Shown here: positions 1 to 51,054 of the stretch, piece by piece
Layout: each line of letters begins with the position of its first letter
Position numbering within the stretch: position 1 is the stretch's first letter
Assembly (NCBI GenBank): GCA_963604895.1
Contig: CAVCSJ010000001.1
Location: 1-51,054 of the forward strand
Direction of reading: 5' to 3'
Origin: a bacterium
GTDB taxonomy: Bacteria > Bacteroidota > Bacteroidia > Bacteroidales > UBA932
Length of the DNA: 51,054 bases
The notes under the pieces: generated by a model
The model's input: the letters and a program-made list of their open reading frames with translations, nothing else
The model's database searches: none
Told to the model about the DNA's origin: nothing
Position numbers and translations under genes: made by a program

Positions 1-369
1 GGCTGGCTGCATCTCGCGCACGGCGTACGCGGCTGCGCTTCGGGCCTCAGGTACGTTCTCTATATGTATATGACTTCACTCGAAGACCCTACGAAGGTCA
101 TCGCGCAGCCTGCGGGCTTCCTGATGGTCCCGGAAGGGGAGGAATACGTCGGAGACGTTATGAACGTGCTCTTCTCGAACGGCTGGATTGCTGACGAAGA
201 CGGCACTGTATATATCTATTACGCTTCCTGCGACACGAGGATGCACGTAGCCAGAAGCAGCGTGGACCGCCTCGTGGACTACTGTATGAATACCGAGCCT
301 GACGGGCTTCGCACAGGACTCAGCGTCGAGAGACTCAAAGCTCTGATCGACCGGAACAAGAACTTGTAA
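1..369 (+). CDS. GH130 4-O-beta-D-mannosyl-D-glucose phosphorylase-like protein, 5'-truncated by window edge
   Basis: Frame 1 is open from base 1 (GWLHLAHGVRGCASGLRYVLY...VGDVMNVLFSNGWIADEDGTVYIYYASCDTRMHVA), matching the C-terminal part of GH130 mannosylglucose phosphorylases. Confidence 0.88.
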   Translation, partial: GWLHLAHGVRGCASGLRYVLYMYMTSLEDPTKVIAQPAGFLMVPEGEEYVGDVMNVLFSNGWIADEDGTVYIYYASCDTRMHVARSSVDRLVDYCMNTEPDGLRTGLSVERLKALIDRNKNL

Positions 370-452
370 AACTGCGTCAGATTGTTTAACCGGGAATCTT
401 ATTTAAAAATCAGATTGCTTTTATAAGATTTCCAAATACTACCATTTCCGAT

Positions 453-2963
453 ATGAAAGAATTCGGCCATTTTGATGACAGTAAAAGAGAGTATGTGATA
501 ACCGATCCCGCCACCCCGTGGCCGTGGATCAATTACCTGGGAACGGAGGATTTCTTCTCCCTGGTGTCCGGAACCGCAGGCGGCTACAGCTTCTGCCGCG
601 ACGCGCGTTTCCGCCGCATCACCCGTTACCGTTACAACGGTGTCCCTATGGATGCCGGCGGCCGATATTTCTACATAAACGACGGAGGTGTCATCTGGAA
701 TCCGGGCTGGAAACCTTCGAAGACTCCGCTCGACTTCTACGAGTGCCGCCACGGTATGGGATATACCCGCATCACGGGCGAAAAGAACGGCCTGAGAGCC
801 TCTGCGCTTTTCTTCGTGCCGGTCGGCTACCGATGTGAGGTTCAGAAGCTTACGCTCACGAATGTAAGCGCCGCTCCGAAGTCCTTCCGACTCTTCTCCT
901 TTATGGAGTGGTGTCTCTGGAACGCTTCGACCGATATGGAGAACTTCCAGAGAAACTTCTCGACCGGCGAGGTCGAGGTGAAGGGGAGTGTCATCTACCA
1001 CAAGACCGAGTACCGCGAGAGGCGCGACCATTACGCATTTTACGGCGTGAACGCTCCGATAGCAGGCTATGATACTGACAGAGAGTCCTTTATGGGCCTC
1101 TATAACGGCTTCGACTCTCCTGAGGTCGTGACTGCGGACGCTCCGAAGAACTCGATTGCCCACGGCTGGAGCCCTGTGGCTTCGCATTGCATTGACATTC
1201 AGCTCGCTCCGGGCGAGTCCCGCGAACTCGTCTTCGTGCTCGGCTATGTCGAGATGCCGGACGAGGAGAAATTCGAGTATCAGCTTGAGCCGGAGGCACT
1301 TGCAGCCATCGAGAAGAGCGTCGCCGGCACTCCGTTCGCGGGCGAAGCTCTGACATCCTGCTCCGTGCTGATAAACAAGCGCAAGGCTTACGAAATACTC
1401 AACGCGTTCAGTACCAGCGCCCAGGTGGACGCCGCGTTCGAGAGCCTCGAGCGCTACTGGGATGAAATCTTAGGCCGCTTCCGCGTCCAATCCGCTATTC
1501 CTGAACTGGACCGTATGGTCAATATCTGGAACCAGTATCAGTGTATGGTGACATTCAATATGTCCCGCAGCGCCAGCTTCTTCGAGAGCGGCATCGGCCG
1601 CGGTCTGGGCTTCCGCGATTCGAATCAGGACCTTGTGGGCTTTGTCCACCAGTGCCCGGACCGCGCCCGCACCAGAATCCTGGACATCGCCGCCACCCAG
1701 TTCCCTGACGGAAGCTGCTACCATCAGTATCAGCCTCTTACCAAGAGGGGAAACAATGATATCGGTTCCGGCTTCAATGACGATCCGCTCTGGCTTCTCT
1801 TCGGAACCTTTGCATATCTGAAAGAGACCGGTGATTTCAGCATCCTGGACGAGATGGTTCCGTTCGACAATGTGATGGGCAGCGAAAAGACTCTGTTCGA
1901 GCACATTATGATCAGCTTTTCCCGCGTGGGCAAGAACCTCGGCCCTCACGGACTGCCGCTCATCGGCCGCGCCGACTGGAACGACTGTCTGAACCTTAAC
2001 TGCTTCTCGAACAATCCTGACGAGTCCTTCCAGACCACCGAAAACAAGACTTTCGGCAGCAAGGCCGAGTCCCTTATGATAGCCGGCCTGTATGTCTGCG
2101 TCGGCAATGACCTCGTGAAACTTCTGGAGCACCTCGAAAAACATCCCGGCAGCTGCAAGATCACCAGGACCGTAAAGCCGGAGAAGCGCTCTTCCGAGGC
2201 TGTGGCCCAGTGGGTTAAGAGAATGTGCGATTCTGTGGAGAAGTACGGTTGGGATGGAAATTGGTTCCTCCGCGCCTACGATTTCTTCGGCGGAAAGATC
2301 GGCTCACACCTGAACAACGAAGGCCAGATTTTCATCGAAAGCCAGGGTTGGTGCACGATGGCCCGCATCGGAGCCGACAGGGGAATGTGCGACAAGGCCC
2401 TCGATTCTACCAAGAAACTTCTTGACTCTGAGCACGGTATCGTGCTCCTGAGCCCTGCATACACCAAGTATTACATCGAATACGGCGAGATTTCCTCCTA
2501 CCCTCAGGGCTATAAGGAGAACGCCGGCATCTTCTGCCACAATAATCCTTGGGTAATCATCGGCGAAGCCCTCGCGGGCCGCGCTGACGATGCCTGGGAG
2601 CATTACTGCAAGATTTCTCCGGCCTTCACCAGAGACCAGAGTCTGCACAAGGTGGAACCTTATGTATATTGCCAGATGGTGGCCGGCAAGGAAGCCGCGA
2701 AACCGGGCGAGGGCAAGAACAGCTGGCTCACCGGCACAGCGGCTTGGAACTGGTACACGGTTTCCGAGTTCCTGCTCGGAGTATATCCTGAGTATGAGGG
2801 ACTTATGATTAAGCCTTGCCTGCCTGCGCACATAAAGGAGTACAAGATTCACCGCGAGTTCCGCGGCGCTGTCTATGACATCACCATCCACAACAGCTGC
2901 AGCGGCAAATCGGAGTTCATAAAGTACGCTCCGGGTCACCACGAACTGACACTCGAACTGTAA
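453..2963 (+). CDS. GH94 glycoside phosphorylase (cellobiose/chitobiose phosphorylase-like)
   Basis: [24 protein letters not shown]-terminus; [33 protein letters not shown] and [10 protein letters not shown] motifs. Confidence 0.92.
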
Positions 2964-2967
2964 GAAT

Positions 2968-5379
2968 ATGAGAAAGTTACTCACTGTTGCGGCCCTTTCG
3001 CTCGTGTGCGGATTGGCCGCAGGCCAGCAGACTCGGTCGCTGGATGCGGACTGGACCTTCGCTCTGGGCAACGCCGCTTCGATGGAGGCGGATTTCCACC
3101 ACGGCACTGAGTATTTTACATATTATTGCAAGGCGAAGAGCAATAACGGCAGCCGCGCTCCGATTATGCCGGAGTTTGACGATTCCGCCTGGCAGAAGGT
3201 GAGTCTGCCGCACGACTGGGTGGTGGACCTGCCGTACAACGGCGGGGCGAGCCATTCGCACGGCTACAAGTGCATCGGCTGGAAGTATCCTGAGAATTCC
3301 GTGGGCTGGTACCGCAAGCATCTCTATATCCCTGAGTCTGAGAAGGGTAAGCAGATTACAATCGAGTTCGAGGGAATCTTTCGCGACAGCCAGGTCTTCT
3401 GCAACGGCTTCTATCTCGGACACGAGGTAAGCGGCTACAGCTCAAGGGTATACACCCTCACTCCGTATCTTAATTACGGCGGGGACAATGTCATCGCGGT
3501 CCGCTGCGACGCTTCGACCGAGGAGGGCTGGTACTATGAGGGCGCGGGCATCTACCGCCACGTGCGTCTGCACAGCGCAGGTCCTGCCGCTATCAAACCG
3601 TATTCGATTGAAATTCAGCAAAAATGCTCCGACGGCAGCATTTGGACGCTCGCTTCGGGCAGCCGGAGCGTGCACGTCGATGCAAGCTGCGTGAATATGA
3701 AATATGTATTGGCCGACGCGTCGGCCAATGAAAATCTGATCTCGCGGCGTATCACTATTCTGGATGCCGAAGGTAAGGAGGTTGCGAGCGCCGACAGGGC
3801 TTGGAGCATCGAGAATCCTTATCTCTATACTCTCAAGGTCGAGTTGTTTTATGACGGCGTTCTGTCCGACGAGTACAGCTGTAAGTTCGGAGTGAGGACC
3901 CTGGAATTCACCACTGACCGCGGACTCCTGGTGAACGGCAATCCTCTGAAACTCAAGGGTTGCGATCTGCATCTGGATCACGCCGGAGTGGGCGTGGCGG
4001 TGCCTGACGAACTGTGGAGATACAGAATTCTGCGACTCAAGTCGTTCGGTTTCAATGCCATCCGCTGCTCGCACAACTGCGCTTCGCCTTCTATGCTCGC
4101 TCTCTGTGACGAACTGGGTATGGCGGTGATCGACGAGAACCGTCAGATCGGTGTGAATGAGCAGCTTGGACAGCTTCAGAATATGATCGACCGCGACCGC
4201 AATCATCCGAGCGTGTTCTTCTGGAGCATCGGAAATGAGGAATGGGCCGTGGAGTATGATAAAGTCGGCCTCGAGATAGGCCTTCGTATGAAGGAATTCG
4301 TTCATTCTCTGGACCTTACCCGCCCTGTAACCTACGGAAACTGCAGCGGGCAGGAGATGGTGAAGGGTATGGATGTGTTCGGTTACAATTATATCCGTCA
4401 GAATGAGGTGGATAAACTTCACGAGCTTTTCCCTTCTGTCTGCGCTGTGGGTACGGAGGAAACTTCGGGCTGCGGCACGCGCGGGAAGTATGAGATGGTG
4501 CCTGAGAATGGCTGGATGACGCCGATAAACCGCGTGGATTCGCTCAAGAGGGTGAATATCATCGAGGAGGGCTGGCAGTTCTACAAGGCGAGGCCGTGGG
4601 CTCTGGGTCTGTTCTATTGGACGGGCTTTGATTATCGCGGTGAACCTAATCCTATGAAGTGGCCTGCAACCGGTTCGCAGTACGGTATTATGGATTACTG
4701 CGGTTTCCCGAAGGATGAGGCTTTCTATCTGAAGGCGGCCTGGACGGCGGAGCCTTCGGTGCACATCTGCGGGCCTTATGACGGGGAAGTGTGGGTTTAT
4801 TCGAATTGCGATGAGGTGAAGCTTCTTTCCGGGCGCAAGAGCCTGGGCACCAAGAAGATGCCTGTGGACGGGCATCTGGTGTGGAAGGTTTCGGACCCTT
4901 CTGCGGTCTTCTCGGCCGTGGGTTATCGCAACGGTCGCAAGGTGGCTTCCGACCGCTATCCTGCCGTTCTGCCTGAGCTCTCGCTTACGCCTTCCAAGAC
5001 AACTATCGCCGCTGACGGGCAGGATGTCGTCGTGATTGACATCTGCACTTCGCTTCCTTCGCTGGAAGTCAGCGTGGAGAATGCTGAGCTTCTGGGCTGG
5101 GGCAACGGTGATCCTGGCTTCAAGCTTACGGAGCGCCCTGTCGGCAAGTCTCACGCGGAACGCAACTCCCTGACGGTCACTCCGTTCAGCGGCTGCGCGC
5201 AGATTCTGGTCCGCTCGCTTGCTCCTGCTGCCGAAGTGCCGACAGGCCCTGCGGCCGCAAAAGATTCCTTCGGCCGCTCCGCATCCAATGCGGCCGCCGA
5301 ACCTGCCGGCACTCCGGCAGAGAAAAGTGATATAATCATCACGGTCGGCTCTCAGACGCTTACTCTTAAGACAATATAA
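2968..5379 (+). CDS. GH2 beta-glycosidase (beta-galactosidase/mannosidase-like), secreted
   Basis: Signal peptide; V.LPHDW, WYYEGAGIYRHV, NAIRCSHN, RDRNHPSVFFWSIGNEE and WTGFDYRGEP motifs. Confidence 0.9.
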   Translation: MRKLLTVAALSLVCGLAAGQQTRSLDADWTFALGNAASMEADFHHGTEYFTYYCKAKSNNGSRAPIMPEFDDSAWQKVSLPHDWVVDLPYNGGASHSHGYKCIGWKYPENSVGWYRKHLYIPESEKGKQITIEFEGIFRDSQVFCNGFYLGHEVSGYSSRVYTLTPYLNYGGDNVIAVRCDASTEEGWYYEGAGIYRHVRLHSAGPAAIKPYSIEIQQKCSDGSIWTLASGSRSVHVDASCVNMKYVLADASANENLISRRITILDAEGKEVASADRAWSIENPYLYTLKVELFYDGVLSDEYSCKFGVRTLEFTTDRGLLVNGNPLKLKGCDLHLDHAGVGVAVPDELWRYRILRLKSFGFNAIRCSHNCASPSMLALCDELGMAVIDENRQIGVNEQLGQLQNMIDRDRNHPSVFFWSIGNEEWAVEYDKVGLEIGLRMKEFVHSLDLTRPVTYGNCSGQEMVKGMDVFGYNYIRQNEVDKLHELFPSVCAVGTEETSGCGTRGKYEMVPENGWMTPINRVDSLKRVNIIEEGWQFYKARPWALGLFYWTGFDYRGEPNPMKWPATGSQYGIMDYCGFPKDEAFYLKAAWTAEPSVHICGPYDGEVWVYSNCDEVKLLSGRKSLGTKKMPVDGHLVWKVSDPSAVFSAVGYRNGRKVASDRYPAVLPELSLTPSKTTIAADGQDVVVIDICTSLPSLEVSVENAELLGWGNGDPGFKLTERPVGKSHAERNSLTVTPFSGCAQILVRSLAPAAEVPTGPAAAKDSFGRSASNAAAEPAGTPAEKSDIIITVGSQTLTLKTI
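5228..5320. repeat. 93-bp imperfect palindrome inserted in frame in the GH2 3' end
   Basis: Arms 5228-5259 and 5289-5320 are reverse complements at 27/32 positions; the central core ATTCCTTCGGCCGCTCCGCATCCAAT resembles 49618-49643. Confidence 0.8.
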
Positions 5380-5399
5380 CTAAACTCTAAACCTATTAT

Positions 5400-5434
5400 G
5401 CAGGCGGCCCCATAAAAGGTCGCCTGCTTTTTTT
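5400..5434 (+). terminator. Rho-independent terminator after GH2
   Basis: GCAGGCGGCC-ccataaaa-GGTCGCCTGC stem-loop followed by T7. Confidence 0.85.
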
Positions 5435-5563
5435 CTCGGCAGTTTAGAATTGTTTAAACTTGAAATGAACGGCGGAGAATACGAATTTTAAATCAGTTTA
5501 AAAATAAGTTGCCGGAAAGTTGCATTTTAAAACTCTGAAAACCAGTGTAATAGAAAAATTTTA

Positions 5564-5571
5564 GGGGGGGG
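5564..5571 (+). repeat. G8 homopolymer upstream of the pilus operon promoter
   Basis: TTA-GGGGGGGG-TG inside an otherwise very AT-rich intergenic region. Confidence 0.7.
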
Positions 5572-5615
5572 TGAAAAAAGTGCATAAAAAATATACAAAA
5601 TTCAAATTTTTGTTA

Positions 5616-5623
5616 TACCTTTG
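5616..5623 (+). promoter_or_regulatory. Bacteroidota -7 promoter element for the pilus operon
   Basis: TACCTTTG matches TAnnTTTG; no clear -33 TTTG. Confidence 0.65.
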
Positions 5624-5683
5624 CCGTCCCGAATTAGGGGAATGTACAGTTTTTAGAGTTATTTTATTTTAGATTGTTGATTT

Positions 5684-5706
5684 GTTGTGAACTTCAAGTT
5701 CATAAC
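5684..5706. promoter_or_regulatory. 23-bp dyad in the pilus operon leader (candidate operator or RNA hairpin)
   Basis: GTTGTGAACTT-C-AAGTTCATAAC; 11-bp arms with 1 mismatch. Confidence 0.45.
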
Positions 5707-5723
5707 TTATCTTAAATTGGGGA

Positions 5724-6347
5724 ATGAACGAAACTTCAGCCTGGACTCTGTCCGAAAAGAACTTCACGAAAAAGCTCTTTATTGCTCTTCTTTCAGTTGT
5801 TCTGTCCTTCACCGCGAAGGCTCAGAATAATACTGCCGTTAAGACAAACATCCTTTATGACGCCACAGCCACAATAAACGCCGGCGTCGAAAGGACCATT
5901 TCCGACCATTCCAGCATCGACCTCAGCGGAAACCTCAACATCTTCACATTCGAAGACAATATGAAGTGGAAGCATTGGCTGGTGCAGCCGGAATACCGCT
6001 ACTGGTTCTGCAACACGCTGATGGGAAGCTTCCTCGGCGCGCATCTGCTTGGCGGCCAGTACAATATCGGCGGCATCGACCTTCCTTTCACCTTCCTCGG
6101 AACGGACTACTCGAAGCTCAAGGACTCGCGCTACGAAGGCTGGATGGCCGGCGCGGGCCTCGCATACGGCTACGCCTGGCCTCTGTCCGAGCATTGGAAC
6201 CTCGAAGCTGAAATCGGCTTCGGCTATGTCTACACGCGCTACAACTCCTTCCAGTGTGAGAGTTGCGGAGAAAAACTCGAAGAAAACCAAGACCATCACT
6301 ATGTAGGCCCGACCAAGGCTGCACTGAACCTCATATACATTTTCTAA
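5724..6347 (+). CDS. DUF3575 outer-membrane beta-barrel protein (type V pilus-associated)
   Basis: AVKTNILYDATATINAGVE, KHWLVQPEYRYW and C-terminal YVGPTKAALNLIYIF; first gene of a pilus operon; start codon uncertain. Confidence 0.85.
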   Translation: MNETSAWTLSEKNFTKKLFIALLSVVLSFTAKAQNNTAVKTNILYDATATINAGVERTISDHSSIDLSGNLNIFTFEDNMKWKHWLVQPEYRYWFCNTLMGSFLGAHLLGGQYNIGGIDLPFTFLGTDYSKLKDSRYEGWMAGAGLAYGYAWPLSEHWNLEAEIGFGYVYTRYNSFQCESCGEKLEENQDHHYVGPTKAALNLIYIF

Positions 6348-6359
6348 GTCGCACACAAA

Positions 6360-7811
6360 ATGAAGAAAACCGGAATGTTATGTCTGGCAGCTTTAACCCT
6401 GCCGGTACTTTTCTCGCTTTGCTCCGCCCAGACATTGGCCGGAGGCCAGATAGATCTTGAGAACGTGCAGATCTGGAAAGATCACAAGGACGTGAACGTT
6501 ACGCTCGACCTGAACCTCGACCGTCTTCAGCTGAAGAGCAACCGCGGCATCGTGCTCTCGCCTATGTACGTCGGCGGCAGCGACACCCTGCGTCTCGGAA
6601 CTGTCGAAGTGCTTGGACGCAAGCGCTATATCTACTATCAGCGCACAGGCAAGACCGCAAGCGGGGAGCCGGCTGAGATTATCCTCCGCAAGAAGAACAA
6701 GGCTCAGAGCGAGCATCTTGCATATACCTTCCCATACCAGCAGTGGATGAACGGCGGAAGCTTCGTCATCGGGCGCGGCGACTGCGGCTGCGACCAGGCG
6801 ATGATCGGCAGCGAATTCACCGACGAAGTCTGCGAGGACATCGCACTCGTAGGCGAGCCTAAGGAGTATGTGCTTGCATATCAGCGTCCTGAGGCTGAGG
6901 CGGTCAAGAACCGCGAAGAGTCCGGCTCCGCCCGTCTGAACTTCCTTGTCGGCAAGTCCGACATCCGTCCCGAGTACGGCAACAACGCCTCCGAGCTCCA
7001 GAAAATCCGCCAGACCATCGACCTCGTGCGCGAGGATGCCGACGTGACTCTGACCGGCGTGCAGCTCCACGGCTACGCTTCTCCTGACGGCCGCTACGCG
7101 TCCAATGCCGTCCTGGCGCAGAACCGTACCGAGTCTCTCGAGAAATACCTTCTCAACTATTATAAAGTCCTGGACACCAAGCTCTTCACCGCCAGCTCCA
7201 CCGCTGAGGACTGGGATGGCGTCAGAGAATATATGGAAGGCAGCGACTACGCCTATGCCGGGAAGATTCTCGAAATCATCGACGGCGACCTCACTCTCGA
7301 CGAGAAGGACCGCGCCATCGCCAAGGCTTATCCTGACTTCTATCGAAACACCCTTCTCAATGAAGTCTATCCTTCACTTCGCCGCACCGACTACCGCGTG
7401 ACCTACAGCGTGCGCAACTTCGACCTCGAAGATGCCCGCCGCATCATAAAGGAGCGCCCGGGCAAGCTCTCGCTGAACGAGATGTTCCTCGTCGCGAACA
7501 GCTACGAAACCGGCAGCGAGGAGTTCGGACAGGTATTCGACATCGCAGTACGCCTCTATCCTGACAGCCCTGTAGCATCGCTGAACGCCGCCTGCGTGGC
7601 CCTCGAAAGGGGAGACCTCGTCGGAGCGGAGAAGCTCCTCGAGAAGGCCGGCGACTCGCCTGAGGCCCAGAACGCACGCGGAGTGCTCGCTGCCCGTCGC
7701 GGAGAATTCGACAAGGCGCAGGCTCTCTTCACTTCCGCCCTGCCGCTTTCAGCGGCCAATGCGAACCGTGAGGTCCTCGCTCATAACCGTGAGATTATAG
7801 AGAACCAATAG
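6360..7811 (+). CDS. DUF3868/OmpA-like protein with C-terminal TPR (type V pilus-associated)
   Basis: Signal peptide; GYASPDG..ASN..LA.NR OmpA-like motif, EDWDG, YPSLRRTDY.V.Y and LSLNEMFLVA; TPR-like C-terminus. Confidence 0.85.
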   Translation: MKKTGMLCLAALTLPVLFSLCSAQTLAGGQIDLENVQIWKDHKDVNVTLDLNLDRLQLKSNRGIVLSPMYVGGSDTLRLGTVEVLGRKRYIYYQRTGKTASGEPAEIILRKKNKAQSEHLAYTFPYQQWMNGGSFVIGRGDCGCDQAMIGSEFTDEVCEDIALVGEPKEYVLAYQRPEAEAVKNREESGSARLNFLVGKSDIRPEYGNNASELQKIRQTIDLVREDADVTLTGVQLHGYASPDGRYASNAVLAQNRTESLEKYLLNYYKVLDTKLFTASSTAEDWDGVREYMEGSDYAYAGKILEIIDGDLTLDEKDRAIAKAYPDFYRNTLLNEVYPSLRRTDYRVTYSVRNFDLEDARRIIKERPGKLSLNEMFLVANSYETGSEEFGQVFDIAVRLYPDSPVASLNAACVALERGDLVGAEKLLEKAGDSPEAQNARGVLAARRGEFDKAQALFTSALPLSAANANREVLAHNREIIENQ

Positions 7812-7859
7812 TTTGATAACTGGAAAGATAAAAATATTAACAAATTAAAATCATTACAA

Positions 7860-9608
7860 ATGAGAACCAAATCTTTAATTCTTGCAGGTCTCGCTCTCGC
7901 AGCGCTCGTTTCCTGCAGCAAGGAAAACAAGGAGACTCCTGTTTTCAACGGGGACAAGGCTTACATCAATGTAAACATTGCCTACTCCGATGCCGCTACC
8001 AGAGGGACCGGTGACGCTACCAATCCATTCTATTTCGGAACATCCGATGAGAATGCTGTATTAAGCGCCCATTTCTTCTTCTACAACGCTGACGGTTCTT
8101 TCGCTACCTACGCTTCCAAGGCCAAGTCAGAGATGAAATTCACAGCAAACGGTACAGATGCAGCCACAAAAAACAATATCGAAAGTGTGGCAAGCGGTGT
8201 CGTAGTTCTCAAAGACCTGAAGTCGACGAACTATCCTTCCTATATGGCTGTAGTTCTGAATCCGAGCACAGGTATGGTCGATGCTCTCAAGGGCAAGAGC
8301 ATCTCTGAGGCTCAGGCTTATATCATCAACGCTATCGCTACCGAGGGTACCGGCACAACCTGGTCAAACTTCGTTATGACAAGCTCCACCTACGGCAACG
8401 GTGACAAGGCTACAGGATATTTCTGCGAGGAACTCCAGCCGAACAATTTCCAGGAGAACGAAACTGAGGCCGTCAAGGATGCAAATACCGTAACTGCATA
8501 TGTAGAAAGACTTGCAGCAAAGGTTAAGCTTGGTCTTGGTGAGAAAATCTCTGCTGCAAAGGGCAAGATCGGTTCATTCTCTGTAAACGGAAAGGCAACT
8601 GACCTCTACTTCACCATCACAGGCTGGGGCCTGGATGCAACTGCAAAGGATTCCTACACCTTCAAGAACATCGACGCTGACTGGACATTCACCGGATTCA
8701 CCTGGAATGATGCGACAAACCACAGAAGCTACTGGGCCAAGTTCCCTGAGTACGGCGTTTCAGATGCTACGAAAGTTTACTATCCTAAGAACTTCGCAGA
8801 GACTGCAGGAAACAATAAAGCGACCACTCTCTCCTACATCTCTTACAACGATCTCGGTGTCGCCCTCAACGGAGCTGCATACTGCCGTGAGAATACCAAC
8901 ACAGCCGCAGTCCTCAAGGCCGTCAACTTCTCCGGTGCAGTTACAAGCGCCCTTCTTCAGGCCAAGGTAACTGACGCAAGCGGCAACGCCATCCAGCTTG
9001 TCAACTACGGAAAGAAACTCTACACCTACGGCGAATACGTTAAGAAGGCTCTTGCTGACTACGCTGAAAATAATCCTGATAACCTCATTTTCGTAGGACC
9101 GGCAACTCAGGAAGCATCATCCGTTTATACCCAGATTTCCGCTGAAGATGTCGAGTCCCAGAATGCTTATGACGGAGACATCACCCTCAAGGCAAAGACT
9201 CTCGACAGCACCAAGTCATACTATCTCCAGAGTGCCAGTACCGGTGGTACCATCTACGAGGCCAGGACCGCTGCCCAGGTAACAGCGCTTCTGAACGAAA
9301 ACAACGGAACCCTCGCCGAGTACTACAAGGACGGTATGATGTACTACAACATTCCTATCGAGCACCTTAACAACGGTGTCAAGTACACGGATTCCAAATT
9401 CGTTACCGATATGACAGAGGCTACCTACGGTGTCGTACGTAACCACTATTATATGATCACCGTAACCGGCATCTCCAACCTTGGAAAGGCTGTTTACGAT
9501 CCTGCCGAGGATATAGTTCCTAGCGACGATGACGTCAAGAACTACTTCGTAGGCGCCAAGGTCAACATCCTCTCCTGGAAGGTCGTCAAGCAGAGCGTAG
9601 AACTCTAA
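7860..9608 (+). CDS. Type V pilus major subunit (Mfa1/FimA-like lipoprotein)
   Basis: Lipobox LVSC, ATR-G processing motif, VERLAAKV, YGVVRNHYY.I.V..I..LG and C-terminal VNILSWKVVKQSVEL donor strand. Confidence 0.9.
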   Translation: MRTKSLILAGLALAALVSCSKENKETPVFNGDKAYINVNIAYSDAATRGTGDATNPFYFGTSDENAVLSAHFFFYNADGSFATYASKAKSEMKFTANGTDAATKNNIESVASGVVVLKDLKSTNYPSYMAVVLNPSTGMVDALKGKSISEAQAYIINAIATEGTGTTWSNFVMTSSTYGNGDKATGYFCEELQPNNFQENETEAVKDANTVTAYVERLAAKVKLGLGEKISAAKGKIGSFSVNGKATDLYFTITGWGLDATAKDSYTFKNIDADWTFTGFTWNDATNHRSYWAKFPEYGVSDATKVYYPKNFAETAGNNKATTLSYISYNDLGVALNGAAYCRENTNTAAVLKAVNFSGAVTSALLQAKVTDASGNAIQLVNYGKKLYTYGEYVKKALADYAENNPDNLIFVGPATQEASSVYTQISAEDVESQNAYDGDITLKAKTLDSTKSYYLQSASTGGTIYEARTAAQVTALLNENNGTLAEYYKDGMMYYNIPIEHLNNGVKYTDSKFVTDMTEATYGVVRNHYYMITVTGISNLGKAVYDPAEDIVPSDDDVKNYFVGAKVNILSWKVVKQSVEL

Positions 9609-9637
9609 AAAACAAGCGCGCACGCGCACATATTCAT

Positions 9638-9671
9638 ATTGGCAGGCTGCGGCCTGCAGCCTGCCGATTTT
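9638..9671 (+). terminator. Hairpin between major pilin and anchor genes (partial terminator or mRNA stabiliser)
   Basis: ATTGGCAGGCTGC-ggcct-GCAGCCTGCCGAT followed by a short T run. Confidence 0.7.
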
Positions 9672-9704
9672 AAAAATTAACAACAACTTTTGATTTTATA
9701 CGAT

Positions 9705-10703
9705 ATGCTGTCTGAACTCAAGGTAAAATTCCGCACTCTGCTGGCCGCGGCACTGGTCTGCATTGCGGCACCTGCCTGCAGCGACCTCATTTACGACGAC
9801 CTGAGCGACTGCCCGGTCTATAAGGTGAAGTTCCGCTACGACTGGAATATGAAGTACGCCGACGCGTTCGCCCACGAGGTGAAAGCGGTAACACTCTATG
9901 TCCTCGACTCGAAGGGCAGCATCGTCTGGTCCCGTTCCGAAAGCGGCGAGGCTCTCGCTGCCGAGGACTATTCAATGGCCGTCAAAGTGCCTGCCGGAAA
10001 GTATGACCTGCTTGCCTGGTGTGACGCCGATGAACTCGGAACATTCACATTCTCGGAGGGTACCGAAAAGACCGCTCTGAAATGCTCTCTTGACAGAAAA
10101 CACGCGAAGGACGGTTCCGCCTACGTCGACAGCGACCTGGACCGCCTCTACTACGGCTTCACTTCCGCGGATTTCACTTCCCGCAAGGGCGAGACCGTGG
10201 CGACCGTGAGCCTGAAGAAGAACACGAACCATTTCCAGGTCGTGCTCCAGCATCTTTCCGGCTCTCCGGTGGATCCTGACCTCTTCGACTTCTCCATCAC
10301 CGACGACAACGCCCTGATGGACTGGGACAACTCCCTGATGGACGGCGGAGACGTCACCTACCGCCCTTGGGCCGTTTATTCCGGAGAAGTCGCTCTGAAC
10401 CGCTCATCTGACGCGCTGAACGTAGCCATCGCCGAATTCACCACCGGCCGCATCGTGCTGGGACACAATCCCCGCCTGAACATCCGCCTGAAGGACAGCG
10501 ACAGGACCGTGATTTCCATCCCGCTCATCGACTATGCTCTTCTGGTAAAGGGAAAATATAACGAAAACCTTGACAATCAGGAATATCTCGACCGTCAGGA
10601 CGAGTACGATATGATCTTCTTCCTCGATGACGGGGAGCGCTGGGTGAACCAGTACATCTATATCAATTCCTGGAAAGTCGTACTTCAGAACGCTGAACTG
10701 TAA
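9705..10703 (+). CDS. FimB/Mfa2-family pilus anchor lipoprotein
   Basis: Lipobox APAC-SDLIYDDLSDC, F.YDWNMKYADAF, QEYLDRQDEY and IYINSWKVV; ATG at 9705 preferred over TTG at 9690. Confidence 0.88.
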   Translation: MLSELKVKFRTLLAAALVCIAAPACSDLIYDDLSDCPVYKVKFRYDWNMKYADAFAHEVKAVTLYVLDSKGSIVWSRSESGEALAAEDYSMAVKVPAGKYDLLAWCDADELGTFTFSEGTEKTALKCSLDRKHAKDGSAYVDSDLDRLYYGFTSADFTSRKGETVATVSLKKNTNHFQVVLQHLSGSPVDPDLFDFSITDDNALMDWDNSLMDGGDVTYRPWAVYSGEVALNRSSDALNVAIAEFTTGRIVLGHNPRLNIRLKDSDRTVISIPLIDYALLVKGKYNENLDNQEYLDRQDEYDMIFFLDDGERWVNQYIYINSWKVVLQNAEL

Positions 10704-12241
10704 TGAAGAACCTTGATGCAATATTCACCTCTGCGGCACGTGTCCTCCTGACACTGGCCCTGGGACTCGTCTGCCTGCAGGGCTGCAGGAAGTCAAGCTC
10801 CCTCGAGCCGGGACCTGACGCTCAGGCGACTATGGTGACATTGCGCATTACCGCCGGAGAGACTCCCGCCACCCGCGTGGACAGCGAAAGCACCGACGCG
10901 GGCGAGAGCTTCGAAAACTACATCGACATCGCTCAGACGCACATTCTCTTCTTCATCGACGACAAATTCAGCGAAGAGTTCATCCCTGAAGCCATCGCTC
11001 CGGTAGGAAACGCGAAATATCCTGTCGAGTGGTCGCTCAGCGGACCTCTCGAGAATGTCCCTGAAGGCGCGTTCAAGGTCGTGATCCTCGCCAACTGCAC
11101 CCTCCCGACACTCACCGCCGGCAGTTCCACCATCGAGGACCTCTGCAAGGCCGCGGTCTACACCGCCTATTCTGAGGGGGCCGCCTCGGCTTTCCAGCCT
11201 TCGGCGTCCAATGTCATCCCTATGTACGGGGTCCGCAGCTATGATTCCGGTCTGGAATTCCGCCGCAACCTCGAAACCGACCTCGGTCAGATCGATCTCC
11301 TGCGCGCGATGGCTAAAGTCATCATCCGCAACACTTCAGGCAAGGCCCTGACCTCAGCCACAGTCAACGGCCTGAATTACAACGGAGCCGCCGCTCCGCT
11401 CGGTCTCTACAAGAATACTTCCGAATGGGATCACGCAAAGACCTACGACAAGCTCGCCGAGTGTCTTGCAGTGCATCTCCCGGGAGAATCCGTTGATAAT
11501 GAGACCTCATCATCTACCCGTTCCGTCGCTCTTGTCGAGACACAAAAGAGCGTCACAGAAGAAGTCTGGACAGGATATTTTCCTGAATACCTGAATGTAA
11601 AGACCAACTCCACGGACGTCAGACGTCCGGACTGCTCTTACATCAGCCTCTCTTTCGAGGGCATCTCCCAGGCCTATCCTGTAGATTTCAGATATTATTC
11701 CACCCCTACGGCTGAAGATGACAATACGCGTTTCGACATCAAGCGCAACCACATCTACGAGTTCGAAATCACAAGTGTGGATTCCTACAGAATGGAACTC
11801 ACTCTCGTCGTCCAGCCGTGGACTGTGAAGGAGTTCTCATATTCCTACAGCGACAATGTGACCGCGAAGGATTCCGGAGCACAGAAATGGACCTGGGCAT
11901 CCGACGGCACCACCGTCCCTGTAAACAGCGACAACAAGAACAAGATGACCTTCTCCAGCGCCGGAAGCATCAACGTGACATTCACCATCGACACTCCTCT
12001 CGGAGCCGACTGGGTTGCAGTGTTCGAGCAGAAGTCCGGTGACCTCAACCACTTCAGCTTCTCCGATACGGGCACTGACCGCACATCGGGCGTCGTGAAG
12101 GGCGAGCCGGTCACACTCACCATAAACCAGAATCCGGAGACCAACGGTATGGCGACTCTTGTCATCTACGCCTATTACGGCAATGTAAGTTTCAAGGCTT
12201 CCTCTGTGCTCGGAGGCGAATATGTATTGGAGAAGTATTAG
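10703..12241 (+). CDS. Type V pilus ancillary lipoprotein
   Basis: Lipobox LQGC, ATR motif, IPMYG, LLRAMAKV and IKRNHIYEFEI pilin motifs. Confidence 0.8.
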   Translation: MKNLDAIFTSAARVLLTLALGLVCLQGCRKSSSLEPGPDAQATMVTLRITAGETPATRVDSESTDAGESFENYIDIAQTHILFFIDDKFSEEFIPEAIAPVGNAKYPVEWSLSGPLENVPEGAFKVVILANCTLPTLTAGSSTIEDLCKAAVYTAYSEGAASAFQPSASNVIPMYGVRSYDSGLEFRRNLETDLGQIDLLRAMAKVIIRNTSGKALTSATVNGLNYNGAAAPLGLYKNTSEWDHAKTYDKLAECLAVHLPGESVDNETSSSTRSVALVETQKSVTEEVWTGYFPEYLNVKTNSTDVRRPDCSYISLSFEGISQAYPVDFRYYSTPTAEDDNTRFDIKRNHIYEFEITSVDSYRMELTLVVQPWTVKEFSYSYSDNVTAKDSGAQKWTWASDGTTVPVNSDNKNKMTFSSAGSINVTFTIDTPLGADWVAVFEQKSGDLNHFSFSDTGTDRTSGVVKGEPVTLTINQNPETNGMATLVIYAYYGNVSFKASSVLGGEYVLEKY

Positions 12242-12250
12242 ACAGAGATT

Positions 12251-14563
12251 ATGACCAGACGTATCTATACATACATATCAGTTCTGCTTTCAGCGGTCCT
12301 CGCGCTGACTTCCTGCGACAAGGAGCCGGTCCTGAACCCTTCTGAAGGCGATACCCTGACACTCTGCCTCTCTCCTGTCCAGATGACGGCCACCAGAGAG
12401 ACCGAGTACGGCACCGAGTCCCTTAACGAGAACGTGATCAGCGGCTTCAAGCTCTATTTCTACAGCGAGAGCTCCGAGACCGCGACAGCGAAGTACATAT
12501 ATCCTGCAAGCGGCCTCGCAAGCGCGGCCAATACGGGAGCGGTCGTGGGCGGTACGAACGGACTGACCGTGGACCCTTCCACAGGAAAAGTCACTCTCAA
12601 GCTCGCTCTCGACAAGACATTGGCTGAATCCCTGTTCTCTTCAGACGCCTCGCACTGCTATGTCTATGCGGTTGCAAATACCGGAAACATCGTAACTCTT
12701 CCTTCCACAGTCGGGGACGCTTCCACCGCGATGGGACAGATAAAGAAACTTTCAGTATTGGCCGATTTCGGCCCTACCGAGACTGTGGACCCTTATGCGG
12801 AGGCTCAGAGCGATTTCGTGATGGACGGTTTCGCTACGCTTGACCGCGACTCTGACAACAACGTCACGGGTACGGTCGCGATGAGCCGCGCCGCCGCGAA
12901 GATCACTTTTACGGTGACGGAGGTCAAGGACGTGGAGGATAAGGACGCTTCGGGCAATGTTACAGGTACCTGGACTGCGCAGACTGACCAGATGCGCGTC
13001 AGCTACCGCAATATCGTGAACCTCGGCCTCATCAACGGGGAGACTGGCAGCGGGGCACGTAAGGACCATTATGCGAATTTCACTTCGGCCCAGGGCAGGA
13101 CTTTGACCGCTTTCACTTCTTCTGAAGGCAAGACCAACTGGACACATTCTCTGCCGTTCTATTCCTATTTCAACTCCTGGACTTCGTCAAGCGATGCCAA
13201 CGCGCCGTATCTGATGCTCCAGCTGCCTTGGAAGTACACGAATAAGTCGGATGGCGCCGAGAGGTATTTCACCTGCTATTATGCCGTGCCTTTCAATTCC
13301 CTGGAGCGCCGCATCGACCGCAACTGCTGGTACAAGGTTTCGCTTTCGGTAAGTATTCTCGGTTCCGGAGATCCTGAAAATCCTACGACGATCTATCCTT
13401 CATATATGGTTCTGCCTTGGGGAGATTCTCCGGTGCTTACGAACGCGCACCTGAAGCGTTACCGCTATCTGCTTGTGGATCAGGACAGTTATGTGATGGA
13501 CAATGTCGATGAGCTCGCCATTCCGTTCTATTCTTCGCACGAAGTGGTGCTGGTAAGTTCCACTATGACCAAGACCATTCTGAAACCTGACTCAGGATAT
13601 AAGCCTTATGAGAAGACTGTAGATGCTTCAGAATACAGCCTCGTTCCTGACAATTCTGCTATCCCTGGAAAGAGTTATGTGAATTTCAAGCATACTCTTG
13701 TGAATGACTATGCCAAGGACTATGATGTCACTGCCTATACCCTTACTTTCACTTTCAAACATAAGGATAATGATGAGTTCACCGAGACGGTAACCATCAC
13801 CCAGTACCCTGCGCTGTATGTGGTCGCTAGTCTCAATTCTGACTGTAGCAATCCCGACAGCGGAACTAGTTCAAGGGGTAACTATAATCACTATGGATAT
13901 ATCTATGTTAATGGTAGTCAGAGTCGTAGTATCGATTGGACTTATGCCAGAGGTCAAGGAACCAATACTGACCCTTATATGTATGTGGTAACCATTAGTT
14001 CTTTGCCTGAAGGAAGTCCGTACATTATTGGTGATCCAAGGACGGAGTCGATTTCTGTTCCAACTATGAGCGGCTCGGGTGGGTATGGAGGTCCAGGTGG
14101 TGGAGGTGGTAGTTCCTCAAGGAGTTGGGCTAATGCTCCAGATATGGACGGCACATCGCGTCAGCTTAAATACTACTATCCTTCAGATACTGATGGATCA
14201 CGTGTCAACTATATGGTTGCGCCATCATTCCGAATAGCTTCTTCTTATGGCGTCGCTTATAATTACTCATATGCTGACGCTCGGAAAAGATGCGCTTCTT
14301 ATCAGGAAGATGGTTATCCGGCCGGCAGATGGAGGATTCCTACAAAAGCTGAAATCGAATATATGGTTATGTTGGCTGATGATGGAAAAATTCCTGAATT
14401 ATTGACTACGGAATCATACTATTGGGGAAGCAATAATACCGCTTATCGTCCTAATGGTGCGACGTCCACCGAGGACTCATATATCCGTTGCGTCTATGAT
14501 GAATGGTATTGGAAGGATAAGTGTGACAAGAGTACTTTCACGTGGGGAGACAAGCAAAGATAA
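12251..14563 (+). CDS. Type V pilus tip/adhesin lipoprotein with a C-terminal C-type-lectin-like domain
   Basis: Lipobox LTSC, ATR motif, MSRAAAKI and IDRNCWYKV; C-terminal RCASYQEDGYPAGRWRIPT.AE...YW...YIRCVYD. Confidence 0.8.
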   Translation: MTRRIYTYISVLLSAVLALTSCDKEPVLNPSEGDTLTLCLSPVQMTATRETEYGTESLNENVISGFKLYFYSESSETATAKYIYPASGLASAANTGAVVGGTNGLTVDPSTGKVTLKLALDKTLAESLFSSDASHCYVYAVANTGNIVTLPSTVGDASTAMGQIKKLSVLADFGPTETVDPYAEAQSDFVMDGFATLDRDSDNNVTGTVAMSRAAAKITFTVTEVKDVEDKDASGNVTGTWTAQTDQMRVSYRNIVNLGLINGETGSGARKDHYANFTSAQGRTLTAFTSSEGKTNWTHSLPFYSYFNSWTSSSDANAPYLMLQLPWKYTNKSDGAERYFTCYYAVPFNSLERRIDRNCWYKVSLSVSILGSGDPENPTTIYPSYMVLPWGDSPVLTNAHLKRYRYLLVDQDSYVMDNVDELAIPFYSSHEVVLVSSTMTKTILKPDSGYKPYEKTVDASEYSLVPDNSAIPGKSYVNFKHTLVNDYAKDYDVTAYTLTFTFKHKDNDEFTETVTITQYPALYVVASLNSDCSNPDSGTSSRGNYNHYGYIYVNGSQSRSIDWTYARGQGTNTDPYMYVVTISSLPEGSPYIIGDPRTESISVPTMSGSGGYGGPGGGGGSSSRSWANAPDMDGTSRQLKYYYPSDTDGSRVNYMVAPSFRIASSYGVAYNYSYADARKRCASYQEDGYPAGRWRIPTKAEIEYMVMLADDGKIPELLTTESYYWGSNNTAYRPNGATSTEDSYIRCVYDEWYWKDKCDKSTFTWGDKQR

Positions 14564-14572
14564 TCGACTGAA

Positions 14573-16543
14573 ATGAAAAGATATATATTCATACTCCTTA
14601 GTCTGGTGGCGATGGGATTGGTTCAGAGCTGCAGCGAAAGATTGGACGTCCCGGATAACGGGACGGCCGAGGGAGAAACTTGCCTGAACTTCTCGGTGAC
14701 CGTGCCGGAGCAGGAGACTGCCACCCGCGCATTGGCCGAGCACATCACGAGTCTCTGGGTGCTCGTATTCGACAGCAACGACTTCTTCGTCGAGGCGAAG
14801 CAGGCCACGCCGGTGGATCCGAACGCCTTCTCGACGGACAAGAACACTGAGTACAAGTTCAGCGTCACCCTGCAGGCGAGTCCGTCGAAGCGTACGCTTC
14901 ACCTTGTCGCGAACTACGATTTCGAAGCGGATCCTCCGAAGTATAACCACGAGTATTACATAATGAGCCACCTGACGAAGAAGATCGGTGAAGAGCATTC
15001 GGAGGCTTATTGGCAGAGAATCATACTCGAGGACGGCATTCCTGTGAATATCAAAGACTTCTCGGATGCTGACAAGGATAAGATAACCAAGATTCCGCTC
15101 GTGCGCAATTTCGCGAAGGTTACCGTGGAGTCGACTGCCGAAAATTTCGAACTGGAAGGTTTCGCCCTCTGGAACGTGCCGGACAGGGGTAGCGTGGCGC
15201 CTTGCGTGATGATGGCTTCTGATTTTGCGGCCTATATTGACGAGACCTCCAGGAACGGACTTAATCCTTGGGTGAGCCGCAGTTACGATGCCCTTTCATC
15301 TTCCTACGATGGAACTTCCACTACGGGATTCGAAGGTTTCCTGCCTGCGGATGTGGCGATAGACACTTCATATCCGGAGGATTCCGAGTTTGCGTCCGAT
15401 GAGACATTTATGTACGAGAGGCCTTATTCCGGGGATGACACGAATACTGCCATCATCGTGAAGGGAAAGTACAAAGGGAATGGTGCTTCCGGAAAATCGA
15501 CATATTTCAAGATTGACTTTGTGAAGGATGTGGATCCGACGACCGGTTTCAACGTCTACTACAATATCCTGCGCAATTTCCTGTACAGCGTTAATATCAA
15601 GAGCTGTACTTCAGACGGTTATTCTTCCCCGCAAGAGGCTGCCACGGCTCCTTCGATGAACAACTTCATCTTCTCCGTGGACACTCAGGACTATACGAAC
15701 ATCTCTGACAATGAGCACCGTATCTTCGTGGAGTATACTGAGAAGACCATCGTGAGCGATGCTTCGGACTTCACCTTCAAGCTGAAGTATGTCCCGGATG
15801 TCAGCAATCCTGACGTAACTGATATCACAAGCATCAAGGTCTGCGACAAGGATACCAAGGTACAGCTTCCTGTAGGACATCCGGACGGCGGCGAGTCTTA
15901 TACTTTCACAGTGGAAGAGTCTCCTGTCGTAAAGTCTGTAAAGATCTCCACCACGGATGCTGAAGGATGGACGACCTTTATTCTGACTCCTCAGCCGATG
16001 CCTGAATCGGGCGAGAGGACTCAGTCGGTGGTTTATTATGTGACGGATCCTGAAGATGAGACAGGAAAGACGCTTCTGGTGGCCCGTACGGTGATTTTCC
16101 ATCTTCGCAAGCCTAGTGAGATGAAGGTCAATATCGGGACTTCCGACACCGGGATTCCTACCGCGGCTTCTACTGAGTTTCTGATGAATCTGTATGTTCC
16201 TTCGGGTCTTAACAAGTCGGTGTTCCCTCTGGAGTTCAAGATCGAGTCTGCGAACAATAATCTTACTCCTGATACTTCCAAGAATGCGGACACATTCAAG
16301 AGCGGATATATGTCCACCTGGTACGGAACCTCGGTCACGGGCAGCGGCAAGCAGACTTTCGGCTTCACCAAGTCCATCACCTATACAGAATATCTGGCTT
16401 TGAATTCGGACGGTGGAAACTCCTACAAGATTCTGCCGTGCGCCTTCAAGACCACCAAGGAGACGACTTCGGGCACGAACAAGGTTTACATCTCGAATCC
16501 TTATTTCACGCCGGATCCGACGGTGTATTCGGTGGAGAGGTGA
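14573..16543 (+). CDS. Type V pilus ancillary lipoprotein
   Basis: Lipobox VQSC, ATR motif, IPLVRNFAKV and ILRNFLYSVNI. Confidence 0.8.
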   Translation: MKRYIFILLSLVAMGLVQSCSERLDVPDNGTAEGETCLNFSVTVPEQETATRALAEHITSLWVLVFDSNDFFVEAKQATPVDPNAFSTDKNTEYKFSVTLQASPSKRTLHLVANYDFEADPPKYNHEYYIMSHLTKKIGEEHSEAYWQRIILEDGIPVNIKDFSDADKDKITKIPLVRNFAKVTVESTAENFELEGFALWNVPDRGSVAPCVMMASDFAAYIDETSRNGLNPWVSRSYDALSSSYDGTSTTGFEGFLPADVAIDTSYPEDSEFASDETFMYERPYSGDDTNTAIIVKGKYKGNGASGKSTYFKIDFVKDVDPTTGFNVYYNILRNFLYSVNIKSCTSDGYSSPQEAATAPSMNNFIFSVDTQDYTNISDNEHRIFVEYTEKTIVSDASDFTFKLKYVPDVSNPDVTDITSIKVCDKDTKVQLPVGHPDGGESYTFTVEESPVVKSVKISTTDAEGWTTFILTPQPMPESGERTQSVVYYVTDPEDETGKTLLVARTVIFHLRKPSEMKVNIGTSDTGIPTAASTEFLMNLYVPSGLNKSVFPLEFKIESANNNLTPDTSKNADTFKSGYMSTWYGTSVTGSGKQTFGFTKSITYTEYLALNSDGGNSYKILPCAFKTTKETTSGTNKVYISNPYFTPDPTVYSVER

Positions 16544-16557
16544 TCGCGCTTTCGGTG

Positions 16558-16596
16558 TCAGAATTCCGCTGTCGGGTTCCGGCGTCGGATTTCTGA
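16558..16596 (+). terminator. Hairpin immediately after the pilus operon
   Basis: TCAGAATTCCG..GTCGG-gtt-CCGGC..CGGATTTCTGA imperfect stem; weak T tract. Confidence 0.45.
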
Positions 16597-16711
16597 ACTG
16601 ACTTTTGGATGCTAAGATTTAACTTTAACAACATAAACAATAGTTCACATAATCTGAACACTTGAAAACAGGCCGTTCTGGCCTATACTTAACAAATCAA
16701 CATTCATTTTT

Positions 16712-16745
16712 GCGGATGGCCGGGATTTCCCTGGCCGTCCGTTTC
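16712..16745 (+). terminator. GC-rich stem-loop between the pilus operon and aquaporin
   Basis: 13-bp stem (with G-U pairs) GCGGATGGCCGGG / CCTGGCCGTCCGT; short T tail. Confidence 0.55.
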
Positions 16746-16831
16746 TCGTTTCCGTACCTTCCTTGCCGCCTTCGGCCCGGACAGAATCCCAAGTTTTGCG
16801 AATAATCGCTCTGTATTTCGATTCTTATTGC

Positions 16832-16839
16832 TACTTTTG
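16832..16839 (+). promoter_or_regulatory. -7 promoter element for aquaporin
   Basis: TACTTTTG about 35 nt before the ATG. Confidence 0.6.
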
Positions 16840-16873
16840 TGTATAAACGTGTAACAAAAACCAGTTATCAATT

Positions 16874-17572
16874 ATGAAAAAGTATTTCGCTGAAATGATC
16901 GGAACTATGGTTCTGGTTCTTATGGGCTGCGGCGCCGCAGTCAGCCTCGGCTGCACCACCGCCATCACCGCAACAGTTGTCGGCACTGCATTCGCATTCG
17001 GACTTGCAGTCGTAGCTATGGCCTACACCATCGGAGGCATCTCCGGTTGCCACATCAACCCGGCCATCACCCTCGCAGTATGGCTCTCCGGCAGAATGAG
17101 CGGCAAGGATGCCATTATGTATGTCATCTTCCAGGTCATCGGCGCCATCATCGGCTCCGCGATCCTCTTCCTGCTCACAGCCAACGTTGAATTCTCCGGC
17201 ACAGGTGCCAATGTCTGCCAGGACGGCGTAAGCCTCTGGGGAGGCCTGCTCGCCGAGGTATTCTTCACCTTCGTATTCGTGCTCGTAGTGCTCGGAACCA
17301 CCGACGAAAAGAAGGGCGCAGGCAACTTCGCCGGCCTTGCAATCGGTCTTTCCCTCATTCTTGTCCACCTCGTATGTATCAGATACACAGGAACATCCGT
17401 TAATCCGGCCCGTTCCATCGGCCCAGCTCTCTTCCAGGGTGGTGACGCTCTGAAGCAGCTCTGGATCTTCATCCTCGGCCCTCTCGCCGGCGGCGCATTC
17501 GCAGCAGGCGTATGGAAGTGGATCGGCGGCGAGTGCTGCTGTTGCTGCTGCAAGAAGGAGAAAGAAGCTTAA
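16874..17572 (+). CDS. aqpZ: MIP-family channel, aquaporin Z-like
   Basis: SGCHINPAIT and TSVNPARS NPA boxes; six hydrophobic helices; AqpZ-like F/H/T/R filter; Cys6 tail. Confidence 0.88.
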   Translation: MKKYFAEMIGTMVLVLMGCGAAVSLGCTTAITATVVGTAFAFGLAVVAMAYTIGGISGCHINPAITLAVWLSGRMSGKDAIMYVIFQVIGAIIGSAILFLLTANVEFSGTGANVCQDGVSLWGGLLAEVFFTFVFVLVVLGTTDEKKGAGNFAGLAIGLSLILVHLVCIRYTGTSVNPARSIGPALFQGGDALKQLWIFILGPLAGGAFAAGVWKWIGGECCCCCCKKEKEA

Positions 17573-17770
17573 TCCTTCGGACGGCTCCGCCGTCCAAGTC
17601 CGTCGCCTCGTGCGTGCCCTCTCGGCTGACTCGGCTTCGCGCGTGGCACTCAAGGCTATGAATCAGCGTTGTTTCGGCAGCCCCGAAGTGACGCTGACTC
17701 TTTGGATAATTCCCCGTCTGCGACCGGGAGGAGGACTAGCCCTAGCCATAGAGTTTTCGGGGCGGGGAAG
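17572..17770. repeat. Cluster of GC-rich REP-like hairpins
   Basis: GGACGGC-tcc-GCCGTCC, TCAGCGT...ACGCTGA (17663-17697) and TTCCCCGTC...GGCGGGGAA stems; start resembles the shared ...TCCAA core. Confidence 0.55.
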
Positions 17771-17792
17771 GACCAAGTAAGAAGATATTTGC

Positions 17793-17800
17793 TATATTTG
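17793..17800 (+). promoter_or_regulatory. -7 promoter element for cls
   Basis: TATATTTG upstream of 17859. Confidence 0.6.
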
Positions 17801-17858
17801 CGATGGTGAGCCGGAGCGGAGACCCGCGGGAAGGCACGCCGCCACTGACCATAATACT

Positions 17859-19430
17859 ATGACCTTGAGCCTGTCGACCATACTGTCAATTCTCTTCATC
17901 CTCATATTGGTGGGGACGGTGGTGGTCATACTCACCGATGAAAAGAGCTCTTCCCAGAAGCTGGTCTGGATTCTGCTCATCGCGGCCATTCCGGTCGTGG
18001 GTCTGTTGCTCTACATCCTGCTCGGCATAGATTTCCGCCGCCCGGGCTACATCCAGCGCAATCATAAAAAATTCTTCAATGTTCTCCAGAACTCCGAAGA
18101 GCCATACCTCAAGAACTTTGTCAGCGGAGAAGATACAAATACCGGAATAAACCCCGAATACCAGCCCCTTGTGAATCTGCTGAGAAAGGGGATGGCATCG
18201 CCGGTGAGCCAGGCGGAGGACCTGAAGATCTTCACAAGCGGCCAGGAGAAGCTCGAATCCCTGATGGCGGACATCCGCGCGGCCCGCAAATACATCCATA
18301 TGGAGTATTTCTACTTCCGCAAGGGCCGTATGGGTACAGCCTTCCGCGAACTTCTGATGCAGAAGGCCCGCGAAGGCGTAAAAGTCCGCTTCATCCGTGA
18401 GAACATCGCCAACTTCGACATAAGCCCGTCCTACTACAACGAAATGAAAAAGGCCGGCGTCGAGGTCGTCAAATTCACCCCGACATTCAGCAACATCCTC
18501 GGTCTCGCGGCCAAACTCAACTATCGCGACCATAGAAAAATCGTGGTCATCGACGGCGAAATCGCCTACACCGGCGGAATGAACATCAGCGACGACTACT
18601 ACGACGGCTGGCGAGACACCCACCTCCGATTCACAGGAGAAGCAGTCGCCGCCCTGCAGATGTACTTCCTCGACGCGTTCATCACCTCCGGCGGCAAAAT
18701 CGATGCGCCGTTCACCGAATTCTTCCCTACCGTCGCAAACAGGAGGCCTGACGGCCAATCCAGTCTGCAACCTGACGGCCAATCCGGTCCGCGGCCTTCC
18801 GGCCAATCCGGCCCTGACACCGCCCCTGCATTGGCTGCCTCCGGGCAGCCGGATAAAACATTGAACGCAAGCACTTCGCGCAGCGTTCCCGTGCAGCTCG
18901 TGCCGGGCGATCCTGACACGCCCTGGCCGTTCCTTACGCTCGGGCTCGTCTGGATCCTCAACCACGCGGAGAAGTATGTCTGGCTTCAGTCGCCGTATTT
19001 TATGCCGCCGGAGTCGCTGCTCGACGCCATCAAATCCGCCGCCCTTCGCGGTGTGGACGTGCGCGTTATGATGCCGCGCAAGGCTGACGTCAGCCTCCTC
19101 ACGCCTATAAACCGCTCCTATTATCTCGAACTTCTGCGCGCGGGCGTGCGGCTTTTCCGCAACGACGGACCTTTTATCCACTCCAAGACCTTTGTGTCAG
19201 ACGATTACGTCTCGATGGTCGGCTCCTGCAACCTCGATTACCGCAGCCTCGAGCTAAGCTACGAGATGAATACATATATGTACAGCCCCGAGACGGCCGC
19301 CCGCAGCCGCGAAATCTTCGAACACGATATGGAGCTCTGCACGGAGATCTTCCTCGAAGAAATCCAGGGCAAACATCATCTCCGCCACCTTTGGGACTCC
19401 ATCATCCGCCTGCTGGCTCCGCTATTGTAA
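17859..19430 (+). CDS. cls: Cardiolipin synthase
   Basis: Two N-terminal TM helices; two HKD motifs (HRKIVVID..IAYTGGMNI; HSKTFVSD..VSMVGSCNLD). Confidence 0.92.
   Translation: MTLSLSTILSILFILILVGTVVVILTDEKSSSQKLVWILLIAAIPVVGLLLYILLGIDFRRPGYIQRNHKKFFNVLQNSEEPYLKNFVSGEDTNTGINPEYQPLVNLLRKGMASPVSQAEDLKIFTSGQEKLESLMADIRAARKYIHMEYFYFRKGRMGTAFRELLMQKAREGVKVRFIRENIANFDISPSYYNEMKKAGVEVVKFTPTFSNILGLAAKLNYRDHRKIVVIDGEIAYTGGMNISDDYYDGWRDTHLRFTGEAVAALQMYFLDAFITSGGKIDAPFTEFFPTVANRRPDGQSSLQPDGQSGPRPSGQSGPDTAPALAASGQPDKTLNASTSRSVPVQLVPGDPDTPWPFLTLGLVWILNHAEKYVWLQSPYFMPPESLLDAIKSAALRGVDVRVMMPRKADVSLLTPINRSYYLELLRAGVRLFRNDGPFIHSKTFVSDDYVSMVGSCNLDYRSLELSYEMNTYMYSPETAARSREIFEHDMELCTEIFLEEIQGKHHLRHLWDSIIRLLAPLL
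18747..18818 (+). repeat. Three tandem 24-bp units (CCTGACGGCCAATCC core) in frame in the cls linker
   Basis: Units start at 18747, 18771 and 18795 and encode PDGQSSLQ/PDGQSGPR/PSGQSGPD. Confidence 0.85.
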
Positions 19431-19460
19431 AATATTGAGACTCTGAATATTAACTCTTGT

Positions 19461-20261
19461 ATGAAAATCTGGAATAAAAAACTGGTATTGGCTGCGGCCC
19501 TCTTGTTGTCCGCGCTTTCTCTCGGTGCGCAGAACAGCATAAAGATTGCGGCGCACCGCGGATTCTGGGACTGCGAAGGCTCGGGATATATGGAAAACAC
19601 CATCGCTTCGCTGCGCGAGGCTCAGAATGCCGGGCTTTGGGGAAGCGAATTCGACATCCATCTCACCGGGGACAACGAAGTGGTCGTTCATCACGACAGG
19701 CATATTGAAGGCACTGACATTCAGACCACTGACTTCGTCCGGCTACGCGAGTACACCCTCAGGAACGGCGAGAAGATGCCTACCCTCGACGAGTACCTCG
19801 AGCAGGGCGCGAAATGCCCCGCGACAGTCCTCGTGCTGGAATTCAAGGCCCAGTACAACGAGGCTCGCGAAAATGCCCTCGTCGACATCGTCCTTCAGAA
19901 AATCAGGGACCACAATCTCTACGACCCCTCCCGCATAATGTTCATCTCCTTCAGCCTGAACATCTGCAGGAGAGTCGCGCAGCTTGCCCCGGAGTTCACG
20001 AACCAGTATCTTACCGGCGATATCGCTCCTGCCGAGCTCAATGCTATGGGAATCAACGGTATAGACTATCAGCACCAGGTCCTGGGCAATCATCCTGAGT
20101 GGGTATCTGAAGCCCACGCCCTCGGAATGAGCGTGAACGCCTGGACCGTGAACAAAGCCGGGGACATTCAGAAAATGATCGACCTCGGAGTCGACTGCAT
20201 TACCACGAACGCTCCGCTTCTCGTCCGCGAGCTCCTCGGCACCAGAGAATTAAAATTATAA
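19461..20261 (+). CDS. Glycerophosphodiester phosphodiesterase, secreted
   Basis: IAAHRG, ENTIAS, EFDIHLT.D..VVVHHD, WTVN and GVDCITTN motifs. Confidence 0.9.
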   Translation: MKIWNKKLVLAAALLLSALSLGAQNSIKIAAHRGFWDCEGSGYMENTIASLREAQNAGLWGSEFDIHLTGDNEVVVHHDRHIEGTDIQTTDFVRLREYTLRNGEKMPTLDEYLEQGAKCPATVLVLEFKAQYNEARENALVDIVLQKIRDHNLYDPSRIMFISFSLNICRRVAQLAPEFTNQYLTGDIAPAELNAMGINGIDYQHQVLGNHPEWVSEAHALGMSVNAWTVNKAGDIQKMIDLGVDCITTNAPLLVRELLGTRELKL

Positions 20262-20272
20262 CACCATTTTAT

Positions 20273-22510
20273 ATGCACAAACTGACACTGACATCCATCC
20301 TGCTTCTTGCAGCTGTCGCCTTTACTACAGGCTGCGGCAATTCTCCTGCAAGCAGCAAATTCGACGGCCCTGTCTATCTGAACCCCGAGGCTCCGATAGA
20401 GGAAAGAGTCGAAGACGCCATCTCCCGTATGACCCTTGAAGAAAAGGTCGCAATGGTACACGCCCAGTCCAAGTTCTCCTCTCCCGGAGTTCCGCGTCTG
20501 GGAATTCCCGAACTCTGGTGCACGGACGGCCCTCACGGCATCCGTACCGAAGTTCTCTGGGACGAATGGGAGCAGGCCGGATGGACCAATGATTCCGTAG
20601 TGGCATATCCTGCCCTTACAGCCCTTGCAGCCACCTGGAACAGGGATATGTCCGCTCTCTATGGCAAGTCCATAGGCGAGGAGGCCCGCTACCGCGAGAA
20701 GGACGTGCTTCTCGGCCCGGGCGTGAACATCTACAGAAGCCCTCTGAACGGCCGCAATTTCGAGTATATGGGTGAGGACCCTTATCTCTCCGGCCAGATG
20801 GTAGTCCCTTATGTTCAGGAAGTTCAGAAGAACGGAGTGGCTGTCTGCGTGAAGCATTTCGCTCTGAATAATGAGGAAGCCTACCGCCACACTATCGACG
20901 TGGATCTCGACGACAGGGCTCTCTACGAGATCTATCTTCCGGCCTTCAAGGCCGCCGTTCAGCAGGGCGGTGCCTGGTCGATAATGAGCAGCTATAACCT
21001 TTATAAGGGCAGCTATGTATGCTCCGACACTCTTCTTACGAAGAAGATTCTCCGTGACGAGTGGGGCTTCGACGGCGCGGTGATTTCCGACTGGGGCGGC
21101 GTTCATTCCACTGACGCCACGGCCCACGGCGGCCTGGACATCGAGTTCGGTACCTGGACCGACGGTCTTACTATGGGCGCCACCAAGGCTTATGACAATT
21201 ATTTCCTTGCGAATCCATATCTTAAGAAGCTCCGCGCGGGAGAACTGCCTGTGTCTGACCTCGATACCAAGGTACGCAATGTCCTGAGGCTCATTTTCCG
21301 CACCGCGATGAATCCTGACAAGCCTTTCGGCGCCCTCTGCTCCGAGGCCCATTATGCCGCCGCCCGCAAGATCGGCGGTGAGGGCATCGTGCTTCTGAAG
21401 AACGACGGTTCCATCCTCCCTGTAAAGGACGCGAAGAAAATCCTCGTCGTCGGCGAGAATGCCGTGAAGATGATGACAGTGGGCGGAGGTTCGTCTTCGC
21501 TCAAGGTAGAGAAGGAGATTTCCCCTCTGGACGGCATCCGTGCGCGCGCAGCGCAGGACGGCGTCGAGGTCAAGTGGGTTCGCGGCTATGTGGGTGATGT
21601 CGGCGGAAGCTACAACGGCGTGACCACAGGTCAGGACCTGAGTGAGAGCCGTTCCGCGAAAGAGCTTATCGCTGAGGCGGTTAAAGAGGCTGCAGATGCC
21701 GATTACGTAATCTTCATCGGCGGTCTGAACAAGTCCGACCATCAGGACTGCGAGGGCGCCGACCGTTTCTCCCTGAGCCTGCCGTATGGACAGGACGAGG
21801 TCATTGAGGCATTGGCCGCGGCCAATAAGAATCTCGTCGTTTCGCTTGTGAGCGGCAATGCTGTCGCTATGCCTTGGGTGGAGCAGGTTCCTTCGATTCT
21901 GCAGACCTGGTACCTCGGTTCCGAGGCTGGCGAGGCGCTTGCCGATGTGGTCTTCGGCGACGTGAATCCTTCGGGCAAGCTGCCGTTCACCTTCCCTAAG
22001 CATCTGACTGACTCTCCGTCGCACGCCGAGGGCGACAGCCTTTCGCACACTGGCAAGTACTTCTACAAAGAGGGCATCTACGTGGGTTACCGCTGGTTCG
22101 ACGAGAAGGGCATCGAGCCGCTCTTCGCTTTCGGCCACGGTCTGAGCTACACGACTTTCGGGTACGGCGACGCTTCTCTGAGCGCTTCGTCGATGTCCAA
22201 GGGCGGAAGCGTGAAGGTCACAGTGCCTGTGACCAATACGGGCGAAGTGGCTGGCGCAGAGGTGGTTCAGCTCTACGTGACCGATGTGGAGTCCTCCCTG
22301 CCGCGTCCGCGCAAGGAGCTCAAGGGCTTCGAGAAAGTCTATCTTGAGCCTGGCGAGACCGTCAATGTCGAATTCACTCTCGACGAGTCTGCTCTGAAGT
22401 TCTTCGATGCTGACCGCCACGAGTGGGTGGACGAGCCTGGCGACTTCACCCTCAGCCTCGGCAGCGCCTCCGACGACCTGCGCACCTCCATCACCCTCAC
22501 GCTCAAGTAG
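20273..22510 (+). CDS. GH3 beta-glucosidase-family lipoprotein with fibronectin-like C-terminus
   Basis: TDGPHGIR, GRNFEYMGEDP, KHFALN, VISDWG, NPSGKLPFTF and FGHGLSYTTF; lipobox TTGC. Confidence 0.93.
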   Translation: MHKLTLTSILLLAAVAFTTGCGNSPASSKFDGPVYLNPEAPIEERVEDAISRMTLEEKVAMVHAQSKFSSPGVPRLGIPELWCTDGPHGIRTEVLWDEWEQAGWTNDSVVAYPALTALAATWNRDMSALYGKSIGEEARYREKDVLLGPGVNIYRSPLNGRNFEYMGEDPYLSGQMVVPYVQEVQKNGVAVCVKHFALNNEEAYRHTIDVDLDDRALYEIYLPAFKAAVQQGGAWSIMSSYNLYKGSYVCSDTLLTKKILRDEWGFDGAVISDWGGVHSTDATAHGGLDIEFGTWTDGLTMGATKAYDNYFLANPYLKKLRAGELPVSDLDTKVRNVLRLIFRTAMNPDKPFGALCSEAHYAAARKIGGEGIVLLKNDGSILPVKDAKKILVVGENAVKMMTVGGGSSSLKVEKEISPLDGIRARAAQDGVEVKWVRGYVGDVGGSYNGVTTGQDLSESRSAKELIAEAVKEAADADYVIFIGGLNKSDHQDCEGADRFSLSLPYGQDEVIEALAAANKNLVVSLVSGNAVAMPWVEQVPSILQTWYLGSEAGEALADVVFGDVNPSGKLPFTFPKHLTDSPSHAEGDSLSHTGKYFYKEGIYVGYRWFDEKGIEPLFAFGHGLSYTTFGYGDASLSASSMSKGGSVKVTVPVTNTGEVAGAEVVQLYVTDVESSLPRPRKELKGFEKVYLEPGETVNVEFTLDESALKFFDADRHEWVDEPGDFTLSLGSASDDLRTSITLTLK

Positions 22511-22521
22511 TTGACATAACG

Positions 22522-22556
22522 AAAAAACGTCCGCAGAAATGCGGACGTTTTTTTTT
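22522..22556. terminator. Bidirectional terminator between GH3 and tRNA
   Basis: A6-CGTCCGCA-GAAA-TGCGGACG-T9 perfect hairpin. Confidence 0.9.
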
Positions 22557-22557
22557 G

Positions 22558-22631
22558 CTCCCCCTCGGGGACTTGAACCCAGGACCCCCTGATTAACAGT
22601 CAGGTGCTCTAACCAACTGAGCTAAGGAGGA
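22558..22631 (-). tRNA. tRNA-Asn (GTT)
   Basis: Reverse complement folds into a cloverleaf: acceptor TCCTCCT/AGGGGGA, anticodon arm CCTGA-CTGTTAA-TCAGG, T loop TTCAAGT; CCA not encoded. Confidence 0.95.
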
Positions 22632-22651
22632 ATGTTTTCCTTTCGGGATTG

Positions 22652-22682
22652 CAAAGGTACTCTAAATTCTCGTATCTGCAAA
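22652..22682 (-). promoter_or_regulatory. Promoter of tRNA-Asn
   Basis: Minus strand TTTG-19 nt-TACCTTTG, a full Bacteroidota consensus. Confidence 0.8.
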
Positions 22683-22784
22683 CTTTTTTTAAAGTTTTTT
22701 TATTTGTGGGGTGCCGAAAGGCTTGTCGGAGCATTCTGGAGGTGAATCGTGAGGCTCACGAGTAGGTATTAGAAGAAATTTTTA

Positions 22785-22792
22785 TATCTTTG
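22785..22792 (+). promoter_or_regulatory. -7 promoter element for the HU-like/NUDIX genes
   Basis: TATCTTTG. Confidence 0.55.
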
Positions 22793-22879
22793 TATGTTTC
22801 CAGCGGAGCTGAAACGATGGTCACAGACCGTCGGAACAGGATGTGCGGCAGGGAACGAGAGGATTTATCAAGGAACTGT

Positions 22880-23713
22880 ATGGATATAGACCTTCTATCC
22901 AAAATGATAGGTGAACTGATTCTCGATCACGACGAGCTTTCGCTCCCGGGATTGGGAACTTTCGTCGCAGAAGAAGTGCCCGCCACTTTTTCAGACAGGG
23001 GCTATACCGTGAACCCGCCCTATCGCAAGCTTTCCTTCTACCAGCGGCCCGAAAGCGACCATCTGCTCATAGATTTCTACGCCTCCTCGAACGGCGTTTC
23101 CTTCGACGACGCCTCGCTGATTATCGTCCGCTTCCTCGACGAGATGAAATCCATCCTCAAAGAGAAGAAGGTCGTCGTATTGCCCGGCCTGGGGCGCCTG
23201 CGCGCCACCCGGGAGAACAATTTCTTCTTCGTGCCCGATGCCGACCTGGATATCTATCCCGACGGCTTCGGCCTGCGTCCGGTCTCGATGAAGAACCACA
23301 CCGAATCGCAGGCGGAACTTTCCGGCGCCGTGAGCAAACTCAGCGGAATGCTCTTCTCCGAGCCGGCGGAAAAGGCTGTTTCAGAGCCTGTTGTCCCCGT
23401 GGCCGAGCCTTCGGCTGCGTCCAATGTTGAAACGTCCCCAGCGGTGGTTGAGCCTGTCGAAATCACTGTGGCTGAGACGGAAACAGAAGAGAACGGGCAT
23501 CTCGACAAGCCCGATGACCGCAAAGAGCCTGATGACAGCAAGAAACACAGGAAGGGATTGGCCGCAGGCCTCAAGATACTGATTGGCATAGCCGTGCTGG
23601 CCGTGCTGGCGCTGGGCGTCTTCCTGCTGCTCGCGCACGTCGCGCCGGAGCTGATCGACTCGCTGCTCTACACCCCTGAGGAACTTGAAATTCTGAACTA
23701 TCCTTTGCAGTAG
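22880..23713 (+). CDS. HU-like (HU-CCDC81-type) domain protein with C-terminal TM helix
   Basis: Two LPGLG.F/L motifs, acidic Pro-rich linker and one hydrophobic helix; ATG 22880 preferred because the TTG at 22790 lies within the promoter box. Confidence 0.7.
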   Translation: MDIDLLSKMIGELILDHDELSLPGLGTFVAEEVPATFSDRGYTVNPPYRKLSFYQRPESDHLLIDFYASSNGVSFDDASLIIVRFLDEMKSILKEKKVVVLPGLGRLRATRENNFFFVPDADLDIYPDGFGLRPVSMKNHTESQAELSGAVSKLSGMLFSEPAEKAVSEPVVPVAEPSAASNVETSPAVVEPVEITVAETETEENGHLDKPDDRKEPDDSKKHRKGLAAGLKILIGIAVLAVLALGVFLLLAHVAPELIDSLLYTPEELEILNYPLQ

Positions 23714-23715
23714 CG

Positions 23716-24294
23716 ATGGTCGAACTTTTTTATCCCTCCGATTCAGTACCTTTTATCCCATTGAAGGACTCCTTCGCGGAGCACCGCTCCGAAGAAATAC
23801 TCCCCGTATGCGATGAATTCGGCCAGGTAAATGCCTGCGCCACACGTAGTTATTGCCACTCTGCCGCCAGGCCTCTGCACCCCGTCGTGCACCTTCACCT
23901 GCTGCGGCGCGACGGCACCCTATATCTTCAGAAACGCTCCCTGAGCAAGGACTTCCTGCCGGGACTCTGGGACACTGCCGTGGGAGGACATATCACTTAT
24001 GGTGAGACAGTTATGGAGGCGCTCTATCGCGAAGCCTCCGAAGAACTCGGGCTTTCGGACTTCACTCCGGTGAGTCTGGACACCTATGTCTGGGAGTCGG
24101 AGCGCGAACGCGAACTCGTCAACGTCTTTGCGGCAGTCGGCTCCTACGAACCCAGGCCTGACGGCGAAGAAGTGGCCGAAGGACGCTGGTGGAGCTTCTC
24201 CGAGATAGAAAAATGTTTGTCCGATTCGCTTTTTACTCCTAACTTTGAGAGCGAATACCTCAGAGTGCGCAACGCTCTTGAGGCATTGCTGTAA
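23716..24294 (+). CDS. NUDIX hydrolase (IPP isomerase-like subfamily)
   Basis: LHPVVH, LQKRS..KD..PGLWD and Nudix box GGHITYGETVMEALYREASEELG. Confidence 0.88.
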   Translation: MVELFYPSDSVPFIPLKDSFAEHRSEEILPVCDEFGQVNACATRSYCHSAARPLHPVVHLHLLRRDGTLYLQKRSLSKDFLPGLWDTAVGGHITYGETVMEALYREASEELGLSDFTPVSLDTYVWESERERELVNVFAAVGSYEPRPDGEEVAEGRWWSFSEIEKCLSDSLFTPNFESEYLRVRNALEALL

Positions 24295-24325
24295 CCACTT
24301 TACGCCGGGACGGATTTCCGGCCCA

Positions 24326-26524
24326 ATGACCTTTATGACCAGAGAAGAAACCTCACTGCAGAAATTCATAAACGACCAGCTCTCCATCTGGCCGGCGGTC
24401 TCATCGGCTTTCCGTGACCTCAAATCCGCCCACCTGCGCTATCTTGACGTGTGCGGACTCACTGTCACGCTGCAGCACAACCCTGCCAGGATAACCTCCA
24501 CGACAGCAGACATTGCCCCGGCCTCCATCAAGGCCCGTCCGTGCTTCCTCTGCGCGGAGAACGAACCGCCCCTTCAGATGCGGCTGAACTTCGACGGGCG
24601 CAAGGGCCGCAGCTACAATATCCAGGTCAACCCCTATCCGATTTTTCCTCAGCATCTTGTGATAGCGTCGAAGCAGCACCGGCCACAGTCCATCTGGCAC
24701 CATTATGTGGATATGCTGGACCTGGCCGCGACCTATCCTTCATATACCTTCTTCTACAACGGCCCGTGCTGCGGGGCATCGGCTCCGGACCACCTTCATT
24801 TTCAGGCCTGCCCGCGCTCTCTTATGCCGCTGGAAAAGGCTGTGAATGAAAGTCTTGCGCAGTTGAAAGACAGAAAGGCCCCGAAGCTGGACTACCTTAC
24901 ATCGGTCCAGGACGCCGAACTTTATCACTTTACGGGATACATCCACGGAGTCTTCGTGCTCCGCGGCGAGACTTCGAAATCAGTCGCCAAACTCTTCTAC
25001 CGCCTTCTGGACACCGCTCCGATGGAGGAAGGGGAGAGCGAACCGAAGTTCAATCTCTTCAGCTATTATGCCGACGGAGAATATCGCAGCATCGTGGTGC
25101 TCAGGCACAAGCTCTGGTCGCACCATTATAAGGCCGAGGGCGAGGACCACGTCACGATGAGCTTCGGCTGCGCGGACATAGCGGGCTTCTTCATCGCCCC
25201 GATATCTTCCGATTTCAGAAAAATGACGCCTGAACTGCTGACTGAAATGCTTCAGGAAGTAGAATTGGAACCACATACAGAATACACTATTATGTCACGC
25301 CTCACACGCACCCAGCCGAAGATTCAGGTAGGAATTATGTCGGCACAGACCATACGCTTCGAAATCATTTCCGACGGGGCGGGCCCTCAGACGGTCAGCT
25401 GCCGCGACGGCAAAGTCGATTACAACGGAGTCCTTTACGATGAACTCTGCTTCGACGCCGTAACGATGTCCACGCTCTTCGCAGAGCCTTCATTCATTTT
25501 ATATGACGTGGTGATCGGAGTCGATTTCCACTGGCAGAGAAAGGTGAACCAGACCTTCGCCGGATCCCTGCGCTTCATCGTGGAGGGGGACAAGGTCACG
25601 GCCATAAACAGTATCGGAGTGGAGGATTACCTCCTGAGCGTAATCTCATCCGAAATGAAATCCTCCGCCACGCTGGAGTTCCTGAAGGCTCACGCGGTCA
25701 TCTCCCGCTCCTGGGTGATGAGCCAGCTGGAGCACCGCAAACATCCTGCATCAGAGCCGGTTATAAACGAGACTACCTATATCACCTGGTTCGACCACGA
25801 TGACCACAAGAATTTCGACGTATGCGCGGACGACCATTGTCAGCGCTATCAGGGACTCTCGATGGCAGTGGGCGAGACAGTGCGCCAGGCAATAGACGAG
25901 ACCTGGGGACAGGTGCTGACCTATGAAGGCGAAATCTGCGACGCCCGCTTCTCCAAGTGCTGCGGCGGCGTGATGGAGACCTTCGACACCTGCTGGGAAG
26001 ACCGGGATTATCCTTACCTTCAGGCCATTCCGGACACTCCGGGCGAGCAGCCGGGACTCGATCCGTTCTGCCACACCGAGGATGAGGCCATACTCTCCCA
26101 GGTTCTGAACGATTATGACCTGGAGACCAAGGATTTCTACGAGTGGGAAGTACGCTATGGCAGAGAGGAACTCTCCGAACTCGTGAAACGCCGCAGCGGA
26201 ATCGATTTCGGTCTCATAAAGGACCTCGTTCCTCTGGAGAGGGGAGGCTCGGGACGTCTCTATACCCTCAGAATCGAGGGCGAGAAACGCACTATGACCA
26301 TAGGCAAGGAGCTGATAATCAGACGCTGGCTTTCTGACAGCCATCTGAAGAGCTCAGCCTTCGACGTGCATTGGGAAGGTGATACGGTAGTGCTCAAGGG
26401 TCGCGGCTGGGGCCACGGAGTGGGTCTCTGCCAGATCGGTGCAGCCGTGATGTCCTACCGGGGCTACACCTATGATCAGATCCTCTCCCACTATTATCCC
26501 GGAAGCAAAATTGAAGTGAAATAA
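24326..26524 (+). CDS. DUF4922 (HxHxQ nucleotidyltransferase/phosphorylase-like) fused to SpoIID/LytB domain
   Basis: N-half: QHNPARI.S, RPCFLC, VNPYPIF and NGP.CGASAPDHLHFQ. C-half: EDYLLSVISSEM, LKAHAVISRS, FDVCADDHCQRYQG and GWGHGVGLCQIGA...IL.HYYPG. Start at 24326 or 24335. Confidence 0.85.
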   Translation: MTFMTREETSLQKFINDQLSIWPAVSSAFRDLKSAHLRYLDVCGLTVTLQHNPARITSTTADIAPASIKARPCFLCAENEPPLQMRLNFDGRKGRSYNIQVNPYPIFPQHLVIASKQHRPQSIWHHYVDMLDLAATYPSYTFFYNGPCCGASAPDHLHFQACPRSLMPLEKAVNESLAQLKDRKAPKLDYLTSVQDAELYHFTGYIHGVFVLRGETSKSVAKLFYRLLDTAPMEEGESEPKFNLFSYYADGEYRSIVVLRHKLWSHHYKAEGEDHVTMSFGCADIAGFFIAPISSDFRKMTPELLTEMLQEVELEPHTEYTIMSRLTRTQPKIQVGIMSAQTIRFEIISDGAGPQTVSCRDGKVDYNGVLYDELCFDAVTMSTLFAEPSFILYDVVIGVDFHWQRKVNQTFAGSLRFIVEGDKVTAINSIGVEDYLLSVISSEMKSSATLEFLKAHAVISRSWVMSQLEHRKHPASEPVINETTYITWFDHDDHKNFDVCADDHCQRYQGLSMAVGETVRQAIDETWGQVLTYEGEICDARFSKCCGGVMETFDTCWEDRDYPYLQAIPDTPGEQPGLDPFCHTEDEAILSQVLNDYDLETKDFYEWEVRYGREELSELVKRRSGIDFGLIKDLVPLERGGSGRLYTLRIEGEKRTMTIGKELIIRRWLSDSHLKSSAFDVHWEGDTVVLKGRGWGHGVGLCQIGAAVMSYRGYTYDQILSHYYPGSKIEVK

Positions 26525-26571
26525 TATGCGGGCGCCGAGCAAGTCGAGACGCCCGAATGAAACAGTAAGAT

Positions 26572-27888
26572 ATGGCCACATACACAAAACGAAACCCCTG
26601 GCTCTGGATACCCACGCTCTATTTCGTGGAAGGAGTCCCTTATTTTCTCGTGAACAACGTCTCGGTTCTGATGTTCGCCCGCCTCGGCGTGCCGAACAGC
26701 CAGATGGCGCTCTTCACCTCCCTGCTTTATCTCCCGTGGACTCTGAAGTTCTTCTGGAGCCCGTTCGTGGACATTCTCAAGACCAAGCGCTGGTGGATCA
26801 TCGCGATGCAGCTCATTATGTCCGTCGCCTTCCTGGCCCTCGCGCTCACGATGCCGCGGCCTGATGCGGACCTGATAGCCTCCGGACAGACTCCTATGGG
26901 CCTGTTCACCTTCACTCTGATATTGTTTATTTTCGCGGCCTTCGCCTCGGCCACGCACGACATTGCGGCCGACGGCTTCTATATGCTGGCCCAGAGCCAG
27001 AGCAGTCAGGCGGCCTTCGTGGGAGTGCGCAGCACCTTCTACAGACTTGCCAACGTGTTCGGTAACGGCGTCATCGTGGCTGTGGCCGGTATCCTGGAGG
27101 TCAAGACGGGCAACATTCCTCTCGCCTGGCAGCTTACCATCGGCGGGTCCGCAGTCCTTCTGACATTGCTTACTTTATATCACACTTATGCGATTCCGAT
27201 TCCGGAGACCGATGTGCCACGCGGAGAGAAGGCCAATTTCAGGTCCATCTTCTCCGAGTTCGGCCGCACCATCGTCACCTTCTGCAAGAAGCCCGGCGTG
27301 ATTCTCGCCATCGTCTTTATGCTCTGCTACCGTCTTCCTGAGGCCTTCCTCATCAAGATGTGCACTCCGTTCCTGGTGGCTTCCCGCGATGCGGGCGGAC
27401 TCGGAATGCAGACCGCCCAGGTCGGCATAGCCTACGGTACCCTCGGCGTGATCTTCCTGCTTCTCGGAGGTATTCTCGGAGGCCTGCTTGCATCCAGGAT
27501 CGGACTTAAAAAGTCCATCTGGATAATGGCCGCCTTTATGACGCTGCCTTGTCTGAGCTTCGTGTATCTCGCTGTGGCTCAGCCTGAAAGCTTTGCTGTC
27601 ATCAGCATCTGCATCGCCATCGAGCAGTTCGGCTACGGCTTCGGCTTCACCGCGTATATGCTCTATATGATGTACTTCTCGGAGGGCGAGTTCAAGACTT
27701 CGCACTACGCCTTCTGCACCTGCTTTATGGCGCTCAGTATGATGATTCCGGGTATGTTCGCCGGCTTCCTGCAGGAGTCCCTCGGCTATAAGGGCTTCTT
27801 CTGGATGGTAATCGTCTGCTGCATCGCGACCATTTGCGTAACATTCCTCGCTGACAGAAAAATCGATCCTGAATACGGTAGAAAATGA
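26572..27888 (+). CDS. ampG: AmpG-family MFS muropeptide transporter
   Basis: LYFVEGVPY, LPWTLKFFWSPFVD and SATHDIAADGFY motifs; about 12 TM helices; peptidoglycan-salvage neighbours. Confidence 0.85.
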   Translation: MATYTKRNPWLWIPTLYFVEGVPYFLVNNVSVLMFARLGVPNSQMALFTSLLYLPWTLKFFWSPFVDILKTKRWWIIAMQLIMSVAFLALALTMPRPDADLIASGQTPMGLFTFTLILFIFAAFASATHDIAADGFYMLAQSQSSQAAFVGVRSTFYRLANVFGNGVIVAVAGILEVKTGNIPLAWQLTIGGSAVLLTLLTLYHTYAIPIPETDVPRGEKANFRSIFSEFGRTIVTFCKKPGVILAIVFMLCYRLPEAFLIKMCTPFLVASRDAGGLGMQTAQVGIAYGTLGVIFLLLGGILGGLLASRIGLKKSIWIMAAFMTLPCLSFVYLAVAQPESFAVISICIAIEQFGYGFGFTAYMLYMMYFSEGEFKTSHYAFCTCFMALSMMIPGMFAGFLQESLGYKGFFWMVIVCCIATICVTFLADRKIDPEYGRK

Positions 27889-29132
27889 TGAAAAAGATAT
27901 TGACATTGGCCGCTGCCGCTCTGATGACGCTTGCGGCCGCAGCACAGGTAAAACCTGGCATTGAGGTCCTCCGCGACCGGAATTTCCAGGGACTCGAAGG
28001 AAAAAGAGTCGGTCTGCTCATCAACCCGAGCGGAGTGGACAGGCAACTGCACTCCACGATTGACATTCTCCACAACGCGGAGAATGTCAATCTGGTACGC
28101 CTCTTCGCTCCTGAGCACGGCGTGCGCGGAGACATTTACGCCGGCGGTCACGCTGACGACACGGTCGACGAGACCACGGGCCTGAAGGTCTATTCCATTT
28201 ACGGCAAGTACCGCACTCCGACTCCGGAAATGCTTGAGGGACTGGATGTTGTAGTTTATGACATTCAGGATGTCGGCGCCCGCTCCTATACTTTCATCAG
28301 CGCTCTCGGTCTGATGATGCGCGCCTGCGCGGAGAACGGAATCGAGGTGATGGTGCTAGACCGTCCGAATCCTCTGAACGGCCTCAAGGTTGAGGGCTGC
28401 TACGTGGAGCCCGGCTTCCATTCCTATATCGGAGAGTTCAAAATCCCTTATGTATACGGACTTACGGTGGGCGAACTTGCCCTTCTCATAAACGGGGAAG
28501 GGCTGAACTGCGGTGAGAAGGGCGACCTCGAGCCGCTGAAATGCCAGCTTACCGTCGTGCCTATGGAGGGCTGGAAGAGGTCTATGACTTATTCCCGGAC
28601 CGGTCTGCCGTGGGTGCTTCCGTCTCCTCAGGTGCCGGGCTCTCAGAACGCGATAGGCTATCCTTGCGCGGGAATCGTGGGCGACTTCTCGTCCTTCTAT
28701 CTCAATATCGGTGTGGGCTACACCCTTCCTTTCGAGGTGTTCGCTGCCGAATGGATTGATGCACAGAAGTTTAAAGAGGCTCTCGACAGCTACAATATCC
28801 CGGGAGTGGCTTTCAGAACCATCCATTACAAGCCTTTCTTCGGCACCGACCAGGGCAAGCTCCTGCACGGAGTCCAGTATTATTTCACCGACTACGACGC
28901 GGCTCCTCTCACCCTGCTGAATTTCTATGTGATGCAGGCAGTTCACGAGCTTTATCCGGAGCACAACCCTTACGATGGGAAGGCGAACCGCACCCACGAT
29001 ATCGTATGTGGTACGGATTATGTTAGAAATACCTTCGGACAGAACTTCAAGGTTTCGGACATCATAGATTACTGGAACAAGGATGTCGAGGCTTTCAAGT
29101 CTCTTTCGAAAAAGTATTATCTTTATAACTAG
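27885..29132 (+). CDS. namZ: Exo-beta-N-acetylmuramidase NamZ (DUF1343/YbbC)
   Basis: Signal peptide; LFAPEHGVRG, YDIQDVGARSYTFI, VLDRPNP, YGLTVGELA and WVLPSP. Confidence 0.88.
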   Translation: MMKKILTLAAAALMTLAAAAQVKPGIEVLRDRNFQGLEGKRVGLLINPSGVDRQLHSTIDILHNAENVNLVRLFAPEHGVRGDIYAGGHADDTVDETTGLKVYSIYGKYRTPTPEMLEGLDVVVYDIQDVGARSYTFISALGLMMRACAENGIEVMVLDRPNPLNGLKVEGCYVEPGFHSYIGEFKIPYVYGLTVGELALLINGEGLNCGEKGDLEPLKCQLTVVPMEGWKRSMTYSRTGLPWVLPSPQVPGSQNAIGYPCAGIVGDFSSFYLNIGVGYTLPFEVFAAEWIDAQKFKEALDSYNIPGVAFRTIHYKPFFGTDQGKLLHGVQYYFTDYDAAPLTLLNFYVMQAVHELYPEHNPYDGKANRTHDIVCGTDYVRNTFGQNFKVSDIIDYWNKDVEAFKSLSKKYYLYN

Positions 29133-29138
29133 ACTATT

Positions 29139-30791
29139 ATGAACCGGATTATTATCAGAACAGCCCTGTCTGCCATCATCGCGGCAGCACTTGTGGCCGC
29201 TCCGGCCGAGTCTTTCGCTCAGGTCCGTCGAGGCGGAAGCGGTACGTCCACCACCACATCATCTCAGGTAAACCGCAGCAACTCCAGCACATCTTCTTCT
29301 AAATCAGGCAGTTCGCAGGTAAACCGCAGCAACTCCAGTACATCTTCTTCCAAGTCAGGCAGTTCTCAGGTGAACCGCAGCAATTCCGGCTCGACTAAGT
29401 CGAGCGGCGCGCAGGTGAACCGAAGCAACGGGAGCAGCAACAGCTCCTCGACCGTGAACCGCAGCACAAGCAGTTCGTCGTCAAGCAGTTCTCAGGTGAA
29501 CCGCAGCAACAGGAGCAGCAACAGCTCCAGCAGTTCGCAGGTGAACCGCAGCAACAGGAGCAATAACAGCTCCAGCAGTTCCCAGGTGAACCGCAGCAAC
29601 AAGAGCAGCAACAGCTCCTCGACCGTGAACCGCAGCACTTCGGGCAGCAGCACCGGCAGCAGCTCCACAGTCAGCCGCGGATCGAACTCCACGAACTCCT
29701 CAAGTTCTTCAAAGTCATCAAGTTCCAGCGGCAGAGTAGTCCGTTCCGTCCGTGACAACAGCTCCAGCTCTTCTTCCTCATCATCATCTTCTTCCACCGC
29801 CCGCTCCGCCACATCCACAAGCGGCACCGGCCTCACCCAGATTTCATCCGACGGTGACAACGCCCAGGTGGAAAGAAGCGGCGACGTGGTCCGCAGAAAC
29901 CTCAGCGTCACCAACAAGGGTCTCGGAAGCAGCAACAGCAGCAACAGGGAGCAGCGCGACGGAAACAACGACCGGAGAATGCAGGGCGGCAGCCAGAACC
30001 GAGTAAACGAGCCGGTTCAGCCGGCACTGAACTCCTACGGCCGCGGCCAGATGCGTATGGACGACCAGAGAGACCTCCACAGAATCCATCCGAAGGAGCG
30101 TGGCTATATGACTTACGACCACATCGGACATTTCTACAAGCCTGAGTTCCACTACTTTGGCTACAGAGTCAAGGAACTTCCGCCGTCCTACCGCCAGATG
30201 AAGCACTGGGGACGCAGATACTACTACTACGATGACGTTTACTATACGCCTTACGGATCCTACTACAGAGTATGCCGTCCGCCGTTCGGAGTCGTCGTGG
30301 ATATGGCCATCAAGGATCTGACAATGGCGACGGTGCGTTTCGCGTACTATCACAATATCTACCACGATATGAATGTGATCGATAAGAACTACCGCACGAT
30401 CCTCCAGCAGAACCGTACCATAGCGGAGAACAATGCCCTGATCGCAAAGCAGAACTCCCAGCTCGCGCTGAATTCCACCCGCGCTCTCTCGGCATACGAA
30501 ATCGCTGATGCTCTGCAGCTTATCCAGAGCTACGCAGGCATCGACACCGACTACTACTACGAGGACGGAGTCTTCTATACGATAAACAATCGCGGCAAGT
30601 ACGAGGTTATCGTCCCTCCAGCGGGAGCCCTCGTGGACCAGCTGCCTGACGACTACGACACCATCGTGCTCAGCGGAGTCGAGTACTACAGAGTCGATGA
30701 CACAGTCTACCGTCTTACGCTCGTCGACGGTTCGCCGTATCTCGAAGTTCTCGGCCAGCTGCCGAGTTCGCTCGCAGAGTATTATTATTAA
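29139..30791 (+). CDS. Secreted protein with Ser-rich repeats and a DUF6515-like C-terminal region
   Basis: Signal peptide; about 230 aa of Ser/Asn/Arg low complexity; Tyr-rich YYYYDDVYY...Y.V..PP.G repeats. Confidence 0.7.
   Translation: MNRIIIRTALSAIIAAALVAAPAESFAQVRRGGSGTSTTTSSQVNRSNSSTSSSKSGSSQVNRSNSSTSSSKSGSSQVNRSNSGSTKSSGAQVNRSNGSSNSSSTVNRSTSSSSSSSSQVNRSNRSSNSSSSSQVNRSNRSNNSSSSSQVNRSNKSSNSSSTVNRSTSGSSTGSSSTVSRGSNSTNSSSSSKSSSSSGRVVRSVRDNSSSSSSSSSSSSTARSATSTSGTGLTQISSDGDNAQVERSGDVVRRNLSVTNKGLGSSNSSNREQRDGNNDRRMQGGSQNRVNEPVQPALNSYGRGQMRMDDQRDLHRIHPKERGYMTYDHIGHFYKPEFHYFGYRVKELPPSYRQMKHWGRRYYYYDDVYYTPYGSYYRVCRPPFGVVVDMAIKDLTMATVRFAYYHNIYHDMNVIDKNYRTILQQNRTIAENNALIAKQNSQLALNSTRALSAYEIADALQLIQSYAGIDTDYYYEDGVFYTINNRGKYEVIVPPAGALVDQLPDDYDTIVLSGVEYYRVDDTVYRLTLVDGSPYLEVLGQLPSSLAEYYY
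29265..29639 (+). repeat. Nine intragenic (Q/T)VNRS repeats
   Basis: GT(A/G)AACCG(C/A)AGC unit recurring at about 39-51 bp spacing. Confidence 0.85.
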
Positions 30792-30797
30792 TCCCGG

Positions 30798-30832
30798 ATT
30801 GGCTGGCTGAGAGTCCTCAGCCAGCCAATTTT
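30798..30832 (+). terminator. Rho-independent terminator
   Basis: ATTGGCTGGCTGAG-agtc-CTCAGCCAGCCAAT perfect 14-bp stem followed by Ts. Confidence 0.8.
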
Positions 30833-30849
30833 GACCTGTACCTGAAAAT

Positions 30850-30857
30850 TAACTTTG
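30850..30857 (+). promoter_or_regulatory. -7 promoter element for the Stealth gene
   Basis: TAACTTTG 16 nt before the ATG. Confidence 0.55.
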
Positions 30858-30873
30858 TACTATTCCAATTGCC

Positions 30874-31848
30874 ATGTCCTGCAGCGAAAAGATAGATGCA
30901 GTTCTTACCTGGGTGAACGGCAACGATCCGGTCCTGAGTGCCGAGAGAAGTAAATATCTGACCTCCAAAAGGGAGGATAAATTTGAGGATATCGCTGGCA
31001 GTGAGCGATTTGTCCAGTCCGACGAAATTCGTTTCGCGGTGGCGTCCATCCTTCGTTTCGCCCCTTACATCGGACGCATCTTCATTATCACCGACAGACA
31101 GAATCCCGAACTTGACGGCTTTCTGGCGGCGAATTTTCCGGACAGCAAAGTCCCGGTCATAATCGTTGACCATAAAGAGCTGTTCGTGGGATACGAACAG
31201 TATCTGCCGGTGTTCAACAGCCTTGCCATAGAGACGATGATGTGGCGTATTCCGGGCCTGTCGGAGAAGTTCATATATATGAACGACGATTTCTTCTTTG
31301 CTGGCCCGTCCGAGATGGAAGACCTCTTCAGAGACGACAAGGTGGTATGCTATTCCGGTACCTTTAACTGTCTGAAAATGAAGGCTATCCGTTTAGTCCG
31401 TCCGAAAAAGGACGGACACAGCCGCTTCACATACAAGGATTCCCTGCTCAACGCCGCGGAGATCATAGGCGCAAGGCATTTCTTTTACCTGCCTCACGAG
31501 CCGTATCCGATATTCAAGAGCGAGCTGGAGTCATACTTTACAAATCATCCCGAGTGCATTGAACGCAATATCCGCCATCGGTTCAGAGACGCGGAGCAGT
31601 TCAATGTCCAGGGCTTTTTCTGTGTCCTTGCCGAGCGCAAGGGCAGGCTGATCCACAAAAGCCACAGGAATGTCAATCTGATGATCCGCAAGCCTAAGAG
31701 CCTGGGGTATCTGAAGTCCAAGCTCGAATGGGCGGATTCCCGCAAGAATCTCAAGTACGGATGTATGAATGCGTTACAGATTGCAGATCCGCAGCAGAAG
31801 GCTCTGTTTGAAAACTGGATCTGCAACCGTCTGTCGATTAAAATCTGA
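30874..31848 (+). CDS. Stealth-family sugar-phosphate transferase
   Basis: CR1 IDAVLTWVNGND; CR2 EIRFAVASI..FAP..GRIFIITD, FNSLAIE and FIYMNDDFF. Confidence 0.88.
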   Translation: MSCSEKIDAVLTWVNGNDPVLSAERSKYLTSKREDKFEDIAGSERFVQSDEIRFAVASILRFAPYIGRIFIITDRQNPELDGFLAANFPDSKVPVIIVDHKELFVGYEQYLPVFNSLAIETMMWRIPGLSEKFIYMNDDFFFAGPSEMEDLFRDDKVVCYSGTFNCLKMKAIRLVRPKKDGHSRFTYKDSLLNAAEIIGARHFFYLPHEPYPIFKSELESYFTNHPECIERNIRHRFRDAEQFNVQGFFCVLAERKGRLIHKSHRNVNLMIRKPKSLGYLKSKLEWADSRKNLKYGCMNALQIADPQQKALFENWICNRLSIKI

Positions 31849-31883
31849 GGGCGGTTTCTCGGGCGATGTGTTGAAAATATTGC

Positions 31884-31891
31884 TATCTTTG
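31884..31891 (+). promoter_or_regulatory. -7 promoter element for the AsmA gene
   Basis: TATCTTTG. Confidence 0.55.
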
Positions 31892-31912
31892 TAGGCTTTC
31901 AGGATTTTGGGG

Positions 31913-34900
31913 ATGGGAAAAGGAAAGAAACTCTTCGGTCGCATTGTCGCGGGCATTCTGGCTGTGGTGGTAATTATCGTCGCAGTCCTTCAGATTGTGC
32001 TCAGCGGCAAAGTCCTGACCCCTATAGCGATGAAATATCTGCCATCTATGGTGGACGGGGAAGTCCGTCTGGGAGAAATCTCCGGAAGCCTCGTAAGCTC
32101 TTTTCCGCATCTTCGCGTAAATATCGACGATCTTGTCCTCACTTATCCCCACGACAAATTCAGCCGCTATGACAGCCTCGGAATCGACGGCCGCCTGCTG
32201 CACGCGGGAAGGGGAGAGAGAGTCGACACATTGGCTGAGCTTGGAAAGCTCAGCCTCAGCATCAATCCGTTCGCGCTTCTGCGCGGCGAGTATCACCTTC
32301 CGATGGCAAGATTCTCCGGCCTCAGGCTGTACGCGCACTACTACGATTCCACGGCCGCGAACTGGAACATACTCACTTTCCTCGCTTCCGATCCCGCAGA
32401 CACCACAAGCGGCGCCCTTCCGACCATCTCCCTGGACAGGCTTTCATTTGAGGACGACCCCCGCATAGTCTTCACCGACCAGACGGATACGATTTATGCA
32501 TTCGTGGGCCTTAATGAGCTGAATTTCAAGGGTGTGATCGAGGAGGATTTTCTCCATAACTTCGGGAAGGAACGCCATAGGAGAGAGCGCCTGAGCCTCA
32601 GCCTCGACGACCTGCACATCACGGGCCGAATGCCCGCCGACACGCTCGCGGCCTCATTCAAACACCTCGCCCTTTTCGAACACAAGGACCACGTGGACCT
32701 GAATCTATCCGCCGAAGCGATGCTCTTCACCAGGGCTTTCGGCCGTATGAAAGTCCCGATAGACCTCGATATGGAGCTCGGTTTCCCGAAAGTCGATGAC
32801 GGCAGTCTGAGGGTGGAACTCCTGGAACTCGACACCAGATTCTCCTCGCTTCCGCTCGAGGCGAATGGAGATATCATAATCAAGACCGACAGCACCTACG
32901 TCAGACTTGACGCGGCCATAAAGGATTGCCCTCTGGGCAGCCTGCTCAGCGAATACGGCGGGAATTTCACGGAAATCGCAAATGACGTGCAGACCGATGC
33001 GGTCATCTCGCTGAATGTGAACGCCGACGGATGGTATGTGCCTAAGTATGACCTGCTTCCGAAAGTGACGGCCCATCTCGAAGTGCCGTCTTCCACTTTC
33101 AGCTACACTGACCTCATCGATGACGGCGAATTCGACCTGGACTTCGATGCAAGCCTGGGCGGGGATGGTGTCCTCGATGCTACGGCTAACGATTTCTGTC
33201 TGAAATTCAGGGGGTTGGATCTTATGATGTCCGGCAGTGCCTCTGACCTTCTCGGAGAAGATCCGCTTTTCGATGTCACCGCCTTCTTCTGCACCGAATT
33301 CTCCGACCTGCTGCGCTTCCTCCCTGAGGATTCCGGCATCCAGGCCTCGGGAGATGTGGACCTTGAGCTTGACGGTAAGGCAAGGCTCTCGCAGCTGAAC
33401 CTCTACAATTTCTCGAAGACCTCGCTCACCGGCCGCGTCTTCAGCGACAATCTTATGCTCGCGATGCCTGACAGCGGACTCTACGCCGTCATAGCCCAGC
33501 CGGATATCCGCCTCGAAACCACTGACAAGGGCGTGGCTCTCGTGGCCTCAATCGACAGCGTACGCTTCTCAGCTTCAGATACTTACATTAAGGGTAGCGG
33601 CCTTTCGCTGAAGGCCCGCAATGACGGAGCCATCCTCGGCGGTGACGGCAAGGTCCAGCCTCTTCGCGCCGACCTGGAGGTGGAAAGCCTGAATATGCTC
33701 AGCTCCGACTCAATGACCGTGGCCTTGAGAAACAGCGTGAACAAGTTGATAATCAGCAGGGTGGCTGATTCGGACAGCATCCGCCCGCACTACTCCTGGA
33801 CCAGCGGGAACGACGCCGGTTACATAAGTATGCCGTCGCTCGGACGCGCGACCATCCAGAATCTCGACCTCAGTGCATCGGCCCAGGCCAGAGTCCGCAA
33901 CCGTCGCCGCCAGAGACAGGAAACTCCCGAGATGCTCCGCCGCCGCGCGATGATCGATTCGCTCCAGAGGCTCCATCCGGCCGCCAGCCGCGACTCGCTT
34001 ATGGCGATGCTCGGCACGCCTGACTTCCTCTCCGAGAAGGAGTTCCGTCTGCACGACATCAGCTTCGATCTGGGCGAGAGCGTCACTTCACTGCTCAAGA
34101 ATTGGCGGCCTGACGCCTCCATATCTGTCGGCGCGGCCAATCTTGTAACGCCCCTCCTGCCTCTGCGCAACCGCGTAAACGGCCTTCAGCTTACGCTCAA
34201 TGACGATGAACTGGCCATCCCGCGTCTGCAGCTCACTTCCGGCAGCTCCCACCTGGGACTCAATGCGAAATTGACTGGCCTGCGGCCAGTCCTTATGGGG
34301 CGGAGCGCGCCTCTGAACCTCGATGCTCAGATTTACTCCAAGAGACTGAATCTCAATGAACTGATAGCTGCGGCGTACACCGGCTCGCAGCTCGCGGATT
34401 CCACTTACAGCTTCGCGGAAGGGGACGAGAGCTTCATTACGGACACGCTCGAGAACGCTCAGACGCAGCTCTCCTATTCGCTTTTCGTGGTGCCTGCTAA
34501 CCTGAACGCCGATGTGAAACTTCAGGTGGACAGCCTGGACTATTCGTACTTCTCCATCGGGCAGCTAAGCACGGATGTGGCTGTGCGTGAGCGTTGTATA
34601 CAGCTGACGAACACGATGGCGACTTCAGCGTACGGCGATGTCGCCTTCGACGGCTTCTATTCCACGAAGTCGAAAAAGGACATTACTGCGGGCTTCAACC
34701 TGGGTCTCAAGGACATAACGGCGGAGAGGGTGATCGATGTCATTCCGGCCATCGACAGCCTCGTGCCGATGCTCAGCTCGTTCAAGGGCCTTCTGAACTG
34801 CGAACTTGCCGCCACGACGCAGCTGGATACGAATATGAACGTGCTTCTGCCTACGCTGAACGGCATCGTGAAGCTCGGCGGAGAGAATCTGGAGCTCGAG

Positions 34901-35677
34901 GACAGCAAGTCGCTGCGCAAGATCGCCAAACTGCTGATGTTCAAGGACACCAAGGTCAGCCGCATCGACGAGATGTCCATAAACGGCATCATCGCGAACA
35001 ACCAGCTGGAGATCTTCCCGTTCATTCTTAGCGTGGACCGTTACACATTGGGACTGAACGGCTTGCAGCAGTTCGACACGAATTTCCGCTATCACGTTTC
35101 GGTCATAAAGTCGCCTCTGCCGTTCAAGTTCGGCATAAATCTCAAGGGTAATTTCGACGACTGGACCTACAGCCTCTGCAAGGCAAAGTACAAGAGCACC
35201 AAGCTTCCTGTCTACACTTCGCAGATCAATGACATCCAGATAAATCTCGCGACTTCCATCAAGGACATCTTCCGCAAGGGAGTGGATCTCGCTCTTCGCG
35301 AGACTACTTCGGCCGCTCATAATCTCAAGTCTGACAGCGAGAGGGATGATCTGGCCCTGACGGCTCAGGAGGGTGATGACGATATGCTCTCGGCTGAAGA
35401 GATGAGCCAGATGGATGAGTATATGACTGAAACTGAGCTGGAAAGGCAGAGCGAGGAACTTGAGGCAGAGCTCGACGATATGTTCGATGATATGTTCAGT
35501 CTGGAGGCTCTCTCCGCCCTCACGCAGGACAGCAAATCTCAGAAAGAGGAGGAGAAGGCCGTGAAGCAGGCCGAGAAGGAGCAGGCCGCCGCCGCGAAAT
35601 CTGCAAAGTCTGAGGCCCGTGCCGAGGCCGCCCGCGCCAAAGTCCTCGCCCGCCAGAAAGCCTCGAAGAAAGACTAG
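31913..35677 (+). CDS. AsmA-like large inner-membrane-anchored protein
   Basis: Single N-terminal TM, SLVSSFPHL.V.I, long beta-rich body and C-terminal LEIFPF...DRY...YHVSVIKSPLPFKFGINL. Confidence 0.78.
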   Translation: MGKGKKLFGRIVAGILAVVVIIVAVLQIVLSGKVLTPIAMKYLPSMVDGEVRLGEISGSLVSSFPHLRVNIDDLVLTYPHDKFSRYDSLGIDGRLLHAGRGERVDTLAELGKLSLSINPFALLRGEYHLPMARFSGLRLYAHYYDSTAANWNILTFLASDPADTTSGALPTISLDRLSFEDDPRIVFTDQTDTIYAFVGLNELNFKGVIEEDFLHNFGKERHRRERLSLSLDDLHITGRMPADTLAASFKHLALFEHKDHVDLNLSAEAMLFTRAFGRMKVPIDLDMELGFPKVDDGSLRVELLELDTRFSSLPLEANGDIIIKTDSTYVRLDAAIKDCPLGSLLSEYGGNFTEIANDVQTDAVISLNVNADGWYVPKYDLLPKVTAHLEVPSSTFSYTDLIDDGEFDLDFDASLGGDGVLDATANDFCLKFRGLDLMMSGSASDLLGEDPLFDVTAFFCTEFSDLLRFLPEDSGIQASGDVDLELDGKARLSQLNLYNFSKTSLTGRVFSDNLMLAMPDSGLYAVIAQPDIRLETTDKGVALVASIDSVRFSASDTYIKGSGLSLKARNDGAILGGDGKVQPLRADLEVESLNMLSSDSMTVALRNSVNKLIISRVADSDSIRPHYSWTSGNDAGYISMPSLGRATIQNLDLSASAQARVRNRRRQRQETPEMLRRRAMIDSLQRLHPAASRDSLMAMLGTPDFLSEKEFRLHDISFDLGESVTSLLKNWRPDASISVGAANLVTPLLPLRNRVNGLQLTLNDDELAIPRLQLTSGSSHLGLNAKLTGLRPVLMGRSAPLNLDAQIYSKRLNLNELIAAAYTGSQLADSTYSFAEGDESFITDTLENAQTQLSYSLFVVPANLNADVKLQVDSLDYSYFSIGQLSTDVAVRERCIQLTNTMATSAYGDVAFDGFYSTKSKKDITAGFNLGLKDITAERVIDVIPAIDSLVPMLSSFKGLLNCELAATTQLDTNMNVLLPTLNGIVKLGGENLELEDSKSLRKIAKLLMFKDTKVSRIDEMSINGIIANNQLEIFPFILSVDRYTLGLNGLQQFDTNFRYHVSVIKSPLPFKFGINLKGNFDDWTYSLCKAKYKSTKLPVYTSQINDIQINLATSIKDIFRKGVDLALRETTSAAHNLKSDSERDDLALTAQEGDDDMLSAEEMSQMDEYMTETELERQSEELEAELDDMFDDMFSLEALSALTQDSKSQKEEEKAVKQAEKEQAAAAKSAKSEARAEAARAKVLARQKASKKD

Positions 35678-35698
35678 GCCGCTTCGACGAAAATTTCT

Positions 35699-35706
35699 TA
35701 TATTTG
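35699..35706 (+). promoter_or_regulatory. -7 promoter element for parE
   Basis: TATATTTG 24 nt before the ATG at 35731. Confidence 0.6.
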
Positions 35707-35730
35707 CAAGTTGGAAAACAAGACTTGCTT

Positions 35731-37659
35731 ATGGCTGAAGTGAATTATACTGACGACAATATAAAGACTCTGGAATGGAGGCTTCACATCCGCAAACGTG
35801 CCGGTATGTATATCGGACGCCTCGGAAACGGTGAAAATCAGGGAGATGGCATTTATGTGCTGGTGAAGGAGATCGTGGACAACTCCGTGGACGAGTTCTC
35901 TATGGGAGCCGGAAAGCAGATTCAGATAAGCATTCAGGACAATGTCGTGAGAGTCCGCGACTTCGGCCGCGGAATTCCGCTCGGCTCAGTCATCAAGGCC
36001 ACCAGCGAGCTGAACACCGGCGGAAAGTTCGACAGCGAGGCGTTCAAAAAGTCCGTGGGACTTAACGGCGTGGGTATGAAGGCCGTGAACGCGCTCTCCG
36101 AGTCCTTCTACGTCTGCTCGCACCGCGACGGCGAGAAGTCGTGGGCGCGCTTCACCAGAGGCGAACTGGTAGACAGCGGTCGCGAAGCGACCAATGAAAA
36201 AAACGGCACCCTCGTCGAATTCAAGCCTGACACCGAGATTTTCGGCGACTACAGCTACCATATGGACTATGTGGAGACCCTTGTGAAGAACTATTCCTAT
36301 CTGAAGCGCGGTCTGCAGCTGGTCCTGAACGGAGTTTCCTACAAGTCCGAAAACGGCCTTCTGGACCTCGTGAACGACAATCTTTCCGAGGCTCCGCTCT
36401 ATCCGCCTATCCATCTGGAAGGCGAAGACATAGAGATCGTGCTGTCGCACGGCAATTCCTACGGCGAGAACATTTCTTCCTTCGTGAACGGTCAGAATAC
36501 CCGTGACGGAGGAACACATCTGGCAGCCTACCGTGAGGCCATCGCCAAGACCCTCAAGGACTTCTTCAAGAAGAATTACGAGCCTTCCGACTGCCGTCAG
36601 GGCGTGATCGGGGCCGTGAGCATACAGATTCAGGAGCCAATATTCGAGGCTCAGACGAAGACCAAACTCGGCTCCACATATGTCTGGGAGCGCGAAATGA
36701 CCGATGAGAACGGTCAGGTGATGAAGAATCCCGACGGTTCGGTGATGATCGAAAGAGGCCCTACCATCCGCAGCTTCATAAACGACTTCGTCTCCAAGCA
36801 TCTGGATAATTATCTGCGTGTCCACAAGGAGATTGTCCCTGTCATCGAGGAGAAGATAAAGACCTCTCAGAAGGAGCGTGAGGAGATTGCGGGTATCCAG
36901 AAGAAGACACGCGAACGCAACAAGAAGGCTTCTGTCTACAATAGAAAACTTCGTGACTGCAGCGTGCATTTCAATGACCGCGTGACCGAAAAGAACCAGG
37001 AGGATGTCCAGAAGACTTCGGTGTTCATCACGGAGGGAGATTCCGCGAGCGGTACCATCACGATGGCCCGCAACGCCAAGACCCAGGCCGTGTTCAGCCT
37101 TCGGGGCAAGCCTATCAACTGCTTCAAGGAAAGCCGTCGCAAAGTGGCTGAGAATGAAGAACTTAATCTTCTGATTTCCGCTCTTGGAGTTGAGGATGAC
37201 CTCGAGAACCTCAGATACAACAACATCATCGTGGCGACCGATGCCGATGATGACGGAATGCACATCAGAATGCTGGTGGTGACCTTCTTTATGAAGTATT
37301 ATCCGGACCTCATCCGCCGCGGTCACGTGCATATCCTGCAGACTCCGCTCTTCCGCGTAAGGAACAAGAAGACAACGCGTTACTGCTACTCAATCGAGGA
37401 AAGGGACAAGGCCGCGAAGGACCTGAAGGCCGGCGTGGAGATCACCCGGTTCAAAGGTCTCGGTGAAATCTCTGCAACGGAGTTCAAGAGCTTTATCGAC
37501 GAGGATATGCGTCTCGACGAGGTGACACTCTCCGATGAGGAGTCCATCGCCGACATTATGGCCTTCTATATGGGCGACAATACTATAGAAAGACAGAACT
37601 TCATCCGCGAGAATCTCCGTTCCGAGGAGGAACTTGAGGACGTGGATATAAACGAATAG
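35731..37659 (+). CDS. parE: DNA topoisomerase IV subunit B
   Basis: GHKL motifs (KEIVDNSVDE, DFGRGIP, GLNGVG), TOPRIM ITEGDSA, FSLRGKP, ATDADDDG.HI and RFKGLGE; length and N-terminus fit Bacteroidota ParE better than GyrB. Confidence 0.88.
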   Translation: MAEVNYTDDNIKTLEWRLHIRKRAGMYIGRLGNGENQGDGIYVLVKEIVDNSVDEFSMGAGKQIQISIQDNVVRVRDFGRGIPLGSVIKATSELNTGGKFDSEAFKKSVGLNGVGMKAVNALSESFYVCSHRDGEKSWARFTRGELVDSGREATNEKNGTLVEFKPDTEIFGDYSYHMDYVETLVKNYSYLKRGLQLVLNGVSYKSENGLLDLVNDNLSEAPLYPPIHLEGEDIEIVLSHGNSYGENISSFVNGQNTRDGGTHLAAYREAIAKTLKDFFKKNYEPSDCRQGVIGAVSIQIQEPIFEAQTKTKLGSTYVWEREMTDENGQVMKNPDGSVMIERGPTIRSFINDFVSKHLDNYLRVHKEIVPVIEEKIKTSQKEREEIAGIQKKTRERNKKASVYNRKLRDCSVHFNDRVTEKNQEDVQKTSVFITEGDSASGTITMARNAKTQAVFSLRGKPINCFKESRRKVAENEELNLLISALGVEDDLENLRYNNIIVATDADDDGMHIRMLVVTFFMKYYPDLIRRGHVHILQTPLFRVRNKKTTRYCYSIEERDKAAKDLKAGVEITRFKGLGEISATEFKSFIDEDMRLDEVTLSDEESIADIMAFYMGDNTIERQNFIRENLRSEEELEDVDINE

Positions 37660-37663
37660 CCTT

Positions 37664-38215
37664 ATGACACAGAAATTCGCCACCTTCCTGCTTACCAAAG
37701 TATTCGGATACAGAACCATAGGAGAACTTCCTCCGGAGAAGAAGGTCATCTTCCTGGCGGCTCCTCATACAAGTATCTGGGATGCCCTTTTCGGCTATCT
37801 GTATTTCAGAACCCTGAATGAAAGGCTCAAGATAATGATAAAGAAGGAGGCTTTCTTCTGGCCGGCGAACTGGATTATCCGCAGCATCGGCGGTTTTCCT
37901 GTGGACCGCAGCCATCCCCAGGCCCTGATGGTGGACCTGATTCACGAGATGCAGAAGGATGACAAGTTCTATCTGGCCATCTGCCCGGAAGGCTCACGCA
38001 AGCCCGTAAAGAAGTGGAAGACAGGCTATCACACCATCGCCAAGGAGACCGGAAGCACGGTCTATCTGACCACGATGGACTATAAGAAGAAGTATGTGGG
38101 CATCACCGAGAGGTTCGAGCTGACTGACAATGCCCGTGCGGATACCGAGCGTATCCAGAAGATCTACGAAAGCTATCATATCACCCCTTGTCATCCTGAC
38201 GGCGTAGCGTATTGA
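37664..38215 (+). CDS. 1-acyl-sn-glycerol-3-phosphate acyltransferase-family protein
   Basis: APHTSIWD (HX4D), GGFPVDR and PEGSR motifs. Confidence 0.88.
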   Translation: MTQKFATFLLTKVFGYRTIGELPPEKKVIFLAAPHTSIWDALFGYLYFRTLNERLKIMIKKEAFFWPANWIIRSIGGFPVDRSHPQALMVDLIHEMQKDDKFYLAICPEGSRKPVKKWKTGYHTIAKETGSTVYLTTMDYKKKYVGITERFELTDNARADTERIQKIYESYHITPCHPDGVAY

Positions 38216-38253
38216 TAGGGGAGCGCCTGAAACCGGAATGACGGTTCAGGATT

Positions 38254-39120
38254 CTAAAACAGCATAAGGATATATCCAGCAGCCAGCGCCAGAACACATT
38301 TTATTCCCTTGGCGCGGAAGAAACTGCGTTTGTCCTCCGCGAGCAGCGGCAGACCCGCGTGCCCGTCCTGCGACAGACAGCTCGCGATCAATACCGGAAG
38401 CGGTACGATTCCCTGCGCGAACAGTGTCACGAACACCAGATGCGGCCCCGACTGCGGAATCAGCCCGATGAGCACCGCGAGCGGAATCATCAGCGCAGTG
38501 TTTCCGCTGACCCAGGTCTCCAGATCCACATAGTGCGACGCGATATGCACGACCAGCAGCACTCCGAACGCCCAGGCGAAAATCTTGAGGGCTTCGCCCA
38601 ATGTGTGCAGCATCCTGTGCTTCAAGTCTTTACCTTCGGTGTGGGATGAAATCGCCCCCGTCGATTCAGGGGCTGGATTGGCCGAAGGCCCGGTCTCGGA
38701 TTGGCCGTCAGGCCGCGAAAGAACTGAGGAACGGCGACGCTCGAAGAATTCCGTCAGCAGTCCCACGACGATGGCTGACACGAAGAGTCCCAGGAAGATC
38801 CACAGGGCTGTGACAGGGTACATCGCCAGCATCACGAAGGCCTCGTCGCCTGTCGAAGCGATCATCATTGCAAGCAGAGCTCCGAAGGAAAATGCGCGCT
38901 TGGAGTACATCGAGACGGTGATGTAGCCTCCCAGGCACCCCGGGATGACTCCGAGCACGGCGGCGGAGAGGACTCCGCCCAATTTCGAGCGCCTCAGGAG
39001 CGGAATGAGCTTGCCCTCAGTGCGATAGCTCAGATACTCGATGAGCAGCATCATCGCCGTCACGATGGCGGTGATGATCAGCGACTCCTTAAGTATGTCC
39101 AGCAGAGCGCCCCAGTCCAT
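38254..39120 (-). CDS. Putative metal/arsenic permease (DUF2899/ArsP-like)
   Basis: Duplicated LGVIPGC.G / IGLIPQSGPH motifs, IASTGDEAFVM and SQDGHAGLPLL; multiple TM helices. Confidence 0.75.
   Translation of the reverse strand: MDWGALLDILKESLIITAIVTAMMLLIEYLSYRTEGKLIPLLRRSKLGGVLSAAVLGVIPGCLGGYITVSMYSKRAFSFGALLAMMIASTGDEAFVMLAMYPVTALWIFLGLFVSAIVVGLLTEFFERRRSSVLSRPDGQSETGPSANPAPESTGAISSHTEGKDLKHRMLHTLGEALKIFAWAFGVLLVVHIASHYVDLETWVSGNTALMIPLAVLIGLIPQSGPHLVFVTLFAQGIVPLPVLIASCLSQDGHAGLPLLAEDKRSFFRAKGIKCVLALAAGYILMLF
38667..38716 (-). repeat. Copy of the cls repeat in frame in the permease loop
   Basis: Minus strand GGCCTGACGGCCAATCC (38698-38714) is identical to 18745-18761, followed by a second unit CCTTCGGCCAATCC. 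Confidence 0.8.
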
Positions 39121-39124
39121 AAGT

Positions 39125-40285
39125 TTAATTTATGAAACCTACGATGTAGCCGTTCACAAGTGGACGAGCAGGGGAATTGGTCGTCATATTGACGACCACG
39201 GTGACTTCGCCCTTCGGCAGGCCTGAGGTGTCGAAATCCATCTCTATCTTGGCTTTGGCACCCGGCTGGACGGTCGGCAGCTGGCCGAAAGTGAGTCGGG
39301 AGCACTCAGAATCAATGCTGTAGATCTTGAGCGGGGACTTGCCCCTGTTCGTGACGGTGAAGACTGCGTGCACGGTCTTGCCGGCCTTGACGCGCCCGAA
39401 GCTGAAATTGCTCTCGTCCAGGAACGGGGCCGGGGCGGACTTCTTCTGTTCGGCTGTCAGCGAAGAGAAATTCTCCTTCAGCATAGCCTGGAAGCCGATG
39501 CGGGAGGTTCCGGTGCCGATGTCCGTGCGGCGGTTGCGGATGAAATGCTCTCCGCCGGCGACCTCCTCTTCAGGAGTGCTCGCCCCGGTGGCCTTTACCT
39601 CCTTGCCGTCCACGAGGAGCGTCGCCAGATACCAGCAGCTGCCCCAATGCTTGCGGTCGGAAGTGATGTTGTAATGCAGGTCGGCGGTCTTTCCGGCAGG
39701 TATGGTGGACGGCTCCACGCTCAGAGTGAGGCCTTCGGAGACATTCTTGAAGCTGACTTTCACCGGTTTGGAGCTCAGGTTGGCGATTTTTACATAGCCG
39801 TTCTTCTGCTCGCCCTGGGAGAGGTTGCCGGTGCGTACAGAGGCGTCTTTCAGACCGATGCTGCCGTAGTGCATCGGGTAGAGCTCCTTAAGAGGACGGG
39901 CCTTCTCGAGGGAGGTGCCGCGAAGGTGAAGGATGATGGGACGGCTGAGGTCGGAGATGTATACGGTGAGTGTCTTGTCGAAGGGGTAAGGACCCTCGTC
40001 ATTGCTGTAACTCGCTGATACCGTGCCTGTAGCGCCGGGCTTTATGTCGTCCTTGGTCCAGGAGACCTTGGTACAGCCGCAGGAGGACAATACGCTGTAG
40101 ATTACTATGTTGTCCTTGGATATATTCTTGATTTTGAAGCTGTGGGATACAGCTCCGTCGGACATGAACACTTCACCGAAGTCGTGAGTCAGTCCATCCA
40201 CTTCCACTACGCCCTCTACAGCGGTCTGGGCTGACAGAGTGACAGCGGAGAGTATTGCGGCAAAAATCGAAATTATACGTTTCAT
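39125..40285 (-). CDS. DUF1573 domain protein (three Ig-like repeats), secreted
   Basis: Signal peptide; HDFGEV...F.IKN...SSCGCT.....I.PG pattern repeated. Confidence 0.82.
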   Translation of the reverse strand: MKRIISIFAAILSAVTLSAQTAVEGVVEVDGLTHDFGEVFMSDGAVSHSFKIKNISKDNIVIYSVLSSCGCTKVSWTKDDIKPGATGTVSASYSNDEGPYPFDKTLTVYISDLSRPIILHLRGTSLEKARPLKELYPMHYGSIGLKDASVRTGNLSQGEQKNGYVKIANLSSKPVKVSFKNVSEGLTLSVEPSTIPAGKTADLHYNITSDRKHWGSCWYLATLLVDGKEVKATGASTPEEEVAGGEHFIRNRRTDIGTGTSRIGFQAMLKENFSSLTAEQKKSAPAPFLDESNFSFGRVKAGKTVHAVFTVTNRGKSPLKIYSIDSECSRLTFGQLPTVQPGAKAKIEMDFDTSGLPKGEVTVVVNMTTNSPARPLVNGYIVGFIN

Positions 40286-40289
40286 AATG

Positions 40290-40297
40290 CAAAAGTA
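40290..40297 (-). promoter_or_regulatory. -7 element directly abutting the DUF1573 start codon
   Basis: Minus strand TACTTTTG-CATT-ATG. Confidence 0.6.
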
Positions 40298-40319
40298 CGA
40301 ACAAAAATCTTTCCACAGA

Positions 40320-40351
40320 TTTGATTATTCAAATATATTCGCATACATTTG
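40320..40351 (+). promoter_or_regulatory. Ferredoxin promoter
   Basis: TTTG-20 nt-TACATTTG. Confidence 0.75.
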
Positions 40352-40398
40352 TGTGTCCGTTCGGATTGGACGGGTATTGTTAACAATTATTTTTTACT

Positions 40399-40569
40399 AT
40401 GGCACACAAAATTAACCCTGATATCTGCGTAGCTTGCGGCTCTTGTCAGTCGGAGTGCCCACAGGGAGCTATTTCCGAGGGAGATGCTTACAGCATCAAT
40501 CCTGATCTCTGCATCGATTGCGGTGCTTGCGCGGATGCTTGCCCTATGGGAGCAATCAGCGAAGAGTAA
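40399..40569 (+). CDS. 2[4Fe-4S] ferredoxin, 56 aa (absent from the ORF track)
   Basis: MAHKINPDICVACGSCQSECPQGAISEGDAYSINPDLCIDCGACADACPMGAISEE has two CxxCxxCxxxCP motifs; own promoter and terminator. Confidence 0.95.
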   Translation: MAHKINPDICVACGSCQSECPQGAISEGDAYSINPDLCIDCGACADACPMGAISEE

Positions 40570-40578
40570 TAGCTGATA

Positions 40579-41169
40579 TCAGAAAAGAGAATGGGTGGAG
40601 TCCTTTGAAGGCTCCACCTTTTTTTGTTCCATATTGGACGCGTCAGCGCTCCGCGCTGCGTCTCGTTTATTCACTGGGGGCCGCATCCCCCAGACCCCCT
40701 GGGCCGCTGACGCTCCGTCAGGAGCTTCGATTTCAACATTGGACGCGTCAGCGGCCCGCTGGCGGGTGATGGTGGTGATGCGGAGGTTGCCGCCCTGCGC
40801 GGCGATGTCGATATCGGCCTCCGGCGAGCCTGCAGGCACGAAATGCGGGTCGAAGCACTCGTCTATGCCGATCGTCAGGCGGGTGCGCTTCCGTACCGGC
40901 AGCGCGGGGATTCCGCTCTGGAACGCCGCATTGAGCGCGCCGTACCAATACTCTATCTGCGAAGCGTACTCGCTGAAGGCGCGCCCGTCGTCGCTCAGGC
41001 GCACAGTGTAGCGGTTACGCACGAAAAGCTTGCGCCCCACCGCCTTTTCGAGCTCTGCAATATTCTGGCTCACAGCCGGTTGGCTGATGCCTAGGCGGGC
41101 CGCGGCGAGCGTGAAGCTCTCCTCTTCCACCACCGCCCGGAAAATCTTGAGTCTTGAATCTTCTATCAT
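40579..41169 (-). CDS. LysR-family HTH protein lacking the effector-binding domain
   Basis: RLKIFRAVVEEESFTLAAARLGISQPAVSQNIAELEKAVGRKLFVR; only about 196 aa, with a repeat-derived C-terminus. Confidence 0.75.
   Translation of the reverse strand: MIEDSRLKIFRAVVEEESFTLAAARLGISQPAVSQNIAELEKAVGRKLFVRNRYTVRLSDDGRAFSEYASQIEYWYGALNAAFQSGIPALPVRKRTRLTIGIDECFDPHFVPAGSPEADIDIAAQGGNLRITTITRQRAADASNVEIEAPDGASAAQGVWGMRPPVNKRDAARSADASNMEQKKVEPSKDSTHSLF
40594..40625 (+). terminator. Terminator after ferredoxin (overlaps the LysR 3' end)
   Basis: GGTGGAG-t-CCTT-tg-AAGG-CTCCACC followed by T7. Confidence 0.8.
40633..40757. repeat. REP-like composite inside the LysR 3' end
   Basis: 16-bp direct repeat ATTGGACGCGTCAGCG at 40633 and 40738; 13-bp perfect inverted repeat 40701-40713/40745-40757; GGGGGCCGCATCCCCCAGACCCCC motif. 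Confidence 0.8.
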
Positions 41170-41279
41170 AAGCAAATCTTATAATGCAAATATGGTCATT
41201 TTTTTGTAGTAAACCGACAGGGCGATGCGTTTTTTAGATGAAACGGCGCCGATAGGCATTTACCTGTACTGAGGGGATA

Positions 41280-41311
41280 TTTGCCAATATCAGCCAAAGT
41301 GCTTAAATTTG
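41280..41311 (+). promoter_or_regulatory. Promoter of M16 peptidase
   Basis: TTTG-20 nt-TAAATTTG. Confidence 0.7.
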
Positions 41312-41350
41312 TGGATGACATAGAAGGTAACTACTTAAATTCTTAATACA

Positions 41351-44149
41351 ATGAGAAAATTACTTATCACTTTTGCAGCCATCGTGGCCACGGCCTTCCT
41401 CGGCTCGGCTCAGGAGCTGCAGCAGTTGCCCAACGATCCGGCGGTACGCCAGGGCAAGCTGGACAACGGCATGACTTACTACATCATGCATAACGAGAAT
41501 CCCGCCCAGCGCGCGGAGTTCTATCTCGCGACTGACGTGGGAGCCATCCAGGAGAATCCTGACCAGGACGGTCTCGCACACTTCCTCGAGCATATGTGCT
41601 TCAACGGTACCAGGAATTTCCCAGGTAAGGGCATTCTGAACTATCTCCAGAGCATCGGAGCATCCTTCGGAGGCAATGTGAACGCATCCACAGGCGTGGA
41701 GCAGACTATCTATATGCTGAACAACATTCCTCTCCTGAGGGAGAGCGTTGTGGACAGCTGTCTTCTCATTATGCACGACTATTCGCACTTTGTGACCTGC
41801 GACCCTGTCGAGATCGACAGCGAGAGGGGAGTCATCCTCGAGGAGAAGCGTTCCCGCAACAACGCCTCCTGGCGTATGCGCGAAGCTTCGGCGCCTTACT
41901 ATTACGGTGATACGAAGTACGCCCACTGCACCATCATCGGCAGCGAGGAGAACCTCAAGACCTTCAAGCCTGAGAGCCTGACGTCCTTCTACCACACCTG
42001 GTACCGTCCTGATATGCAGGCGCTTATCGTAGTTGGTGATGTGGATGTCGACAGAACCGAGGCCAAGATCAAGGAGATCTTCGCGGACATCCCTGCAGCC
42101 GAAAATCCGAAGGCGAAGGACGTCATCACCATTCCTGAGAACAAGGAGCCGCTCATCGGCATCGTGACCGATCCTGAGGCACAGAGCAGCAGCATCGAGT
42201 TCCTCTGGAAGAGCGAGGCGACCCCTGAGGAGCTCAACTCCACCGTTCAGGGACTGATGACAAATCTCATCAAATCACTCTATTCACAGATCTTCGCCGA
42301 GCGCTTCAACGACCTCTGCGCCAAGCCGGACGCACCGTTCCTCGCCGGAGGACTCGACATCGGCAACCTTTGTGAGACTCTCGAAGTCGTGATGGGCGTC
42401 GCCCAATTCAAGGACGGAGAAGCCCTTCCTGCCGCCAAGGCGTTCCTGCTCGAGGTCGAGAAGGCCCGCAGGTTCGGTTTCAATGACGCTGAAGTGGAGA
42501 GAGCGAAGGCCGAGATTCTTTCCCAGTATGAGGCCGAGGCCAACAAGGCCAGCACCCGCACAAATGCCCAGCTGGTCAACCCGCTCATCAACAATTTCTT
42601 CGACAATTATTCCTATATGGAGCCTAATGCCGAGTATGATGTGGTGAAGATGATTCTCCCTCAGCTCAACGCCCAGGTTCTGAATATGGTATTCCCTCAG
42701 CTGATAGGCCCTGAGAACTTCGTGGTTATCTACAAGGCTCCTGCAAGTGCAAACCATCCTACTGTCGAGCAGCTCAGGGCTGTCATCGACGAGGTGGAGA
42801 ACGCTGAGATCGAAGCTCCTCAGGCTGAGGATATTCCTTCAGAATTCCTCAATCCTGCATCCCTCAGGGGCGCCAAGGTGAAGAAGACTTCCGAAGGCCT
42901 CTACGGCTCCACAGTCTGGACTCTGAAGAACGGTGTCAAGGTGATTCTCCTTCCTACCGATTACGAGAAAGACAGAATCTCCTTCTCCATTATGAAGGAC
43001 GGCGGTCTGAGCCTCGTTTCCGATGAGGATCTCCCTTCATTCGAGAGCAATCTCACCTACCTCTTCGGCAGCACTTCAGGTGTGGGTGACTATTCTGCCA
43101 CAACCCTCCAGAAGATGATGTCCGGCAAGCAGTTCAGCGTTTCCAGATCCTATGGCAGTCTCAGCCACGGATTCAGCGGAAGCAGCACAGTGAAGGATCT
43201 CGAATCCGCCCTGCAGCTTCTCTATCTGAACTACACCCGGCCTCGTTTCGATCAGGCCGAGTATGACCAGGCTGTCAAGCAGCTTGAGGCCATCCTCCCT
43301 AACCTGGAGCAGCAGCCTAGCTATCAGCTCCAGAAGGTGATTGCCGAGAAGTTCTATGACAGCCCGCGTTCCGCCACCATCAGTGAGGAACTGCTTTCCA
43401 AGGCAAGCCTGAGCACCATAGAGAGAGTTACCAAGGATCTCTTCAAGGATGCCGCCGGCGCCACTATGATTATGGTGGGAGATTTCGATGTGGAGACCGT
43501 GAAGCCTCTCATCGAGAAGTACATAGGCAGTCTCCCTAAGGGAAAGAAGGCGACTTCCTGGATCGACAGGGATGATGAGATCGTCAGCAGGAACGTGCTC
43601 GAGGACTTCCGCGTGAAGATGGAGGCTCCGAAGACCACCGTTCTCCAGTGCTGGAAGACTGACGACATCACCTACAGCACCGCAAATCTCGTGGTTTATT
43701 CCGCTCTTGAGTACATTCTCGATATGGTTTACACCGCTACACTGCGTGAGGAGGAAGGCGGTACTTACGGCGCGAGCGCAGGCACTACGCTCAGTCGCGA
43801 GCCTAAGCAGTTCGGCTTCCTTCAGGTGGCTTACGAGACCAATGACGAGCAGTCCAATTCACTCCGTGAACTTGCCGTGAAGGGTCTTCGCGATCTCGCG
43901 GAGAACGGCCCGAGCGCTGAGTATTTCGACAGGACCGTGAAGAATTTGCAGAAGAATATCCCTGAGAGCCGTCTGAGAAACAGCTATTGGGTCAATTCCC
44001 TGAGAAAGTGGAATGACTATGGCGAGAACTATGACGCCGAATGGGAGGCCGCGGTGAACGCTCTGACCCCTGACCAGATCAAGGCAGCCGCTTCCGCTCT
44101 TCTCAACGGATATACTCTCGAGGCCGTTATGCGCCCTGAAGTCAAGTAA
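41351..44149 (+). CDS. M16-family zinc peptidase (PqqL-like), secreted
   Basis: Signal peptide; GKLDNGMTYYI, GLAHFLEHMCFNG (HxxEH), WYRPD and LREEEGGTYG. Confidence 0.92.
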   Translation: MRKLLITFAAIVATAFLGSAQELQQLPNDPAVRQGKLDNGMTYYIMHNENPAQRAEFYLATDVGAIQENPDQDGLAHFLEHMCFNGTRNFPGKGILNYLQSIGASFGGNVNASTGVEQTIYMLNNIPLLRESVVDSCLLIMHDYSHFVTCDPVEIDSERGVILEEKRSRNNASWRMREASAPYYYGDTKYAHCTIIGSEENLKTFKPESLTSFYHTWYRPDMQALIVVGDVDVDRTEAKIKEIFADIPAAENPKAKDVITIPENKEPLIGIVTDPEAQSSSIEFLWKSEATPEELNSTVQGLMTNLIKSLYSQIFAERFNDLCAKPDAPFLAGGLDIGNLCETLEVVMGVAQFKDGEALPAAKAFLLEVEKARRFGFNDAEVERAKAEILSQYEAEANKASTRTNAQLVNPLINNFFDNYSYMEPNAEYDVVKMILPQLNAQVLNMVFPQLIGPENFVVIYKAPASANHPTVEQLRAVIDEVENAEIEAPQAEDIPSEFLNPASLRGAKVKKTSEGLYGSTVWTLKNGVKVILLPTDYEKDRISFSIMKDGGLSLVSDEDLPSFESNLTYLFGSTSGVGDYSATTLQKMMSGKQFSVSRSYGSLSHGFSGSSTVKDLESALQLLYLNYTRPRFDQAEYDQAVKQLEAILPNLEQQPSYQLQKVIAEKFYDSPRSATISEELLSKASLSTIERVTKDLFKDAAGATMIMVGDFDVETVKPLIEKYIGSLPKGKKATSWIDRDDEIVSRNVLEDFRVKMEAPKTTVLQCWKTDDITYSTANLVVYSALEYILDMVYTATLREEEGGTYGASAGTTLSREPKQFGFLQVAYETNDEQSNSLRELAVKGLRDLAENGPSAEYFDRTVKNLQKNIPESRLRNSYWVNSLRKWNDYGENYDAEWEAAVNALTPDQIKAAASALLNGYTLEAVMRPEVK

Positions 44150-44188
44150 TTGGCTTGAATAAAACTTGCGGAATCTGAAAATAATTCC

Positions 44189-44228
44189 TATATTTGCAGC
44201 CCTTTGTGAGATGTTCTCACAAGGGGCT
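44189..44228 (+). promoter_or_regulatory. rpsF promoter -7 box and leader hairpin
   Basis: TATATTTG (44189-44196), then 14-bp stem AGCCCTTTGTGAGA-tgt-TCTCACAAGGGGCT. Confidence 0.65.
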
Positions 44229-44259
44229 AATTTTAATTTATTAATTATCAATCACTAAG

Positions 44260-44661
44260 ATGGTAAAACAGTACGAAACCGTTTTCATTGCAACTCCCGT
44301 TTTGTCTGATGCTCAGATGAAGGAAGCGGTTGCCAAGTACACTGAGCTCATCAAAGCCAACGGCGGTGAGGTCGTGTATGAAGAGGATTGGGGACTCAAG
44401 CAGCTCGCTTACCCTATCCAGCACAAGACATCAGGATTCTACTACCTGATCGAGTTCAAGGCCGAGCCTGAATTCGTAGCTACTCTCGAGACCCAGTATC
44501 GTCGTGACGAAAGGGTCATCCGTTTCATCACTGTCGCTCTCGACAAGCACGCTGTAGCTTACGCAGAGAGAAGAAGAAACAACAAGTCCAAGGCTGCCGC
44601 TGCTCCTGTAGAGGAGGAGAAAGCTGTTGAGGCTGAAGATGTTAAACCAGCTGAAGAATAA
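44260..44661 (+). CDS. rpsF: 30S ribosomal protein bS6
   Basis: [20 protein letters not shown] and RRDERVIRF; first gene of rpsF-rpsR-rplI. Confidence 0.97.
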
Positions 44662-44666
44662 GGAGG
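44659..44666 (+). promoter_or_regulatory. Strong Shine-Dalgarno sequence before rpsR
   Basis: TAAGGAGG 7 nt upstream of the ATG, overlapping the rpsF stop codon. Confidence 0.8.
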
Positions 44667-44673
44667 AATCATT

Positions 44674-44952
44674 ATGGCACAGACTACTGAACGTAACAAC
44701 GGTATCCGTTATCTGAACCCTCCTACAGTTGAGGTTCGCAAGAAGAAGTACTGCCGTTTCAAGAAGGCAGGTATCAAGTATATCGACTACAAGGATCCTG
44801 AGTTCCTTAAGAAGTTCCTGAACGAGCAGGGTAAGATTCTCCCTCGCCGCATCACCGGTACTTCTCTCAAGTTCCAGCGCAAAGTCGCTCAGGCAGTGAA
44901 GCGCGCACGCTCCATTGCTCTTCTCCCATATGTTACTGACCTCCTTAAATAA
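44674..44952 (+). CDS. rpsR: 30S ribosomal protein bS18
   Basis: [24 protein letters not shown]...[18 protein letters not shown]. Confidence 0.97.
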
Positions 44953-44961
44953 TTGAGAGTT

Positions 44962-45411
44962 ATGAAGATCATATTGAAGAAAGATGTTGCGAATCTCGGC
45001 GAGGCCGGTGAAATCGTAGAAGTTAAGACTGGTTATGCTCTCAATTACCTCGTACCTCAGGGCTATGCTGTCATCGGTACAGCTTCCGCCATCAAGCAGC
45101 ACGAGGAGACTATCCGTCAGAGGGCTCACAAAGAGGCCAAGAATGTTGCTGAGGCTCAGGCTTATGCAGCTAAGATCTCCGCAAGTCTCGTGAAGATCGC
45201 CTGCAAGGTTAACGAGTCCGGTAAGATTTACGGTTCCGTTACTACCGCTCAGATCGCTGAGGCTCTCGTAGCCGCAGGTTTCGAGGTGGAGAAGAAGAAC
45301 ATCGAGATTGTTTCCGAGGAAGTCAAGGAGGCAGGTGTTTACGATGCTAAGGTTAAGTGCTACAAGGGCGTTTACGCTGACCTCAAGTTCGAGGTTGTCG
45401 CTGCCGAGTAA
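44962..45411 (+). CDS. rplI: 50S ribosomal protein bL9
   Basis: MKIILKKDVANLGEAGEIVEVKTGYALNYLVPQG and GKIYGSVT. Confidence 0.97.
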   Translation: MKIILKKDVANLGEAGEIVEVKTGYALNYLVPQGYAVIGTASAIKQHEETIRQRAHKEAKNVAEAQAYAAKISASLVKIACKVNESGKIYGSVTTAQIAEALVAAGFEVEKKNIEIVSEEVKEAGVYDAKVKCYKGVYADLKFEVVAAE

Positions 45412-45432
45412 AGCATTTACTTATAATAACTT

Positions 45433-45469
45433 ATTGGCTGGACCGCGAAAGCGTTCCAGCCAATTTTTT
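45433..45469 (+). terminator. Terminator after rplI
   Basis: ATTGGCTGGA-c-CGC-gaaa-GCG-t-TCCAGCCAAT followed by a T run. Confidence 0.85.
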
Positions 45470-45491
45470 ATTCTCTTGTTTCACGTCCGAT

Positions 45492-48400
45492 TTAATCCTT
45501 CTGCCGCTGCGCTTCGGCAAGCCTCGAAACAGCTTCCAGATAATAATAATCCGCATAGGTGAGGGCGACATCCACTTCGGACTTTTCCGGGAGGTTGCCC
45601 ACACTGTGTTTCAGGAGGAAGCCGCCGTTCTGGCCCGCAGCGGCGAGATACTCGATGGTGGAGAGGGTGCGGACCTGGGTTCTGGCCATCTCCAGGCAGG
45701 ATTTCGCAAGGACAGGATCCTTTGAGAGGCCGGAAAGCTCCGCGAACGCGGAAGCCATGATTGCGCCGGCCGAAGCATCCTTGAGAGCCGCAGGAATGGC
45801 CGGATTATCGAAATCCCAGTAAGGAATCCCGTCGGAAGGCAGGCGTGAAAGCAGCATCCTCGCGATGTCGCAGGCCTGCGCCAGGAACTCCTCAAGCCCC
45901 GTTTCCCTATACATCATATTATAGCCATAGAATGCCCAGGCCTGCCCGCGGGCCCAGGCGGAGGCGTCAGAATAACCCTGAACCGTCTGTCTGGAGCGTA
46001 CTGCGCCCGTGGCCGGATCGTAGTCCACCAGATGGAAGGAAGTGAAATCCGGACGGAAGGCATTGCGGGCTGTGGTGCGCGCGTGAGATACCGCCACATC
46101 GCGCAATGCGTCATTGCGGAACAGCTGCGAAGCGCGCGTAAGCAGCTCCAGATTCATCATATTGTCGATAATCACCGGATACTGCCAGTCCTTTCGCAAG
46201 AAATCCCAGCTCTTTATGGCTCCGACCGCAGGATTGAAGCGCTTCGAGAGCTTCTCCGCCGACTCGAACAGCCTGCCCAGCCAGCGGCGGCTTCCCGTAA
46301 CACGATAAGCCTGCCCGTAACTGCACATCATCTGAAAGCCGATGTCGTGGTCCGTCTTCTGACGGACTAGCAGGTCAAGCTTCTCGCTGTTGCGCGTCGC
46401 AGCCTCCTTAAGAGCCTCATCCCCAGTGTATTCGTACGCAAGCCAGAGCGAACCAGGGAAGAAGCCGCTGCACCACCAGCCGACGTCCGAAGTCACAAGT
46501 CCTTCGCTGTCACTGTAGTAGCGCGGAGCGCGGTCAGAAGGAACCGCAGCATCCAGCATCTTCAGCTGGCCTGCGGCCAATCCGAATATCCTGTCCGCCA
46601 GTTCCCTGTCGCTTTCCACCCGTCTGAGAGTCGTCACCACATTAAGGCTTTCTCCCGGCTGAAGAGTGAATTCGAAACCCACGATGCTTACCCCGGGATT
46701 CGGCTCATCGCAGACATTGAGTCTGGATTTATAGTCCTTAGGATTGCCGGACCAGATATGATATTTGACTCTGCTCTGATCGGCGCTCAATTTCATAGTT
46801 ATCCCGTTGCTGTTCAGCAGTATACCGTCTTCGGAGAGTTCCGCGTCCGCCCTCGTAACCATAGACCAGCGGACCGTAGCCTTCTGTCCCGCAGGGGCCT
46901 TCAGGCTGTCCCGGACCTCCAGATAGGCATTCCAACGTATGGCTGCAGTTCTGACGGCAGTTTCCAGATCTCCTCCGAAAAGCGAAGTCAGGTCGAACAC
47001 TCCGCCCTTGCGGCTGTCGTCACAGAAGGACTTCAGCAGCTCTGCACGGCCGGCGGAACGGTGATCCTTATCATTGACGGTCAATGTATTGTGCTGACGG
47101 TTGTTCATCCGGAAGAGTCCCCAGCGAAGCGACCCGTCACCAAGGTTCCAGAAATCCCCGCCAAGTTTCTTAATAGGATTTTCGACGCTCTGATAGCTCT
47201 GCCTTTCCAGGTCGACGGCCCAGCGGACACCATAGGCATCGAAAACAAAGCTTCCTCCGTCGAGGTGAGAATGGGATGTGGAAGGACTTCCGCCCTTGAT
47301 TCCCAGATACATAGCGTCATCTTCCCAGCCGGAACGGGTCATCACGACAGGCGTGATGCCCTTGCCCGCGAAAATCAGGCTTTCAGGCTCGGAAACCATC
47401 GCGGAATCCAGCCGTGAGGCATAGAGAGTCAGCAAAGGGAGGAGCCTGTAATTCTCTGTGTCGCAATATTTTCCGTTTCTAAGTTTCTGTATTTCCCCAT
47501 AAAGCAGCGAAGGCCTGGCGAATTTGTCGGCAAAATACCAGAGCGGATAGAAAGGCTGTTCGTTCCCGATATTGTCCGAATAATTGAAAAGTTTCCCGGC
47601 GGTTCCGCTGCTATGCAGAATGTAATCGGCGGTCCTGTCGAAGCCGAGGCAGTTCGAAAGCCCGGAGTCAGTCCCGAGGACAGACTCCATCGCAGAAAGC
47701 ATAAGAACTTCATACAGAGTGCCGTAGCTCCAGTAGTCCGGTCCCTCGGCGTAGTTTCCGTCCGGAGCGTAAATCCTGTTCATCACAGGCATATTCGTAA
47801 GCAGAGCATCGTCCAGCACCGCCTGCGCGGCCTCCGGACAGCTTTCCCGAATCGCGAGCGCGGCGAGCGTCAGTCCGGCATTGCAGACCTGATTCCAATT
47901 GCTTTCGTTCGTGCGGTACCACGCATAGTCGGCATTCTTCGCCGGCGCGAAGGCCAGATTCTGTATGGCCTTGACGGCCAATTCTTTAGTCTCGTCGCTG
48001 AGGGCATCGTAGAGCCAGTCGTAGCCTATCGCCACAGCGGTGGCCATCTCGGCGACATCCAGGAAATGCGAAGGGTTCCAGGAAGTGAATGAGCATACCG
48101 CGCGAAGGTCGGTGTCGGCCTGCTCGAGGTAGCGGAAGTCCCCGGAATATCGATATGCGTAAGCGCAGAAATAGATATGTGTCAATGTTTTGCGCGATAC
48201 CTGCAGAAGTCTTCTTCCGCTTTCGTCAAGCTTGAATGTCAGAGGTTCCCGCTCTCTTATGATCCTGTCGGCCCCCTCCATCACCAGCGTGTGAATCATC
48301 CCCAGTGGCGAATCAGGCGAGGCAGCAATCTTCTGTTTCATCGCTTCGAACTCCGCCGCATCCATCAGCAGCCTCGGGTGCAGAGCGACAGAGAGCGTGT

Positions 48401-48572
48401 CTGCAACTTCAGGGGCCTGAGCAAGGCAGTCGGCAGCTCCGGCATCCTGCACAAGGCTGTCAGGTGCTGCATTGGCAGCAGAGCTGCCAATATTTTCCTG
48501 AGCCACGGCAGGGTTCTGGAAGGCGAGCAGGGCCAGGACGGCAGATATGAAAAATGTTCTCAATGACTTCAT
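45492..48572 (-). CDS. Heparinase II/III-like polysaccharide lyase fused to GH88 unsaturated glucuronyl hydrolase
   Basis: Signal peptide. Lyase motifs WNPSHFLD, NWNQVC, YAEG..YW.YG and HSHLDGGSF. GH88 motifs WCSGFFPGSLW, HDIGF, IIDNMMNLELL, WARGQAW, DASA and YADYYYLEA. Confidence 0.87.
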   Translation of the reverse strand: MKSLRTFFISAVLALLAFQNPAVAQENIGSSAANAAPDSLVQDAGAADCLAQAPEVADTLSVALHPRLLMDAAEFEAMKQKIAASPDSPLGMIHTLVMEGADRIIREREPLTFKLDESGRRLLQVSRKTLTHIYFCAYAYRYSGDFRYLEQADTDLRAVCSFTSWNPSHFLDVAEMATAVAIGYDWLYDALSDETKELAVKAIQNLAFAPAKNADYAWYRTNESNWNQVCNAGLTLAALAIRESCPEAAQAVLDDALLTNMPVMNRIYAPDGNYAEGPDYWSYGTLYEVLMLSAMESVLGTDSGLSNCLGFDRTADYILHSSGTAGKLFNYSDNIGNEQPFYPLWYFADKFARPSLLYGEIQKLRNGKYCDTENYRLLPLLTLYASRLDSAMVSEPESLIFAGKGITPVVMTRSGWEDDAMYLGIKGGSPSTSHSHLDGGSFVFDAYGVRWAVDLERQSYQSVENPIKKLGGDFWNLGDGSLRWGLFRMNNRQHNTLTVNDKDHRSAGRAELLKSFCDDSRKGGVFDLTSLFGGDLETAVRTAAIRWNAYLEVRDSLKAPAGQKATVRWSMVTRADAELSEDGILLNSNGITMKLSADQSRVKYHIWSGNPKDYKSRLNVCDEPNPGVSIVGFEFTLQPGESLNVVTTLRRVESDRELADRIFGLAAGQLKMLDAAVPSDRAPRYYSDSEGLVTSDVGWWCSGFFPGSLWLAYEYTGDEALKEAATRNSEKLDLLVRQKTDHDIGFQMMCSYGQAYRVTGSRRWLGRLFESAEKLSKRFNPAVGAIKSWDFLRKDWQYPVIIDNMMNLELLTRASQLFRNDALRDVAVSHARTTARNAFRPDFTSFHLVDYDPATGAVRSRQTVQGYSDASAWARGQAWAFYGYNMMYRETGLEEFLAQACDIARMLLSRLPSDGIPYWDFDNPAIPAALKDASAGAIMASAFAELSGLSKDPVLAKSCLEMARTQVRTLSTIEYLAAAGQNGGFLLKHSVGNLPEKSEVDVALTYADYYYLEAVSRLAEAQRQKD

Positions 48573-48591
48573 ACGATGCGTTATGGAAAGT

Positions 48592-48619
48592 CAAAATTAC
48601 GATAATTTTCATAATTTTG
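48592..48619. promoter_or_regulatory. Back-to-back divergent -7 boxes
   Basis: TAATTTTG on the minus strand (48592-48599) and on the plus strand (48612-48619), between divergent genes. Confidence 0.6.
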
Positions 48620-48636
48620 TGAGCATTTTTTGAGCA

Positions 48637-49581
48637 ATGAACGTAAAATTGACTTTTCTGGGCACAGGAACCTCTCAGGGTGTGCCGATTATAGGTTGCA
48701 ACTGCGCTGTCTGCCGCAGCACAGATCCCCGCGACAAGCGTTACAGGGCCGCCGCTCTGGTCGAATATGGCGGGCTTAATATCCTGGTGGATGCCGGGCC
48801 TGATTTCCGTATGCAGATGATTGCGGCGGGAGTGGGGCATCTGGATGCTATCCTATTGACTCACAATCATAAAGACCATACGGGAGGCCTGGATGATGTC
48901 AGGGCTCTGAACTATATTGACCGCCGCCCGGCGGAAATCTACTGCGAACCGAAGGTTCTGGAAACCCTCAAATGCGAATACGGCTACGCCTTCGCCGAGC
49001 ACAAGTACCCCGGCTCGCCGGAATGGAATATCCATCTGATTGACGATCAGCCTTTTGTGGTTTATCCGAATGTCGGCGGGGAGCTGGTATGGAAGCACGA
49101 TGTGGGTTACGGCTACCTCCAGCCGGACGGAAGTTTCGTGCTGTCGGGGTCAGGGAAGCCATTGGACGCGGAGCGGCCGACGGAAGAGAATCTCGCGAAA
49201 GGCGGGGTGGAGATCGTGCCGATACGCGGGCTGCACGGGGAGATGCCGGTGCTGGGCTTCCGCTTCGGGGACATCGCGTACATCACGGATATGAGTTATC
49301 TTCCGGAGTCGGAATTTTGCAAATTGCGCGGGCTCAAGCACTTGACTCTGAACACTGTAAGCTATAAGCCTCATCATTCGCATTTCAGTCTGGAGCAGGC
49401 GGTGACGCTGGCGAAAAAGATAGGTGCGGAGCACACCTGGCTCACGCACCTCTCCCATACTTTCCCCGTCTACACGGAGTTCTGCCACGCCCCTCTCCCG
49501 AACGGCTACGGCGCCTCCTTCGGCGGTCGCCTCCCCGACAACATCCAGCCCGCTTACGACGGCCTCGTCATCGAGGCGTAA
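48637..49581 (+). CDS. MBL-fold metallo-hydrolase, PhnP family
   Basis: LGTGTSQGVP.IGC.C.VC, DAGPDFR.Q, THNHKDH, AYITD and HLSH...AYDGL. Confidence 0.9.
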   Translation: MNVKLTFLGTGTSQGVPIIGCNCAVCRSTDPRDKRYRAAALVEYGGLNILVDAGPDFRMQMIAAGVGHLDAILLTHNHKDHTGGLDDVRALNYIDRRPAEIYCEPKVLETLKCEYGYAFAEHKYPGSPEWNIHLIDDQPFVVYPNVGGELVWKHDVGYGYLQPDGSFVLSGSGKPLDAERPTEENLAKGGVEIVPIRGLHGEMPVLGFRFGDIAYITDMSYLPESEFCKLRGLKHLTLNTVSYKPHHSHFSLEQAVTLAKKIGAEHTWLTHLSHTFPVYTEFCHAPLPNGYGASFGGRLPDNIQPAYDGLVIEA

Positions 49582-49586
49582 GAGCA

Positions 49587-49669
49587 GCGGCGACGACAAG
49601 TTTCACAGGCGTAATCCATTTCTCCGGCCGCTTCGCGTCCAATACGCCTACGAGACTTTTCGCCGCCGC
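49587..49669. repeat. 83-bp imperfect palindrome between convergent genes
   Basis: Arms 49587-49613 and 49643-49669 are complementary at 22/27 positions; core ATTTCTCCGGCCGCTTCGCGTCCAAT matches the GH2 element core at 22/26. Confidence 0.8.
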
Positions 49670-49699
49670 CCAAGCCTTCAGGAACTTTGAGATAGAAGA

Positions 49700-51054
49700 T
49701 CAGTCCGAGAAAGCCCTGACGCAGCGGACGTAGTACTTCTCTGCGGAATCTTTGTAGAGTTTCGTGCTGGATGTGCCTTTCTTGACTACGTTGAGATAAT
49801 AATACGCTCCCGCCGCAGTTTTTGTAGATGACCAGTAGCCGGCAGAAGCATTGTCAGCCGTAATTTCAGTTGCCGATATCGGCAAAAAAGCGAATGGGGA
49901 AGCATTCTTTGTGAATTTCCTTGAGCCTGAAAAAAATCGCCCACACGCACCCGCATCTGAAATTCCGTAAGATGAATGTTCTTTCAATGAAACCAGTTCA
50001 CTTTTAGTCGGCAGACGCCATCCATCCGGGCAGGCAGTCTGGGCTTCTTCGTATGTATACAAAACCCCTATCGGATTCTCGGAAGAAGTGCCCTGATTTG
50101 TAGACTTTTCCCATATCACCTTGTCTATCAGGACTTCGGAAGAAGAAAGCAATGGAACGGTTTCGCCGGGCCCATAGAAATCTGTATTAACATCATATTC
50201 AAGGTCTATCTTGCGAAGCCAGTCGAGCGATGTGCAGACTACTATTCTGAGTTCGGTATTCTTGGTCAAGTCGAGAGATGTGAGATTCGGATTGCCGGCT
50301 ACATTCAATTGCGTAAGGCCTGTAAAGCTACTGAGGTCCAGTGAAGTAAGTCCCATATCTGATAAATCCAGTTCAGTGATGGCCGCCTTTTCGTCATCGG
50401 AGAGCACTCCGTCGCCGTCTTTATCATTCTCATTGATCAGTTTTGTGAAATAATTGTCATCACTTTTCGGGACAAGCGGAATATATTCCGACTGGATTGT
50501 ATTGTTGCCGAAGGCGACCTTGAGGACAAGGGCGGCCTCAAGATTTCCGAAGATGAAATCTGTTCCGAGCCCTTCAGTGGAAACTTTTATGCTGAGAATC
50601 CCGTCTTTTGCAGAGACTTCCGTGATGTCCAGATTGACGAAATCACCTGCTTCGGCCGACTTGGTAAGAGTATAGACTGCCCTGGCGGTGAGCGGAGATG
50701 AGGCGGTCTCGTCTTTTGCAGCTTCATCGCAGGCAGTCACTATGGCTTGTGCACTGGCTGCTGGATAGACATCGAAACGGAGTACAATGGGATTAAGAAC
50801 CGCTTTTGAGATGTCAAAGTCATACAGAGTATAAAAGACGCGCTCGATGCCGTCGGTATACTTGGGAATATATGCGATGGACGTGATGTTTTTAATCGCA
50901 TCCTCAAGAGCGGCCACACGGTCTTCAAGCTTTTTGATATCAGCTTCAAGTGATGTGACGCGTCCGTCGAGAGCTTGGATTTTTGTATCCACGCCGTCGA
51001 TCGCCTTCTGAATGGTTTCGGTGATGGTGCCGTTATAGTCGTCGATGGCCTCCT
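49700..51054 (-). CDS. Large surface-type protein, 5'-truncated: coiled coil, EF-hand-like loop, LRR and FISUMP-like C-terminal domain
   Basis: Frame is open to the window edge (EAIDDYNGTITETIQKAIDGVDTK...); DKDGDGVLSDDE; LTSLDLS repeats; YTYEEA..ACPDGWRLPT..E...YWSST...VRCVR. Confidence 0.8.
   Translation of the reverse strand, partial: EAIDDYNGTITETIQKAIDGVDTKIQALDGRVTSLEADIKKLEDRVAALEDAIKNITSIAYIPKYTDGIERVFYTLYDFDISKAVLNPIVLRFDVYPAASAQAIVTACDEAAKDETASSPLTARAVYTLTKSAEAGDFVNLDITEVSAKDGILSIKVSTEGLGTDFIFGNLEAALVLKVAFGNNTIQSEYIPLVPKSDDNYFTKLINENDKDGDGVLSDDEKAAITELDLSDMGLTSLDLSSFTGLTQLNVAGNPNLTSLDLTKNTELRIVVCTSLDWLRKIDLEYDVNTDFYGPGETVPLLSSSEVLIDKVIWEKSTNQGTSSENPIGVLYTYEEAQTACPDGWRLPTKSELVSLKEHSSYGISDAGACGRFFSGSRKFTKNASPFAFLPISATEITADNASAGYWSSTKTAAGAYYYLNVVKKGTSSTKLYKDSAEKYYVRCVRAFSD

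Follow-up and report, generated by a model that had tools for sequence, protein, structure and literature searches.

Near-complete loss of the tetramer CATG from a gut-type Bacteroidales genome and some of its relatives, and its probable link to roving Type II restriction-modification cassettes

Introduction

Bacterial hosts are known to avoid the sites of Type II restriction-modification systems: Rusinov et al. (2015, PMC4687349) described such avoidance, including the traces of systems since lost, and attributed it to incomplete methylation. Tisza et al. (2023, PMC10333322) subsequently reported lineage-specific depletion of methylation motifs in the Bacteroides fragilis group. The main text of neither paper mentions CATG. 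The UpaP162 nuclease of Ureaplasma parvum has been shown to cut this tetramer (PMC6191088), and the mark made by its system is unsettled because that paper argues for m6A while the enzyme is predicted to be of the C5 type. Our literature search, which covered the main texts of openly available papers, found no published CATG avoidance in Bacteroidales. Whether hosts lose sites by selection or by methylation-driven mutation, and at what pace, has usually been argued from mild depletions. Here we describe a far deeper case, starting from one 51,054-nt stretch of DNA (the window; GCA_963604895.1, CAVCSJ010000001.1):

1..51054, no strand: the entire window, an ordinary piece of Bacteroidales chromosome (G000:C1) that is representative of the genome and has CATG at 3% of Markov expectation

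Results

CATG is nearly absent from the window, its genome and its closest relatives

The genome holding the window (G000; 88% complete, 211 contigs) is that of a gut-type bacterium that clusters with Ca. Cryptobacteroides. The window contains 5 CATG sites against 176 expected from a second-order Markov model (O/E 0.028), the lowest ratio among all 256 tetramers. At the window's GC content of 54.1%, base composition gives an expectation of ~196, in agreement with the 190-200 estimated in a preliminary description of this DNA, whose five site positions (30873, 40163, 41470, 41485 and 45756) also match the exact count. Its remark that GATC is common holds for the number of sites, although GATC is nevertheless under-represented (O/E 0.56), and it missed the scarcity of CTAG (12 sites, O/E 0.22). 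Across all 211 contigs of G000, there are 322 CATG sites against 7,253 expected (O/E 0.044), such that ~96% of the word is gone. The five closest relatives are also CATG-poor (O/E 0.00-0.11), so the deficit is not confined to one assembly, and an assembly or library artefact, which the preliminary description had considered, is ruled out since relatives from other assemblies show the same deficit. GC drift is likewise ruled out, as sister genomes of like GC differ in CATG.

The five sites that survive in the window are the following:

30873..30876, + strand: surviving CATG formed by C and the ATG start codon of ORF 30874-31848 (exact count, ORF list)
40163..40166, - strand: surviving CATG formed by a C-ending codon and an in-frame Met codon, 120 nt inside ORF 39125-40285 (-) (frame from coordinates)
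41470..41473, + strand: surviving CATG, in-frame Met, 120 nt into peptidase ORF 41351-44149 (frame from coordinates)
41485..41488, + strand: surviving CATG, in-frame Met, 135 nt into peptidase ORF 41351-44149 (frame from coordinates)
45756..45759, - strand: surviving CATG with an in-frame Met, close to the 3' end of ORF 45492-48572 (-) (frame from coordinates)

As had been pointed out earlier, four of the five lie near a gene start (within about 135 bp), the site at 45756..45759 being the sole exception. Genome-wide, survivors are enriched at starts by no more than 1.65-fold (of 269 coding sites, 55 fall within the first 150 nt; p 0.002); the stronger pattern is an enrichment in genes with ribosomal-protein-like codon usage, with 0.68 survivors per kb in the top 3% of genes by this measure versus about 0.09-0.10 in the lower three quarters.

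These distributions bear on a cause at the level of RNA or translation, for instance if spurious CAUG starts or a CAUG ribonuclease had to be avoided. C directly precedes only 16 of the 1,369 ATG starts in G000, as such a cause would have it. However, intergenic DNA is depleted as well (O/E 0.10), GATG, TATG and AATG show no depletion in the window, highly expressed genes retain more CATG rather than fewer, and depletion switches between sister species; we therefore regard this explanation as scarcely credible.

CATG is lost from every reading frame with an ordinary substitution spectrum

Odds ratios were 0.016 for His codons (CAT/CAC) before G, 0.019 for NCA before TG, 0.017 for four-fold C before ATG, and 0.018 for two-fold C before ATG; the same ratios in pooled non-depleted loci were 0.8-1.7. 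Frames requiring T>C or A>N changes are thus depleted as strongly as the C>T frame, and CATG loss is site-level, independent of both the reading frame and the base changed. Vsr-type T>C conversion is ruled out, being unable to remove C before Met.

The loss can be followed in a pair of sister species, G200 and G170 (161 kb aligned, 87.6% identity). From G200 to G170, CATG was kept at 12 of 466 sites, while six control palindromes were kept at 49-74%. Of the coding losses, 384 of 437 were synonymous, and non-synonymous loss was not elevated (53 of 448 coding sites, versus 60 of 436 for controls). Exits from CATG followed the ordinary substitution spectrum (T107:G38:A30 versus T42:G14:A12), matching it at the C position and at the A position. 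Gains were blocked along nearly the entire G170 branch, with none of 146 four-fold T-before-ATG sites changing to C. In all, 97% of CATG sites were altered within 12% pairwise divergence, and loss ran ~40-fold faster than background, making G170 the fastest documented purge. With a ~40-fold speed-up, hardly any sites should be left once equilibrium is reached, so that an odds ratio of 0.017 implies either that the purge is incomplete or that it has lapsed.

The preliminary description had offered decay of a methylated C to TATG or CATA as one of two causes. More broadly, methylation-induced hypermutation (5mC deamination, or m6A/m4C mutability) could destroy CATG without selection, and a 60-fold mutability would be consistent with the pace of loss as well as with an odds ratio near 1/60. 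TATG is the most frequent replacement of lost CATG, C5-type methylases are present in three depleted genomes, and the T-ending codons noted earlier before Met are indeed in excess (odds ratio 2.2), although A rises there too. A further point in its favor is G117, in which the deficit is restricted to two-fold C before ATG (0.24, small sample). Against these points, the T excess is missing in two C5 carriers (odds ratios 0.42 and 1.0), CATA arose at just 2 of 448 coding sites, exits at the C and A positions were ordinary, intergenic exits were distributed over positions (10 sites), and non-synonymous loss was not raised. Moreover, loss in the His frame would need A>G on the opposite strand, but G is not in excess at NCA-TG sites (13%). 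Methylation decay is therefore largely refuted for any base-specific form, and we consider hypermutation very unlikely; since loss is equal across frames and exits follow the ordinary spectrum, selection or drive against CATG, rather than methyl-C decay, is indicated.

Depletion recurs within the genus and is associated with CATG-type cassettes

Depleted genomes make up 26 of the 150 sampled in the genus (~one in six) and are scattered over its lineages, with the CATG content of sister species differing about 15- to 20-fold many times. Outside the genus, one extreme CATG-poor genome was found in 300 (G446).

Two kinds of cassette were found, both small and low in GC. The first comprises an N6/N4-family methylase, an IceA1/NlaIII-type HNH nuclease and a D12-class methylase. 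The ICEA nuclease lies between the two methylases (PF05315, E 2.6e-114, 380.6 bits against a cut-off of 24, positions 1-218 of 218), and in locus L102 the D12-class adenine methylase (PF02086, E 5.8e-52, DPPY motif) starts 11 nt downstream of it; from this adjacency and the cluster described in PMC4202330, this methylase would be an ortholog of M.NlaIII or HpyIM. G128 and G077 have truncated copies of the nuclease. Some copies have an EVE-PD-(D/E)XK protein (protein X) added or in the nuclease's place. Structural models match its EVE/PUA part to 1wmm (Z 12.6) and to VcaM4I 6yex (Z 9.6) and its NucS-like PD-(D/E)XK part to 2vld (Z 8.7). This protein has over 2,600 homologues and is a candidate modification-dependent nuclease; the main text of Bell 2020 on EVE domains mentions neither ICEA, NlaIII nor CATG.

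The second kind pairs a UpaP162-type C5 methylase with a nuclease. In G117, the partner passes the UpaP162 model NF045956 (224.7 bits, cut-off 100) and lies beside a C5-type methylase that is 81% identical to that of G089; the same methylase family occurs in G089, G020 and G446. The depleted C5 carriers G089 and G446 lack a UpaP162-family nuclease: the methylase partner in both is an unnamed protein of 269-274 aa, for which searches of NCBIfam and Pfam gave nothing above noise, G446 carrying its C5-type methylase with nucleases. The G020 contig stops before any partner. By family homology, the enzymes of both kinds are predicted to recognize CATG.

The NlaIII/IceA1-type cassette was found in 7 of 26 depleted versus 0 of 124 other genus genomes, as was a D12 methylase at at least 72% identity (7 of 26 versus 0 of 124), and the UpaP162-type system in 2 of 26 versus 1 of 124; either kind thus occurs in 9 of 26 versus 1 of 124. 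Dam/DpnM-like methylases were not associated (3 of 26 versus 18 of 124), nor did depletion follow the presence of C5 methylases in general (14 of 26 versus 49 of 124), and no single family was shared among 20 C5 loci. A tree-aware pair test of cassette against depletion gave 3:0 (p 0.25, not significant), with the G rows picked for being depleted. In a second set of 55 genomes, four carried a cassette and each was low in CATG. An 11-kb ribosomal-protein operon held 0, 0 and 1 CATG in three cassette carriers, compared with ~2 per kb in non-depleted relatives. Carriage and depletion do not always coincide, since G117 is not depleted (555/239) although its UpaP162-type system is intact, and beyond the family, genomes with an intact ICEA show just mild depletion (O/E 0.51-0.59).

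Cassettes often lie at contig ends or are split by them. Among sister species, the ICEA-type cassettes of G059 and G077 and the C5-type cassette of G089 all abut the nadE 3' end in syntenic DNA, which is reminiscent of pneumococcal Dpn; this shared locus covers one clade of three genomes, with an inversion, and the remaining carriers use different loci. Each CATG-type nuclease found adjoins a methyltransferase. This argues against the other cause offered in the preliminary description, a methylase-free host nuclease that uses CATG to recognize non-self DNA, as do the hundreds of sites that remain and the lack of such a nuclease in G000.

Viral carriage was also considered, since phage-encoded CATG nucleases that destroy host DNA might favor hosts with fewer sites. 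Viral contigs scanned with a single protein did yield one locus, but it carries both methylases. Losing one site among thousands would hardly rescue an infected cell, and the association of cassettes with hosts would be left unexplained, so we consider this cause highly improbable. A plasmid search gave one weak match with the ICEA query and none with the G446 HNH protein.

No CATG system was found in the window's genome

One of the five closest relatives of G000 has a cassette (G154), and the surroundings of that cassette show no synteny with G000 contig C11 over the 1 kb compared. No CATG-type gene was found in G000 itself, at 88% completeness over 211 contigs: family searches returned no PF02086, PF01555 or PF00145 methylase, motif and family searches for DNA methylases only an RsmD-like protein, and tblastn with eight CATG-system proteins no real match. 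Neither cassette was found in 17 of the 26 depleted genus genomes, several of them 94-99% complete. A PF01555 match was also absent from 11 of 18 depleted genomes without a cassette, and 33 chosen genomes shared no common PF01555 family. The pressure from CATG-directed restriction or modification that the preliminary description had proposed is thus supported by methyltransferases and nucleases in relatives, but not within G000. Since neither G000 nor these 17 genomes show such a system, the cause in G000 would be one lost or unassembled: its lineage may once have carried a cassette that later disappeared or that escaped binning.

Alternatively, some other CATG-directed agent (a defence system, a DNA-binding toxin or a repair nickase) could lie behind the G000 lineage and most depleted species. 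The genomes without a cassette fit this possibility, as does G170, in which gains are blocked yet no D12-type cassette was found. However, searches of the cassette-less depleted genomes brought out no methylase family in common, the cassettes identified here are confined almost wholly to depleted genomes, and depletion in the relatives of carriers is already a published pattern (PMC4687349). We consider such an agent unlikely.

Discussion

Taken together, the deep and frame-independent deficit, the ordinary spectrum of exits, the rapid and recurrent loss and the association with cassettes are, in our judgment, probably explained by host restriction-site avoidance taken nearly to completion through roving CATG-directed Type II cassettes. 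Small, low-GC restriction-modification cassettes would move between species of the genus, and in a carrier each of ~7,000 CATG sites would add a slight risk of self-cleavage when methylation lags, self-cleavage being the presumed cost. Ordinary mutations that destroy CATG would be favored and those that create it blocked, such that sites would disappear through silent changes in every frame and between genes, and the scar could persist after the cassette is lost.

A drive acting through recombination would have the same signature. Unmethylated incoming DNA with CATG would be cut in carriers and site-free alleles imported intact more often, as in biased gene conversion, and the predicted loss is identically site-level, spectrum-neutral and frame-independent. 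The cassette's second methylase, of the N6/N4 family, sits where DpnA does in pneumococcus, and DpnA protects single-stranded incoming DNA (Rusinov 2015, PMC4687349). If the second methylase likewise protects incoming single strands, the drive would be weaker, and it requires frequent unmethylated donors; we consider it unlikely.

A tentative and improbable extension of cassette-driven avoidance is a Dpn-like conflict over CATG, in which m6A-type systems, unrelated C5-type systems and the EVE-PD-(D/E)XK protein, as a reader of methylated DNA, would alternate. Because systems would replace one another, no methylation state would stay safe, and lineages would escape by genome-wide deletion of the word. 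If true, purging would be an exit from methylation-based self-recognition, taken at ~40 times the ordinary rate in many separate lineages, and the genus would amount to a replicated natural experiment on what restriction-modification costs per site.

Since sister species differ 15- to 20-fold repeatedly, the genus allows a clean test of how sites are lost, namely at the level of the site, silently, with a neutral spectrum, and at ~40 times background. It also supplies natural replicates from which one could estimate what self-restriction costs and how long the scar lasts. In practice, the CATG purge has to be taken into account when these abundant uncultured Bacteroidales are binned by tetramer content, analysed for codon use or targeted for DNA delivery.

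The depth, the ~40-fold speed-up and the recurrence of the purge appear to be new, while host restriction-site avoidance itself is published. As in Rusinov 2015 (PMC4687349), a palindromic, orthodox Type II site is rare both in carriers and in relatives without the system; in contrast, the avoidance threshold in that paper is a Kr of 0.78 or less, compared with an O/E of 0.04 here, and loss is said there to take very many generations, compared with 97% within 12% pairwise divergence. The work of Tisza et al. (PMC10333322) concerns the same order and likewise describes roving methyltransferases and genome-wide palindrome depletion that hypermutation does not explain. It used methylomes and lineages within species, whereas the depletion here is near-total, extends across species, and was examined by frame and spectrum tests on sequence alone.

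Among individual systems, NlaIII/Helicobacter pylori iceA1-hpyIM and the three-gene IceA1/NlaIII cluster that Campylobacter jejuni ST-677 carries (PMC13340068, PMC4202330) resemble the present cassettes, in which an ICEA-family nuclease adjoins a D12-class methylase and a second methylase lies upstream. Unlike these systems, the present cassettes lie in relatives rather than in G000, and some copies add the EVE-PD-(D/E)XK protein. The UpaP162 system (PMC6191088) resembles that of G117 in placing a C5-type methylase beside a UpaP162-family nuclease, and differs from G089 and G446, which use the unnamed protein instead. Finally, pneumococcal DpnI/DpnII/DpnIII (PMC4471560) occupy a single locus as alternatives directed at the same tetramer, and the likeness may extend to a two-methylase system, a C5 system, possibly a modification-reading nuclease, and avoidance of the site (PMC4471560; PMC4687349). 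The Dpn cassettes differ in targeting GATC rather than CATG and in having unrelated nucleases. Here, in addition, the shared locus is limited to one clade of three genomes, with an inversion, carriers elsewhere use different places, and the candidate reader nuclease lies inside a methylase cassette rather than forming an alternative allele.

Loss of CATG sites from the window and its genome

The preliminary description counted five CATG sites in the window; that count and all five positions proved exact, and the strong depletion held against a second-order Markov expectation of 176 (observed/expected ratio, O/E, 0.028, the lowest of any tetramer). The genome containing the window, G000 (1.97 Mb in 211 contigs, 88% complete), carries 322 CATG sites against 7,253 expected, and its intergenic DNA 37 against 363. 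The window is ordinary Bacteroidales chromosome, its parE clusters with sequences whose record titles name Ca. Cryptobacteroides or Bacteroidales, and it also encodes the following features.

5724-16543: Mfa1-type fimbrial locus, with a major subunit and FimD-like tip adhesins
22557-22631, minus strand: single tRNA-Asn gene
38254-41175: OS_HP2 (seleno)protein-like ORF (below cut-off), flanked by an arsenic-efflux-family membrane protein and a LysR-like regulator

CTAG is also scarce (O/E 0.18; 12 sites and 0.22 in the window), as to a lesser degree is GATC (0.57). Of 61 related loci at least 10 kb long, 51 are low in CTAG (<0.25) and 17 in CATG; CTAG scarcity is a background shared across the genus, whereas CATG depletion is patchy. 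Given that GATC is near-absent in loci of some relatives (L191, G044:C1:1-20000, O/E 0.04; L048, 0.11; L008, 0.13; L194, from G403, 0.06), other tetramers may be purged in the same way as CATG.

Within the 1,620 called genes of G000, CATG can fall in any of three frames, and the silent changes that remove it differ among them. Histidine before G was encoded by 27 CAT and 2,886 CAC codons, NCA preceded TG in 14 of 3,202 cases, and four-fold codons before ATG ended in C in 71 of 6,760. Relative to internal control contexts, the odds ratios were 0.016 (His), 0.019 (NCA-TG), 0.017 (four-fold C) and 0.018 (two-fold codons), compared with 0.8-1.7 in pooled non-depleted loci. The force thus acts on the CATG site itself.

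CATG loss is rapid, and its exits follow the ordinary spectrum

We compared 161 kb of two sister genomes, G200 (O/E 0.73) and G170 (O/E 0.05), at 87.6% identity. Only 12 of 466 CATG sites in G200 were kept in G170, while six control palindromes were kept at 49-74%; even in a ribosomal-protein operon that is 97.4% identical, 19 of 20 CATG sites differ. Among 448 coding sites, silent changes removed 384 and non-silent changes 53, leaving 11 intact, and all 10 intergenic sites changed, at varying positions. Because G200-side sites recur in the outgroup at or above control rates (16/28 and 13/15), the differences represent losses in G170 rather than gains in G200. Over both branches, 359 of 427 control sites and 4 of 179 CATG sites were retained, which by arithmetic, with the branches taken as equal, puts CATG loss on the G170 branch at about 40 times background. 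Eight smaller sister comparisons concur: they kept 8 of 170 CATG sites, whereas eleven control pairs kept 263 of 436.

If base-specific hypermutation removed CATG, for example by the decay of methylated C to TATG/CATA that the preliminary description offered as its first route, the exit spectrum should show it. Four-fold C before ATG exited as T107:G38:A30, proportions equal to ordinary changes of four-fold C before ATH (T42:G14:A12), and NCA-TG exited as C10:T5:G2 versus an ordinary C47:T43:G21. CATA, the product expected of C deamination on the opposite strand, was the new state of 2 of the 448 coding sites. Base-specific hypermutation, the methyl-C route included, fails this test. The excess of T before Met noted earlier is present but explicable without methyl-C decay: it would be the residue of an ordinary, transition-rich exit once T>C is blocked. 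Separately, T precedes the start ATG in 800 of 1,369 G000 genes.

Depletion has recurred across the genus

Counting SWCATGWS against a reversed control in 150 genus genomes (completeness at least 85%), we found 26 depleted (<0.3) and a median of 0.87 for all 150. On a 110-row parE tree (FastTree), in which some loci are short and 25 of 30 added rows were chosen for low CATG, the CATG state changes at least 22 times at a threshold of 0.3. The window's clade comprises seven rows, all low despite being 0.5-0.7 apart at four-fold sites; therefore, the pressure persisted through most of each terminal branch. As judged by eye, an order-wide sample of 300 genomes contained one extreme outside the genus, G446 (6 vs 533), and four further genomes at 0.24-0.30 whose control counts were high. 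Public records titled Bacillota, Actinomycetota or archaeon (L001, L002, L003, L018, L020 and L027) group by parE inside the Bacteroidales genus, and their titles look wrong.

Two unrelated cassettes are associated with depletion

A search for D12-class methylases revealed a separate group (at least 72% identity) in depleted genomes: within the genus, 7 of the 26 depleted genomes have it and none of the 124 others (Fisher p 2e-6, inflated by kinship); Dam/DpnM-like methylases showed no association with depletion in the same genomes. Six of the seven also carry an ICEA gene, and the gene order is PF01555 methylase, PF05315 ICEA nuclease (E 2.6e-114), PF02086 methylase. IceA1 and NlaIII belong to the ICEA family, and a cluster of the same three genes, including an orthologue of the CATG-specific hpyIM, has been described in Campylobacter jejuni (PMC4202330, PMC13340068). 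The 55 genomes reached via parE loci included four carriers, all CATG-low, of which one is identical to genome G128 and one, G154, belongs to the window's clade. Carriers fall at about eight places on the parE tree (independent-pair test 3:0, p 0.25). The cassettes have a GC of 0.32-0.46 versus about 0.45-0.57 for their hosts, their neighbours vary, they frequently lie at contig ends, and G128 and G077 have truncated copies of the nuclease. G370, which belongs to another family, has an ICEA cassette (L176, contig C17) with methylases 77-81% identical to genus copies, a frameshifted nuclease and normal CATG, which suggests cross-family transfer.

Four ICEA-type cassettes (G085, G168, G499 and viral L274) encode an EVE-PD-(D/E)XK protein, the sole nuclease-like gene in G085.

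L114:10577-11728, L144:2502-3635, L174:333-1496, L274:5600-6730: EVE-PD-(D/E)XK protein within ICEA-type cassettes
L201:2873-3697, L180:9980-10789: unnamed protein family of 269-274 aa (the two members share 42% identity across 180 aa), adjacent to the UpaP162-type methylase of G089 and of G446

In a confident structural model (pLDDT 90), the EVE-PD-(D/E)XK protein combines an EVE/PUA domain with a NucS-like PD-(D/E)XK domain, the predicted build of a modification-dependent nuclease; its 2,631 homologues (E 1e-30 or better) are unnamed or hypothetical among the matches listed.

The search found no D12 methylase in G446, and a weak ICEA match there led to a locus where a C5-type methylase accompanies an HNH protein and a protein of 269 aa. 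This methylase family also occurs in depleted G089 and G020 (one internal stop in the latter) and in non-depleted G117, where its partner passes NCBIfam UpaP162; a Mesomycoplasma homologue adjoins a gene annotated UpaP162. UpaP162 is reported to cleave CATG, and its authors favour a methylase marking A, despite the C5 prediction (PMC6191088). The 269-274 aa protein is probably an undescribed CATG nuclease. The G117 system (L223, contig C30) is intact and the genome is not depleted; its one deficit is in two-fold C before ATG (60 sites, odds ratio 0.24), and G117 is possibly at an early stage of depletion. Within a single clade, the nadE 3' end adjoins an ICEA cassette in G059 and G077 and a C5 cassette in G089, with syntenic flanks in all three.

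Taken together, CATG loss is site-level, silent, fast and repeated, and it is associated with CATG-type cassettes. Candidate cassettes of the two kinds together occur in 9 of 26 depleted genomes and 1 of 124 others.

Depletion extends beyond detected carriage

Neither cassette kind was found in 17 of the 26 depleted genus genomes, nor the D12 cassette in G170. In G000 (88% complete), searches found no CATG-cassette genes and no DNA methylases of PF02086, PF01555 or PF00145; the earlier alternative of a host nuclease without a methylase is unsupported. The sites that G000 retains are concentrated in genes whose codon usage resembles that of ribosomal-protein genes (odds ratio 0.09 vs about 0.01), and its ribosomal operon has 15 CATG, compared with 0, 0 and 1 in carriers. 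This pattern suits a lineage that currently lacks the system or has less exposure to it, in either an unfinished purge or an early return. Three adjacent genes (G000:C80:23-5285) hold 16 CATG, about 3 per kb as in an undepleted genome, and are probably a recent import or binning passenger.

Since CATG is only mildly low in ICEA carriers of other families (0.51-0.59) and in the Mesomycoplasma region (0.44), near-total loss does not follow from carriage alone; our guess is that large populations and frequent recombination underlie the strong response of the genus. Lagging methylation would permit self-cleavage at a small cost per CATG site, and with about 7,000 sites a small total load would suffice for strong per-site selection in a large population. 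Recombination drive against CATG predicts patterns identical to those of this self-cleavage cost.

It is already published that hosts avoid Type II sites and that lost systems leave scars (PMC4687349), and such avoidance has been described in Bacteroidales too (PMC10333322); we found no earlier account of a CATG purge for this genus in the main text of the open-access literature. The purge is ordinary in principle, and what is unusual is its depth, speed, recurrence and the use of two unrelated cassettes for one site. The genus ICEA cassette matches the Campylobacter jejuni IceA1/NlaIII cluster in its three-gene make-up (PMC4202330), and the pneumococcal Dpn systems provide a known case of alternative cassettes for a single tetramer (PMC4471560).
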